Shown: positions 1 to 64,000, counted from the first letter of the stretch. The stretch: 64,000 nt of DNA from Lytechinus pictus (GCF_037042905.1 NC_087250.1:9922001-9986000); one strand, 5' to 3'. Program-made: numbers and translations. The notes: a model not told the origin generated them from the letters alone.

Positions 1-2048
1 CAACCTTATATATTTTTCTTGCCATCCAATCTGAAAGCTGGCTCATTAAACACAAGGAGCGCGCAATTAAAACCAAACCATTCAATTTTTGGCCTCTCGT
101 AGTTTTAACACTGGCTTAGACTATTCTATAACTTACACCCTACTTCGGAATACCGTCCAACCTTATATATTTTTCTTGCCATCCAGGCTGGAGGCTGGCT
201 CATTAAACATAAGGAGCGCGCAATTAAAACCAAACCATTTAATTTTTGGCCTCTCATAGTTTGAACACTGGCTTAGACTATACTATAACTTACACCCTAC
301 TTCGGAATACCGTCCAACCTTATATATTTTTCTTGCCATCCAGGCTGGAGGCTGGCTCATTAAACATAAGGAGCGCGCAATTAAAACCAAACCATTTAAT
401 TTTTGGCCTCTCATAGTTTTAACACTGGCTTAGACTATACTATAACTTACACCTTACTTCAGAATACCGTCCAACCTTATATATTTTTTCTTGCCATCCA
501 GGCTGAAAGCTGGCTCATTAAACATAAGGAGCGCGCAATTAAAACCAAACCATTCAATTTTTGGCCTCTCTTAGTTTTAACACTGGCTTAGACTATTCTA
601 TAACTTACACCCTACTTAGGAATACCGTCCAACCTTATATATTTTTCTTGCCATCCAGGCTGGAGGCTGGCTCATTAAACATAAGGAGCGCGCAATTAAA
701 ACCAAACCATTTAATTTTTGGCCTCTCATAGTTTTAACACTGGCTTAGACTATACTATAACTTACACCTTACTTCAGAATACCGTCCAACCTTATATATT
801 TTTTCTTGCCATCCAGGCTGAAAGCTGGCTCTTTAAACATAAGGAGCGCGCAATTAAAACCAAACCATTCAATTTTTGGCCTCTCGTAGTTTTAACACTG
901 GCTTAGACTATTCTATAACTTACACCCTACTTCGGAATACCGTCCAACCTTATATATTTTTCTTGCCATCCAGGCTGGAGGCTGGCTCATTAAACATAAG
1001 GAGCGCGCAATTAAAACCAAACCATTTAATTTTTGGCCTCTCATAGTTTTAACACTGGCTTAGACTATACTATAACTTACACCTTACTTCAGAATACCGT
1101 CCAACCTTATATATTTTTCTTGCCATCCAATCTGAAAGCTGGCTCATTAAACACAAGGAGCGCGCAATTAAAACCAAACCATTCAATTTTTGGCCTCTCG
1201 TAGTTTTAACACTGGCTTAGACTATTCTATAACTTACACCCTACTTCGGAATACCGTCCAACCTTATATATTTTTCTTGCCATCCAGGCTGGAGGCTGGC
1301 TCATTAAACATAAGGAGCGCGCAATTAAAACCAAACCATTTAATTTTTGGCCTCTCATAGTTTGAACACTGGCTTAGACTATACTATAACTTACACCCTA
1401 CTTCGGAATACCGTCCAACCTTATATATTTTTCTTGCCATCCAGGCTGGAGGCTGGCTCATTAAACATAAGGAGCGCGCAATTAAAACCAAACCATTTAA
1501 TTTTTGGCCTCTCATAGTTTTAACACTGGCTTAGACTATACTATAACTTACACCTTACTTCAGAATACCGTCCAACCTTATATATTTTTTCTTGCCATCC
1601 AGGCTGAAAGCTGGCTCATTAAACATAAGGAGCGCGCAATTAAAACCAAACCATTCAATTTTTGGCCTCTCTTAGTTTTAACACTGGCTTAGACTATTCT
1701 ATAACTTACACCCTACTTCGGAATACCGTCCAACCTTATATATTTTTCTTGCCATCCAGGCTGGAGGCTGGCTCATTAAACATAAGGAGCGCGCAATTAA
1801 AACCAAACCATTTAATTTTTGGCCTCTCATAGTTTTAACACTGGCTTAGACTATACTATAACTTACACCCTACTTCGGAATACCGTCCAACCTTATATAT
1901 TTTCCCTTGCCATCCAGGCTGGAGGCTGGCTCATTAAACATAAGGAGCGCGCAATTAAAACCAAACCATTTAATTGTTGGCCTCTCATAGTTTTAACACT
2001 GGCTTAGACTATACTATAACTTACACCCTACTTCGGAATACCGTCCAA
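1..2048. repeat. 157-158 bp tandem satellite array (~13 monomers, runs off the window start)
   Basis: The monomer start CAACCTTATATA recurs at 1, 158, 315, 472, 630, 787, 945, 1102, 1259 and onward. The near-identical 62-aa ORFs in the track are by-products of the repeat. Confidence 0.97.
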
Positions 2049-2480
2049 TAAGTTCTACGTAGGTTGAAAGTAGAAAATCACCGTTTGGATCCGTCCCCGT
2101 CGATGGAAGTTGAGTCTGTAATAAGCAGCCGAAGCGATGGCATATTTTATTGTTGGCTTCAACGATCTCAAACAGACTATACTTAAATAACAACGTGTCT
2201 TCCATCACAACACCTCGTACGTATTCAATAAATGAATAATATTTTGACAACTGTAACTGTTTATGTTGATTCATATATTCAATAAATATTGGAAGATAAA
2301 AAAATTTGCCTAAAATAACATCAAACTTTTTCTTTTTAATGATCAAACATAACAATGGTTTATAGTATTTTTACAGTCCATATCAATAAACATTTTTGAA
2401 GAACTGTAATATTACATTTCTAATGCTATGGTTACAGCACGTTGTTCGTGTCTTTGCACGAACTTATCTCACAACCTAAA
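2049..2480. repeat. Unique flank of the satellite, duplicated at ~23089-23520
   Basis: The sequence AAGTTCTACGTAGGTTGAAAGTAGAAAAT... through ...TCACAACCT is nearly identical at both places and abuts the same point of the monomer. Confidence 0.93.
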
Positions 2481-2936
2481 CTAATTAATGTTTCTGATAA
2501 TCAATAATTGTGAAAAATATATATTATAGATTCACGTATTGGCTCCATACAGTCAGAACAATAAACAGCCCAAAGTTAATGTTTCTTTTTTTTTGCTTTG
2601 CCTTTTTTTGCCTCTGAATATGATTGATCTGATCATAACAAATTTGAGTAACTTTGAATAAACATTTGTTTGGAAAAAAAGCATTTACTTTCGGATTTAT
2701 TTTTTTCACTACATATATGCAGTATATATATATATATATATGACCTAGATGGTGCAAACTGAAATATTGTTTTCTGTGGATCATTGTAATGCCGGGAGTG
2801 GCAGAATGGTGCAGGATTAAACTCTGAACATGGTATTTTCATGAATCAGAAGAGTGAATGGAGACATTTAGTCTAGTCTTACTTTCACTGTGATAAAAAA
2901 CAATTTTTATGTTTTACATGTTATCACAGTTATATT

Positions 2937-3105
2937 GTGCTGCACTCAACTCAGGTGAGGTGAATGGGTACCTGGTAGGAATATATTCCTTGAAATGCCG
3001 AGCGCGTAAAATCTGCTTGAGCTACAGCCAGGGTAATAATATCCTAGTCCTTTGAAAGCATAAAGACGTTATTCATAATGTGCTATGCGCCATACAAGAA
3101 CTGAC

Positions 3106-3130
<25 letters not shown>
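2937..3130 (+). mobile_element. 5'-truncated tRNA-derived SINE (core plus (ATT)n tail)
   Basis: Carries the TGCTGCACTCAACTCAGGTGAGGTGAATGGGTACC core shared with full copies at 8357 and 31007, and ends in (TTA)n. Confidence 0.8.
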
Positions 3131-3157
<27 letters not shown>

Positions 3158-3265
3158 CCACTCCCGCACTACCATTCACACATGCATGCACAGCATTATG
3201 ATTGATCTGATCTTTAAACAAATGAGTAACTTTGAATAAATATTTGTTTCGAAAAAAAACATTAA

Positions 3266-3859
3266 AGGACAAGTCCACTCCAACAAAAAGTTGATTTGAA
3301 TAAAAAGAGAAAAATTCAACAAACAAAACATTGAAAATAGCATCATAATCGGATGTAAAATAAGAAAGTTATTACATTTTAAAGTTTCGTTTAATTTTAC
3401 AAAACAGTTATATGCTCATCCTGGTCAGTATGCAAATGAGGAGACTGATGACGTCATCCACTCACTATTTCTTTTGTATTTTATTATATGAAATATGAAA
3501 TATTCTAACTTTCTCCTCATTGCCAAGTGAAACAACGATTAACTCCTCCCTGAACATGTGGAGTTAGCATTGTTTAACACTATATGGTTCAGTCAAGTTG
3601 GTCCTTGATATTATATATTGTATTGTATTGTAAATATTGTATAATTCAAACATAAAAAACAAAAGAAATAGTGAGTGATGAACATCATCGACTGACTCAC
3701 CTAGTTGTGCATATCACTGTTTTGTGAAAAATAAGCGAAACTTTAAAATGTCATAACTTTCTTATTTTACATCCGATTATGATGAAATTTTCAGTGTTGT
3801 GCTAGTTTTATTTTTCTCTATTTATTCAAATCAACATTTTTTGGGGGTGGACTTGACCT
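3266..3859. mobile_element. Non-autonomous TIR element with TTAA target site (Kolobok/piggyBac-like MITE)
   Basis: Ends read TTAA|AGGACAAGTCCACTCCAACAAAAAGTTGATTTGAATAA ... TTATTCAAATCAACATTTTTTGGGGGTGGACTTGACCT|TTAA, with long imperfect inverted arms. Confidence 0.85.
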
Positions 3860-5759
3860 TTAACTTAGGAATTAGATGGACAACTACACCTGGGTTTCCT
3901 TATTCATATAGTGCAGTGGGTTCTTAATGTGCAAAGGTGGTGACTTTCCTCGAGACAGGACCTCAAATTAACGCTCTATCCGAGAGACGGTTTTCTTCGA
4001 CTGTAACATAGCCAGCATCGATAGAACAGAAATGAAACGTATATTATTCAATCATGTATATTTTTGTTGTTTTTATATTTTTTGGTGAATTATGTGTTAA
4101 GGGGCTTGTTGAAAAATAGCCTGACGGTCAAGAGCTTTTTTACACCATATTGAAATTAACAAACAAACAAATAAACAGAACTGGAGCTTTTTTTTTTCCT
4201 TGTGCTGATATATCCCTAGACACCTATAACAAACTTAGCACCTAAAAACACTCATAACATGCGTAACTGTAGGAACCGGTTTGTGCAACATCACCCAATA
4301 ACAGGTAGGGGAGACCGGTGACAATTGTAACATGTGGCAAATGTAACAGAGGCTCTCACTAGTCCGGCAGCCCAGGAGATTTATTCAACCGGAAGCCGGA
4401 CAAGCAAATGACCCCATAGCTGGATGGCATGGACCCTGAAATTTACCAAAATGCATTGCTGCCGGGTTTTATCCGTGGTCTTCCCGCCTAAATGATCTAT
4501 AACGTCACTACAAAATGGCCCTATTTCACCATTTTTTTGACATTCTACACATCGCATGAAGTCAAGGTGGAATAGCTCAGCCAAACCATACTTGTTTTGT
4601 ATGAAACTTACAAAATATATTGTTCAAGTATTCAAAAGAGACATGCAAAATTTCACGAACAGGAATTATTGTTTACATATGCAAATTACGTCATGAAATT
4701 TGCATATCATTAATTTTTGAGATTTTTTGCATCAAAAATTGTCGAAAATCGATTTAGAAATTTATTTTCTTTTTTTAGTGTACTTTTTTTGATATATTTC
4801 CTGTCAAGCATAATATCGTTCTCTTTATCTATATCTATACTTTTAGAAAATATATGTCAGTAATTGGAAAAGGCATTATAGACTGTGATTTCAACCCCCT
4901 TTTCAATATGGTGCGTATATAGAAATCGTGCGTTTTGGGCCTATTTTCACCATTTAGCTGAGGTGTGCGAACGATATGCCCACTTTATCGATGTTTCCTG
5001 CATTTTGCATGATATTAAATCTTCGAAACAACATATTTTCATCTTAATTATGTCTCTGCTGATAAATAAATGATTTCAGCAAAGATTGATTGCCCACTAG
5101 GCAGTCTATAGGTTACGTTTTCAGCCTAGTTTTCGACTACGAACCTATACCATGTATGACTGCATTATTGTAGTCGAGTCGGAAATGGGAGTTCCTGTGC
5201 ACCATCAAAATATACTTTTAAATCAACGTTTTTGTATTGCCTGAAGTGTCTAGTTAATGAATCTTGATGTTTTCTTTGCAAAATCGTGTCCCACTGGGTT
5301 CAAATTGATATTTCTGGCGGCCCTTTTGGATTTTTTTCAATGAAAATTCATTATTTTCATACTTTTGTGCAGAGAGTGTGACAATAGGACAATCTCACAT
5401 GAATACGCATTTTACTATGATTCGGATAGTAGAAATCGGTTGAAATCGTTTTCTGGACAGACCTGCTAATATATTTTGAAATAAATAAAAATATACCCCG
5501 AAATTGTCATGCTTTTGGTCCAAAATTTGCATGTGCATTGATATCTATCTGCTCAGTCATTAACATCAACAACTATTGCAAAATATCAGCATTCGACACG
5601 AAAGAGGATATATTATACCAAGAATACTGAAACGCTTCGTGACAGTATAAATGAATGTCTTAATTTGCTTAGTTAAAGGGAAAATACCATGTATTACTCG
5701 TTATTGCGATAAAATGACACAAAAAAGCAACCTCTGTGTCATAGGCACACATGCAAGAG

Positions 5760-6528
5760 CCCGAGGAAGGTCCCCTTTCCCTATCAGTAGCTTGTCTAAA
5801 AAATGTGATTTTTTTGAGCCCCCAATGTGACAAGATGGTGGTTCCTTTATGTAGAAAAACAACTCTTATTTTATTGAAATCACTTGGAGACAAAACAGTA
5901 GGCTCTTCTCTATCAGCTACATTATAAAGAAGTGAGGGCACAGCAAAGCCTACCCCCCCCTTACGGGACCGCCAAAGTCCCCCATCCTTTTTTCGTATTT
6001 TGCCCATTTCTTGGAAAATTCGCAATTTTTGTAGCCCCCTTGAAGGGAAAAGACGTTTCTGCTTTGCAGTCAAGTCACCTTTATTGTTTTTAACCACTTG
6101 GAGATAAAAGAATAGACTTTCCTCTATCTGCTACATATAGGGAAGTGCTGACACAGCGAAGCCTAAGCCTAAACCCTCAGGGTGCTGCCGAAGTCACTCA
6201 CCCTTTTTTTTTTGTATTTTACCTATTTATGGGAAAATATGCCATTTTGGAGCCCCCATTGAGGCAAAAAGCTTTTCTGCTAGGTAAAAATGCCACTTTT
6301 ATTGTTTAAAACTATATGGAGACAAAAGAATAAAGTTTCCTCTATCTGCTACATATAAAGAAGTGCTGATACAGCAAAGCCTATCCCCTCTGGGGACTGT
6401 CGAAGTTACCCACCCTTTTTTTATATTTTACCTATTTGTGGGAAAATATGCCATTTTTGGAGCCCCCATTGAGACAAAAAGCGTTTCTGCTATGTAGTAA
6501 GGCCACTTTTATTGTTTTTAAACTATAT
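5760..6528. repeat. Diverged ~210-bp tandem repeat (3-4 copies), probably internal to a DNA transposon
   Basis: The block GAGCCCCCA...GGAGACAAAA...CTCTATCTGCTACAT recurs near 5815, 6035, 6250 and 6460. Confidence 0.75.
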
Positions 6529-6531
6529 GAT

Positions 6532-6735
6532 GGAGCGTTGTGGCCCAGTGGATAAGTCTTCTGACATTGAAACATTCTGCTGCACTCGACCCAGGTAAGG
6601 TGAATGGGAAACCCGGCAGGATTAATTCCTTGAATGCACGAGCGCTGAAAGGCAGCTCGAGCTAAAGACGGGGTAATAATAATAATAACAACGCGCCTCG
6701 GAATAGAATATTTCTGGATAGATGGCGATTTATTG
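6532..6735 (+). mobile_element. tRNA-derived SINE with internal deletion
   Basis: The A-box head GGAGCGTTGTGGCCCAGTGGATAAG is joined directly to the core CTGCACTCGACCCAGGTAAGGTGAATGGG. Confidence 0.85.
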
Positions 6736-8356
6736 CGATGCCGTTGGGATGAAAGTATATTTCAGGTGGAATTTTCTTTGAAGAAAAAAAAGTTATATTT
6801 GTGCCAAATGTATTCTACTGTCTGTTATTATACTTTCAAACATCGTTTAATAGAAATATATAAATATCAAATCTATGATTTATATTACATTTTCTATCAT
6901 GATATGTCACTACTGAAAACCTATGTTTGTGTTGAAAAGAAAGTAACAAAAATATGAAATGTTGTGTCAAGTTTTTATTTGTCTAAAATATGAAGATGTT
7001 TGGGGAAAAATGACACATAAATATTGTTCAGCTCTCGATGAAAAAGCATAGTGATAAAGGGGCATGATATACTCATTTGTTTGATATCAAATTCGTCATG
7101 ATAGCACAAATATTTTATAAGATACAGTATAATCTTATGATGTTTGGCAAGTGTCAACTTTTCTTTGAGTTTCATGGGTGTATGTAAATTTTTGGCCTCA
7201 TGACAGCGTGCAAAGCCTTGCATATAAATGTTAAAAAAAAATACTTTCACACCTCGAAAACAAAAAAAAACTAAGCAAATGTTTGGTTGCAGTATTCCGT
7301 GATATATTCTAAGGGTGAAACACTCCATGAAATTTACAAACCAATTCTCCATACGATTACAATCGACAATTGTTCACTGCCAAATATTTGTAAAAACATC
7401 ACAATTCGAAATAATCAATTTACAGTGTTCAGAAAGGATTGTAACATATATATAAAAGGCGTAGAAATGGATAAAACTTAAATAGGCTGCTTCCTGAGAA
7501 CAACAAGGGGAGCCCGGGCTTAAAATCTCAATAGTACATACACTTGATAGAACTTCCCCTACCAAGGCGGGAAAACCTGTCCAGGGTCCCGATTAGCAAC
7601 ACGAGGACAAGACTATATTATCTCGCAATACTGCATACAAACGTCACCTACTGGCTGGCTCAGTGACTTTGTCAAATTCGAGCAGGCTGGCAAATCACAA
7701 CCCAGCGGCAGCTCTCCGATAAACCAATTGCTGATCGGCCACAATACTTCGTCAGCGAGAAAGCCACAAATGTTGAGGATATAAATCCACAGGTGAGAGG
7801 AAACTCACTGAGGTTTGAGCCATTATCCATATCAGAATTTCTCGGAATGGCCTAAATAGAGATCTCTCTTGGCTGGAAAAAATTATATATTTTTTTATGA
7901 ATAATTTCAGGAATATTTCATGAGTTAATTAGCAATAATCATCTTACTAGGCTATCAATTTACTTTTAGGTACTATTATTCTTTCTTGTCTAGCACACAT
8001 TTAACTCTCCTGCAAACATATTGACACTTGATTTCAAGATAGAGTAATAGAGTTCATTGTCACCTCATTTTATACTGAATTAGTCTCATAAGAGGCCTTT
8101 ATCGATTACCTCATTCTTTTAATGCATATTCATGAGTCCAGGGCGAAGCTGCTGTTTTGATACACCAATTTTCGACAGAGACTTTATAGGTTGATCTTTG
8201 TCACGAATGGGATTCGATAATACTGTACATGTTCTATGTTCTTGAAAGACTGAGTTCTTCGTCGCAGCGCAACAACTTGATAAAGAGATAGGGGTATTGT
8301 TGATGAGATATTGCTTGAGTATCGTCTGAGGCGGTTTTCCGTCATGCAAAAGATGT

Positions 8357-8659
8357 GGAGCGTCGTGGCCCAGTGGATTAGTCTCCGGACTTTGAAACAG
8401 AGGGTCGTGGGTTCAAATCCCAGCCATGGCGTAATTTCCTTCAGCAAGGAATTTATCCACAGTGTGCTGCACTCGAACAAGGTGAGGTAAATGGGTACCG
8501 GCAGGAAGTAATTCCTCAATAGCTGCGTGCACCTGAATAGGTAGCCTAGCTTATATTAGCAGGGTAATAATAATAGCAGGGCCTGCTGGGAGAACAGTTT
8601 TCGGAACTGAAGTGGCTACCCTGGGTAAATATACCGTTATTATCATTATTATTATTATT
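8357..8659 (+). mobile_element. Full-length tRNA-derived SINE
   Basis: A box TGGCCCAGTGG, B box GGTTCAAATCC, conserved core, (ATT)n tail. Confidence 0.92.
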
Positions 8660-9027
8660 AAGATCGAGCTTGTCTTGGTGTATACATATTGTAATCCTAC
8701 CGAGTCTGGCCCGAATGCCTCTGGAAAGCAGACGGCAAAAAAATAAGCATTTTATTTCAGAGACACAATGATGCAGGGAAGGGCATGGGCAATATCACAG
8801 AATATTAACACAGTGACCAAACAAAATAAATTCAATTCAATTCTTTATTCCATTTCCATTCAAAACACAATACAAAGTACTATCAATCAGATACAATTTT
8901 AGAGATGAGCATCCTTACTTCGTAAACAAAAAAATCACAATGTCTTCCCTTTGAAGTAAATAGAAAACAATAATAATATTTGTAACTAATCATTTATATT
9001 GGGATTTATTCATTGTTTAGTCCACAC

Positions 9028-9189
9028 CAGGGCTCCGTAACACAAAGGTTTGAACTCAATCGCTAAATACCAATGACCAATCAAGATCTTCGTTGCACGC
9101 GCACTCTGTTTAAAATACTGACCGGGAGCGTTCGGTGCGGTTCTTTCATACATGCAATTCATTGCAAGCCTTTGTGTTACGGAGCCCTG
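9028..9189. mobile_element. Short MITE (PIF/Harbinger-like TIRs)
   Basis: Inverted termini CAGGGCTCCGTAACACAAAGG ... CCTTTGTGTTACGGAGCCCTG. Confidence 0.85.
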
Positions 9190-9276
9190 AACGTATTAAT
9201 CTTGACTCAATGCAATGTCAAAACCTTAATATGCACCTGCCCCAAATTTAGTGCCGCCCTGTTTCCATGGCAATGT

Positions 9277-9377
9277 ACCGGTGCGTTGTTACGTACACCT
9301 GGAATTCAAGCAACATGGGCATGATGGGGGAAGCTACGAACTGAAGCAGAGGTTCAAGGTTCGAGCCCTGTGTCCCG
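9277..9377 (+). mobile_element. Degenerate copy of the 7SL-like-headed SINE seen at 28392
   Basis: ACCGGTGCGTTGTTACGTACACCTGGAATTCAAGC...GGGGAAG...GCAGAGGTTC...GGTTCGAGCCCTG parallels 28392-28470. Confidence 0.5.
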
Positions 9378-9790
9378 TTACTCAAAGGTTACTGATTAAT
9401 CGTACGCTTGATTTTTACTATGGATTGTACATCGTATTCAATGCAATACTTAATAACATAATAATTATATACAATTGTTATACAATAATGGCTTAGCCAA
9501 TATATACATACGCAATGGCAGTCATAAAGATACATGTTATATACAATAACCAATGTTACATAGTAATAATGAAAACATATAATGTCATTGTTGGTTTCGT
9601 CTGTAATCTGATTGCGCCACACCAGTGCATACAGGGGGCACCTTGGGGGCGTTTGCCCCCCCCCCAAAAAAAAAAAAAGTTTTCACCATCAAGACAAAAA
9701 AAAGCGATAGAATGTAAAGAAAGGAAAGAGATGGGTGAAACGTATGTATAATATCATTTTCTGAATATTAAGTCAAAATCTATCACTATA

Positions 9791-12700
9791 TGTGACTCGT
9801 CCTGTCAAAAGCAGACAGAATTCGATTTCTTTAAATATAATTTTTTTTTAGATTATGATTTTCCATTTCTCAAGCTTTAATTTGGTATATAGCACATGCT
9901 AAGGGACATAGTATTTGCTGAGAAAATAGTCTTTAAATGTCCCAGGTACGAGAGTTCATAAAAAGTATTTTTACGAGAAAATCGCTTCTGAAGTTTCGCC
10001 CGCTTTCAGACTTCTCGGAGCCTTTTTCACATGTTTCACGCGGAAACTCATCCCTTCATTGACTGAAAGTGCTTAGCAACCGTCAATGGTTTACAATAAA
10101 ATTGGGTTTTCCTGAATCCTTGAGATCTCTCCTCAAAGAAAATAAGTTTTTGTAATCGTTTCAACCATTAATTATACGTTTTTTTAAGAGAGAAATACAA
10201 GCTATTTTATTGGACAGTGAGGCATTTTGCGTGGCTTTTGCCGTGTCTGGTATTGTTCTCTGTCTATTGTCACATTGTGCTTTCAGTTGCGATTGTGCGT
10301 GGCGTCCATGTTGAATGCGGACTGAACCTTTTTTAGTCTATACCAGCGCCTGTATCGGCCCTATACTACCATGAGTCTAATCCGGGAGTTTAATCTGCTA
10401 TCTCCTCATTTTTTCTTCTCCTTCTTCTCTTCCTTCTTTTTTGAAGTTATTATCAATTTCGTGGCATCTTAAGAACTTTCATCACCTTTATGAGAAGAGT
10501 TTAAAACGTAAAATGCCGGGGTAAAATGAGTAAAGCGAACTGTGTTTGTACCACCGTAAAAACCAACACACAGAAGCACACGCCGTCTTTGTTTTTATTC
10601 CGCTTTATTTTTCTTCCATGAAGGATATTTTCACAGATGTGTTTCTTAAAATCATGCAAGAAGTCTAACATCCCCTCACTCATAGACCCCGATTTTTGTT
10701 AAGAACGTGTTACGTTTAACTCTTAGTGTTCGTTCTCTTTAAAATTGATTAACAAAACTCACTTCCACTGCCGATCAATCTTTTAAGGATTTGAAAATCT
10801 TTCTTTTGAAAATGTTAAAAACGCTAATGAAAATATTGTAATCATGATTAAAAGAAACTTTCTTAATTCTGCATATCCTTGATAATTTCAATGAAATTAA
10901 TTAATCCTCACATACGACCGGTTTTTTTTAATACGTCTTGTCCTTGGTTATTTCGCGTTCATTGTTCATTATCAAATCTGTCTTTTTTCTACGTAAAGGC
11001 CTATGCTTGCACCATCAAAAGTAGTAATAGGAATATGGACAGATTGGTTTCTTATTTATTTTTGTTATGATTGTGTTATTTGTATTTCGTCATGAAGGCC
11101 TACTTAAGTCAGTCACAGATGCTAACTCGAACATAATTGTTTGTTTTTTCAATATGATTTTCTATCATAAGCAAGATTCAGTATTGATGCCATGTTTTTT
11201 ATCAACCATCAACGAACGCTATTATGCCTATGACAAATTAATATAAAGCTTATTAGTCATTATTCTTGAATTGGTTAGAAGATATTTCATTTTAATAGCC
11301 AGTAATATTGAGATACGGATAAAATATCAAGCTCCTAATATATTTTTTATATTGTATTAAAAAAAAATCATCATTCATAATCAACATTTTTACCATTACA
11401 GGCCTATCATCATTATCATTGTTATTTTATATCTATGATTACTGTTATTATCGTTTGTATTACTGTCATTGTTATTTCCATGGTTATTATTTTTTCAATT
11501 ATCATGATTATTGTTGGTGATGGATTAAGCCATCAATTTCTTTCTTTTTCTTACATAATTCACCATTGTGAAAGGGGCTTCACTTGAATAGCGCAAACTT
11601 TGACGTTCGATTTAGTTTCTTTATTTATTCTCTTTAAAACTAATAGATTAGCACACGTTCACGGACTATCAATATTTTCTAAAGATTTGAAAATCTTTAA
11701 TTCTTTTGAAAATGCCATCTCCGAAAAAAAAAACGTTTTAAATAATGAAAAGATCCTGATCATGGCCTATGATAGAGAAAGTACCTGTTATCATTGTCTC
11801 CTTGATAGTATCCTTTGTAATTCTAAGGAAATTAATCCTCATAAAAAACCCGTGTTTTGAATACGTTTTGACCTTGGCTTTTATTTCGCGATTATACTCG
11901 AGCTCATAATCCATCGCCCACGCCCCCGCCCGGCCCAGTGCCATTATCGCCACACCTACGCCTTTAGAATTCGCATCCTCTTTGTAAACTTGTAAAAATC
12001 AACACGCGTTCACTGACGATCAATATTTTAAAGGATTTGAGAATCATTCTTTTGAAAATGCCATCTCACGTTTAACGCTTAATGAAAAAATCCTGATAAT
12101 GGGCCTAAGATTAAATAAAAGATTATTTCTCAATTCAGCATATCCTTTGTAATTTCAATGAAATTAATCCTCACTTACAAACCGTGTTTTAAATACGTTT
12201 TGTCCTCGGCTGTTATTGAGACCCAATAATCAAGCTCATCGCCCACGCCCCCGCCCTTCCCAGTTCTATTACAACCTCCCCGCCCGCGCTTCAAAAAGAT
12301 AGATCAAAAGCATCGCTTTTCAAAAGCATGCCTGTTAAAGAGAAATTCCAGTAGTTGCAGTAAACACTGATTTCATGAGAAAGTCTGTAAAACCAGGCTT
12401 AATTGTCAGTATATCATCGAGGATCTAGATCTGGTACAGTTACATAAACTGAACTTTGTGAAATCTTGAAATCTACGCTGAAAAATGTTCAGGTTGAACT
12501 TCCCCAACACAGATAAGCGCACGTGGGACAGTGTATACTTATTGCTTTGAGCATCGGGCCCGACGCTCTACCCGAATCCTGTGCTTATTTGCTGATTTCT
12601 CAGCAATTACACAATTTCTTCCAGAATCTTTTGGCAAGTGCGTTTTATTTATACAAACAGACACTTTGGTGGTCATTTCATTGGATTCTGTACGAACTCA

Positions 12701-13149
12701 TTTTGATATCGTTACCAAAACTAGCATTTACCTTTAATTAAGAAAGATTTACTAACGGGATGCGAATTCTTAACTCCAGCTCATCGATTTCAGCTAAATA
12801 ATCCCCTTCATGCACCGGCTGCGTGCGAGTACTATGAATAGCCAATAAAAAATGGCGTACGTTGCTAGGGGCGGAGCTTAGTACAGCGCGAAGATTTGAG
12901 CTTGATGAACGAGCGGAGTGTCAGAAAAGTTCGAACTGACAGAAAAAAACACTCGCAGAAAAACGGCTTTTTCGACAATTTCCCGTTATCATTTTCGATT
13001 GATTTTTTGACAGAGTATACTTGAAACATTAAACATCCCTAAAATGTAAAAAAAAAAATTTCGACATTTTTGAAGATTTTTTGCATTTTACCCATTTTCT
13101 CAATTCGGTATCGAGCGACTTCTGTCTGATTTAGACAAACCATGTCACA
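9791..13149. mobile_element. ~3.4-kb non-autonomous TIR element with TA flanks
   Basis: Ends read TA|TGTGACTCGTCCTGTCAAAAGCAGACAGAATTCG ... CGACTTCTGTCTGATTTAGACAAACCATGTCACA|TA. An internal module is repeated three times (~10770, 11650, 12010). No transposase ORF is visible. Confidence 0.7.
12339..12733. mobile_element. Nested TTAA-flanked element (Kolobok-like)
   Basis: Ends read TTAA|AGAGAAATTCCAGT ... ACTAGCATTTACCT|TTAA, with short imperfect TIRs. Confidence 0.55.
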
Positions 13150-13444
13150 TATTGGATTTTTGTAACAAAAAATATCGAAAGTTTTTTTCGTCTCTTCGCT
13201 CGCTCTCAACATTCTTTTGATTTTTCCCGGTACACCATATTTGGCACCTAAATTCCTTTGGCTCATTAAACTACTGAGTCGAGCTGAGTGATTTGTTGAA
13301 AATAACATTATCCCCTTACGTTTCGTGTCCATGAATATTCATGAGGCGTACTGACTAAATAAGCCCCATGATATCATAGCTATGTCAATCGCGTCGGTAC
13401 CGAATTGAAGCCATTTTAGTCTTTCCCCGGATGAATAGCATTTC

Positions 13445-13780
13445 GGACTTTTCGCAATTATTACGGGGAAACTCTCTACAACGCACCAATCCCTTTGAAA
13501 TTTAAGTCAAACAACAATTGAGAGCAGAGAGGCTTTTTCCGAAAGTTGGTGGACCGGGACAGTATCGAATGTTGGTGGACCGGGACAGTATCGGAATATC
13601 TTGACTCTGGACAACGACATATTTGCAATCGTTCGCCCGGTTCAAATCGTCGGATGATCTGCTGTACCAGTCCACCATCTTTCGACAAAAGCTACTCAGC
13701 TCTCCATTGTGATTTTAATTGCATTTCCAAAGGAATCAGTGCGTTGTAGAGAGTTTCCCCGTAGTAAATGCGAAAAGTCC
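13445..13780. mobile_element. MITE inserted immediately after the gene A stop codon
   Basis: ~55-bp TIRs GGACTTTTCGCAATTATTACGGGGAAACTCTCTACAACGCAC / GTGCGTTGTAGAGAGTTTCCCCGTAGTAAATGCGAAAAGTCC, plus an internal direct repeat of GTTGGTGGACCGGGACAGTATCG. Confidence 0.85.
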
Positions 13781-13783
13781 CTA

Positions 13784-14014
13784 TTAGCCACATGAAACAG
13801 GGACCTTGCAGACAAAGGGATATCTAAAAGAACAGGTTGTGGCTTGCCATCCCGAAGGTATTCCCCCGTACATTGTGTAATATGCATCGGACAAGTCCCA
13901 CAGTCCATATCCAGCAAGCCATTTGTTGTAGTTGAACGGTGTACCATCTGTCCAAACAAAGGGACCAGGTAAGCTGGGTCGGTGAAGCCCGATCCAGTAT
14001 CCATTATCACCAAG
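13784..14014 (-). CDS. Gene A terminal exon: C-terminal half of a C-type lectin domain
   Basis: Acceptor ttccctacag, phase 0, reads LGDNGYWIGLHRPSLPGPFVWTDGTPFNYNKWLAGYGLWDLSDAYYTMYGGIPSGWQATTCSFRYPFVCKVPVSCG*. Has WIGL, WTDG and W-x4-C-x5-FVCK hallmarks. This frame is absent from the ORF track. Confidence 0.92.
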   Translation of the reverse strand, partial: LGDNGYWIGLHRPSLPGPFVWTDGTPFNYNKWLAGYGLWDLSDAYYTMYGGIPSGWQATTCSFRYPFVCKVPVSCG

Positions 14015-14221
14015 CTGTAGGGAAATGACAGATAAAAAACCAAAGTAGGCTTAAATTTTTTCGATGAAATCTGGGCCCGTAGCAAAAAGAGGGTTTGAAT
14101 GTATAACCACATTTGCTTTGATTTTTATGAAAAGCCTGATGTCTATGAGAGATCGCCCCGGATAGGTCTAATGATTCAAAAGGCTAAACAAAACAATTGC
14201 TGCTTACCATACATTTAAGTT

Positions 14222-14497
14222 AGGGCCTTTTCACACGTAAATCTTGAATCAGCATTGCAATGATGATTGCAATTCGTCTTTAGAATCATCGGACCTTTCA
14301 CACGGAAAATTCGTATCGTAATTTGAATGAAACCTAACTAGAATTCACCTCCGGAATAGAATTTGAATTCGTGAATGTGATTAGCGTTCGTGATTCTAGT
14401 TTGGTTCCACACGTGCAAAAAAAATCGTCACTAGCCTTTTTTTTTTACTGGAATCGTCGTTCAAATTAAGATTTTTTTACCGTGAGAAAGGACGGTT
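14222..14497. mobile_element. Degenerate MITE in a gene A intron
   Basis: Imperfect inverted termini GGCCTTTTCACACGTAAA ... TTTACCGTGAGAAAGGAC. Confidence 0.5.
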
Positions 14498-14517
14498 AGT
14501 GACCTGAAAATACTCAC

Positions 14518-14705
14518 TAGCTTTCGCAATGTAGTTGTGAAATTTAGTTCCTCTTCACTATGGATAGAAACCAGATCCCCACGACATGACTGTCCACTGG
14601 TGAAATTACGACAGGTATACATGGCGCTTGTAAAGCTGGCTAACTCGTAAAAGTGTTGGTAGCAACTTCTTTCAAAGAGTTTCCATGATGAATACGGGCA
14701 AAGAT
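14518..14705 (-). CDS. Gene A exon: N-terminal half of a long-form C-type lectin domain
   Basis: Boundaries cctgcag| and |gtgagt; 188 nt, phase 1 to 0; reads (D)LCPYSSWKLFERSCYQHFYELASFTSAMYTCRNFTSGQSCRGDLVSIHSEEELNFTTTLRKL. Has CP..W..F..SCY and LVSIHSEEE motifs and joins both neighbours in frame. Confidence 0.93.
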
Positions 14706-14716
14706 CTGCAGGTAAT

Positions 14717-14979
14717 GATAATAATAGGCATTTATATGACTCCATCTATCTAGAAATATTATATTCCGAGGCGCGTTATTATTAATATTACCCCGGCTTT
14801 AGCTCGAGCTGACTTCCAGCGCTCATGCATTCAAAGAATTAATCCTGCCGGGTACCCATTCACCTCATCTATGTTGAGTTTAAAACAATGTGGATACATT
14901 TATTGCTGAAGGCTGGGATTCGAACCCACGACCCTCTGTTTTAAAGTCAGAAGACTTATCCACTGGGCCACAACGCTCC
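14717..14979 (-). mobile_element. tRNA-derived SINE
   Basis: Reverse complement of the GGAGCGTTGTGGCCCAGTGGATAAG...GGGTTCGAATCCC head, core and (ATT) tail. Confidence 0.88.
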
Positions 14980-15166
14980 ACAATGTACAACAAAGAAAAG
15001 CAGAGATGGTGCCTATTATTAATTAAAATAGTTGGAATTCGGAGGGGTTTGAGTAATATGTCTACTATTAAAATCATACTGCATAGCTCATGTAGCTCTG
15101 ATGCACATCGGGAATGCATTCACCCTTTGTATTCACAATGCAGTGTAACGGCAATCGCAGGTATAG

Positions 15167-15634
15167 CCAAAGATACTACAAGGGGAAGATCGGACACTTC
15201 GACGATATTTTGAAACGATCGATAAATGCTTATGGGAAGGGCGCCCAAAAGCGTTGAGTAAGTAAACCTTCGCATATCTGCACGTGACTGTGTATAAAAC
15301 CTATGGGGAAAATTAGAGAGGAGATTTTGGAGGGGTTTGGAGAGGGCTCAAGGGTGGCGCATGGGAATAATTCCACGTTTTATTACTAAGAAACCTCTGA
15401 AATATATTCATCTCAAATTTAAGGAGAAAAAATTGAATGAAAACATTTTAAAATGTAAAATCGTCTATTCATTCAGCCCTTCACCGTATCTCTTATATGT
15501 TTTGTACACAACCATCTCGCGATACGCAAAGGTAAAAAAGGGTCGTTACTTACTCAACGCTGTAGGGCGCTCTTCCCGAGCGTTTCATTACGCGGTCTAA
15601 GTACTGTCCGATCTTCCCCTTGTAGTATCTTTGG
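15167..15634. mobile_element. MITE with apparent 5-bp TSD (TATAG)
   Basis: Ends read TATAG|CCAAAGATACTACAAGGGGAAGATCGGACA ... TGTCCGATCTTCCCCTTGTAGTATCTTTGG|TATAG. Confidence 0.88.
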
Positions 15635-15712
15635 TATAGCGTTTCGGGGGTGCTGCATATGGGGAATAATACACGCAGCACCCCCTAGGAAAACCCCATC
15701 ACCCCGCTGACA

Positions 15713-15822
15713 CATTCATATGTTCTTGAAAGCATTCTGCGTCGCGGTACTAAACTCCCTATTTAGAAGCAATAGAGTTTCGTACCGCGACGCAGAATGT
15801 TTTTTTTTAGAACATAGGAATG
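15713..15822. mobile_element. Tiny hairpin MITE
   Basis: Inverted arms CATTCTGCGTCGCGGTAC / GTACCGCGACGCAGAATG. Confidence 0.75.
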
Positions 15823-16509
15823 TATTACAAAAAGGTTTTCGTGACAAGGGGTAACAAAGAGGTATTTGCCGAAAATTGGTGAATCATAACAGAAGTTTCG
15901 TCCGGGACTCTGGACGAACGATATATTTGCAATTTTCGTGTTTTTTTTTATATATTTATTTCAATACGGTTAAAAAAATACTTGCTCTCAGCCGACAAGG
16001 CTGTTTCTCAGCAAGTCCGTACAATTCAATTTACAAAATTCTCAAAAACAAGTTGAAAAATAAAAACGGGTGTTTTCTACTCGCCGTAGGGGAAATGGGA
16101 CCGCAGCGTTAGGACGAAACTGCTGATTTGGTTCACCAATATTCGACAAAGACCTCCCAGCTTTTCATTGTCATTTGACGCCTATTTTCATATCGGTTTG
16201 TGTTATAGGAAAAAACGATCCGCCGATACAACGTGCAACAATTTACTACATGGAATTCTAGACCAAGCTTCAGAAAAATTGAGGGGACGGAAACAGAACT
16301 ACTCCATTGATTCATATGTCGGTTCGATAATGAGGGTGATGATGGTGAGGAAATAACACAAAATATTAAATCCATGCTGCACATATGTTTCTTATACTCC
16401 ACTTACTTCATTTACTTGAGTTTAATTTAAATCCAAAGTTAAGAATAAAGGACAAATGAGCTTACTTAACATGTTTACCATCACAAGAATAATAGTGATA
16501 ATAATGATA

Positions 16510-17230
16510 TAACACTTTTATAGGGCGCTTAATACAGATGTTTCTAAGCGTTCAGTTTTCAGCTTTCTTTTGAATTACCGGGGAAAATAAAAAGTGATCT
16601 TAATGATTTCAAAACAAAAAATTTAAAGAAACAAACGAAACGCAACTAAGATACACACCTCCATATAGACCTACCCACAACTGATATCTAGACATTAAAA
16701 AGGTGGGTCTTTAGCAAGGTCTCAAGGGAGTTGGCATTATGGATACGTGATTGTAATTAATTCCACTGGATTAGAACAAAAACGGAGAAGGCTCGATCAC
16801 CATAACTGGTATTTGTACGTGGTCCTAAAGTTAGCTGCAAGGTTTCTGAAGAACAAAGTGGTATGAGTGAGCTAGAAGGGCGGAGAGAGATGAGGTTAGA
16901 GAGATATTCAGGAGCTAGGCCATTGATTATTTAATACGTCAAAAGAAGAACTTTGACAACGATGCGCTGGCGTATTGGAAGCCAATAAAATGATTTCAGA
17001 ATATGTGTGATATGTTCAGATTTTCTTGAAAGAGTAACAAGCCTTGCAGCAGTATTTTTCATTCTTTGGAGTGGGTGTTAATGTGAGAGTGGGAAACCGA
17101 AACGAGCAGAATTGCAGTAATCAAGGTGGAAAGATACAAAAGCATGGTTAAGTTTACTAGTTATGGTCATTGTGGTCGGGTCGAGTAGCTTCCTCATTTT
17201 TCCATGATTGGAAAATCAAATCCATGTAGC
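16510..17230 (-). mobile_element. Degraded L2/CR1-group LINE 3' fragment
   Basis: The minus strand reads ..GPRTNTSYGDRAFS...WN*L...NANSLETLLKTHLF, the typical L2-type ORF2 C-terminus. Confidence 0.8.
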
Positions 17231-17679
17231 AACGTACCGTATTAAATTTGACCAATAACAGAGCCACCATTGGGGTCGTTACATCTGTCTAAATGACTTA
17301 TCAATCCTTTTCATTTGCTCTTTAGTCTTCATCGAAAGTTCCCTGTATTGCAGAACATGTATCGGTGTCTTTTCGCTTTGTTTTCCAGATTGACTATTAG
17401 TAAATGTACATAATCTTTTTAACCAAGACAGGCGCCCTTTATGAAAGTTCAGTCCAGACAGATCTAAGGCTACCTCTTAAACATAATAAATAGGACACTT
17501 ATTTTGACAATCAAAGCTTTACAGGTTTCAACATCGACACGGTAGCGAATGGGAGCGCAAAGAGAAGGGTTTTTTCAGTCTATGTCATCTTCTTCCCTTA
17601 CTTCTCTCAAACTCACTTTCTTTATTTCGAAACCTACTATTGGTTATATTGCCCACATTTTGCTTATTTGTATACATAC

Positions 17680-17784
17680 CGACTGCACATGTTGGTCCTT
17701 GAAACCTGGTTGAACAGGAGCAGGTGAAACCTTCCAGTGTTTCCGTGCATGTACCTCCATTAAGACATGGGTTGGGTAAACAGT
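17680..17784 (-). CDS. Gene A exon: EGF-like domain
   Basis: Boundaries tctcag| and |gtatgt; 105 nt, phase 1-1; reads [35 protein letters not shown], a canonical six-Cys EGF. Confidence 0.95.
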
Positions 17785-19482
17785 CTGAGATCGAGAATTT
17801 GACGTGACACGGCAAATTAAAATAGATGGGAAAGTGAGTGAGCAGGGCATATAGAAACGGAGAAAAGAGACAGAGGCAGAAACGGGGAGACATAAAAAGA
17901 CAGATGGTTTGGGAAATAAAAGAGATATTGCCATTTTTATCGTCAGAGGAACAATTGTATTCAACACCTGTCATTTTACTCTCAAAACACTCGACGGGCG
18001 GATCCAGGGGAGCACATTCGGCCCGTGCCACCCCCTTTTAGGAGGCACCAGTATTTTATTTTTGTCATTAATAGACGTGAGGACTTCTTTTTTTATTCTA
18101 TTTATTTTTTTGGCTTGTCAAATTGTCCATGGAACAAAATGACATATCTTTGATATGGAAGCCCTTTTTTTGCATGTCATTTTTTTTCTACATCAAATAA
18201 CCTCGAATTGGTAGGGAGTTCTTTTTTTTCAACATTTTCCTATAAATAAGTGCCTCCCCTCCCCCTTAGAAAATCTTGGATTCACCCAGGCTCGATACAA
18301 TCCACACCCTTGGTGAAGTACAAACTAGACAATGTTTTTTTTTTTATTCCATGACGTAAAATTGGTAGTTCCATTAGTATGTGGGCGATTCCATGCTCGA
18401 AAAATCTGCCAATTTCTCAACATTTGTCAACCTGCTGTCCAGACGAACGAAGAACTTCAATTTGCTTTGTGGTAATATTGAAGGACTACTGGGTAGACAT
18501 GCAAAAAACTGACAACAAACAAAATATGTTGTCCATAGTTGAATTAGAGCTTGAAATGTTGCGTGCCGTACGGGACATTTCTGCGTCCCTTACGACACTT
18601 TTCACCTCTAATTTACCCAGAATCTATTTTTTGTGTGTGTTGGTTATTAATTTTTCACATGACTATCCACGATAGCTTTATCATTGACAACAAAGAATAT
18701 TTTATTGCTCAAGCATTCGGCTGGGAAACTAGAAATTGTTGTCAAAATGTCCTGTACGAAACGCATGGAATCGCCCATGTGGAATTCACAGCGGAGCAAT
18801 TGCCCACCGGAGCAAATTTCATCGAATCATTATGAGCCACCAATTTTTGACAAAGAATTCTTGCTCTATGTCATGAAGGATACTTGATATTTTATCCTAC
18901 ATAAATTAAATTTTGTATGCTAATTGGTCTGAATAGCATCATGTGACCAAACATATTTTCACTATTTTGCGATGATGTTGAAAATGAAATGACCATCGAA
19001 GAAAATTGACTATTCCGTGATGTCGATAACGGAATAGTGCACTATACCATCATTGACATCACATAATACTGACACAGATCATGCAATCTCTCGGGTGCAT
19101 CGGTCAGCGAGGCAATTCTACCGGGCAAATCTTTGGCGTAGGCACAAATGCGCACAATATCTGTATTTCAGTTCAGATTTAAAAAAAGGATGAACTAGAT
19201 GTGCAAGAACGAGATTATCAAGACGTATTGTTCTAACTTAATAAATGTACGATATAAAACAAATGTACCAGGCCTTCATTTTGAAAGTAAAGAGGCAATT
19301 ATTCATTCTCGGTTGCACTGGCAAAATTAGTAATGCCAGTCCAACTTCGGAAAAATAATTACTCAAGGCTGATATATTTATATGATATACTTTCCCTGCT
19401 TCTGGACCCTCTGTACTTCGTGGAGCGAAAACTCGCTGCAGATATAAAAATTACAGTCTTAAAAGAGGCTTTGACAACATAC

Positions 19483-19647
19483 CTGGGAGTTTGAAGATGA
19501 AGATGAATCGATTTGAAACGATTCTCTTTATCCCTGGCCAGTTGGGGTCATCTCTGACTATTAACTTGGGTTCCAGGGCAGCGATGTCCACCGTTTGCAG
19601 TGAGCCTGCTCCGCACCTTACGTTTAATGGCATGCCAAACTTTAAGA
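19483..19647 (-). CDS. Candidate gene A exon upstream of EGF (no recognised domain)
   Basis: Boundaries tttttcag| and |gtatgt; 165 nt; only the phase-1 frame is open (LKFGMPLNVRCGAGSLQTVDIAALEPKLIVRDDPNWPGIKRIVSNRFIFIFKLP), and it matches the EGF exon phase. Confidence 0.55.
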
Positions 19648-20269
19648 CTGAAAAACAAAATCAGACAAGATTCCAAGTCAGTCCCATCCCTACCGTCTTC
19701 GGTGAGCAAAAAAAAATATGTGGCTTGGCCCTGGGAAGCGGGGGTATACTGGGGAGAAGGGGGGGGGGTGGCTGTTACGTGTGTTATTCACAATAAGCAC
19801 CACCCTCTGAACATATGGTAGGTATACTAAGTAGCAGAAATGTGACCAAAATCACCTTTCTTTTTCGCGAATTTTGTCGCCAAATTTGTCGTGATCTATA
19901 TTAACCTTGCTTGAGCTGTGATCAAACCAGCGCCTGAAACTGGATGGAAGTTGTCCGGATTCCAGCAGGAGAGCCAATTTGGGGAGTGTTATAGGATATC
20001 ACGTATAAACGGAAGCGTAAAAGAAAACACTGGTACGCCGAGTACAAAACAAAATTGATTATTGATCATCGATTCTTTTTTGAAGCATCCATGGGACTAA
20101 GCTTCAAGGGAGGTTTATGATGTTAGAGAAGTATGCAATGATTAAGAGGGTTATCAACACAGAGCGTTCGTGCATAATAAGCTAAGATAAATGGAAAATA
20201 CCACAAAATATACTATTGGGTTATAAGTATTACGGAATCCGTGTGACATAAACGTAAGTAAATACTTAC

Positions 20270-20348
20270 TCAAAAGCAAAAAGCTTGTTAGCATTAGATA
20301 TCTTCTTACAAAACCTCTCGTCATCTTCTTCAACGCTGAGTATATTTA
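20270..20348 (-). CDS. Candidate gene A exon
   Basis: Boundaries tttgtttccag| and |gtaagt; 79 nt; the single open frame is NILSVEEDDERFCKKISNANKLFAF. It ends in phase 2, which conflicts with the 165-nt exon. Confidence 0.4.
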
Positions 20349-20724
20349 CTGGAAACAAAAGATGCGTAAATATGGACAAGTTTGTGTATTGATTTGCTTT
20401 TTACGCATTAACATAGCATTTATGATTTATGTCATTCACGCAGACAAGTTATTACATGAATGATAATTATTATTATTATTATATAACTTATCCGTTAGTA
20501 TTTGCACATATGGGCAGTTGTAATTATATATTATAACGGTAATGGATTTGAGTTTTTTTCTAATCAGTATGACCATTTAGTTTCAAACTGTGTTCTTCCG
20601 AGGCCAAGTATCATAATAAAAATAATAATAACAATAATAATTAAAATAATAACAATAATGATAATAACAATGATGATAACAGCAAAATCTGGATTTTCAA
20701 GCGATCTTTGTCTGATGATACATA

Positions 20725-21128
20725 GCGCCACAATAATTACCCCGGCTTTAAATTTGCTGCCATGGCCCTTGGAAGCGGGGTGCTGAGTGTATTAATCACC
20801 ATTGGCAGCACCCCCAGGTATTCTGGCATAAATTGGGGGGGGGGGAATTTAACCAAAATGACCTTCATTTTGTAGTAAAACCCCCTTTTTAATGTTTTCT
20901 TTTTTCAAATTTCTTGAAACCAATTTGAGCTCCTGCAGGGCCCTGATACGGGCTGAAGCTGAAGCATTCAAGGAATTTCTTCCTACAGGTTACCCATTCA
21001 TCTCTCCTGGGTTGAGTGCAGCACAATGTGGGTAAATTTCTTGAAGTAAAGTAGACCATGGCTAGGAATCGAACCCACGTCCCTCAGATTAAAAGATGAG
21101 AGTCATAAAGTACTAGACCACGACACCC
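20725..21128 (-). mobile_element. Diverged, interrupted tRNA-derived SINE
   Basis: Reverse-complement head (GGAATCGAACCCACG) and core (TACCCATTCATCTCTCCTGGGTTGAGTGCAGCACA). The 3' part lies near 20725-20765, separated by a GC-rich insert. Confidence 0.65.
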
Positions 21129-22446
21129 CCACATAAAGAGCAGAACAAATCATAGCAGGTGATGTGTGGTCCGATGTTATCTCTTTTCCTCAACTTAGCA
21201 GGGCGTATTTATGTTACCATCATAATCATAACACACACACAAACAAAACTACACCACGGTCGTTTCCCACCAGGGCTGCAACTTGTCACCTTTGCTATGT
21301 CACTTAGTTTACGAATGTTTTTCGAATGTTTTCCAAGGACGTTATGTGCGTCAACGCAGAGAATAATCCTTTGTTCATAGGGGGAACAATGCTTACCACC
21401 CAAAAAAAAGATGACTGTCCTCTGACTGACGCTCATGATGGACATGATGGTAAAAATGGTAAAGATAATGTCCGTTACCTCTGCCTTATTTCCTGTTGTA
21501 CCCGCAAGCCTCCCGAAATTAGTACAGACCTTAAAACATTCATACTTATCAGGCAGAATCCCCTAAGTCAAGAATACGCATGCATTCAATGCGCGCAAAT
21601 TGTGTGTCGTCGCAAACCAACACACTACAGTAGTGGCACGAAGATAGCATTTGCGCAACGATTGTCAAGATTCCAACGTGAATAATAGTTTTAAAGGTGT
21701 ACGTTCCTGGAATTCATGAGGGCGTTGGACAAACTACGCTCAACTTGCGGCGCCAGCTACTCATTGGCACCAGTGCAATACGACGCCTACGCAGATGCCA
21801 CGTTCTGCATGCACGAACTGCATGACGACTTTCAATTTGCATATGCTTCAGCTTCTGTTCAAAGATATTGGCAGGTTGGCCCCGCCTCCTACTGCAGTGA
21901 CGTAAGCAGATCAACGCATCGCAGTAATGTGCATGGATACGTGCACATCACTGGTGATTGACAGCTGCATGCAAATAACATGTACGACAATGATCTTTGT
22001 AAGAGGTAAGGGGCGAGTAGAGCAGTAACAATACCGTCCAACAGCGCCATACCTTTTAGTGAGCATATCCGAGATACCGAATTCAAATGATGACCGGAAG
22101 CACTCTCAAAACAAAACAGTCGAAATGAATAGTTAATCGGGTCAGCTGAGTGCAAACTGTCATTCTAGTCATGTATATTCTAATTGTATTTTACTAGAAC
22201 AGAGTTATTTCTGACTAGAATATACGTCAGAAATGTGACTACACATTGTCAGTTGCACCCAGCTGACTACCGATCTAGTTATTTTGACTGCTGTGATTCA
22301 AGGATGTGTGACCAGGGCTTCACATGACAAAGAGCCTTGCTCTAAAACTGACCATGCTTATGCATGGAATTTACTTTAAGAAAAAAATAATAGGACGAAC
22401 ATCCATTTGCCCCAGGAACTTTTCCTATCTACAACAGAAATAATTT

Positions 22447-22610
22447 ATACCTCGGTCACATTTGCTCTACGGCAGCCATACGGCGAGTCGAAAACAGCCG
22501 TTTTATTCATTTTTTTCTAAACCACCTATATGTAGCTGGTACAAAAATGTTAATACGGTCGTTTTCGATTCGCCGTACGGCCGCCGTAGAGCAAATGTGA
22601 CCGAGGTATC
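22447..22610. mobile_element. Palindromic MITE
   Basis: Inverted arms ATACCTCGGTCACATTTGCTCTACGGC ... GCCGTAGAGCAAATGTGACCGAGGTAT; a diverged relative lies at 61870-62020. Confidence 0.88.
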
Positions 22611-22771
22611 AGTGTTAAACAGTGTGGCCCGTATTCTGAACTTAGGTTTCATCTAAACTCTTATCTAAAGTTGTGGTTTAACTATGAAAAGCCAGTCGTG
22701 GCACAAGTCTCTGGGAAAAGAGTATTTGGCAGTCTAGTAACTTAGAATATAAAAACTGTGTGAAAATAGTA

Positions 22772-23520
22772 ACTTATATATGTTTTCTTGCCATCCAGGC
22801 TGCAGGCTGGCTCATTAAACATAAGGAGCGCGCAATTAAAACCAAGCCATTTTTAATTTGTGGCCTCTCGTAGTTTTAACACTGGCTTAGACTATACTAT
22901 AACTTACACCCTACTTCGGAATACCGTACAACCGTATATATTTTTTCTTGCCATCCAGGCTGGAGGCTGGCTCATTAAACATAAGGAGCGTGCAATTAAA
23001 ACCAAGCCATTTAATTTGTGGCCTCTCATAGTTTTAACACTGACTTAGACTATGGTATAACTTACACCCTACTTCGGAATACCGTCCAATAAGTTCTACG
23101 TAGGTTGAAAGTAGAAAATTACCGTTTGGATCCGTCCCCGTCGATGGAAGTTGAGTATGTAATAAGCAGCCGAAGCGATGGCATATTTTATTGTTGGCTT
23201 CAACGATCTCAAACAGACTATACTTAAATAACAACGTGTCTTCCATCACAACACCTCGTACGTATTCAATAAATGAATAATATTTTGACAACTGTAACTG
23301 TTTATGTTGATTCATATATTCAATAAATATTGGAAGATAACAAAATGTGCCTAATGAAAATATGAAACTCTTTTGTTTTAAATGATAAAACATAACAATG
23401 ATTTATAGTATTTTTAAAGTCCATATCAATAAACATTTTTGAAGAACTGTAATATTGCATTTCCGATGCTATGGTTACAGCACGTTGTTCGTGTCTTGCA
23501 CTATGTTGTATCACAACCTT
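22772..23520. repeat. Two satellite monomers plus the same flank as 2049-2480
   Basis: Direct sequence identity with window positions ~1731-2480. Confidence 0.93.
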
Positions 23521-24287
23521 AACCAACAATTATTTATGAAAATTAATAATTATTGATATTCAGAGGCGATAAAAACAAGTACCAGACAGCGCGTACAAAA
23601 TATGAAAAAGAACAATCGCATTTACAATAACAAACACTGTCGGTTGTTCGAAAAAAAAAATATTGAGGAAAAAAGTTTGCTTGTTGTGAGGGAAGACTTG
23701 AAGTCAAGAATACATGAAGCATTTCTTATTGTAAGAGTGATAGCATTCCACGACTTGGAAGCTCCTACTGCAAAACGACTAAGGAGATTTTGCAGTCCGT
23801 ACCTATCATCGATATCAATTTAATTGTATTTTACTGTCCACTTGGAAATTCTTTCCACACGCATAATGTAAATAACATGACGAATGTCGTAAGAAAGTGA
23901 CAAGTAGAAGAGAACGTCTCCATGATGATGGTTTCCCAATAAAAATGTGAAATTAAGTAAAAAAGATTGCCTGGTACAAAAGAGAAGAAAATGAAATTCA
24001 GGTGGTGATATTAGTGTAAGTATGGATAGACAGATGAACGAATAACATTAAGAAACGTTTAGTGAGACAGTTCATTGACCGAATTCGTTAACTTGAACGC
24101 ATTAAAACATAACTGTGGTAGAGTGGGTGATTTTAGTGTTTCAGGCATCAATTAAAATGTGGGTTTGGCAGGTTATCTTTTTTGCCTGTTTAGTGACTCT
24201 CTCAATTTTCCTAAATTCCTTCTTTCGATCATGTAGTATTGTCCATGTTTCGACAGATAAAGCTTCCAAGCGCTCTTTTGAGACCAC

Positions 24288-24452
24288 CCGGGCTCCGTTG
24301 CATAAACGGTGCCATTATGCTAACTTTGCCATGCAATGGTAACTTGTATGGAATCCTAAATTTTGATTGGACGTTGAGCAGCGTTACCATGGTAGATACA
24401 TGTACCTTTGGATGGCAAAGTTACAATAATGGTAACTTTATGCATCGGGGCA
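24288..24452. mobile_element. Short Harbinger-like MITE
   Basis: Inverted termini GGGCTCCGTTGCATAAA ... TTTATGCATCGGGGCAC. Confidence 0.7.
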
Positions 24453-24568
24453 CAAAACCAATCAAAATTATCCCATAAGGTCGAGCGCGCACACAAGGTT
24501 CATCTTTTTTCCTTACTGTGTGTGCGTGTGCTGTGAGTAACTCATTTTTACTTCATTGATGACATGTA

Positions 24569-25385
24569 CAGTGCGTCCCACAATAAACGAAACCGAGATT
24601 TATCGATTATCTATATCTTAATCACAAATACAATAGACAAATGACCTACCATTGTAAAGCTTAAAATCTCTTCTTTCATTTGAAATTACTTAGATTATTT
24701 CTCATTCATGCATGAGTGACCAAAAACAATTTGAAGACGGGAAACTAAAAAGTCATTTGGCGGGCTGTATCTGGGTTTCAAAAAGAAAACCACATTTTTA
24801 AACAGTTCAATATCTGCTCTTTAATTTGATACCTCAATTACAGAAAATGGTCGAGAAATAACAAAGTTCTGGTTATTTGAAATAAGGCTTGAATTTCAAT
24901 AATTTCATAAAATGAAGAGGTTTTACAGGCTAGCGTTCACACTCACTCGACACTCAGTTTTGTTGACGATCAGCCATGTATTAAGTCTTTTGTTAACCAA
25001 GCGATAGCTTCTGTGTGAAACCGGTGAAAACACATTTATTTAATGAAATTATGGACGTACAAGCATTGTTTCGAGGGAACATGACTTTTTTACTTCTTGA
25101 CCATTTTTTGTGATTAAGGTATCAAATAAAAAAAGGGGATATTGAACTTTTTTGGCATGTGATTTTCTTTTTGAAATTGAGATACCCCCGCCAAATGAGT
25201 TTTTGGCATCCTTTCTTCGAATTGTTTTTGCTCAATCATGCGTGAATGAGGAATAATCTAAGTAATATCAGATGAAAGAGGAGATTATAAGCTTTACATT
25301 GGTAGGTCATTTGTTTATTGTATTTGTGATTAAGTTATGATAAATCATCGCTTAATCTCGGTTTCGTTTTTTGTGGGACACACGG
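24569..25385. mobile_element. Tc1/mariner-type MITE with long TIRs and TA TSD
   Basis: Ends read TA|CAGTGCGTCCCACAATAAACGAAACCGAGATT ... AATCTCGGTTTCGTTTTTTGTGGGACACACGG|TA; the arms match over roughly 300 bp. Confidence 0.88.
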
Positions 25386-25409
25386 TATAATGTTTTACAG
25401 AAGTGAAAT

Positions 25410-26133
25410 AAACTTGAACTTAGATGTTGTTTGAAGGTTTGCATGGTGGCATGTACAATCGCTGATGTGGTTTACGGTACACCATGTGGAGTGTTATAGA
25501 AATAGTGGATAGAAGAAGAGAAGAAATGGATTGGCGAGAAAGTGGAGATTTAAAAGTAGAGTATTCTTTCTTGAAAGTAGTCCTGAAAAGGACTGTAAAC
25601 CAGGAAAGTTGATGAGTTGAGAACAGCTTGAGTAGTAGAGCTGATGAGGAGATGCTGGCTTGAGTCGGCGAGTAGAGATGACAGTCAACCTGTCCGAAAC
25701 GTCGAGTCTCCCTACTACTCATCATCTCTACTCGCCGACTCAAGCCAGCATCTCCTCATCAGCTCTACTACTCAATCTGTTCTCAACTCATCAACTTTCC
25801 TGATTTACAGTCCTTTTCAGGACTACTTTCAAGAAAGAATACTCTACTCTCAAATCTCCACTTTCTCGCCTATCAATTTCTTCTATCCACTGTTTCTATA
25901 ATATAGGGTATTTATATCGCGCACATATCCACCTTGTTAGGTGCTCAAGGCGCTCCTATATTACCCGGCTAAGCTAGGCGTTCATAGCGCACACAGCTTT
26001 TTAAGGAATTACTTCCTACCGGTACCCATTTACCTCACCTGGGTTGAGTGCAGCACACTGTGGATCAGTTTCTTGGTGTACCGTAAACACTCCACATGGT
26101 GTACCGTAAACCACATCAGCGAAACTTGAACTT
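25410..26133. mobile_element. Penelope-like terminal repeat in inverted (fold-back) arrangement
   Basis: Arms 25459-25681 pair with 25722-25901 plus 26086-26122. The loop carries GACAGTCAACCTGTC-CGAAACGTCGAG. The whole is flanked by a direct repeat AAACTTGAACTT. Confidence 0.7.
25902..26074 (-). mobile_element. 5'-truncated SINE inserted in the right arm of the fold-back
   Basis: Near-identical, in reverse complement, to the SINE portion at 32353-32525. Confidence 0.9.
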
Positions 26134-26425
26134 GTACGTTGCAAAGGTACGTGGAGTACTTTTCGCGTTGGTATGGCCCCATACTGTTTTTCGCGTCATG
26201 AATTTGTTTCCTCGGCCTCAGTCATTCAATTAAGGTCGTACGTCACGAAATTGCGTCCTTGCGTATAAACTCCATTACCGATGGTACCTACATGTACACA
26301 TTGTTGTGGTCACTTGATTTCTAGTCTCCCGGAACAGACCTTGATTGACACATTAATCAACAGGTGGGTCTTCAGTCTTTTCACAAGACTAGTACATATC
26401 AAACCTATTTCAATCTTTACCTGTA

Positions 26426-26761
26426 CACACTAAGAAATAAAGGTTCAAAATTGAACCCCGAAAGGTTGATGCAAAAGCAGCACCCTATGGGTTCAAAAAT
26501 TGAACCCCTGATTTGGTGTTCAAAAATTGAACCCTGCGGTTGGGGTTCATTTTTGCACCCAGCGTGTTCAAAACTGCACCCCTAGGGGTTCTATTTATAA
26601 TTTAGGGGTGCAGTTTTGAACCCGCAGGGTGCAAAAATGAACCCCAACCGTAGGGTTCAATTTTTGAACCCCAAATCAGGGGTTCAATTTTTGAACCCAC
26701 AGGCTGCTGATTTTGCATCAACCTTTCGGGGTTCAATTTTGAACCTTTATTTCTTAGTGTG
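26426..26761. mobile_element. Almost fully palindromic MITE with TA TSD
   Basis: Ends read TA|CACACTAAGAAATAAAGGTTCAAAATTGAACCCCG ... CGGGGTTCAATTTTGAACCTTTATTTCTTAGTGTG|TA, with internal GGTTCAAAAATTGAACCC sub-repeats. Confidence 0.92.
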
Positions 26762-27426
26762 TATACTGTACGCAAGTCATCACAGTTTGCGTTCATACCA
26801 CCTACCCTCACTCACCCACATACATTACACATAGAATTACACTTGTTCAGTGGTTTACAGATTGGGGGGAGGGGCTCTTAATAAAAATCAGCAAGCAAAT
26901 ACTTATGCTAGTAAGTTCAAACAGTCGCTAACTGCTTGCTAGGATTTGTTTGACGATTGAGCTATTGCTAAAAAGCGTATGCATAAAGCAAACATTTCGC
27001 TTGTGCCAGTAAGCACTTGCTACGGTTTTGCCAAGCTCCGTCAGAACAGCTTGAGCGTTTGCTTGATCAGGGCGTTTGCACTTTTTAATCTGAAGAAAAT
27101 TTGAAGAAATCTTCAGCAATATATTTCATTTCGGAATGTGCATAAAGGTTGTTAATTTCCTACCTCAAATCGTAAAATGTGACATTTTGCGAAATGCCGC
27201 GTATATGACAACCTTGTTAAAAAACTGGACATTTCACAGGAGGTATATTATGTAGGAATCTGAAATGGCTCCCACATAATCCTGATATGTTCCTTTTTTA
27301 TGTGAAAGGTTCAAAGTAGATCAAAAGACACCTTTCAGGCACTTTTAAGCTTCAGTACGCATGATCACCAGATTCTCTGGGATTAGAGTAGACAAGTCAC
27401 CCGTGCCCCCTAGCGGCATCGGCGGC

Positions 27427-27988
27427 CCTGGGGCCACTTCAATTGACGAGTGGATACCATGTGCGACCATGGGATCTCGAAAGGCACCCTAAACAAGTAT
27501 TTTTCATATTCTAAAAATGCACCCCTAAACAAGTATTGGCGTGTAAAACCCTACCCTTAACAAGTATTGGAAACAAAACGATACTCTTGGCAAGTATTCC
27601 ATGAACGAACCCCTAAACAAGTACAGCGATATTTTCATGTTATGTCACGGATGTCGGTCGACGGTTTTACTTTTACCTACATCATTGGGTACGGCCCCAC
27701 CTCCCACAAATCGTACGCTAAACACGTAGTGTTGACTGTTGGGGCAAAAAGTACATCCTTTACATGTATAAAACATTGTAGTCTTAATTGTTTATACCCT
27801 CGCAAATTTGACCCTAAACACGAAGCTTTCCTATAGCGAAATAGATACCCTTTTTCATTATTTTAGTGTTTATGACACCCTTAATAATTATGTTACGTAC
27901 GTAACGTGCCCTATCTTGAAAAAGACATCATTTTTACGTGCTTTTTTTTGGTCGTGCATGGTATCCACTCAACCCCCCCCCCCCCCGG
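27427..27988. mobile_element. MITE with G/C-run termini
   Basis: Inverted motifs GAGTGGATACCATGTGCGACCA / TGGTCGTGCATGGTATCCACTC and internal repeated ACCCTAAACAAGTA. Confidence 0.75.
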
Positions 27989-28391
27989 ATCAGCGGAGAG
28001 GCAGAGACGCGTTGGAGATTGAGGAACATAACAGCGGTCTCCAACTTAATTAGCAATATCTGGCTTACCGTTCTAGACAAAAGGATAATTAGGCTAATTA
28101 GTCCCAAACAGGGCCCACACACAGTGGTGCTTGCCGGGACTTTTCACACACATGTGAGCATTACAGTGATACGTACGGGCGTAATTGGCGGCTTTCGTCG
28201 TTCATGCCATTTGGGCGTGAACGATAGACAATAATACTGACGGCATTTCCGGCCTTCGCTGTTTTGAGGGCCCAATTTTGTGTGCTGTCACCCACGTCCG
28301 CATATGTGGATGTCATGTGACTTATCCAGCCAGTCAGAGACACTGTACATACGACACCTTGGCAGAGTATAATAAGGCCTGTTTTTACAAA

Positions 28392-28584
28392 ACTGGGCGT
28401 TATGGCGTGCACCTGTAATCCAACCTATGTTGGGGGAAAGTTGCAAATTTATGCAGAGGTTCGAGCCCTTGTCACGTCTTTCGGATAAAGACCGATCCCG
28501 TAAATAATCATATCTGTTTGATATACGTCTGACAAAACTCAATAAACACATACACACACACACACCCTCACTCACACACACACA
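28392..28584 (+). mobile_element. SINE-like element with 7SL/Alu-like 5' head, B-box-like motif and (CA)n tail
   Basis: ACTGGGCGTTATGGCGTGCACCTGTAATCCAACCTA resembles the 7SL 5' end. It is followed by GGTTCGAGCCC and a CA-repeat tail. Confidence 0.65.
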
Positions 28585-28706
28585 TTTGCTCATTCTTTGA
28601 AGACAAGAACACACTTGTCGAAACGTCGAGTTTGGGCGGTCCTTTTCAGGACCAACAATGCCCAAGAAAGATACATGGTGTACGTGGAACCTACCACACT
28701 AAATTC
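28585..28706 (+). mobile_element. Penelope-like terminal fragment with minimal hammerhead remnant
   Basis: Reads TTGAA-GACAAG-AACACA-CTTGTC-GAAACGTC-GAG and shares TCCTTTTCAGGAC and CATGGTGTAC with the 25410-26133 element. Confidence 0.6.
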
Positions 28707-30099
28707 GTACAGAAAAAAGGTGATTTAAAGTCTCCTAAGCATGATAAACGGATAAAATTGTAAACTGACGGATGTGACAAATATTGCTGTTTTTACTTGC
28801 ATCATTGTTTCAGTAACGGCATTGATTTGATCAATGTCATCGGCAAGTCATCGTACACTCTCTTAATAGCTCCATGCTTGAAAGTATAGGCAATAATAGG
28901 GTGTGCCTATATTTTGGTACAAATTATCCTCCATTTCCACAAAGATTCTAGGATGTGCCCCCCCCCCCTCACTCGCGCCAGTTTATTCGAAGGATATTTT
29001 GATTGAAGTTTCATTAAATTTATAACCATATTCAAAAGTCCTTGGTATGATACAATTCATAAATGAGAGTCTTATTACCATACCTTAATGACGAAGCGGA
29101 TATAGTATTTGCAATACGCTAAATGTAGGGATTTGCCATGGCCAAAATCATATAAGGTTAGGTGTAGTGCGGGAGCGGAGCGACCGCACGAGAAATTTTT
29201 GCATTTTTAAAAAGCAAAATTTGGCAACTGTAAGCACTTTCACTGCGTTATTTTTATTTTGAATGATGTACTTGTATTCATCATAAAAAACCACAAATAG
29301 TGGGGGACATTTGATATTGCGTCCGCCCCCTTTCCAAAAAGTGAGGGGGACGCGATCCTCTGTCCCCCCACCCCCTGGGATTTCCGCACATGCAACCGCG
29401 TACCATCGATCTGAGTTATAATGAGTGTGTACTCTCCGGATAGTATCCCTGTGATATTTGCAACCCGGATTTGCTAGTAATTTCCACTTGATATACGTTT
29501 GATTTCGACGCATTTTTTTTGTACTTCTATTTCAAATAAAGAACAAAACAAAACATTTTTTTCTCTTTGCGGCCGATAAAGTATATTTCAGTTAACAGTG
29601 ACTCCATATAATACATTACATGAAACATTTAAAAAATCATCTTCGAGAGACAAATATGAATACACAAGCAACATCCGAAAAATCACCTTTTAACATACTG
29701 TTACACTGCAGTTATCAAAATAATAACTGAATATTAAATATATCACAAATTTGTCTCAAAATTACTCGATTTCATTACGATGCCATTCCAGTATGAATGT
29801 GTACACAAAGTCAAAGCCATGAATTATGAACTCGCAAAAACTTTAACCCCATGATTTCGCCATTTAACCAAGGGGGTCCTAAATTTGACATTACCCGCAA
29901 TTGCAGACAAACTGAGCACTACATTAAAGAATATTTGTCCACTGCTACCACACACTGCACAATAACGTGTTTCAAGATTTCAAAATATCATTTCATTTCC
30001 ATTTCGAGTACATATCAAATACAAATGAAATATAACTACAAATCAAGTACAGATCAATCAATAAGAAATGTGCAATATAATAATTTCAGAAGCCCAACA

Positions 30100-30800
30100 C
30101 AAGCTTATAGAAAAGAGTGTCAAATGTATATGGAAATGAGGGGATCCACTAAGAAGCACTTCTTGTAGAGCGTGGATGCTGTCTAACTCATGAATAACAT
30201 AAATACAAGTTTTCAAAGGCTTTCACATAATCAAATTGTACGGCGATGACCGTTCTTGGGAATTTGAACGTGCACAAAACCTTTACCATTTACCAAGTTT
30301 GCGAAAATGCCAATCTATCCTTATTCTCTCCATGACTTTTTTTCTAGGCATGTATTGCTTTTGATATGTTCTCCCCCTCCTCTAACACTAACCTATAAAT
30401 CCCTAGTAACATTGCATGCACACCATTTTAGTATAGGATTGCAGTTCTATTTGCAATTACCATCGTGCTTGCTGGCCTCTTTCGTGCGTTTTAAGGGATC
30501 TTGATCACTTTGTTCTCATTTTAAAAATGCTCACTTTGGTTCTTGGAACTGGGCTAAGTATAAGGCTTTCGTTTGTAGTGTAAAAGTACTAGTCCACAAG
30601 TTTCAAAAGTATCACACATTTTAACAATTCTGATGCAAACCAAAGCTTGGAAATAAATGAGGGTTGGTTTGAATGATCATTTGTATAGAGCGAATACATG
30701 AACTCTAGATGAACCCAGTGTGACCTACGGAGCAGGTTTACACAACAAAAGGTAGTCCACACAGCCAACGGACATTTCGAATTTGAGAAAACTGGGCACA
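30100..30800 (-). mobile_element. Highly degraded non-LTR RT fragment
   Basis: The minus strand contains ..SLYTND...KLWFA.., resembling the RT LYTND/FADD region, with many stops. Confidence 0.35.
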
Positions 30801-31006
30801 ATCTAAAAGCGTCTCAGAGACGCCAAATTAAACTGATGAATCGTTAAATGTGTCTAAAATGTTTTTCATCCTTTATTGTGGTGGTTTTCAAGGTTTTTGA
30901 GGACAAATACAAGTACTCACACACATATTTTTCAGCTTAATTTGAAATCTTATTTTTCTTTTTTCTTTAAAGATAATGCCAAGTACCCTTCAATCATGTC
31001 TTGCGT

Positions 31007-31280
31007 GGAGCGTTGTGGCCCAGTGGATTAGTCTTCTGACTTTGAAACAGAGGGTCGTGGGTTCGAATCCCAGCCATGGCGTAATCTCCTTCGGCAAGAA
31101 ACTCATCCACATCGTGCTGCACTCAACCCAGGTGAGGTGAATGGGTACCCGGGAGGAAGGAATTCCTTGAATGCTTGAGCGCCTAGGTTGCTCAGCTAAA
31201 GCCGGGGTAATAATAATAGCAGGGCCCGCTGGTAGAACAGTTTTCGAAACTGAAGTGGCTACCCTGGGTAAATATACCTA

Positions 31281-31312
<32 letters not shown>
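31007..31312 (+). mobile_element. Full-length tRNA-derived SINE, antisense within the gene B 3' UTR
   Basis: A and B boxes, core and a long (ATT)n tail. Confidence 0.92.
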
Positions 31313-31313
<1 letters not shown>

Positions 31314-31359
31314 GTCAATGTTGATAGTCCAATCACCGGAGGTGGTGAAATAATGATAT

Positions 31360-31445
31360 CTACTCGTGAGGGGAACTATACGATTCAGTCATCCTTTCGA
31401 ATTCATCAGTTATTCCTTGAACATATCCTTCAAGATCTCCTTCAT
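31360..31445 (-). CDS. Gene B terminal coding exon (acidic, Tyr-containing)
   Basis: Acceptor ccttatctttcag|, phase 1, reads (D)EGDLEGYVQGITDEFERMTESYSSPHE* with TAG at 31360-31362. Confidence 0.75.
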
Positions 31446-32181
31446 CTGAAAGATAAGGGAGAACAATACTCACATGGAGTCACTATTATCGTAATCACAA
31501 TTAACACTTTTGATAATGATAGAAATGGGATTTTTTTATTGATAGTCTGTTGTAACATATTCTTAGGTTGTCTGTTTTATTGCAGAACTCCCCATTTTTG
31601 CTCAAAATGTTCATATTATCTATTATCTACGAGTATTCTTATTTACTTACTCTCAGTTTGCGATCATGATATCTAAAAATCAGCCAGGTCAACATCTCTC
31701 GTTTCAATTTTGTACCCTCAATGGAGTGTATCATAAATAGTTCGTAAAGAGTTTTCCATGGTCATTAGATCACTCTGACGATATTTAGGGGTTCACGGTC
31801 AAAATATCAACACCACAATAATAAATCAAGCTATCAATGTACCAAAATGATATAACGACACAATATTACAAATTTGACACATTTCTCACCATATTTCTTC
31901 CTAAATTCCGAAAGTCTCGATCTTGTTTTAGCATGAGCGACATCAACTGTAATTTGGATTAAACAGGAATTTACAAATGCAATGAACTGGAAATTCAAGA
32001 GGAAAAAAGATGGGCTAGGATGGGGTGGGGGTATTATACTTATTAGTTCAAACATCATTTAGGAAGGGCTCTTAAACAAAAGAGAGGAAGATATAAATGC
32101 TCACAAAAAAGAAAGTAAAATCAATCTACGATAATCGAATTGTTTATAGAACAATACTAAACATATCCAAACTGAAGTCAC

Positions 32182-32223
32182 CTGTTTCGTTCTCAGGAGG
32201 CAAAGCATACTCAGCATCATCAT
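32182..32223 (-). CDS. Gene B 42-nt micro-exon (D)DDAEYALPPENET
   Basis: Pyrimidine tract then gaaacgtag|, and donor |gtgact; symmetric phase 1. Confidence 0.75.
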
Positions 32224-32264
32224 CTACGTTTCAAGAAAAAAGAGAAACGGAATAAGTGATAAGT

Positions 32265-32536
32265 GGAGCGTTGTGGCCCAGTGGATTAGTCTTCGGACTT
32301 TGAAACAGAGGGTCGTGGGTTCGAATCCCAGCCATGGCGTAATTTCCTTCAGCAAGAAACTGATCCACAGTGTGCTGCACTCAACCCAGGTGAGGTAAAT
32401 GGGTACCGGTAGGAAGTAATTCCTTAAAAAGCTGTGTGCGCTATGAACGCCTAGCTTAGCCGGGTAATATAGCGCCTTGAGCACCTAACAAGGTGGATAT
32501 GTGCGCAATATAAATATCCTATATTATTATTATTAT
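32265..32536 (+). mobile_element. Full-length tRNA-derived SINE
   Basis: A and B boxes, core and (ATT)n tail. Confidence 0.92.
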
Positions 32537-32592
32537 AAAGAGAGCAGTATGGATAACTATAACGTGATAATTATGTTGGTTTATGTCTGACA

Positions 32593-32652
<60 letters not shown>

Positions 32653-33459
32653 ATCACATATACATACATGTATATTACTGTGAAAGAAATGAATATGCAT
32701 ATTTCAATAAGATTTTCTATTCTATAGAGTTTGTCGGAACATCAGTGCCCAGTCCAACGAAGAGCTGCGATCGATCTGATCACTCGCATCTATGGATAAC
32801 CAGTAGTGTCACCATCTAAACTTCATGTGCGACATGAGTGATCAACATAATATATTTTCTAGATACATGTACGCAGTATTTTCCTAGTTATATCCCTCGT
32901 TTTCTTGAATATTCAAAAATTTTCTCTTTGTTGACAAAGGACATTGGACATAAGGGCATATTTCCTGTAGAATTTTTGGATTTTTAAGTTGATGGATTTC
33001 CATATAGTTTAAGTTGACTGGATCAATCGTAATTCTTTCGTAAGGCGGGGCCCAGGTGTTCTTTTTCATATAGGTTTCAAAACATTATACCATGGATGAA
33101 TCTTTTGTCACTTCATTAGAATGAGAAAAAAATATTTTGGGGCATATTTTCAGTGTTCAAAGGGGAAAGTCGTGTATTATTTTGTTACATTATATTTCTT
33201 GGTCGCATTACCAGTAGGAAGATCTCGACAGCGTTAGTGATCTCGACTTTCAAATGCTCATAACTTTTTATAGCTTGACCAGTCTTGCTCAAAGAATGAT
33301 TGATCTTCTTCTTGATTATTTTTTTCTGCTCTAACAAGCTTACTTGCTCCATGGGTTTAATTTTCGTTTGATGGAAGCCACTTCAGCATAGAAGATAAGA
33401 ACGGGTTTATCGTAAATCTGAGTAGTAACGCGCATAATCTTGTATATTGAAGAACAATA

Positions 33460-34265
33460 TTTGATTTGATTTGATTTGTTTCACATTCCACAAAAACATA
33501 CATCTTGATCATAATTATGAAAACATGACAAAAAATACATAGCTGTAGTATTTTACAAGGCAATACAATTGCGTGAAATATGTGGAACCTATTAAAAAGC
33601 AAAGCTTGTAGACATATAGGTTCCCAGAAGAAAATAATCAAGGATTAAAAACTCCTAACGCAATGAAGCGAGATAAATCAAATAAAAAGTTATCAGTACA
33701 TTATAAAGAGTTCTACATGATAGTCACTCCAGCAAGGCGCTTATACACTAGCGTAAGATTGTAAAAGAAATATTTCCAGCCTACATTTAAAATAATATAA
33801 AGAGGGCGCCTGAATTATATGAGTGTCTAAATTATTCCAAAAGGAAGGCCTTGTAAAAGCAAATGATTTAAGGGCAAGAACAGTGCGCACTGGGTAAATG
33901 TGGAAATTGTGTGCTTGTCGAGTTGGGTAGGAATGGATTTCTTGATTTTAAACAAGCAAATCAGAGAATACACTTGGTAATTCCTGTTTATTTAGTTGAT
34001 ACATAAATATACCAACAAAATAATAATATAAATCGGTTACTTTCAATAACTTGTTTGGATAAAATAGCGGAGTAGTATGAGCCAGAAAGTCAGATGAAGA
34101 AATTATTCTCACGGCTCTTTTTTTAAATTTTAAGTATGGATTCAAGTTTTGTCTTAGAGGCATTTCCCCAGGCTAAAATTCCATTATTCAGATATGGTAA
34201 CAATAAAGTAGAATACAATAATTTCAAAATGTGATGCGGAAAATCAGATTTGAGTTTATTAATGA
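33460..34265 (-). mobile_element. LINE (L2/Crack/CR1 group) 3' fragment
   Basis: KRAVRIISSSDFLAHTTPLFY...LLKVTDLYYY..MYQ is a typical ORF2 C-terminus, followed by an (AATCA)n-type tail near 33460. Confidence 0.8.
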
Positions 34266-35028
34266 CTCCAAGATGAAAGAATTTCTTTTAAAACGAACGG
34301 ATATTCATTGAAAAGAAAATAACCGAAAATGTAGTTCAATATTGTCGATTAGACAAGACCACATATTCTTTACCAAAAAAAGCTAAAAAGAATATAAAAT
34401 ATCAAAGACTATTAGATTCTTTGGCTAAGGCATGCTATAGTAGGATTGGTAGCAGTAGAAAAGTTCTTTATCTGTACAACCTATATACACGTTAGCCGTG
34501 TTCAGACGCAATCTGTTTTGGTGGGAATAAAGTCGGATCAAAGAAGGGCTGGAGGAAGACCAGTCAGAGTATAGTAAGGTAGGAGGAAATTGCAGAGTTG
34601 TGTCCGTCTAGACAGAGGTCATGTGCTTCATCCTACCTAGCTAATCCTGTTTTTTTCCAGGATCACGACTAGCCGGTCCGAGTAAATTACCCGTGTGGAT
34701 GTACGTAGTAGCTGTACTCGGAGTGTCTATGACCTTACGACCTCCCGTAAAACTTCCGGGGTCAAATTGCCATGATGATGATTGCCGCGTTTACACATTG
34801 CCCCGTCTCGCGGGGCAGACCCGAGATAGTTTTGAAAGTTCCATTGATGTTTGTATCCATTGGGTTTATCGTGGAATAAAGCATCGTTAAAAGTTATATT
34901 AGTAACTAGATTTGAACCTCATAAATATAAGTCTACCATCAGAAATATCAAAACTAATCTGGCAAAACAAAAATAGTAATAACAGTAGTATTACAAATGT
35001 TATAAGCAATAAAAGAAATCCGCATCAC

Positions 35029-35070
35029 CTGTACCGGAACTGAAATCTGAATTCATAGAGTAGCCGTCCT
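35029..35070 (-). CDS. Gene B 42-nt micro-exon (E)DGYSMNSDFSSGT
   Basis: Boundaries ttttcttggaacgcag| and |gtgatg; phase 1-1; acceptor context similar to that of the 32182-32223 exon. Confidence 0.75.
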
Positions 35071-35633
35071 CTGCGTTCCAAGAAAATAAAACCAAAGAGA
35101 AGTAATATTAACAGGACAGCCAATTACTAGGATTAGCTATAAATATCTGAAAAGAAATATTTACCGGATTCATGTATGAGAATTGAAAAATCCACAGTTG
35201 AAATACAGAAAAGATTATAGTTCTTATATGGTATATTGGGAATTAATCAGTGGTGTAACAGGCGGGGATAGGCCGCTCCCCCCCGTCGAGATAATTTATA
35301 GGCACTCATTTAGGGCCAACTTTAAAGAACATTCATTTTGATTCTTTGTTCCTTTATGTGTAACGCTAAATATGAACAAGATGACAATCAATAATTTATT
35401 GTTCAAAATAGAATTCTGCAACGTATCATTCAATTGAATATAATTGGTAAAAAACGTACTCGCGTTTTCGGGATAAAATACAGTATATCGTGTCTACTGA
35501 AGAAAAAAGTGAAAGTGGACCCCCCCCCCCCCCAAAAAAAAAAAACACCCCAAAACATGAGTGAAAATCAATGTTTCATTTTATATCAAAGCATGCAACA
35601 TTGTTCATAACGCTCATATGTTATAGTACTTAC

Positions 35634-35690
35634 CTGGATCAGCAAGCGGTGGTCTGTCTTGGATCACAGGTGGTTTTATGATACCAAAAA
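35634..35690 (-). CDS. Gene B micro-exon with shifted acceptor, (V)FGIIKPPVIQDRPPLADP
   Basis: Donor gtaagt. The AG used by its paralogues is deleted; an alternative attatcag 15 nt upstream keeps phase 1-1 (57 nt). Confidence 0.55.
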
Positions 35691-36487
35691 CTGATAATAG
35701 GGGTGTACAGACAGAAAGTGAGTCATTTTGGCAAAAAAAGAGGAAAAAACGCAAATGTCACAACTTGGAAACAAATCAATCTCCTGACATTTTACATGTT
35801 ATAAATAGCGCGCTTTTCGAAAATATCTGGCACAACGTAAACTTTACTAACTTTACTAATAGGATATCATGGTTAATTGTATTGAACAGGTTGAAAGCCT
35901 CGGAAAGTCCAGGAATAATGCAATAGTATGTAAATGTTGATCAACAGCATGTGATAATGTATCGATGCATTTCGCTACGAATTTGAAGTTGATTTTCCCG
36001 GGATTACAATTACTTTTAGAATAGCAAAATCGATTAAAGGGTTGTACAAAGTGTGAAACGAGTCATGAAAAAAAAATGTAGGAGAGCCCCATATTTGGAG
36101 CCCCATATTTTTTTCAGGAACAATAAATAATTCAAAGCATGAGTCGGTGGTGTATGCCGCAGTCCATATTCCTCGGTCACCCAATGCGCGCGTGGTAATT
36201 TATAGGCTCTCATTTAGGGCGACTATTCAAGAACATTCAGTTTGCTTCTTTGGTCCTTGCTTTATGTGTAACGTTAAAGATGAAACAGATGACAATCCAT
36301 AATTTATTGTTCGAAATAGAAGTCTGAAACATATCGTACAATTGAGTATCATTGGTAAAAAAAAAAACGTACTCTCGCTATCGGGATAAGATTATGATAT
36401 CGTGTCTACTGAAAGTGGAAGTTGACCCCCAAAACATGTGAAAATCATGCAACATTCTTTATAACGCTACTATGTTGTAGTACTAAC

Positions 36488-36529
36488 CTGGATCGTCAAG
36501 CGGTGGTCTGTCTGGGATCGCAGGTGATT
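36488..36529 (-). CDS. Gene B 42-nt micro-exon (E)SPAIPDRPPLDDP
   Basis: Boundaries catgatag| and |gttagt; phase 1-1. Confidence 0.78.
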
Positions 36530-37330
36530 CTATCATGTTTATAATAGCAAAAATTGATAAGAGGGGTGTACAGAAAGAAAATGAGTCATTTGGGAAAAAA
36601 AATAAAAAGTGCAAAAAGTCACAACTTGGAAACGAATCAATCTCCTGACATTTTACATATTATAAATAGAGCGCTTTTCGAAAATATCTGGCACAACGTA
36701 AACTTTACCAACTTTACTAATATGATATCATGGTTAATTGTATTGAACAGGTTGAAAGCCTTGGAAAGTCCAGGAATAATGCAATAGTATGTAAATGTTG
36801 ATCAATGGCATGTGATAATGTATCGAAGCATTTCGCTACGAATTTGAAGTTGATTTTCCCGGGATTACAATTACTTTTAGAATAGCAAAATCGATTAAAG
36901 GGTTGTACAAAGTGTGAAACGAGTCATGAAAAAAAAAATGTAGGAGAGCCCCATATTTTTTTCAGGAACAATAAATAATTCAAAGCATGAGTCGGTGGTG
37001 TATGCCGCAGTCCATTCCTCGGTCACCCAATAAGCGCGTGATAATTTATAGGCTCTCATTTAGGGCGACTATTCAAGAACATTCAGTTTGCTTCTTTGGA
37101 CCTTGCTTTATGTGTAACGCTAAAGATGAAACAGATGACAATCCATAATTTATTGTTCGAAATAGAAGTCTGAAACATATCGTACAATTGAGTATCATTG
37201 GTAAAAAAAACGTACTCGCGCTATCGGGATAAGATTATGATATCGTGTCTACTGAAAGTGGAAGTTGACCCCCAAAACATGTGAAAATCATGCAACATTC
37301 TTTATAACGCTACTATGTTGTAGTACTAAC

Positions 37331-37372
37331 CTGGATCGTCAAGCGGTGGTCTGTCAGGGATCGCAGGTGATT
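37331..37372 (-). CDS. Gene B 42-nt micro-exon (E)SPAIPDRPPLDDP
   Basis: Duplicate of the 36488 exon 843 bp away; the one exon difference is synonymous (CCA/CCT). Confidence 0.78.
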
Positions 37373-37720
37373 CTATCATGTTTATGATAGCAAAAATTGA
37401 TAAGAGGGGTGTACAGAAAGAAGGTGAGTCATTTGGGCAAAAAAAAGCGCAAAAAGTCACAACTTGGAAACGAATCAATCTCCTGACATTTTACATGCGC
37501 ACAATAGTTTAAAAAGCGCTTTTCGAAAAAATCTGGCACAACCTGAAGGGTAGTCATAGTTGGTGTATCCCCCACACCTCGCCTACCCGATCCACTTCTG
37601 ACAATTTTTTTATTCAACTACAAGAATATTCATTTTGCTACTTGTCCGCTTGTTAAGTGGTACAAAAAGGGGTTCATGCCCTTTTGAGACAACATATTTA
37701 GTCATAGTGTTCACTAATTA

Positions 37721-37752
<32 letters not shown>

Positions 37753-38013
37753 ATAATGATAACAACAAAAGCGTTGATAATAGCATTAAAAAATCAATGG
37801 CAGTGACAAAGAAAAAATACCTGAGAAATTACTTCATTTTATTTAACAATGAAGCTCAAGCCCTGATCATAATCAACGTGGATTTTCCTTTTTCCATGCC
37901 TTATAAGGAAATTAAATTAATCAAAATTTAGTAAAATAAATCAATACATGGTGATATTTTTTAAAGTAATTAGAAATAGAAGAATAGAATTCGACTGAAA
38001 AACAGGTTCATAC

Positions 38014-38064
38014 CTTGGTGAATAGGTGATGGTGCAGATGGTAGTGAGGACCGGATTGCAGGAG
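38014..38064 (-). CDS. Gene B 51-nt micro-exon (A)PAIRSSLPSAPSPIHQ
   Basis: Boundaries tgtcaaag| and |gtatga; phase 1-1. Confidence 0.72.
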
Positions 38065-38648
38065 CTTTGACAATCATAAAAATCGAAAAGAGGGATAGAC
38101 AAACACTGAGTCAATTTGAAAAAAAATCCCGAAAAGCAAAAATGTCACAACTCCTTAAACGGCACCCAACATAATTATGTAATCTCAACGGAGAGCCCTT
38201 TTCAACCCCCATCCCTACCCCTTGCTTGCCGAATCCACATCTGATAGTTTCTTGATTTAACGAGAATATTCATTTTCCTACTTGTCTGTTGGTTTAACTG
38301 TACACACACAAAAATTTCATGCTTTTGAGATTACATGCTAGAGGTAGTGTCCACTATCAATAGCAATAATAACAACAACAACAATACTAATAGTAATAAT
38401 AATGATAACAAAAGTTATGACAATGTTAATAATAATGATAATCAGCGACAGTTACAAAAAATACGTAAGAAGTTATTAATTCATTTTATTAAACAATTAA
38501 ATTCAAGCATTCGTCGTAATACTTGATTGTTCGCTTATGTTCCAAGCTTTATAAGAAAATCGAATTAATTCATATTTAGTGAAATAAATCGTATACATCA
38601 TTTTTTTCGAAATAAAAGAAAATAGAAAAACAAAGAACATGTACATAC

Positions 38649-38699
38649 CGCTGAGGTTAGGTGATGTCGGGGGTAGTGCTAGGGGCTGGATTGCAGGAG
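38649..38699 (-). CDS. Gene B 51-nt micro-exon (A)PAIQPLALPPTSPNLS
   Basis: Boundaries cattttttag| and |gtatgt; phase 1-1. Confidence 0.8.
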
Positions 38700-39313
38700 C
38701 TAAAAAATGATAAAAATCGAAAAGGATAAAGAGAAAGTGAGTCAATTTGACAACTGTCAAACGGCCCCGCCAAATGTATATTCTCAACTGAGAGCGCTTT
38801 TCAGAACTATCTAGCATAACGAACACTTCAAGGCAGGAATATGTGGTGCATCTCCCCCACCCCATCCCTTAATGCTTATCGGATCCACATCTGATAAATT
38901 CTTGATTCAACTAGAATATTCATTTTTTCTACTTGTACATTGGTTTAATTGTACCAAAAAATAATACTTTTGAGATAACTTGCTATTGGGTAGTGTTTAC
39001 TATTAATAAATAATAATAATAATAATAATAATAATAGCAATGATATATAATAACAACAATAACAATTCATACTAAGATTCAGCGGCAGTGACAAAAAAGA
39101 AAATACCCGAAGCAATATTACTTCATAATATTGAACATCAAATAATTTAGCTCAAGCACTCGTCTATTATGTTGATCGTTCGCTTATGTTCCATGCTCTA
39201 GAAGAAAATTGAATTAATTCAGATATAGTGAAATAAATCGTATGCATCATTTTTATCGAGAAATTGAAAATAAAAGAACCGAAATCGACTAAAGACCATG
39301 TAAATACATGTAC

Positions 39314-39363
39314 CTCTGAGGTTAGGTGATGTCGGGGGTAGTGCTAGGGGCTGGATTGCAGGA
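39314..39363 (-). pseudogene. Gene B pseudo-exon (PAIQPLALPPTSPNLR), severed from its acceptor by a transposon
   Basis: The exon body is intact, but its acceptor AG now lies at 43177-43178. The donor reads gtacat, versus gtatgt in the paralogues. Confidence 0.8.
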
Positions 39364-42300
39364 AAGTCAGGTCCAGATTTGAGAAAAGTAGACTGCCTTA
39401 GGCAAATCGTGTTAATGCTGAGTTGAGAAGTGTTTTAGCATAATTTGAGGGCGCTGTGTCCAAATTTGCTGTTTGCCAACCTTGATTTTGATGTTAAAAC
39501 CTCAAATTGGCAAAAACAATATGGCCGCCATTCTACACCCATTTTTACTCTATTCTGACCCCCAAAACTTGTAACAAAATGTTTATCAACGATTTTTGTT
39601 ACTATTTGATCTCAGGAATAGCATACTAAAGTCCACCAAAATTCGGATCCGGGAAAGTGGTTATTTTCAAGATGGCGTCTAAGATGGCCGCCATCAACTG
39701 AAAATTACTTTATCTACTAACAGTAGACACCTTTTTTGGTGCATACATGTATTCAGTGGTGTATGGGGTAAAAGGAAATAGTGAAGATAAGCACTCCAGG
39801 TTACCTGAAAATCAAAGATTGCGTAAAAATAGCTGTCATGGCCTAAAAATTCACACTTCTTCTATTACCTATTTTAGTGTCTTTTATTTGGGCTTTATTC
39901 ATTGGTGATTTTTAAGGGTGAAGAAGTAAACCGGGACAAATTACAAGGACGGTCAACGGTCCACTATGTCCAAAAATTCAAGATGGCTTTCAAAATTGAA
40001 TTCTAAAATAGCTGTTGTTATCTAAAAACCCTAAAACTCGACATAGTTTGTTCAATATCTGCCTTAGGGATGTGATGTTGGTGTCTAACCCATCGTTTAA
40101 TGGGTCAAGAAATACGGTGAGACAAGTAGCAAAGATAGTCAATGGTCCTCCATGTGTAAAAATCCAAGATGGTTTGCAAAAATGGAGTATAAAATGTCTG
40201 TCGTTAATTACAAACCGACATAGTTTATTTAATAACCGCCTGGAGAATATGATTTTTTTAGTATAACGCATGGTTTAAAGGGTCAAGTATTAGATTGGGA
40301 CAAGTTACAAGGACAGTTGGTGGTTCCAGTATGTCCAAAAATCCATAATGGTTTCCAAAAAAGGAGCCTATATTGGCCGTTCTTACCTAAAAACTGACAT
40401 AGTTTGTTTAATATCAGCCCGGGGTATATGATTATGTTGTCTAAACCTTAGTTTAAATGGTCAAGTAATACATTAGGATAAGTTACGAGGGCAATCAATG
40501 GTCTAAAAATCCAAGATGGCTTCCAATTAAGGAGTCTAAAATGGCTGCTGAAACTTAAAAATTGACATAATTTATTTAGAATCCATATGGGAGATATGAT
40601 TTTGGTGTCTACACTATGGTTTCAAGGGTTAAATAATATTTTTTGATTAGTTACAATGGTATGAAGCTGCCCATTTTACCTATTATTTAAAGATGGCTTT
40701 TAAAATGAATCTAAAAGACTTCCATCACCTAAACATAGTCATAATTAGGCGAACAAAATCTACACTTTTGTGGTTTGAAGGCTGAAATAATAAATCGGGA
40801 CAAATAAAAAGGATGGTCAGTTTTTCTTTTCGTCGTGAAAAGTCTAAAGCGACTTCTAAAATTGCGTAAAAATGACTGATGTTCCCTAATCCGTAGGACA
40901 GTTCTAAGCACATAAATGACATGTCTTGAAATTTTTTAAGGTGACAGTGTACCTTAGATTTTAAAGTTTGCTTTTCGGATGTTTACTTATTGTTGCACCA
41001 CCATCTAATTACGTCACAAAGTCTTGTAAAACATATTTTCACGAGTCTTAAAAACAGAGACACCAAAATAGTGGCACTAGATGGTTTATGATGTAAATTT
41101 TGAAAAAAAAATTTCTTCATTTTTTTACAAAATGGACAACGATGTATCCATGTAATTGGTCTTCACCTGTATCATTTGAACCTTAATACCATGAGAAAGA
41201 CATAAAAATGCTTATAGGTAGATAGTATATGCACTTTGCAGCCAGATTTTTAATAAATAATTATTTTTTATATAGGCCATCATCTTTTTTTGCAGAACTG
41301 CACCATTGATAAACCTTGAATTTTTTCAATGTAATTTTTTCCCTTTGGAACCATGATTTTTTATATGTTTTATTTTATTCTCGGTAGACCCCAAAGTTAT
41401 TTTTACCAGGTGTGTATATTATGAATTTGGACAATTTCAAAGATACAACGTCCAGACGTCCATTATAGACGTCATTTTGGAAGGTTATCTTTCATTCTCT
41501 GACACACTCACTGACTATCTTGTAAACCTGTCCAGAATTGCATTAAAACAAAGGCGCCAACAAATGTGCTATGATGACCGACTGCAGCTCTTAAATTGGC
41601 AATGTCTACATTCTCGCCGTAAATATTGTCTTATCTCTTATGTTGTGAAGTCATTGTTCCGTGTAATTGAATGTACTACTGTTGGGCGTGTCATTTCGGT
41701 AAATACTCGCCGAACTGATGAGGTGAGGTTCGTCCACCTCCGTGCGCGGACTCAGCGGTTGCATGGTTCGGCAATCAATGCATTTCCCCGTTATTTGGAT
41801 GAGCTCCCGGAGTCCTTGCGCACGGGGGTGGTCGAGACTTCCTATGGCTTGTAGCGCTTGGGCGTTACCTCCGCCAGCGCCCGATTTAAGCAAGTTGTTT
41901 AGTGTTTAATCCTTAAAAATTGTTTAGTGTTTAATTCCTTAGAAGTTAAGTCTTATTTTAAGTATTATTGTATAATTTTGGGTGCGTTCATAATTCCTTT
42001 GCCTGTGTCACCTTTTCCTTTCCCACCTCTCCCCCCCCCCTCTCTCTCTCTCTCCCACTCTCTCCTTACCTTTCTTTTTGTCACTTTCATTCAGCTTTCT
42101 TAATTCTCTTTCCCCGTCATTTCCACTCATTTTCAATTACAAGTAACTAAATTTATTTATGTATTTTATTAATCGCATGCTACACCCCTTTATATTATGA
42201 GTATTTTATTATTGTTTAGTTATTAATATATATTGTAAATCAACCATTGGAATTGGGACAGAAGGCTTCATGCCACAGTAATTAAGTTAACTTTTTCTGT

Positions 42301-42380
42301 CCCTGGCGTTCCAATTGTTGATATTTCTTATTTTGTATTGTTCACATTGAAATGTATTTTTGAATATTATTTGCCGAATA

Positions 42381-42416
<36 letters not shown>

Positions 42417-43172
42417 TCATTATTTGCCTTGAAAGCTTTTTGATGATTTTGATTTTGAGTATTTACTTTATTTTTGGAGTTGATGGTACAACGGCTGCCG
42501 TTGTGGACGCTATGCTGGATTTCCAGGTAACCTTGACGACCTTTTGTAACCATAACCTGTCTCAATAGATTTTATTTAATCCTAACATGCCTAAGTTTCA
42601 TGAAATAGACATCTATACCCTAAAAATTGTGACATTTCAAAAACTTAACCTCGGTTAAGATTTGATGTTGACTTCGCCGCCGCCATGGTCATCGCCGCCG
42701 TCGGAAAAGCGACGTCCATGTCTTGCTTCTGCTATGCAGGCAAGGAAAAAATGACGGACACGTCAAAGATATCACAATGTGAATATGCCAGCATCGCCCC
42801 AAAATTATCAAACATTTGGCCATATTATTGATCAATCAGCAGCTGTGAATCATGGCAGCCATCTTGGAATTAAAGATGGCTGACAAATCAATCGGACACA
42901 TTATGTTTGCAACCCTGGGTATCAAAAATAGATCCCAATTTCTGGAAAACAATCACCCATAAAAACAATTTAATGAGGGAAACTGCGTTAAAAATGCCGC
43001 CATTTTTTGTTTTGCCGATTTGAGGATGAAAACGTCAGAATCAAGCCTGGCAAACAACATTTTTGGATTCAGCACCCCTGAACTACCTTAAAACAATTGA
43101 TAAATCAGCATTAACACAAAATGCCTAAAGCGCTTTTTTCTGAGCACATTTTTTAAAATCTGGACCTGACTA
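39364..43172. mobile_element. ~3.8-kb non-autonomous TIR transposon (Academ-like termini) with 3-bp TSD GGA
   Basis: Ends read GGA|AAGTCAGGTCCAGATTT ... AAATCTGGACCTGACTA|GGA, with ~170-bp imperfect TIRs and internal ~180-bp tandem units containing AAAATCCAAGATGG. Confidence 0.82.
41470..41900 (+). mobile_element. LINE ORF2 3' fragment nested in the TIR element
   Basis: YDDRLQLLNWQCLHSRRKY..ISYVVKSL resembles the CR1/L2-group C-terminal region. Confidence 0.7.
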
Positions 43173-43187
43173 GGAGCTTAAAAATAA

Positions 43188-44397
43188 TATTTATTTATTT
43201 ATTCAAATATATTTATTCAGGATGACGAGATCAGTTAAAAACTATTTTACATCATGGTCCTGACATTAAAAACATAAATACATGTAAAGAATAATATATT
43301 TAAGATAAGCTAAAAATCAAAGTAATATCTAAAAAATGTGCTTAAAGAAATACAATGCAATACAAGAAAATTTACAATATATTATACAAAGAAATAAAGT
43401 AAATATAATTAAATTTAAGTATTTAACAACGAATTAAAGTACAATATATAGAGACAAAGTATATGAATTAATGGTTACAGAACTATATAAAAATCGATAA
43501 AAATTAGGATAATAAAAAATATTCAGAAGTTAAACACTGATATGAGATAGAAATTAAAAAAAGTGGTATAATTTACATAAAAGTATGAGAATACATAAAC
43601 AAATTGTGTTTCATGTATTTATGAAGCAAACTGAATTATAATTTAAAAAAATGATATATAATAAATTGTAACGAATAACTACAAAGATATAGGTACTATA
43701 AGAAAGAAAACAATGTTTGGATCGAAGTGTATTTGAACAAAATGGTATATAAAATGAACATGAGGCTGCATATTGGGGTTTGGGTTACAATTTCTTTCAT
43801 TAAACAATTAAAACTGTCAGGTAATGTAGTACATATGAACTGCACATCAGGGTTTTAGAATTAATTTCTTGTATTTGAATTTAAAATTATCGGGTGATGT
43901 TGCATTTTGGAGACTGGGTGGAAGCTCGTTCCATATTTTAGCATCAGCATATTTAAATGATTGTTTGAATAATTCTAGCTTAGGTTTAGGGATTATTACA
44001 TTTAAAGATTCGGCGTTTCTTGTGTTAAATCCATGGCGGGCACAATACATCTCAATTTCATCACATAATCGTCCAGGACCAGTGCCATTAATGCATTTGT
44101 ACATAAGTGTTGCAAGAAAGTAGTTGCGTCTTTGTTCAATGTTTGGCCACGACAATTCCGTCATTAACTTAGTTCCATTGTATTTCTCATAATCAAAGTT
44201 TTTCGTGACTATTCGTGCTGCTCTTTTCTGTGTTCTCAACAACTTCTTTTTGTAAACTTCTGGGCAATTACCCCATACAGAGCATGCATAATCATAGCAT
44301 GGTTGAATTGTGGATTTATAAAATATGTTCAATAAGTTAGAGTTAACAAATTTACTAAGTTTGGCAAGAATATGGACTTTGTATGCGACAGATTTAC
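43188..44397 (-). mobile_element. 5'-truncated LINE (L2/Crack-like) with RT C-terminus and 3' UTR
   Basis: ORF 43847-44446 has FYKSTIQPCYDYACSVWGNC..QKRAARIV..YKCING..KIWNELP. An (AAAT)n tail lies near 43190-43204, and host intron sequence resumes at ~44398. Confidence 0.9.
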
Positions 44398-44549
44398 AAA
44401 AATCGAAAAGAGGGATAAACAGAAGCGAAACAAACGGCCGCAACATATATATATATATATTGTGAATTAAGAGCGCTTTTCAAAACTGTCGGGCATAAAG
44501 AACACTTCAATGGAGGAATAGGTGGTGCTTCTACCCCCCCCCCCATATA

Positions 44550-45902
44550 TGGAAGAGCTCACTTGCAAAAGGGGTTAAGTCAATTATTCATTAAATTTGA
44601 CTTTTTTGTCTCAATGTATAGATTTTTAGTAGCTCTGTAAGATGATACCAAAGAAAAGTTGAAATTCCCATTGAAAAGTGATATAAAATGGAACAGAAAA
44701 AATACTTTTTTCAAAAGGGGTTAGGTCCATTTTAGTTTAGTTGCAAAAGGGGTTAGGTCCATACATATTTTTTTTTTGGACAAGAATATTTACAAAAATA
44801 TCAAGATAGGTGGATTTCTTTTATACCCAATTTTATTTTCTAATGGTAGGGTATCATAACAATTTAGTTTCGCATAATAATATTGAAATATGGGAGAATA
44901 AATAAATGATTTTCTTGGAGTGGACCTAACCCCTTTTGCAAACAAACTATTCTAAAGAGCTAATTTGTCAAAAGGGGTTAGGTCCATTGTTCATAATTCT
45001 TTTATTGTTTCTGTCTCAAATCCTAAAAATTTTTAGTCGTTCTGATGAAAGCAACGAAAATTTTAAATTCCCATGAAAAAATGAATAAAAGTGGCAAAGA
45101 AAAATAACCTTTTTTAATCAAAATAGATTCGATTCATTTCACTTTACTTGCACAAGGGGTTAGGTCCAGAATGATAATTTTTAAAAGAATATTTAGAAAA
45201 ACAAGTGGAATGCCTCTGGCGGTCTCACCTGCATCACGCGATTCAATATAGCAGAAGTGCTGATTTTGAAAACTACTGTAACTCGCACAAGATGTTCAGT
45301 GATACTTGGTTACTCTTATTTCCACGTTTTATGAACTAGACCAATACACTTACAAAGATATTATGGTAATTTAACAAATACCCCGAACGTGGCCAAAGTT
45401 CATTGACCTTACATGACCTTTGACCTTGATCATGTGACCTGAAACTCGCAAAGGATGGTCTGTGATACTTGATTACTATTAGGTCCAAGTTTCATGAATC
45501 AGATCCATAAACCTATAGAGTTATGATGGTAATTCAACAGATACCCCAAATGCAGCCAAAGTTCATTGACCCTAAGTGACCTTTGACCTTAGTCATGTGA
45601 CATGAAACTCAAGCAGGATGTTCAGCAATACTTGATTAACCTTATGGCAAAGTTTCATGAACTAGGTCTATAAACTTTCTAAGTTATGCTGTAAGTTATG
45701 CTGTCATTTCTAAAACTAAAACTTTCTAAAAAATTATGTTATACGAAATGTTATGTTCACATTATAGAGGAGTACATCATGACAATTTAGTTTCTCATAG
45801 TTTCTCATAAGAGTATTGCAATAAGGGCGAACAAAAAACATGGTTTTTCTCGAATGGTAAAGTGGACCTAGCCCCGTTAGCAACTAAACTCTGAACTCTT
45901 CA
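44550..45902. mobile_element. TIR element with GCAAAAGGGGTTAGGTCCA sub-terminal repeats and a nested repeat at ~45200-45720
   Basis: Termini TGGAAGAGCTCACTTGCAAAAGGGGTTAAGTCCA versus TGGACCTAGCCCCGTTAGCAACT...CTCTTCA, inserted in (TA)n. The nested unit has TGACCTTTGACCTT repeats. Confidence 0.65.
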
Positions 45903-45919
45903 TATGCACATACACACAC

Positions 45920-45968
<49 letters not shown>

Positions 45969-46016
45969 CATGTATATATAATATATATAATATATGTAAT
46001 ATATAATATATAATAT

Positions 46017-46049
<33 letters not shown>

Positions 46050-46560
46050 TCTCAAATGAGAGCGCTTTTCAAAACTGCCTGGGGTAACGAACACTTCAAG
46101 GCAGGAATATGTGGTGCATCTCCCCCACCCCCACCCCTTAATGCTTACCGGATCCACATCTCACAAATTGTTGATTCAACTAGAATATTCATTTTTCTAC
46201 TTGTACATTGGTTTAATTGTACCAAAAAATAATACTTTTGAGATTACTTGCTAGGGGGTAGTGCTCACTATTAAAATATAAATAATGATAATAATAATAA
46301 CAATGATATGTAATAAAAACAATAATAAAATTCAGCGGCAGTGACAAAAAAGAAAATACCTGAGAAATTATAACTTCATTATGTGAAACATTAAACAATT
46401 TAATTCAAGCACTCGTCTATTATGTCGATCGTTCGCTTATGTTCCATGCTTTAGAAGAAAATTGAATTAATTCAGATTTAGTGAAATAAATCATATGCAT
46501 AATTTTTATCGAAAAATGGGAAATAAAAGAACCGAAATCGACTAAAGAACATATACATAC

Positions 46561-46611
46561 CTCTAAGGTTAGGTGATGGCGGGGGTAGTGTTAGGGGCTG
46601 GATTGCAGGAG
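46561..46611 (-). CDS. Gene B 51-nt micro-exon (A)PAIQPLTLPPPSPNLR
   Basis: Boundaries tttttcag| and |gtatgt; phase 1-1. Confidence 0.82.
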
Positions 46612-47302
46612 CTGAAAAATAATGAAAATCGAAAAGAGGGATAAACAGAAAGCGAATCAAACGGCCCCGACATATATATTCTCAATTAAGAGCGCTTTTC
46701 AAAACTGTCAGGCATAACGAACACTTCAATGGATTAATAGGTGGTGCTTCTCTCCCCGCAATATATACATGTGTATATATATATATTCTCAATTGAGAGC
46801 GCTTTTCAAAACTGTCAGGCATAACGAACACTTCAAGGCAGGAATATGTGGTGCATCCCCCCCCCCCCATCCCTTAATGCTTTTCGGATCCACATCTCAT
46901 AATTTCTTGATTCAACTACAATATTCATTTTTCTACTTGTACATTGGTTTAATTGTACCACAAATGATACTTTTGAGATTACTTGCTAGGGAGTAGTGCT
47001 CCATATTAATAAAAAATAATGATAATAATAATAATAATAATGATATGTAATAACAGCAATAACAATAATAATAATTGTATTCACACTAATAATAATCAGC
47101 GACAGGGACAAAAAGATAATACTTGAGAAATTATTACTTTATAATATTAAACATCAAGCACTAGTCTTTTATGTTGATCGTTTTCTTATGTTCCATGCTT
47201 TCGAAGAAATTGAATTAATTCAGATTTAGTGAAATAAACATTATTTTTGTTGAAATAATGGAATATAAAAGAATCAAAATCGACTAAAGAACATGTACAT
47301 AC

Positions 47303-47353
47303 CTCTGACGCTAGGTGGTGGCGGGGGCGGTAACCGGGACCGGATTGCAGGAG
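47303..47353 (-). CDS. Gene B 51-nt micro-exon (A)[16 protein letters not shown]
   Basis: Boundaries tttttctaag| and |gtatgt; phase 1-1. Confidence 0.75.
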
Positions 47354-47506
47354 CTTAGAAAAATTTTAGAAATCGAAAATAGGGATAAACAGAAAGCGAA
47401 TCAAACAGCCCCGACATATACATATTCGCAATTAAGAGCGCTTTTCAAAACTGTCGGGCATAACGAACACTTCAATGGAGGAATAGGTGGTGCTCCTCTC
47501 CCTGCA

Positions 47507-47537
<31 letters not shown>

Positions 47538-47541
47538 TATG

Positions 47542-47599
<58 letters not shown>

Positions 47600-48103
47600 T
47601 ACATGTATCTATATGCAGCAATGGAGATACACACCTGAAAGTCGACCCTGAGTCAACCGACTTGAAGTCAATTTACTCAGGGTCATGTTCAGAAATTTTG
47701 CTTTTCGGATCCACATCTGATAAATTCTTGATTCAACTAGAATATTAATTTTTCAACTTGTACATTTGTTTAATTATACAAAAAATAATACTTTTGAGAT
47801 TACTTGCTAGGGGGTAGTGCTCCCTATTAATAAAAAATAATTATAATAATAATAATAATGATAATTATATCCATACTAATAATAATCAGCGACAGTGACT
47901 AAAAGAAAATACTCGAGAATTACTTCATAATATTAAACATCAAACAATTAAGCTCAAGCACTCGTCTTTTATGTCGATTGTTTGCTTATGTTCCATGCTC
48001 TAGAAGGAAGTTGAATTAATTCAGATTTAGTGAGATAAACATTATTTTTGTTGAAATAATGGAATATAAAATAATCGAAATCGGCTAAAGAACATGTACA
48101 TAC

Positions 48104-48154
48104 CTCTGAGGTTAGGTGGTAGCGGGTACGGAAACCAGGACGGGATTGCAGGAG
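48104..48154 (-). CDS. Gene B 51-nt micro-exon (A)PAIPSWFPYPLPPNLR
   Basis: Boundaries tttttctaag| and |gtatgt; phase 1-1. Confidence 0.75.
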
Positions 48155-48323
48155 CTTAGAAAAAAAATTAAAAGTCGAAAATAGGGATAAACAGAAAGCG
48201 AATCAAACGGCCCCGACATATATATATATATTCGCAATTGAGAGCGCTTTTCAAAACTGTCGGGCATAACGAACACTTCAATGGAGGAATAGGTGGTGCT
48301 TCTCTCCCCGCAATATATATATA

Positions 48324-48809
48324 GGGGAAGGCGGGGTAAGTGTTGACACTTTTTGCATTTTGCATGTTAAAATTGATATGACTAATAATATTGTAGAAAT
48401 AACTAGGCCCGGGACGAATGTCAATTTTACCAGTCGATTAGTTCTTTAAAAAAACAATCGAATGTTCGATTGTTCGTTGGAAATCACGTCTTCTAGGCCA
48501 ATAGTTGACCTACTTGTGACGACCGCCCGAATAGGGTTTTTCAATTATTGAACATCTAGGGTAGAGTACTATCTGTTCCTTATGAATCAAATTGGGCCTT
48601 TTATTCCCCCTTCTCCTTGATTTCTATTTCAAAAGAAACTATATGAAATGAGATTAAAACTTTCACTTCATTGTTCCACTGAAAAACAGGGTTATGTAAT
48701 GGGTCATCAATACATGACACCACCACAATGTCTGACTCATTCATTATTGGCCGGGGGGGGGGGGGGGTGGCTCAACTTGCCCCTATGCTCAACTTACCCC
48801 GCCTTCCCC
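48324..48809. mobile_element. MITE with TA TSD (pogo/Tc1-like)
   Basis: Ends read TA|GGGGAAGGCGGGGTAAG ... CTTACCCCGCCTTCCCC|TA. Confidence 0.85.
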
Positions 48810-48819
48810 TATATATATA

Positions 48820-51800
48820 CACAACAAAAAAAGTAAGTCCCCCTTGAACAAACATCAATAATTTCCGAACCAATGCGAGTTTTTGATATATTTGTACATG
48901 AGCGTGTAGGTAATTTTATAAGCTACCCTCTGAGGAAATGTTATGGAAGTATTTTACGTCATGCTTCAGTGAGCACCGTCAGAAGGAAAAAATGTCACTT
49001 TTCATAAGTCACAAACCAAAAATCATGACTTTGATGCCATTTGATTGGAACTGATTCCACATTCTCATCATAAAAAATAGTCAGGCGGCTTGTAAAAGGA
49101 ACTTTCTAAAAGACGATACGATTTTTTGGCTAAATTTCACGGTTGAATAAACACAAGTCCAAATTTGCCATAATTGGATTTTTTTACACATTTTCATCAA
49201 TAAAAATGATAGACTATGATGACAGTTATTTTTGTGAAGAGTACATTCAACAATATTCATCGTTTCACGGTTCAATGAACATTTATTGAAAACAAAAAAT
49301 ACGATTTTCAAATATCATAGGCAAGTACCGTTTCATTTTGGTAACTGAAACTGATCTTTTATCAACTTTTTCGTTATGTTCATGACCAATTAAGATGCTT
49401 CAATGAGTCAAAGGCGTTTAATTAAACATTCACGCTTGAATAAACACGTGGAATGTGATTAGCTCTTTTTTCCGTTATCGGAAAAAATGCAACTTGTAAC
49501 TATGGATATCTGTCACAAACCTCCTTGCATGGTTCATAAGTAACCCCTTATTCAATATGGGGGAACTTTTTCAAGGCTGTCTTTAGCAATGTCATTTGGC
49601 AGTAATCTTTATCAACCTATGGGCAGAATTCTGTGCAAAAATGAAATCGATTTGTTTATCTAAGGATAAATGAGCACGCATCAAACTGAGAAAATGGGTA
49701 TTTTCAATGCCACAGACTCATCTTAAAGGGTAATAAGGTGAATATTGGGGGCAAATTCGGTTTCAAATGTGACTTTAATTGCTGTTGTTTTTATCATCCA
49801 TCATTTCTATCACCACACACTTACCAAACTTAACATTTTCATGGTTGAGCGAGCACAATCGAAAACTAAGGAATGAATACTCTTTATACTGCATAACTGT
49901 ATTCTTTTCCTAACAATTTTTCATGATCAGTTTAATTTATGGACAAATCAGTGGTGGATCCAGAATTTGAAAATGAGGGAGGGGCCTATAATCGGGGGAG
50001 CCACCGACATTTTCAAATTTTAATATGACCTAACAAGTTATTGATGATACTGTCACATTGAAAATACATTTTATTTTATTTATTTATTTGTCCTTTTTTT
50101 GCTAAACTATTTAAACTTATCTTGTACTCTAGCCAGGTTGCAAAGAGACAGGAATTTGATTTGATTCTTCAATGAGCAGAACCTCTTTAATTTAGGTTGC
50201 CATCGATGACCATAGCTAATTGAAATAGTTACTTTTGTCCAGGGCAGTGGATTTTTCCATGCCGTGCTTGGATAGGTCCCTTTTGTCCCAGGTAGGAATC
50301 CATTCCTTTTGACCAGCTGCTTGGGATAGTTTAGGGCAAGGGTGTGTGTGCAGTAGTTTTCCATTAGGTTTGGCAGACACCATTTTTAACTTCGGTGAGC
50401 ACACAGCTTATGTGCAGTTCTGAAGCCAGTAGAGAATTTGCTATTTTCTTTTGCTTACCATTCTGAAGGCATATCTCTAGGCTTTTTTTCTTTTGGAGCA
50501 GCCTTATTTTCCAGTTTGTGAGCTGCTAATCTTTATTACCTGCATGAGGTCAGAAAGCAGTTTTTAAATCATTTTTTTGCCTGTTTTGCTGAAACTCATC
50601 ACTGGTGCCAAGTTGGGACGTAATTCCCCGAGACTTCTGGTTATTGAAGCCGAGCACTTCCGAAAGTCGCGAAGGACGCCGAGATTCCCCGAGAGTTACC
50701 GAACAAGACTTTGGTGACGTATACACGTGATTGTTTGTCGAACTGAAGCAGGAATATATGAACTATGAACACTGATGAGAATGATAATCTGATGGACATT
50801 AATAGTTTAGAAACTTGATTTTATAAGGGAACTTTCAAGATATGTTGCTTTTTATTTTATCTCCTTGACTGATGTTGAATATAAATACTTGTGTTCGTGG
50901 ATGGATCAATACAGGATCCTCACAGTTGATGTAAGTGCTGAGATGAGGCAACCGATGTTTAAAAGGGAAAGAAGACAGTTTTAACAAAAAAAAACTGATG
51001 ATAACAGCGAAGTTGATATTATATTTGAATTTATGATGTTCTTGGCGAAATGATAAACTGCATGGAGTTCGCAGTATTGTTTGAAAATGAAATGTTTTAT
51101 AATGATATGTGATTAGAACAAAGGGTCGAGAAGCTTTTGACTTAAGTGTTATATTGGTTATATTATATTTGAATGTGAGTCAGGTTATGAGTGGATCAGT
51201 ACAGGATCCTTCATAGTTAGAGTGAGTGGTGTTATTGAAAAATAAAACAATTGTTTTGATGATATGTTAAAGATAGACAAACTTTGAAACAGGTCGATCA
51301 AATGTACATTCAGTTGTAAAGATATATATATATATATATATCAGTTTTGGGTGTCTCGAGACAAGGTAAATTTGAAGTGGAAATAAATGATATCTTTTTG
51401 AGAATCTACATTGTATTTTTTTTTTGGTCCTGAATTTTATCAGAAAGAAACAATTTTTATTTCTAATTGTAAACCAACAAAATTATACTGAAATAAATTG
51501 TAAATAATATCATACTGAATGGCACAAGTTTGACGTGAGTTTTATTTGAGTATATCCATGTGACAGATACTACCAAAATCCCTATGATGAAACGTCACAA
51601 TACAGGGGCCGCGGAACGGTTTTCAAAGTGCGGAGGAGGGGCTGATCCAAAAGTGGGGGCTGACCATGCAAAAAATTACAATCGTATGGTCATTTTTACA
51701 TTTTTGTACATGGTTTTGGAAAAAAGTGGGGCCCCACCCCCGCTTCCGCGGCCCCTGTGATATTGTGCTCACTCAACCATGAACATACGATATCAAAATT

Positions 51801-52089
51801 GTGTGTGGAGTGGCTAAATGATGAATAGCAAAACAGCATAACACCATAAAATTCACCTAAAATCAACTTTTGCCCAACTTTGTATTTGCACAATCTGAAA
51901 AACGACTCTTGTGACTTTCAAAAATGGTCATTTTTAATTCAATCTTTAATTACTCAAGCATGAATCAACCGATCAATTTCATTTGCTTAATGAGTGTAGA
52001 AAACCACCTACGAAATATCATATCTCAAAATAACTCCGTTCAAAAGTTACAGTAATTTGATATAGGGGGAACTTACTTTTTTTGTTGTG
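48820..52089. mobile_element. ~3.3-kb TIR element inserted in (TA)n
   Basis: Ends read TA|CACAACAAAAAAAGTAAGTCCCCC ... GGGGGAACTTACTTTTTTTGTTGTG|TA; the gene B repeat-unit intron resumes at ~52110. Confidence 0.82.
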
Positions 52090-52298
52090 TATATATATAT
52101 ATATATACATATATTCTCAATTAAAAGTGCTTTTCAAAACTGTCGGGCATACCAAACACTTCAAAGCAGGAATAAGTGGTGCATTCCCCCCCCCCATCCC
52201 TTAATGCTTACCAGATCCACATCTCATAATTTCTTGATTCAACTACAATATTCATTTTTCTACTTGTCCATTAGTTTAATTGTACAAAAAAAATCATG

Positions 52299-52340
52299 TT
52301 TTTTGGCTGTTAGTCGCTGGTCTGTTCAGGATTGCAAGAG
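52299..52340 (-). pseudogene. Degenerate gene B exon copy (A)LAILNRPATNSQK, donor deleted
   Basis: ttcaaag|CTCTTGCAATCCTG.. is homologous to the CTCCTGCAATCC exon start; no GT donor occurs before a stop. Confidence 0.55.
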
Positions 52341-52771
52341 CTTTGAATAATTATAATAAAAATGGAAAAGAGGGCTAAGTTTGGATTTAAGTTTGGTTTA
52401 ATCTCATCTCAACTATGAAATATGATAGTACAAAGGAAATAGGTAAAAGTTTATAGTATATAACTAATAATATTTAAAAAAATATATATATATATAATTA
52501 TTAAATATGAAATACATGTAAAATATTCTCGATAAGACATTCTGTAACTGAGTGTCTTTTTTTGTTCCAACATAAAGCAGAGCCTTGGATGGAGAATGGA
52601 GAAGCGCGAGCTTATTTTGTTTTTATTTTCCGACCTGAAATTTGACATTTTAAGCACGTTTTAAATATGACGAACAGGATATGTATCCCAAAAATCCACA
52701 CGAGCGCAAAGCGCAAGTTTCCTCTTTTATTTAGAACTATAGATACGGGGCATTTTAAACACATTTTGACG

Positions 52772-55261
52772 CATGGGTGTCGATCACGGGGGGGGGGGGA
52801 TGGGGGGGATATATCCCCCCAATATTTCAAGTGGGGGGGATGTCCTGTATTATCATCCCCCCCCAATAATTCAGGGTAGAAAAATTGTAATAATGATGAT
52901 GAAAAAATGAAAAGTTTGATAATGGTGAGTATAGTGATGATTAAAGTATGCCATCAATCAATTTGTTTCCCTCGCAATTTGTGTATATTGTTATTAAATA
53001 AAAACATTCTTTTCCAGGACTTTTAAACAGATGGTCGGAGGTTCAAGATGAAAAAGAATGAAATGCTTATGCATCTGTTTTCAATATACTTCCTCGCACT
53101 TCGAATTATTATTTTATGTGCAATAGTATGCTTTTTTCATGACTACTTAAAGTGATTGCCACATTTCAAGGTCTTAATATAAAACATTTCTTGTCCATGC
53201 TTATGTTGGCTTTAGTGAGATACGTCTGCTCTCCATGAATTCCTAGAATCAGTCCTTAAAATGTCCCTTTTTCTGATCTCAATATAAAAAAAATTTCAGG
53301 TCGCGCTTCGCGCTCGCATCATTTGGTTAATGAAATATGTATGGTCCTAGTGAATTCCTACAAACAAGCTTTAGAATGCAGGCGCGTAGACAGGGGGAGC
53401 GGTGGGGGCGGTCGCCCCCCCCCCCAAAACGTCCCCAAAAAGAAAAAAAAGGAAAAAAGGAGAGGAGAAAAGGAAAAGCGAAGGGAAGAAAGGGGAGAAA
53501 GGTAGCTTTGTGGGTTTTTCCTTTTATTCTTCAATTTTTTTTCCAAAAAGAGAAACTCCTCCACTCTTGCTCTAAATTTATATATATGAATTTTGCTTCC
53601 GCGCTGCGCGCGGATAAATGACAATATTGCAGTTCCACCTCAGCTATACGTGTTTCTTGCCAGTTCAAGTTCAAATGTATACATGAGGGCATGGAATTAG
53701 AGTAAGGTTAGGCCGAAGTGTATGAATTTATCTTTTTTTTCAAATTGATCGCGCAACTTCTGGTCAGGTCGACTCCAGGCGGGTCAAATCTTTGTATCAA
53801 TTTCTGCCGTCACCTCCACTAGGCAACTTCTCCCGCTTTTCAGCTCATTACTTAACAACCATAATTTGGGGGCAAACAGGTTTCTAATAAAAAAAAGAAG
53901 GTATAAAATTCGTGTCGTATCAAATAAAAAAGTACAATATTTTTTTAAATCAAATTCTAGTAAATTTCATGTCATCTCCCTGCACATTCATCTCCTGTCC
54001 TATTTTGCGCCCTCAGTTTGAAATTTTGAATGACACTTAAGTTTCTTTATCGTTCAAAATGAAGCGCTTCAAGATTAGTCAAAGACATTATACATCATCC
54101 TTGTTATATAATTTCAATAAATCACAGAAGTTTCAACTTTTTGAGCGGTATTTTCCATGTAATGAAGTTCAATAATCTTAGAAAATCAATTGAATTAGAG
54201 CCGATGGTTATAGAGATATCTGCATTTGATGAAAAGGCCGACCTTTAAAATTTCAGAGTTTCATTGCTCTGCGCGGGGAAGAATATCTTCCTCCCGGCAT
54301 ATCTTCTTCTCCTCTGTTTTGCGAGTTAAAGATATGCACGTGGCTAAATTGTAATAAAATCTTATCTTTCCGAGGGAAGCATTCAAAATGCATTAGCTTC
54401 CGCGCTTCGCGCGGGGTAATTATTATTATAATTTTCTCCATTTTATCCTTTTTTGTCCGTTCACAATCACTTTTGAAAACAAGTTCAAAATCACAATAGA
54501 GTCAACTGAATTGGAGCTGATACAGGTACTAGAAGACAAGATAGACGGCTCCTTTTCATTTTAATTTATGAAACGCCGAGAGCTTCGCGCTTCGCGCGGG
54601 AGGGGGAAACTCCCCCTCCCTGCACCCACCCCCTCGGGAGCGCGATTCGCGCACTCTGTAAGTGTTGGCCCGCTTCGCATGCATTTACCGCCCCCTCCAA
54701 AATGAAATCCTGGCTACGCGGTTGTTAGAATGCCCCTTTTCAGGTCTTAATTTCCTAAATTTTCAACTCGCGCTTCGCGCTCGCAATATTTGATTATTGA
54801 GATGCGTATGTTAATAATCATGATTACAATGACTTCAAGTGTTTCATGTTTAATTCTAACAAAATCAGCAAGCGCTTAGCACTCGCATTAGATGACTGTG
54901 GTGAGATATGAAGTGGATTCCTTAAATATAGTCCTTAAAATCTCCCTGTTTGGGGCCAATATATACAAAAAATTCAGCTCGCGCTTCGCGCTCGCATTGT
55001 TTAGCGAGACAGGTACGTATCATGATTACAAAAAGTTGATTATAATGTCCCTTTTACGTCCGAATATCAAAAAAATTTAAGCCCGCGCTTCGCGCTCGCA
55101 TTATTTCATCTGTGAGATACATATCTGTTTAATATATGGCACTGTCCTTAAAATGTATATTAGGTCAGTATAGCTGGCAACTGAGCGCGCTTTGTACGCT
55201 CATAAGTGACTCAAAATTTTTGCTGGTGCCCCCCAATGCCATGACCCACGGTACGCCACTG
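52772..55261. mobile_element. Nested non-autonomous elements with CGCGCTTCGCGCTCGC sub-repeats
   Basis: Multiple CGCGCTTCGCGC motifs; an inner element at ~53379-54724 has termini CAGGCGCGTAG / CTACGCGGTTG. Confidence 0.6.
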
Positions 55262-58192
55262 GGCTTACTTGTAACACAAATTGAATAAAAAAAAAAAAAC
55301 TATATAAATACAGTACACTGCAACAATGAAGGAATTTCCAAGAGCACCATGCATATCAACCACTCCCAAATGTCCTAACTTGTGATTTTGTGGGGGTAAT
55401 ATCGAAAGATCCCCATCCACATGAATATTTGTATCAATCATCCCCCCCAACCAAGAATACCGATCGACACCCATGAGATTTTGTCATTGAAATGATGGTG
55501 TATCTTCCCGTAGAAATTATGCGACAGCGAAGAGTTTATTCGAAGAAAGGGACGATTCAAGGGCGTTTTATCGGAATTCATGATAAGGATATGTATCAGT
55601 GGAGTACAGATAAGGGAGGGGGCTTGGGGCATCTTGCCACCCCCTCGAATTATTCTACACCAAGAAAAAAAAGAGTCAAGGAAAAAAGGAAATAAAGAAA
55701 GAACTTTGGAATCGTTCTCTGAATTTTATGTCAAATCTATCACAATATTATACTTTTGTAATAAAAAATGTTTATGTTTTGTTCGCACGCCTTGCAACTT
55801 TATATAAACTTTACTCGATACGCCGTATCTGACTCCTTTAAGTTTTTTGTGGCACATTTTCCCACTGCATATGTATCAAGTAAACCAAATGAGAGCGCAA
55901 TTTGTTTTTACATTCATGACTAAACGGCGACATTTTAAGAACTTTTTGTAATAATGATAATAAGAATACCAGTGCGAATCGCGAGCTGAAATATTTGATA
56001 AACTGTCATGAAAGGGGATATTAAAGAAGTTTGTTAGAATTCATATAAAATAACCCATTAATCTTATTGTGGTATTCAGACCAAAAGAGGGATATATTTT
56101 AAAGAACAGAGTGTATAGAAACCATATTGAGGAAAAATACTTCATACATCAAATTATTCGAGTGCGCTTTGCGGGCAGAAAAAATGTAATATCCACTCCA
56201 CGAAATGGGAATTTTTACCGAGCACTTCTTGCGCTGCTCATAGGCGATGCAAGTGCGAGCGAAGCTTTTAGAAAGGTACATGAAACTTTTTTTTTCCTTG
56301 TGTTCCTTTCACCCTATTTTCACAACACATTTCATTTATTTGTCCTCTTACGAACTCCCTATATTATCTCCTCTCCTTTCCCATTTTTCTTTTTCCTACT
56401 CCATCCTTTTTTCTGCCGCCAATAGGGGAGGGGGAGTCGCTTCGGCTACGCCCTCCTGGATCCGCTTACGGAAGTGTTGTTGACAAAATATGGTGTAAGA
56501 AGTTTCGATTTGGGGGCAAATTCATTAGCCTATTAGTCTTTAGCGTATTCCACTACACGTTTGCGTTCAAGAATAATAGTATAGAATAGAAATAAGGTTA
56601 TAAAAAAAAACAAGATAAGGCCGAATCGTTTGCAAATAAAATAAAAAATAGAACATCTGAAGATTTTAACATTCATTACTGTATGCAATAAATAACAAGG
56701 GACCAAGATGGCTTCCATGTGGAACCGCACAACTCATTGGCCGTAAAGTCGAACCATGATTATCTATTTATACGAATCGTCTTCTTTTTCAGTGATAGGT
56801 AATTCCAGAACCATTCTAAGGCTTTCACTCTAACACCATTGTGTTGGGAGGATGCATTTCGATAACCATGTTAATATGAAGATAGAGTGAAAAGTCCCAT
56901 TTTATAACTAAATTTGAACATTGTTGATCGTTCGCTCATGTAACATGCTATAAAAAAACATTGAGGTCATTTAGGTTAAATCAAATAAACCATATACATG
57001 TTAACATATATTTGAAAGTAAGAAAAATCACCGGGCAACGACCGAATGTCCTGAAATGTTAAATGCGGATAGGCTTTATATATTTTTCAACATTTTAAAA
57101 TGTCAGGCTCAATGGATACTTAAAAAGCGAGTAGCTAGATGATCCCCCCTGTTTCTAACTTCTGATCTGCATCTGAAATTGTCTAGGCTCCATTAGATTA
57201 GCTACGTGGCCCTTCACATATTTGTCACTGTAAATATTTGATGGTTGAATATAGGGTCATCAAATTATATTCAACCTAATAGAGCAAACGTAGTGCAAAG
57301 AAAAAAATATTACGCCGAGTCTTATGCCTGTGATGATCAAGTTGCTTATAAAACTGAAAATATACCTCAATAAATCACTTCTTTCGTGATCTGTATCGGC
57401 CGCACAGAAATGCTGTTGGCCGCTGTTAGCGTAATATTTCACTAACACTGCGCTAACAAAAAATAAAGGCCCCTTGTTACAACCGGTAATCTCGCCGCGA
57501 TGGCTATAATGCATTATTTATATCTGAGATCAACGCTTGACATCAGAATCTGTATAGTATTATTTATTAACAAATCAGCTCTCAATAACATGGGTAGAAT
57601 TACCGTAAAGAAGGCAGAGAAAGCTGTTGTTTGGGGATTAGAGTTAAGCAAAATCTATAATTTGTGCGTAGTCTTGGTATTGATCTAGATTTAACTTAGA
57701 TTTAGTTATGATTATTTGCACATCCTACAAGTTTAAAATCTTGTCTAGGAAAGTGTAAATGAATGTAATTAATTTTCATGGGCCTACAAAATTGAATTAT
57801 TATTACATTTTAAACATGAAATGGCAACAGGTAGTATTACTAATTTAATTTTAAAAATATCGAATAAGCTTAAAAAGATAAAACAAAATTGCCTATCATT
57901 ATATTACGATGGAGGTTCTGTACAAAAAATGCAATCCCACTTTTCATCTGTTTCTTTTGTTTGCAAATGCTCTTCGGAGACTTCACTCATCATGCTCATG
58001 ATAGAGTATTTGCCAATGATGATTATCATGCGATAAATTTCATCAGCTATTTTTCTTCTTTCTAATGTAGGGTCTATTCATATTATATGTCTTCACACAT
58101 CTAAATACATGATATATCTTGGAAGAATTATTTTTAATAGGATCATATATCTTGGCACTAATCAACATCCCCCGCTATATACGTACTCCTAA

Positions 58193-58725
58193 AGGGGTAC
58201 TCCAGGCTGAAGAAAATAATACGGTTCGAACGGTAAAGTGAGACCAAAAAAAAACACTGACAAAGTGATAAAAATTGGAAATGAGTAGAAAAAAAATATG
58301 GTTTCTTTAAATTTTGCATTTGGCCCTATTTCGGTGAAATTTATATTCATTTCTCCAGGAATATTGAATGAGGGTCTGTTGTATCATACAAAATTAGGTT
58401 TATTTAAATTTTGTCCACATAGAATATTGCTTCAAAGATCATAATTTTGTTACTCGGGCGAAACAATTTTAGACAATTTCGAGTTCATTTCAATGTTTTA
58501 AATAAAATCAGAAAAAGGTGAAAGAGCTAGAGGATATGGCATTATCATTCCATTTATTTCATATTCATGGCCACATGCTACTCAGTAATATTAGTTGCAA
58601 AAAATGTTTAATTTTTCATAGTCAAGAATTTTGTTATTTTTTATCAGATTTTGATGAATTTTCAGCAATTTTCTCATCTAATTTTATTCAATTTATTCAT
58701 ATATTGTTGGGCCCAGAATACCCCT
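58193..58725. mobile_element. Kolobok-like MITE
   Basis: Ends read (C)TAA-AGGGGTACTCCAGGC ... GCCCAGAATACCCCT-TTAA. Confidence 0.65.
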
Positions 58726-58777
58726 TTAATTCGGTCGAGGTATATTATAAATTATCACCCGTATCAGACATCTGAGC

Positions 58778-58985
58778 TGGGCCCCGTTGCATAAAACTTT
58801 TGCCGGAGTTTTTTACGGCAAAAAATCAGGAAACTACGGCAAAAAAAAAATTGCCGGAGTTTTCCATTGCATAAAACTTTGCCGGAGTTTTTTACGGCAA
58901 AACTTTTAAAAAACTCCGGCAAATCAAGTGGGTTTTTGCCGTAGCTCCTGTACCAACGGCAAAGTCCTAAAAACTCCGGCAAAAC
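58778..58985. mobile_element. Harbinger-like transposon left end with sub-terminal repeats
   Basis: Terminus GGGCCCCGTTGCATAAAAC followed by repeated and inverted GCCGGAGTTTTTTACGGCAAAA motifs. Confidence 0.65.
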
Positions 58986-60819
58986 TATTTCAAGGCAGCT
59001 GCTCAGGATCTGTCCCAAGTACCATATACAGTATTCACCTGTCTACGGCTTCAAGAATAATTAGAAGGGTGACATAAGCCTTGTATAGGCTACGCAATAA
59101 GGTAATTACAGAAAATTTCATATAATGTAGTAAAAATAGGGCCTAGGAAGATCTAGATTCTAAGTGAAGTGGGGGGAATAATAGTTGGTGGTTTCATTTT
59201 TTTAAATTTATCAACCCTGTGACAGCTCAATAATAAAAATCTTCTAAGATAGAATCTAGTTCTAGTTTAAGTAAATCTATATGATTATAGTGTTTTTGAA
59301 AAGTTATGCTGTGAATAGAGCGATGCAGTTGGACTAAACACTTTAAATTACTCAAAACATAAGGCTTTAAAGTTGAACTTGAACTTAGGCAGTCTGCTCT
59401 TTTTCTTTGCTACCGTGAATATCGCCAGAGCCTCCGGCTGGCGAGTTGGCCGCTGGTTCAACCTCTATGCGATATGCAACGATGTGTTGTTGGAGTACCT
59501 CCTAAGCCGCCTCAATTTTTGCAGTTTTTTACCATTTAACCATCTTTGTAAATCCAAATATGTACAAGTTCTACGAGACATACCAAGAAATACTACCCTA
59601 AATCAACTGAAATACTCAGAAGTATGAGCTAACTTTATTTTAACGATTGAACAGACTTGTACTGCAAGTTCAATTTTACGAGGAAAACTTGAATAGCAGT
59701 CGATACGGCCCAGTCCCGCACTTGCAAAAATAAGTTGGAACTTCAAAGTAAGATTAGGACGCGCTCATTGGACATCTTAATTTCTCACCTTTGCCAGTCT
59801 CATTTTTCTTTAACAGGTCATAAAAACTGGGTGATGATTGAGAAGGAGGGGCATGCCGGAGGAGGTCTATCTTTCACTAAAAACAGACCTAACTTATATT
59901 TTTCTTTCCCGTCGCTCGGCTTGCTCCAGTCCAAGACAGACGACGATCGAGCACGTAAACAAATGAAAAGGGGAAATGAAATATCCGACTGATATATTTA
60001 TCAAAACTTACACTATATAATACAGTGACCCGAAATTTGTGTGGATTCCTTTTTAATTTCACACTTGTGTCTACATGTATATGATAGAAGGCTGGGAACA
60101 AAATGTAATAAAGTAAGAAAAACTAGCCATCATCGAAAGTTCCTGAACGGGGACAACTGAGAGATGTTTTATTTTTTTCTTTGTGGTTGCTTTATAAAAC
60201 CCAGGAATAAAACTCAATTAATGATAACCTCCATGATGGGATGAAAATGTCCCCAAACATCTAACATACAATAAGAGAGAGAGAAAGAGAGATAGCAAGA
60301 GGGGGATTATTCTGGAAGAGGGGGGGGGGGGGGGTAAACAGCCTAGGTCTACACATTGTATTTACATTGGATGAAAGTATGTATATCCAAATTATTTGAC
60401 AAGGAACAAATAATTAAATTCATGCAATTCAATCACACCACCCCCTCCTCAATGCCATTATTCAAAACATTATAATATTGTTAGAAAAAGTGGAGGAAAA
60501 CATTTTGTATCACATTTGTCCATAATATTTCAAAAAGGTTCTTTTTTGTTGTTGTTGCTTTCTTGGCAATGTTAAAAATATTTCCAAAATATCCAAATTA
60601 GCAATTTCATAAAACATAGATCCATAGTGTTGAAGGTGTGGCAATTATATGGGTGGGGGGGGGGGGCGAACAAGACTTGATGTTTTTCTTGGTAATATTT
60701 TATGTAACAATCAAGAATATTTTCCTTTATGGGCCAAGAGGGATGGTGCAATTGTATTTTTATAGTCGGACGCCGACCTAAGGGTTAAATCATTTTATTT
60801 CTACTGTCAATTAAAATAT

Positions 60820-61340
60820 CAGTCACACAAATCAGACATCTCTTTCTTAATAATTCTCCTTTCTTTCTTTTTCTTCCTCTTCTCTCTCCCTTTCTCCTTT
60901 TTAAACAATTTAATTCTGAATTATATATTTAAAATAATTTAATTTGCAATTGAGAATGGGGAAGACTTATCACTTATTAAGAAGTTTTCTTCTCTCAATT
61001 AAATTACGGTCACACAACTCGGATGTCTCTTTCTTAATACTTTCTTTTTTCTATCTTTTCTCTCGCAATTTATCCTCTTTTAAACAATTTATTTCTCATA
61101 GAATTATACATTTAAAACAATTTTATTTGCAAGCGAGAATAGGGAAAAACTTATCACTTATTAAGAACAGTTTTCTTTTTTCAATTAAATTACAGTCACG
61201 CAACTCAGACGTCTCTTTCTTAATACTTTCTTTCTTTTTCTATCTCTTCTCTCGCAATTTATCCTCTTTTAAACAATTCATTTCTCATTGAATTATACAT
61301 TTCAAATAATTTTATTCGCAATCACTTATTAAGAACAGTC
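60820..61340. repeat. ~185-bp tandem repeat, about 2.7 copies
   Basis: CACAACTC(A/G)GA..TCTCTTTCTTAATA and ATCACTTATTAAGAA recur with ~185-bp spacing. Confidence 0.85.
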
Positions 61341-61869
61341 AGAGTGACAGTCAAAAGAACTTGTTATGAACCATTATAATACTTTTAATTTAATTGAAAA
61401 TAATTTTTATCAAGTCATATTTTAATTTCAATGCAGTATCCCATACCCTTATATGCGTATTGAAAGATGTGATTGAATGTTGACAAGGTCCCTTTTCTTT
61501 TAAATCAACATAACAGTACCCTTGGAAAATGTTTTGCAGATGGCGTAAGATTGGAACTATGGCTAATGACACCAGTGTGAGATCCACAAACAATGCTGAC
61601 AGATCATATAATAGACTTGCAATATGAACATGTATAAATAAACTTTAAAACTGTTCTTGCACAGGGATTCCCATCAAGATTTCAAAACCTAAATTTTTAT
61701 GTTGCATTGCAAGGCATTTGTTCAAATTCTACCGCAGTATTGAATGAATAACATTATCTTCTATCTACTGAGATGAGAATAAAGATCAAGTTTAACTTTC
61801 TCAATCCTGAAGAATGTAGTCTTTGTCACTTTTTGTTCAAAATTATGAGGCAATGACATCAACAACTTA

Positions 61870-62020
61870 TGCCTAGGTCACATTCGCCGGTGGCATTATG
61901 GCGAGTCGAAATCAACCATTTTACTCATCCTTGTACCAGCTTCATGTAGGTGGTTCGTATAGTAATACATAAAACGACTGATTTTGACTTGCCGTAAGGC
62001 CACCAAATGTGACCAAGGTA
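61870..62020. mobile_element. Diverged MITE related to 22447-22610
   Basis: Reads GGTCACATT..GGCGAGTCGAAA ... TTTGACTTGCCGTA..AAATGTGACC. Confidence 0.7.
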
Positions 62021-62169
62021 TAACTCATTTTCATATTACTTGCTAAAATATATGCTTTTGGAAATTTCCAAAGTTCAAGGTGATTTACTTCATTTTCTAA
62101 AAACAATATTCAACAGGTTTCCAGTTTTAAAAAAAATGGAGAGGAAGTTGCATTGTTCAATGTTACTAC

Positions 62170-63048
62170 TGATTTCCATTAACAAACTGCTGCATTCTGA
62201 GCGTCTCCTGCTGAACTTGCTGCAGATCCATGCTCCTGGTACTTGGTGTGCTGGTCATAACAGGAAGAGCACCTTCTCTTCTCTTATGCTGGGTGTCATC
62301 TTGGTGTCCTAAAAATCAACTAGACCCCATCTACCCTGGATGTCAATGGTGCCCTGGGAACAGCTTGAGGTTCCGCCTCAACCTCCTTTTCCTCCTCTGG
62401 CTTCCCCATGTCCAGAAGCAGGCTGCCTTATGTGAAAGCTGCACATCAAGAAAATAATTTTTGACTTAACTTTAATTACATCTTCAAACCATTCCGCATT
62501 GATTTTTTTTTTATTGACTTACTATGATTCAACATTTTTATTTCATTTTGGAAATCTTAAATCATTTACCAACTCTGAACGAAAATCCCTCAATCTGGCA
62601 ATAGTAGTTGAAGCTACTTACTATTCCTTGCAGAAATTTTCATGAGGAAAGAAGAACTATCCCCGTTAAAATTCAGATTTAATTAATTCAAAATGAATGA
62701 TAGGAATTCTATGGGTTAGTGATAATTATTCTAGCTTTTAAAAAATCTGAATTTTTCATTGTAGACCAGTTTACCTATTTCTATAGGGAGAACCATCTTG
62801 TACAAATTTCAATCGAAATTATGCTCCTTTCTCGAGAAAATGAATGAAAGAATATAGCAAAATTAATACAATGATCCTTAGGTATATATATTTTCAACTT
62901 TGTTGTGCCTTTGTGTGATAAATCTTTTATGTAAAACTAACCAGTTGCTCAGATGCCCCAGTCTCTGTCTCCTGGCCATGGACCCAATGCTTGGCCTTGT
63001 CCCTCATGGCTGCCAGCACAATCTCCATATTTGGCTTCACTTTACCAC
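62170..63048 (-). pseudogene. Decayed spliced ORF, possibly the Myb/SANT-type accessory gene of a Harbinger element
   Basis: Exon 62942-63048 (ctttag| and |gttagt) reads GGKVKPNMEIVLAAMRDKAKHWVHGQETETGASEQL. The next exon from ~62438 is acidic/Gln-rich but has stops and frameshifts. A Harbinger-like end lies at 58778. Confidence 0.4.
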
Positions 63049-64000
63049 CTAAAGATTTAACAAAGTGCAGTAATGCCACAATTATAAATGTTCTCCATGC
63101 AAACAGGGATCACAGCAGAAGGATCTTTAAAAAAAACTATGAAGGGTGATTTTGACTCGCCTCACCCCAGGCGCAGATCCAGGAATTTCCAAAAGGAGGG
63201 GCACTTTTGTCCAGAAAATGTTGACAACCCCAAAAAAAATGGTCATCACTTGCATATAAACACAGTACTTTCAACAATTTTTTTGGGGGTGTACCCCCCC
63301 AGATCTGTGCCTACCCCCCCCCCCCACAAACACAGGGGATCTAGGCCAAAGAAGAATCTGTCAATAACAAATTTTGAAGTCACTACACACAGAACTGTTC
63401 AGTTATGAAGTTTTCCACAAATGCAACAATTTAATTACTGAATGACTGAAATAGACAAAGAATAATACTTGTTTTTTAATTAGTATTTAGCCGTGACACC
63501 AATCCATCCTTAACCCGTCGAGGATCATGGGGGTACATTTGTAAGTTTCGAAATTTATGCATCCGCCATTGCAACATCAAAAGATAAAAATATTAAACAC
63601 ACAAATTTGCCAACGATCTCTGGTGAATTTTTACATTTGACCTAACCTGATCATTGTCACTCCCAAATATATATTTGCCAAGTTGAAGTTGAACCATCAA
63701 AGGGTTCTTTATTTATCACAGGAACTATGTATATTCAGGTGAACAAGGCATGCCACCTTTGACCTTGATACCCTCAAAATAATTAAAGTATAATCAATCC
63801 TACATGCATTCTTGGACAAGTTTGAAATCAAACAGTTCTTTACTTATCAGAATAATTTAAGAAAGACAGGATGGCCAGACAACCCCAAAACCTGTCCTCG
63901 GACCCACCTCCGATGGGTGGATGTAAAACAATTCTAGATATTTTGGATTAGTTGCATGACAATTACAACAAAATAAAATTTAAGAGATAGTGATCTTTAA

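What the first reader, a model, noticed from the sequence alone, without database searches (positions are those of the whole stretch)
31360..52340. One-motif-per-exon signalling tail built by tandem micro-exon duplication
Seen in sequence: ten GT-AG-flanked micro-exons (42, 51 or 57 nt, all symmetric phase 1), two dead copies and a terminal exon. Together they splice in frame to ..[188 protein letters not shown]. Established knowledge: PAIPDR matches the class II SH3 ligand PxxPxR, and Tyr preceded by acidic residues is typical of tyrosine-kinase/SH2 docking sites (YALP is a YxxP motif). Inference: this is a disordered cytoplasmic tail or adaptor, reminiscent of LAT/SLP-76-style scaffolds. Its SH3-ligand valency could be tuned by exon copy number and by frame-preserving exon skipping, making it a possibly undescribed diversifying signalling gene. 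The ORF track does not capture it.
Basis: partly seen in the sequence, partly recalled or inferred. Interest (0 to 1): 0.88.

Follow-up and report, generated by a model that had tools for sequence, protein, structure and literature searches.

The report
Sea urchin proline-rich micro-exon gene
This is a real but uncharacterized sea urchin gene whose small, mostly disordered proline-rich protein is stitched together from eleven tiny exons made by repeated local duplication, an already known way of building such proteins.

Summary
On the minus strand, 13 coding exons splice to 774 nt and reproduce letter for letter a 257-aa public protein. The source names it XP_063956809.1, "uncharacterized protein LOC135154502 [Lytechinus pictus]". 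Eight exons (five of 51 nt, two of 42 nt, one of 57 nt) sit in homologous 0.65-0.86 kb exon-plus-intron units, so tandem duplication is shown. One copy was killed by about 5 kb of inserted DNA at its acceptor, and another by an internal deletion.

The model has no signal peptide or membrane span, so it is not a receptor tail. Residues 1-208 are predicted coil and the last ~45 form a confident helical hairpin. It matches no Pfam family, no solved structure, and no relative of 141-2000 aa. The only other hit is an unrelated L. pictus model sharing just the first-exon peptide.

SH3-type motifs are present (2 PxxPxR, 1 RxxPxxP), but function, expression and exon skipping are untested because no reads could be laid. 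Verdict: a new member of a known kind. Interest is modest.

The parts
50233..50383 (-). First coding exon (ATG at 50383; 151 nt; ends in phase 1; donor GTAACT). Encodes MVSAKPNG...STALDK.
   Evidence: tblastn of P0001, exact splice check, sequence. Nearly the same 50 residues (94-98% identical to the window ORF) head an unrelated L. pictus short-chain-dehydrogenase model on another contig.
48104..48154 (-). Micro-exon A1, 51 nt, phase 1-1, (T)PAIPSWFPYPLPPNLR
47303..47353 (-). Micro-exon A2, 51 nt, [17 protein letters not shown] (holds RLPPPPP, an RxxPxxP match)
46561..46611 (-). Micro-exon A3, 51 nt, APAIQPLTLPPPSPNLR
44399..44543 (-). Orphaned upstream flank of an A unit: the first half of the unit whose exon is the dead copy at 39364
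   Evidence: blastn places A3-unit positions 540-638 and 6-47 here. Unit positions 62-630 continue at 39363-38774.
39365..44398 (.). About 5.0 kb of inserted DNA that split one A unit at its acceptor. It holds two long ORFs (43847-44479 minus, 41357-41854 plus) that I read, from recall only, as non-LTR retrotransposon remnants. It also holds a 168-186 bp tandem repeat at 39960-40670.
   Evidence: Pfam found no family in either ORF.
39314..39364 (-). Dead A copy. The 51-nt body is open (..PAIQPLALPPTSPNLR) and the GT donor is kept, but the first base is changed and there is no AG acceptor.
   Evidence: It is not part of P0001.
38649..38699 (-). Micro-exon A4, 51 nt, APAIQPLALPPTSPNLS
38014..38064 (-). 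Micro-exon A5, 51 nt, APAIRSSLPSAPSPIHQ (acceptor caaAG, donor GTATGA)
37331..37372 (-). Micro-exon E1, 42 nt, ESPAIPDRPPLDDP (a PxxPxR match)
36488..36529 (-). Micro-exon E2, 42 nt, same peptide as E1. It differs from E1 by one synonymous base.
35960..36130 (-). Degenerate half-unit inside the E2-V intron (a counterpart lies in the E1-E2 intron). It is an old copy of the acceptor flank without a usable exon.
   Evidence: local alignment score 50 against a shuffle mean of 17.1, z=12.8; alignment
35634..35690 (-). Micro-exon V, 57 nt, VFGIIKPPVIQDRPPLADP. It is an E-type unit that lost the E acceptor and uses an AG 15 nt upstream. The PxxPxR match is lost.
35029..35070 (-). Micro-exon Y1, 42 nt, EDGYSMNSDFSSGT
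32182..32223 (-). Micro-exon Y2, 42 nt, DDDAEYALPPENET (a YxxP match)
   Evidence: Likeness to Y1 is weak and limited to the acceptor (z=3.0).
31890..31946 (-). Micro-exon K, 57 nt, VDVAHAKTRSRLSEFRKKY. It forms the first predicted helix.
31360..31445 (-). Terminal coding exon with stop, DEGDLEGYVQGITDEFERMTESYSSPHE*. It forms the second, amphipathic predicted helix.
52093..52378 (-). Dead unit upstream of the first coding exon. It has an A-like acceptor flank, an exon start CTCTTGCAATCC followed by an E-like body, then a deletion straight into the distal intron part. There is no donor.
   Evidence: z=12.8 to A3, z=9.0 to E2

Best explanation
The region is the whole coding part of a real, lineage-restricted protein-coding gene, LOC135154502 of Lytechinus pictus by the public record. 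It has 13 coding exons on the minus strand, and 11 of them are 42-57 nt, phase 1-1 micro-exons.

How it was built (shown): a single ancestral exon-plus-intron unit was duplicated in tandem, most simply by unequal crossing-over between units. This produced an A type (51 nt, five live copies) and an E type (42 nt, two live copies, plus one that shifted its acceptor to make 57 nt). Every exon is symmetric and a multiple of three, so each gain or loss kept the reading frame. Copies that lost a splice site dropped out.

What it makes: a 28-kDa soluble protein.
- Residues 1-208 are predicted coil.
- Residues 51-182 are 33% proline. They repeat a fixed (A/S)PAI start followed by a variable proline-rich body.
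- Next comes an acidic, tyrosine-bearing stretch.
- The last ~45 residues form a confidently predicted helical hairpin whose second helix is strongly amphipathic.

What it does (inferred, not shown): I think it most likely acts as a cytoplasmic multivalent ligand for proline-recognition domains (SH3, possibly EVH1, WW or profilin). The C-terminal hairpin would serve as the docking or self-association end.

My odds: the gene is real and duplication-built, about 0.85. The adaptor function, about 0.3.
For: Gene and product:
- Splicing the 13 exons from the window gives 774 nt whose translation equals the 257-aa P0001 exactly.
- P0001 was found blind, using only the 39-aa ORF around the terminal exon: 100% identity over residues 230-257, E=2.8e-9 against 1.84 billion representatives.
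- Its sources name it XP_063956809.1 / LOC135154502, Lytechinus pictus.
- All 12 introns are GT-AG, and all 11 internal exon lengths are divisible by 3.

Duplication:
- Exon and intron align across six A units and three E units.
- E-unit flanks hit A units at 71-82%.
- The dead copy at 52.3 kb has an A-like flank and an E-like body.

Constraint on the exons:
- 0 of 51 exon columns are gapped in five live copies, against 141 of 505 flank columns. Only 3.4% of 51-nt intron windows are gap-free.
- The first 12 nt and the splice sites are invariant in the live copies.
- Exons are 53-69% G+C inside flanks of 28-30%.

Protein properties:
- AlphaFold2 on the single sequence gives coil with pLDDT 40-61 for residues 1-208. 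It gives helices 209-230 and 234-251, with block means of 83-93 over residues 221-250.
- The second helix has a hydrophobic moment of 1.65, reached by 0 of 1000 shuffles.
- There is no hydrophobic segment: the 19-residue maximum is 0.54 and the N-terminal 9-residue maximum is -0.03.
- Motif matches: PAIPDR twice, RLPPPPP once, LPPPP once, YALP once (patterns recalled).

Against: - No read-level evidence of transcription or of any junction was obtained here. The public model is a computed one, and I could not see what it rests on.
- No relative was found in any other species, nor a paralogue, among proteins of 141-2000 aa. Shorter proteins were not searched.
- The first coding exon, the only source of a start codon, is nearly identical to the head of an unrelated L. 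pictus model on another contig. The N-terminus may therefore be a duplicated or mobile cassette, or a wrong choice by the model.
- Among the exon copies almost all differing codons are nonsynonymous, for example A1-A2 with 0 synonymous and 7 nonsynonymous.
- Over all five copies the exon is no better conserved than the introns: 26/51 against 170/364 variable columns, p=0.65. So there is no sign of purifying selection on the residues, only on length, the splice sites and the first four codons.
- Only 3 canonical SH3-type matches occur in 132 proline-rich residues. Such short patterns match by chance often; PMC3632108 itself notes very high false-positive rates for linear-motif prediction.
- The structure prediction used one sequence only.
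Confidence: 0.55

Rival explanations
1. A young, effectively neutral transcribed locus. A duplicated or mobile first-exon cassette landed in an old array of splice-competent repeat units and drives a chimeric transcript. Its frame is open mainly because the units are copies of one open, symmetric unit. The product has no selected function.
For: - The exon-1 peptide is shared with an unrelated dehydrogenase-like model on another contig (94-98% identical to the window ORF).
- Remnants of the array lie upstream of exon 1, at 52.1-52.4 kb and faintly at 56.9 kb.
- No orthologue or paralogue was found.
- Codon differences are nearly all nonsynonymous, and exon divergence is equal to or greater than intron divergence.
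- Two dead copies show that the array is decaying.
Against: - Exon length is kept with no indel in five live copies, while 28% of flank columns are gapped.
- Acceptor, donor and the first 12 nt are invariant in the live copies.
- Exon families that differ in length or were not shown to be copies of each other (A 51, E 42, V 57, Y 42, K 57 nt) are all multiples of three and all phase 1.
- The non-repeated C-terminal exons encode a confidently predicted amphipathic helical hairpin. That is not expected of random sequence.
Confidence: 0.25
2. The annotated start is wrong. The micro-exons are the 3' part of a larger gene whose true 5' exons, for instance an extracellular and transmembrane part, lie upstream, possibly beyond the window.
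For: - Array remnants lie upstream of exon 1.
- Exon 1 looks like a duplicated cassette.
- The window ends 13.6 kb upstream of exon 1, so a distant 5' exon cannot be excluded.
Against: - The public model starts at 50383.
- None of the 119 minus-strand open frames of at least 35 aa between 48.1 and 64.0 kb matches a Pfam family above its cut-off. The best E-value was 0.005 and all scores were below cut-off.
- No protein of 451-2000 aa in the 5.8-billion set carries the tail. That call itself warns this is weak evidence.
Confidence: 0.1
3. A secreted or extracellular proline-rich repeat protein, such as a matrix or biomineralisation component, rather than a cytoplasmic one.
For: - Proline-rich tandem repeats are common in extracellular matrix and spicule-matrix proteins (recalled, not tested here).
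- The next gene downstream on the same strand has EGF and C-type lectin exons.
Against: - The model's N-terminus has no hydrophobic core (9-residue maximum -0.03) and no membrane span.
- The lectin/EGF exons lie beyond the stop codon and belong to another gene.
- The product has a single cysteine, in the first-exon peptide (sequence).
Confidence: 0.05
4. An annotation artefact: no such mRNA exists.
For: - No read evidence was obtained here.
- The cluster has one member from one contig.
Against:
- Eleven consecutive GT-AG, phase-matched, 3n exons are G+C-rich islands in A+T-rich introns. It is my inference, not a test, that an ab initio predictor would hardly chain them without spliced alignments.
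Confidence: 0.05

Closest known systems
Disordered proteins assembled from symmetric exons by internal tandem exon duplication (Schad et al., Nucleic Acids Res 2013, PMC3632108; abstract and found passages read)
   Same: - Mostly disordered product.
- Successive exons of one phase class that are homologous to their neighbours.
- Proline-rich and SH3-type short motifs repeated once per exon.
- Frame kept by symmetry.
   Different: - That work is a statistical survey of human genes.
- Here the exons are unusually small (42-57 nt).
- The introns are still alignable, so the duplications are recent enough to read directly.
- The gene has no detectable relative.
Titin PEVK exons (Muenzen et al., G3 2019, PMC6469411; found passages read)
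   Same: - A long run of short exons encoding a proline-rich, unstructured segment.
- Expansion and contraction by tandem exon duplication.
- Mobile-element insertions remodelling the array.
- Some exons with signs of positive selection.
   Different: - PEVK is an internal spring segment of a giant, deeply conserved muscle protein.
- Here the array makes up most of a 257-aa orphan protein.
- There is no sequence similarity, and no PEVK-type composition (P 22%, with few E, V or K in the tail).
Schistosome micro-exon genes (MEGs) (bioRxiv 10.1101/2023.06.21.545858; abstract and found passages read)
   Same: - Gene made of 10-20 very short symmetric exons (3-81 bp) separated by introns of 0.1-5 kb.
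- Lineage-restricted.
- Hard for automatic annotation.
- Transposable elements nearby.
- Elevated nonsynonymous change reported.
   Different: - MEG proteins are secreted and carry a signal peptide. This model has none.
- MEG variation by alternative splicing is documented (35 genes, at least 87 proteins). Here one protein form is on record.
- There is no sequence similarity.
- The phylum is different. A full-text search for 'micro-exon gene' together with 'sea urchin' found 0 papers.
LAT / SLP-76-type tyrosine-phosphorylated adaptors
   Same: - Disordered.
- Several short docking motifs.
- Acidic-context tyrosines (DGY, AEY, EGY).
   Different: - No membrane anchor as in LAT, and no SAM or SH2 domain as in SLP-76 (0 Pfam families).
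- No YxN motif.
- No homology.

Membership tests
Schistosome-type micro-exon gene (MEG) | Most of the coding sequence is in symmetric micro-exons of 81 bp or less, separated by much longer introns | tested here: met
   11 of 13 coding exons are 42-57 nt and phase 1-1, making 537 of 774 coding nt (69%). Introns are 235-7861 nt.
Schistosome-type micro-exon gene (MEG) | N-terminal signal peptide; secreted product | tested here: not met
   The best 9-residue Kyte-Doolittle mean in the N-terminal region (windows starting at residues 1-35) is -0.03, and the best 19-residue mean anywhere is 0.54. This was a hydropathy check only; no dedicated predictor was run.
Schistosome-type micro-exon gene (MEG) | Protein variation through alternative use of the micro-exons | not testable with these tools
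   No reads could be laid. Only one protein form is on record.
Schistosome-type micro-exon gene (MEG) | Sequence relationship to a MEG family | tested here: not met
   No hit other than itself and the exon-1 sharer among proteins of 141-2000 aa. 0 Pfam families.
Disordered protein built from tandemly duplicated symmetric exons (class described in PMC3632108) | Neighbouring exons homologous and of the same phase class | tested here: met
   Unit alignments; all internal exons are phase 1-1.
Disordered protein built from tandemly duplicated symmetric exons (class described in PMC3632108) | Encoded region predicted disordered | tested here: met
   AlphaFold2 on the single sequence: no secondary structure in residues 1-208, with 10-residue pLDDT means of 40-61. 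The ESM Atlas model has mean pLDDT 0.46. No dedicated disorder predictor was available.
SH3 class II / class I ligand | PxxPx[KR] or [KR]xxPxxP core | tested here: met
   PAIPDR at residues 138 and 152; RLPPPPP at 74. The patterns are recalled. This is a pattern match only.
SH3 class II / class I ligand | Actual binding to an SH3 domain | not testable with these tools
   This needs peptide arrays or pull-downs. The complex predictor was not available.
LAT/SLP-76-type adaptor | Membrane anchor (LAT), or SAM plus SH2 domains (SLP-76) | tested here: not met
   No hydrophobic span; 0 Pfam families at E<=1.
Titin PEVK segment | Part of a titin-like giant protein with flanking Ig domains; PEVK-rich composition | tested here: not met
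   The product is 257 aa and has no domains. In the tail P is 22%, E 6%, and V and K are not among the eight commonest residues.

The most novel reading that the evidence does not exclude
This would be a deuterostome counterpart of the schistosome micro-exon genes. The locus would make a variable set of proteins. The number and identity of proline-rich modules would differ between individuals through unit gain and loss by unequal crossing-over. They would differ between cells through frame-preserving skipping. The bodies of the exons, but not their (A/S)PAI start, length or splice sites, would be under diversifying selection. That would be a new way for an echinoderm to vary the valency of a signalling or recognition scaffold.
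Probability: 0.1. Interest if true: 0.7.

Novelty: new member of a known kind. Interest (0 to 1): 0.35.

Why it matters
The locus is a very clean, still-legible example of how a disordered, motif-bearing protein grows. One exon-plus-intron unit was copied at least ten times. The introns are still alignable. One acceptor shift changed the exon length by 15 nt. One copy was killed by an insertion exactly at its acceptor, and another by a deletion.

It also shows what selection keeps in such exons: length, phase, splice sites and the first four codons. The residues in between are left free.

L. pictus is used as a genetically tractable urchin, going by the title of PMC12516323 in the listing and by my recall. 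An orphan gene of this build could therefore be tested directly. Practically, it shows that ORF-based scanning misses such genes entirely.

If exon number or usage proved variable, the interest would rise considerably. As it stands, this is an uncharacterized but already annotated gene built by a known mechanism.

Tried and rejected
- **Read evidence.** So no junction, isoform or expression evidence of any kind was obtained.
- **Own genome.** None is held. There A and E units occur only between 35.3 and 52.4 kb, plus a faint 78-nt match at 56.9 kb. Exon 1, Y1 and K are single-copy in the window.
- **The search for homologous proteins with the terminal exon.** It was replaced by the search of protein representatives with the 39-aa open frame. 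The other three hits of that search (P0002-P0004) are unrelated repeat proteins.
- **Searches that gave nothing.** All returned no hit:
  - Pfam on P0001.
  - Pfam on 119 upstream minus-strand frames (all hits below cut-off).
  - Pfam on 26 further frames of both strands in 31-53 kb.
  - Solved-structure sequences.
  - ESM Atlas by features; by structure every TM was 0.21 or less.
  - Rfam.
  - ARAGORN.
- **Fold search of the model (pdb_via_wide, result).** It covered only residues ~200-257, with best Z 5.1, which the tool's own notes rate as a common helical arrangement. Helical hairpins of many unrelated proteins are tied, so no fold assignment was made.
- **scan_promoters_terminators.** This is a bacterial-type scan and is irrelevant to a eukaryotic gene, so it was disregarded.
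- **Earlier findings of this scan.** Nothing by place, sequence or words.
- **Literature.** 'LOC135154502' found 0 papers. It was also absent from the text-held supplements of PMC12443524 and PMC12516323; one file of the latter could not be read. 'micro-exon gene' plus 'sea urchin' found 0 papers.
- **Y1 and Y2 as duplicates of each other.** Only the acceptor flank is alike (score 25, z=3.0, within the shuffle maximum of 30). Not shown.
- **CpG decay as the cause of the faster exon change.** Exons are G+C-rich with CpG o/e 0.43-0.97, lower than the flanks in 4 of 5 copies. I did not classify the substitutions by context, so this stays open.

Full report
**What is there**

The window is A+T-rich eukaryotic DNA, 31-42% G+C in 2-kb steps. 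I read the splice sites directly. The five 'APAI' exons are each 51 nt and the two 'ESPAIPDRPPLDDP' exons are 42 nt. The 'VFGIIK...' exon is 57 nt and the two acidic tyrosine exons are 42 nt. All are bounded by AG and GT and all are in phase 1-1.

**Independent confirmation**

No tool accepted a stitched peptide. I therefore searched 1.84 billion representative proteins with only the natural 39-residue open frame around the terminal exon.
- The best hit, P0001, is 257 aa and is 100% identical over its last 28 residues (E=2.8e-9).
- Its sources call it XP_063956809.1, 'uncharacterized protein LOC135154502 [Lytechinus pictus]'. It is a cluster of one, from one 28.5-Mb contig.
- Mapping it back and splicing 13 exons by coordinate gives 774 nt whose translation is identical to P0001.

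- An eleventh micro-exon, K (31946-31890, 57 nt, VDVAHAKTRSRLSEFRKKY), lies between Y2 and the terminal exon.
- A first coding exon lies at 50383-50233.

Micro-exons make up 537 of the 774 coding nucleotides.

**Built by tandem duplication: shown**

- Six A units align over exon and intron. The pairwise identity of the 330-nt downstream flank is 69-92%.
- Three E-type units align at 79-98%.
- E-unit upstream flanks hit A units at 71-82%, and both exon types begin with CCTGC(A/G)ATCC. All eight exons therefore descend from one unit.
- Each E unit also contains a degenerate half-unit (z=12.8).
- Exon V is an E unit that lost the E acceptor and uses an AG 15 nt upstream.

The two 'dead copies' are real.
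- Copy 39364-39314 keeps an open body and a GT donor but has no acceptor. Its missing upstream flank lies at 44543-44399, contiguous with it in unit coordinates (positions 6-47 there, 62-630 here). About 5.0 kb of inserted DNA therefore split this unit exactly at its acceptor. I read the long ORFs inside the insert as non-LTR retrotransposon remnants from recall only; Pfam names nothing.
- The copy at 52378-52093 has an A-like flank and an E-like exon start, then a deletion into the distal intron. It lies upstream of the first coding exon.

**What selection keeps**

In the five live A copies the exon has no gapped column (0 of 51). In the flanks 141 of 505 columns are gapped, and only 3.4% of 51-nt intron windows are gap-free. 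The acceptor AG, the donor GTATG and the first 12 nt (the APAI codons) are invariant. Exons are 53-69% G+C in flanks of 28-30%.

The residues behind APAI are not conserved.
- Nearly all differing codons are nonsynonymous (for example 0 synonymous and 7 nonsynonymous for A1-A2).
- Among A1-A3 the exon varies more than its flanks (17/51 against 57/400 columns, Fisher p=0.002).
- Between A3 and A4 it varies less (4/51 against 89/416, p=0.02).
- Over all five copies it does not differ from the flanks (p=0.65).

I read this as constraint on length, phase, splice signals and a short motif, with a free or possibly diversifying body. The data do not separate positive selection from relaxed constraint or a composition-driven mutation bias. 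The copies are not independent, so the p-values are indicative only.

**The product**

- P0001 is 28 kDa with pI 5.2 and has no hydrophobic segment: the best 19-residue mean is 0.54 and the N-terminal 9-residue maximum is -0.03.
- It matches no Pfam family at E<=1 and no solved-structure sequence at E<=10.
- Residues 51-182 are 33% proline. Residues 183-210 have net charge -9 and two tyrosines. K is basic (+4), and the terminal exon is acidic (-8).
- AlphaFold2 on the single sequence gives no secondary structure for residues 1-208 (pLDDT block means 40-61). It gives two helices, 209-230 and 234-251, with block means of 83-93 over residues 221-250.
- The second helix is strongly amphipathic (0 of 1000 shuffles reach its moment), and the first is not.
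- A fold search matched only generic helical hairpins, with best Z 5.1.
- Recalled motif patterns match as follows: PxxPxR twice (the two identical E exons), RxxPxxP once, LPPPP once, YxxP three times. There is no PPxY, YxN or YxxM.

**Relatives**

Searching the 5.8-billion-protein set with P0001 found only two proteins among those of 141-450 aa: itself and P0005. Among proteins of 451-2000 aa it found none. P0005 is a 148-aa L. pictus model named 2,4-dienoyl-CoA reductase-like, on a 70.6-Mb contig. It shares only the 50 residues of the first coding exon, which are 94% identical to the window ORF. The rest of it is a short-chain dehydrogenase fragment.

The only start codon of the model therefore sits in a sequence that exists at least twice in the genome and heads two unrelated models. 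Together with the array remnant upstream of it, this makes the 5' end the weakest part of the model. A duplicated or mobile first-exon cassette, or a mis-chosen start, are both possible.

No domain-bearing exon was detectable upstream in the window, on the other strand, or in the introns. No RNA family or tRNA was found.

**What I could not do**

No reads could be laid on the locus, no genome of the organism is held, and the complex predictor was unavailable. Transcription, junction usage, isoforms, copy-number variation, genome-wide dispersal of the unit and orthologues in other urchins therefore all remain open. That the public model rests on spliced RNA alignments is my inference: an ab initio predictor would hardly chain eleven 42-57-nt exons. 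It is not something I saw.

**Comparison with known systems**

The principle is in print. Mostly disordered human proteins tend to be built from symmetric exons that often arise by internal tandem duplication, with SH3-binding motifs over-represented (PMC3632108, abstract and passages). Titin's PEVK segment is the classic large case, including remodelling by LINE insertions and some positively selected exons (PMC6469411, passages).

In gene architecture the closest thing is the schistosome micro-exon gene family, with 10-20 symmetric exons of 3-81 bp and introns of 0.1-5 kb (bioRxiv 10.1101/2023.06.21.545858, abstract and passages). But MEG products are secreted and demonstrably varied by splicing. 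This model fails the signal-peptide test, and the splicing test could not be run. It works like these systems at the level of gene construction, but it is a member of none.

Nothing in print names this gene, and no paper links micro-exon genes with sea urchins, within the library searched.

**Verdict**

It overreaches on the rest, namely the receptor tail, the LAT/SLP-76 likeness, the claim that the gene is undescribed, and diversification by skipping.

The locus is an already annotated but uncharacterized, apparently lineage-restricted gene and a new member of a known kind. Interest is modest (0.35). It would rise if exon number or usage proves variable.

Noticed in passing
window 13784-14050, 14461-14745 and 17585-18037, minus strand: Exons of a separate downstream gene on the same strand. 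There is an EGF-like domain (E=3.5e-9) and the C-terminal half of a C-type lectin domain (E=6.4e-7). The frame at 14461-14745 looks like the N-terminal half of the lectin domain, but Pfam did not call it.
   Followed up: partly
window 50233-50383 (minus) and protein P0005: The 50-residue peptide of the first coding exon also heads an unrelated L. pictus dehydrogenase-like model on another contig. That model lacks the start of the adh_short profile: its match begins at profile position 23. This suggests a duplicated or mobile first-exon cassette.
   Followed up: partly
window 6432-6761, 8119-8555, 30990-31277, 32224-32484 (minus-strand frames); also about 14880-15119: A dispersed short repeat whose translation repeats '...EITPWLGFEPTTLCFKVRRLIHWATTLH...'. 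It looks like a SINE. One copy lies just past the stop codon of the gene and one lies in the Y1-Y2 intron. ARAGORN and Rfam call nothing there.
   Followed up: partly
window 43847-44479 (minus), 41357-41854 (plus), 33948-34172 (minus): Long open frames inside introns that resemble, from recall, the C-terminal part of non-LTR retrotransposon ORF2 proteins. Pfam gives no family.
   Followed up: partly
window 39960-40670: A tandem repeat of 168-186 bp units, four copies at 63-76% identity, inside the DNA that split the dead A unit.
   Followed up: no
window 2014-2370 and 23034-23402, minus strand: Two nearly identical open frames ('...KYYSFIEYVRGVVMEDTLLFKYSLFEIVEANNKICHRFGCLL...') lie 21 kb apart. 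They are a repeated segment of unknown nature.
   Followed up: no
window 25420-25906, both strands: Similar open frames on opposite strands ('STRRLKPASPHQLYYS.CSQLINFP.LQSFSGLLSRKNTLL') suggest an inverted repeat.
   Followed up: no
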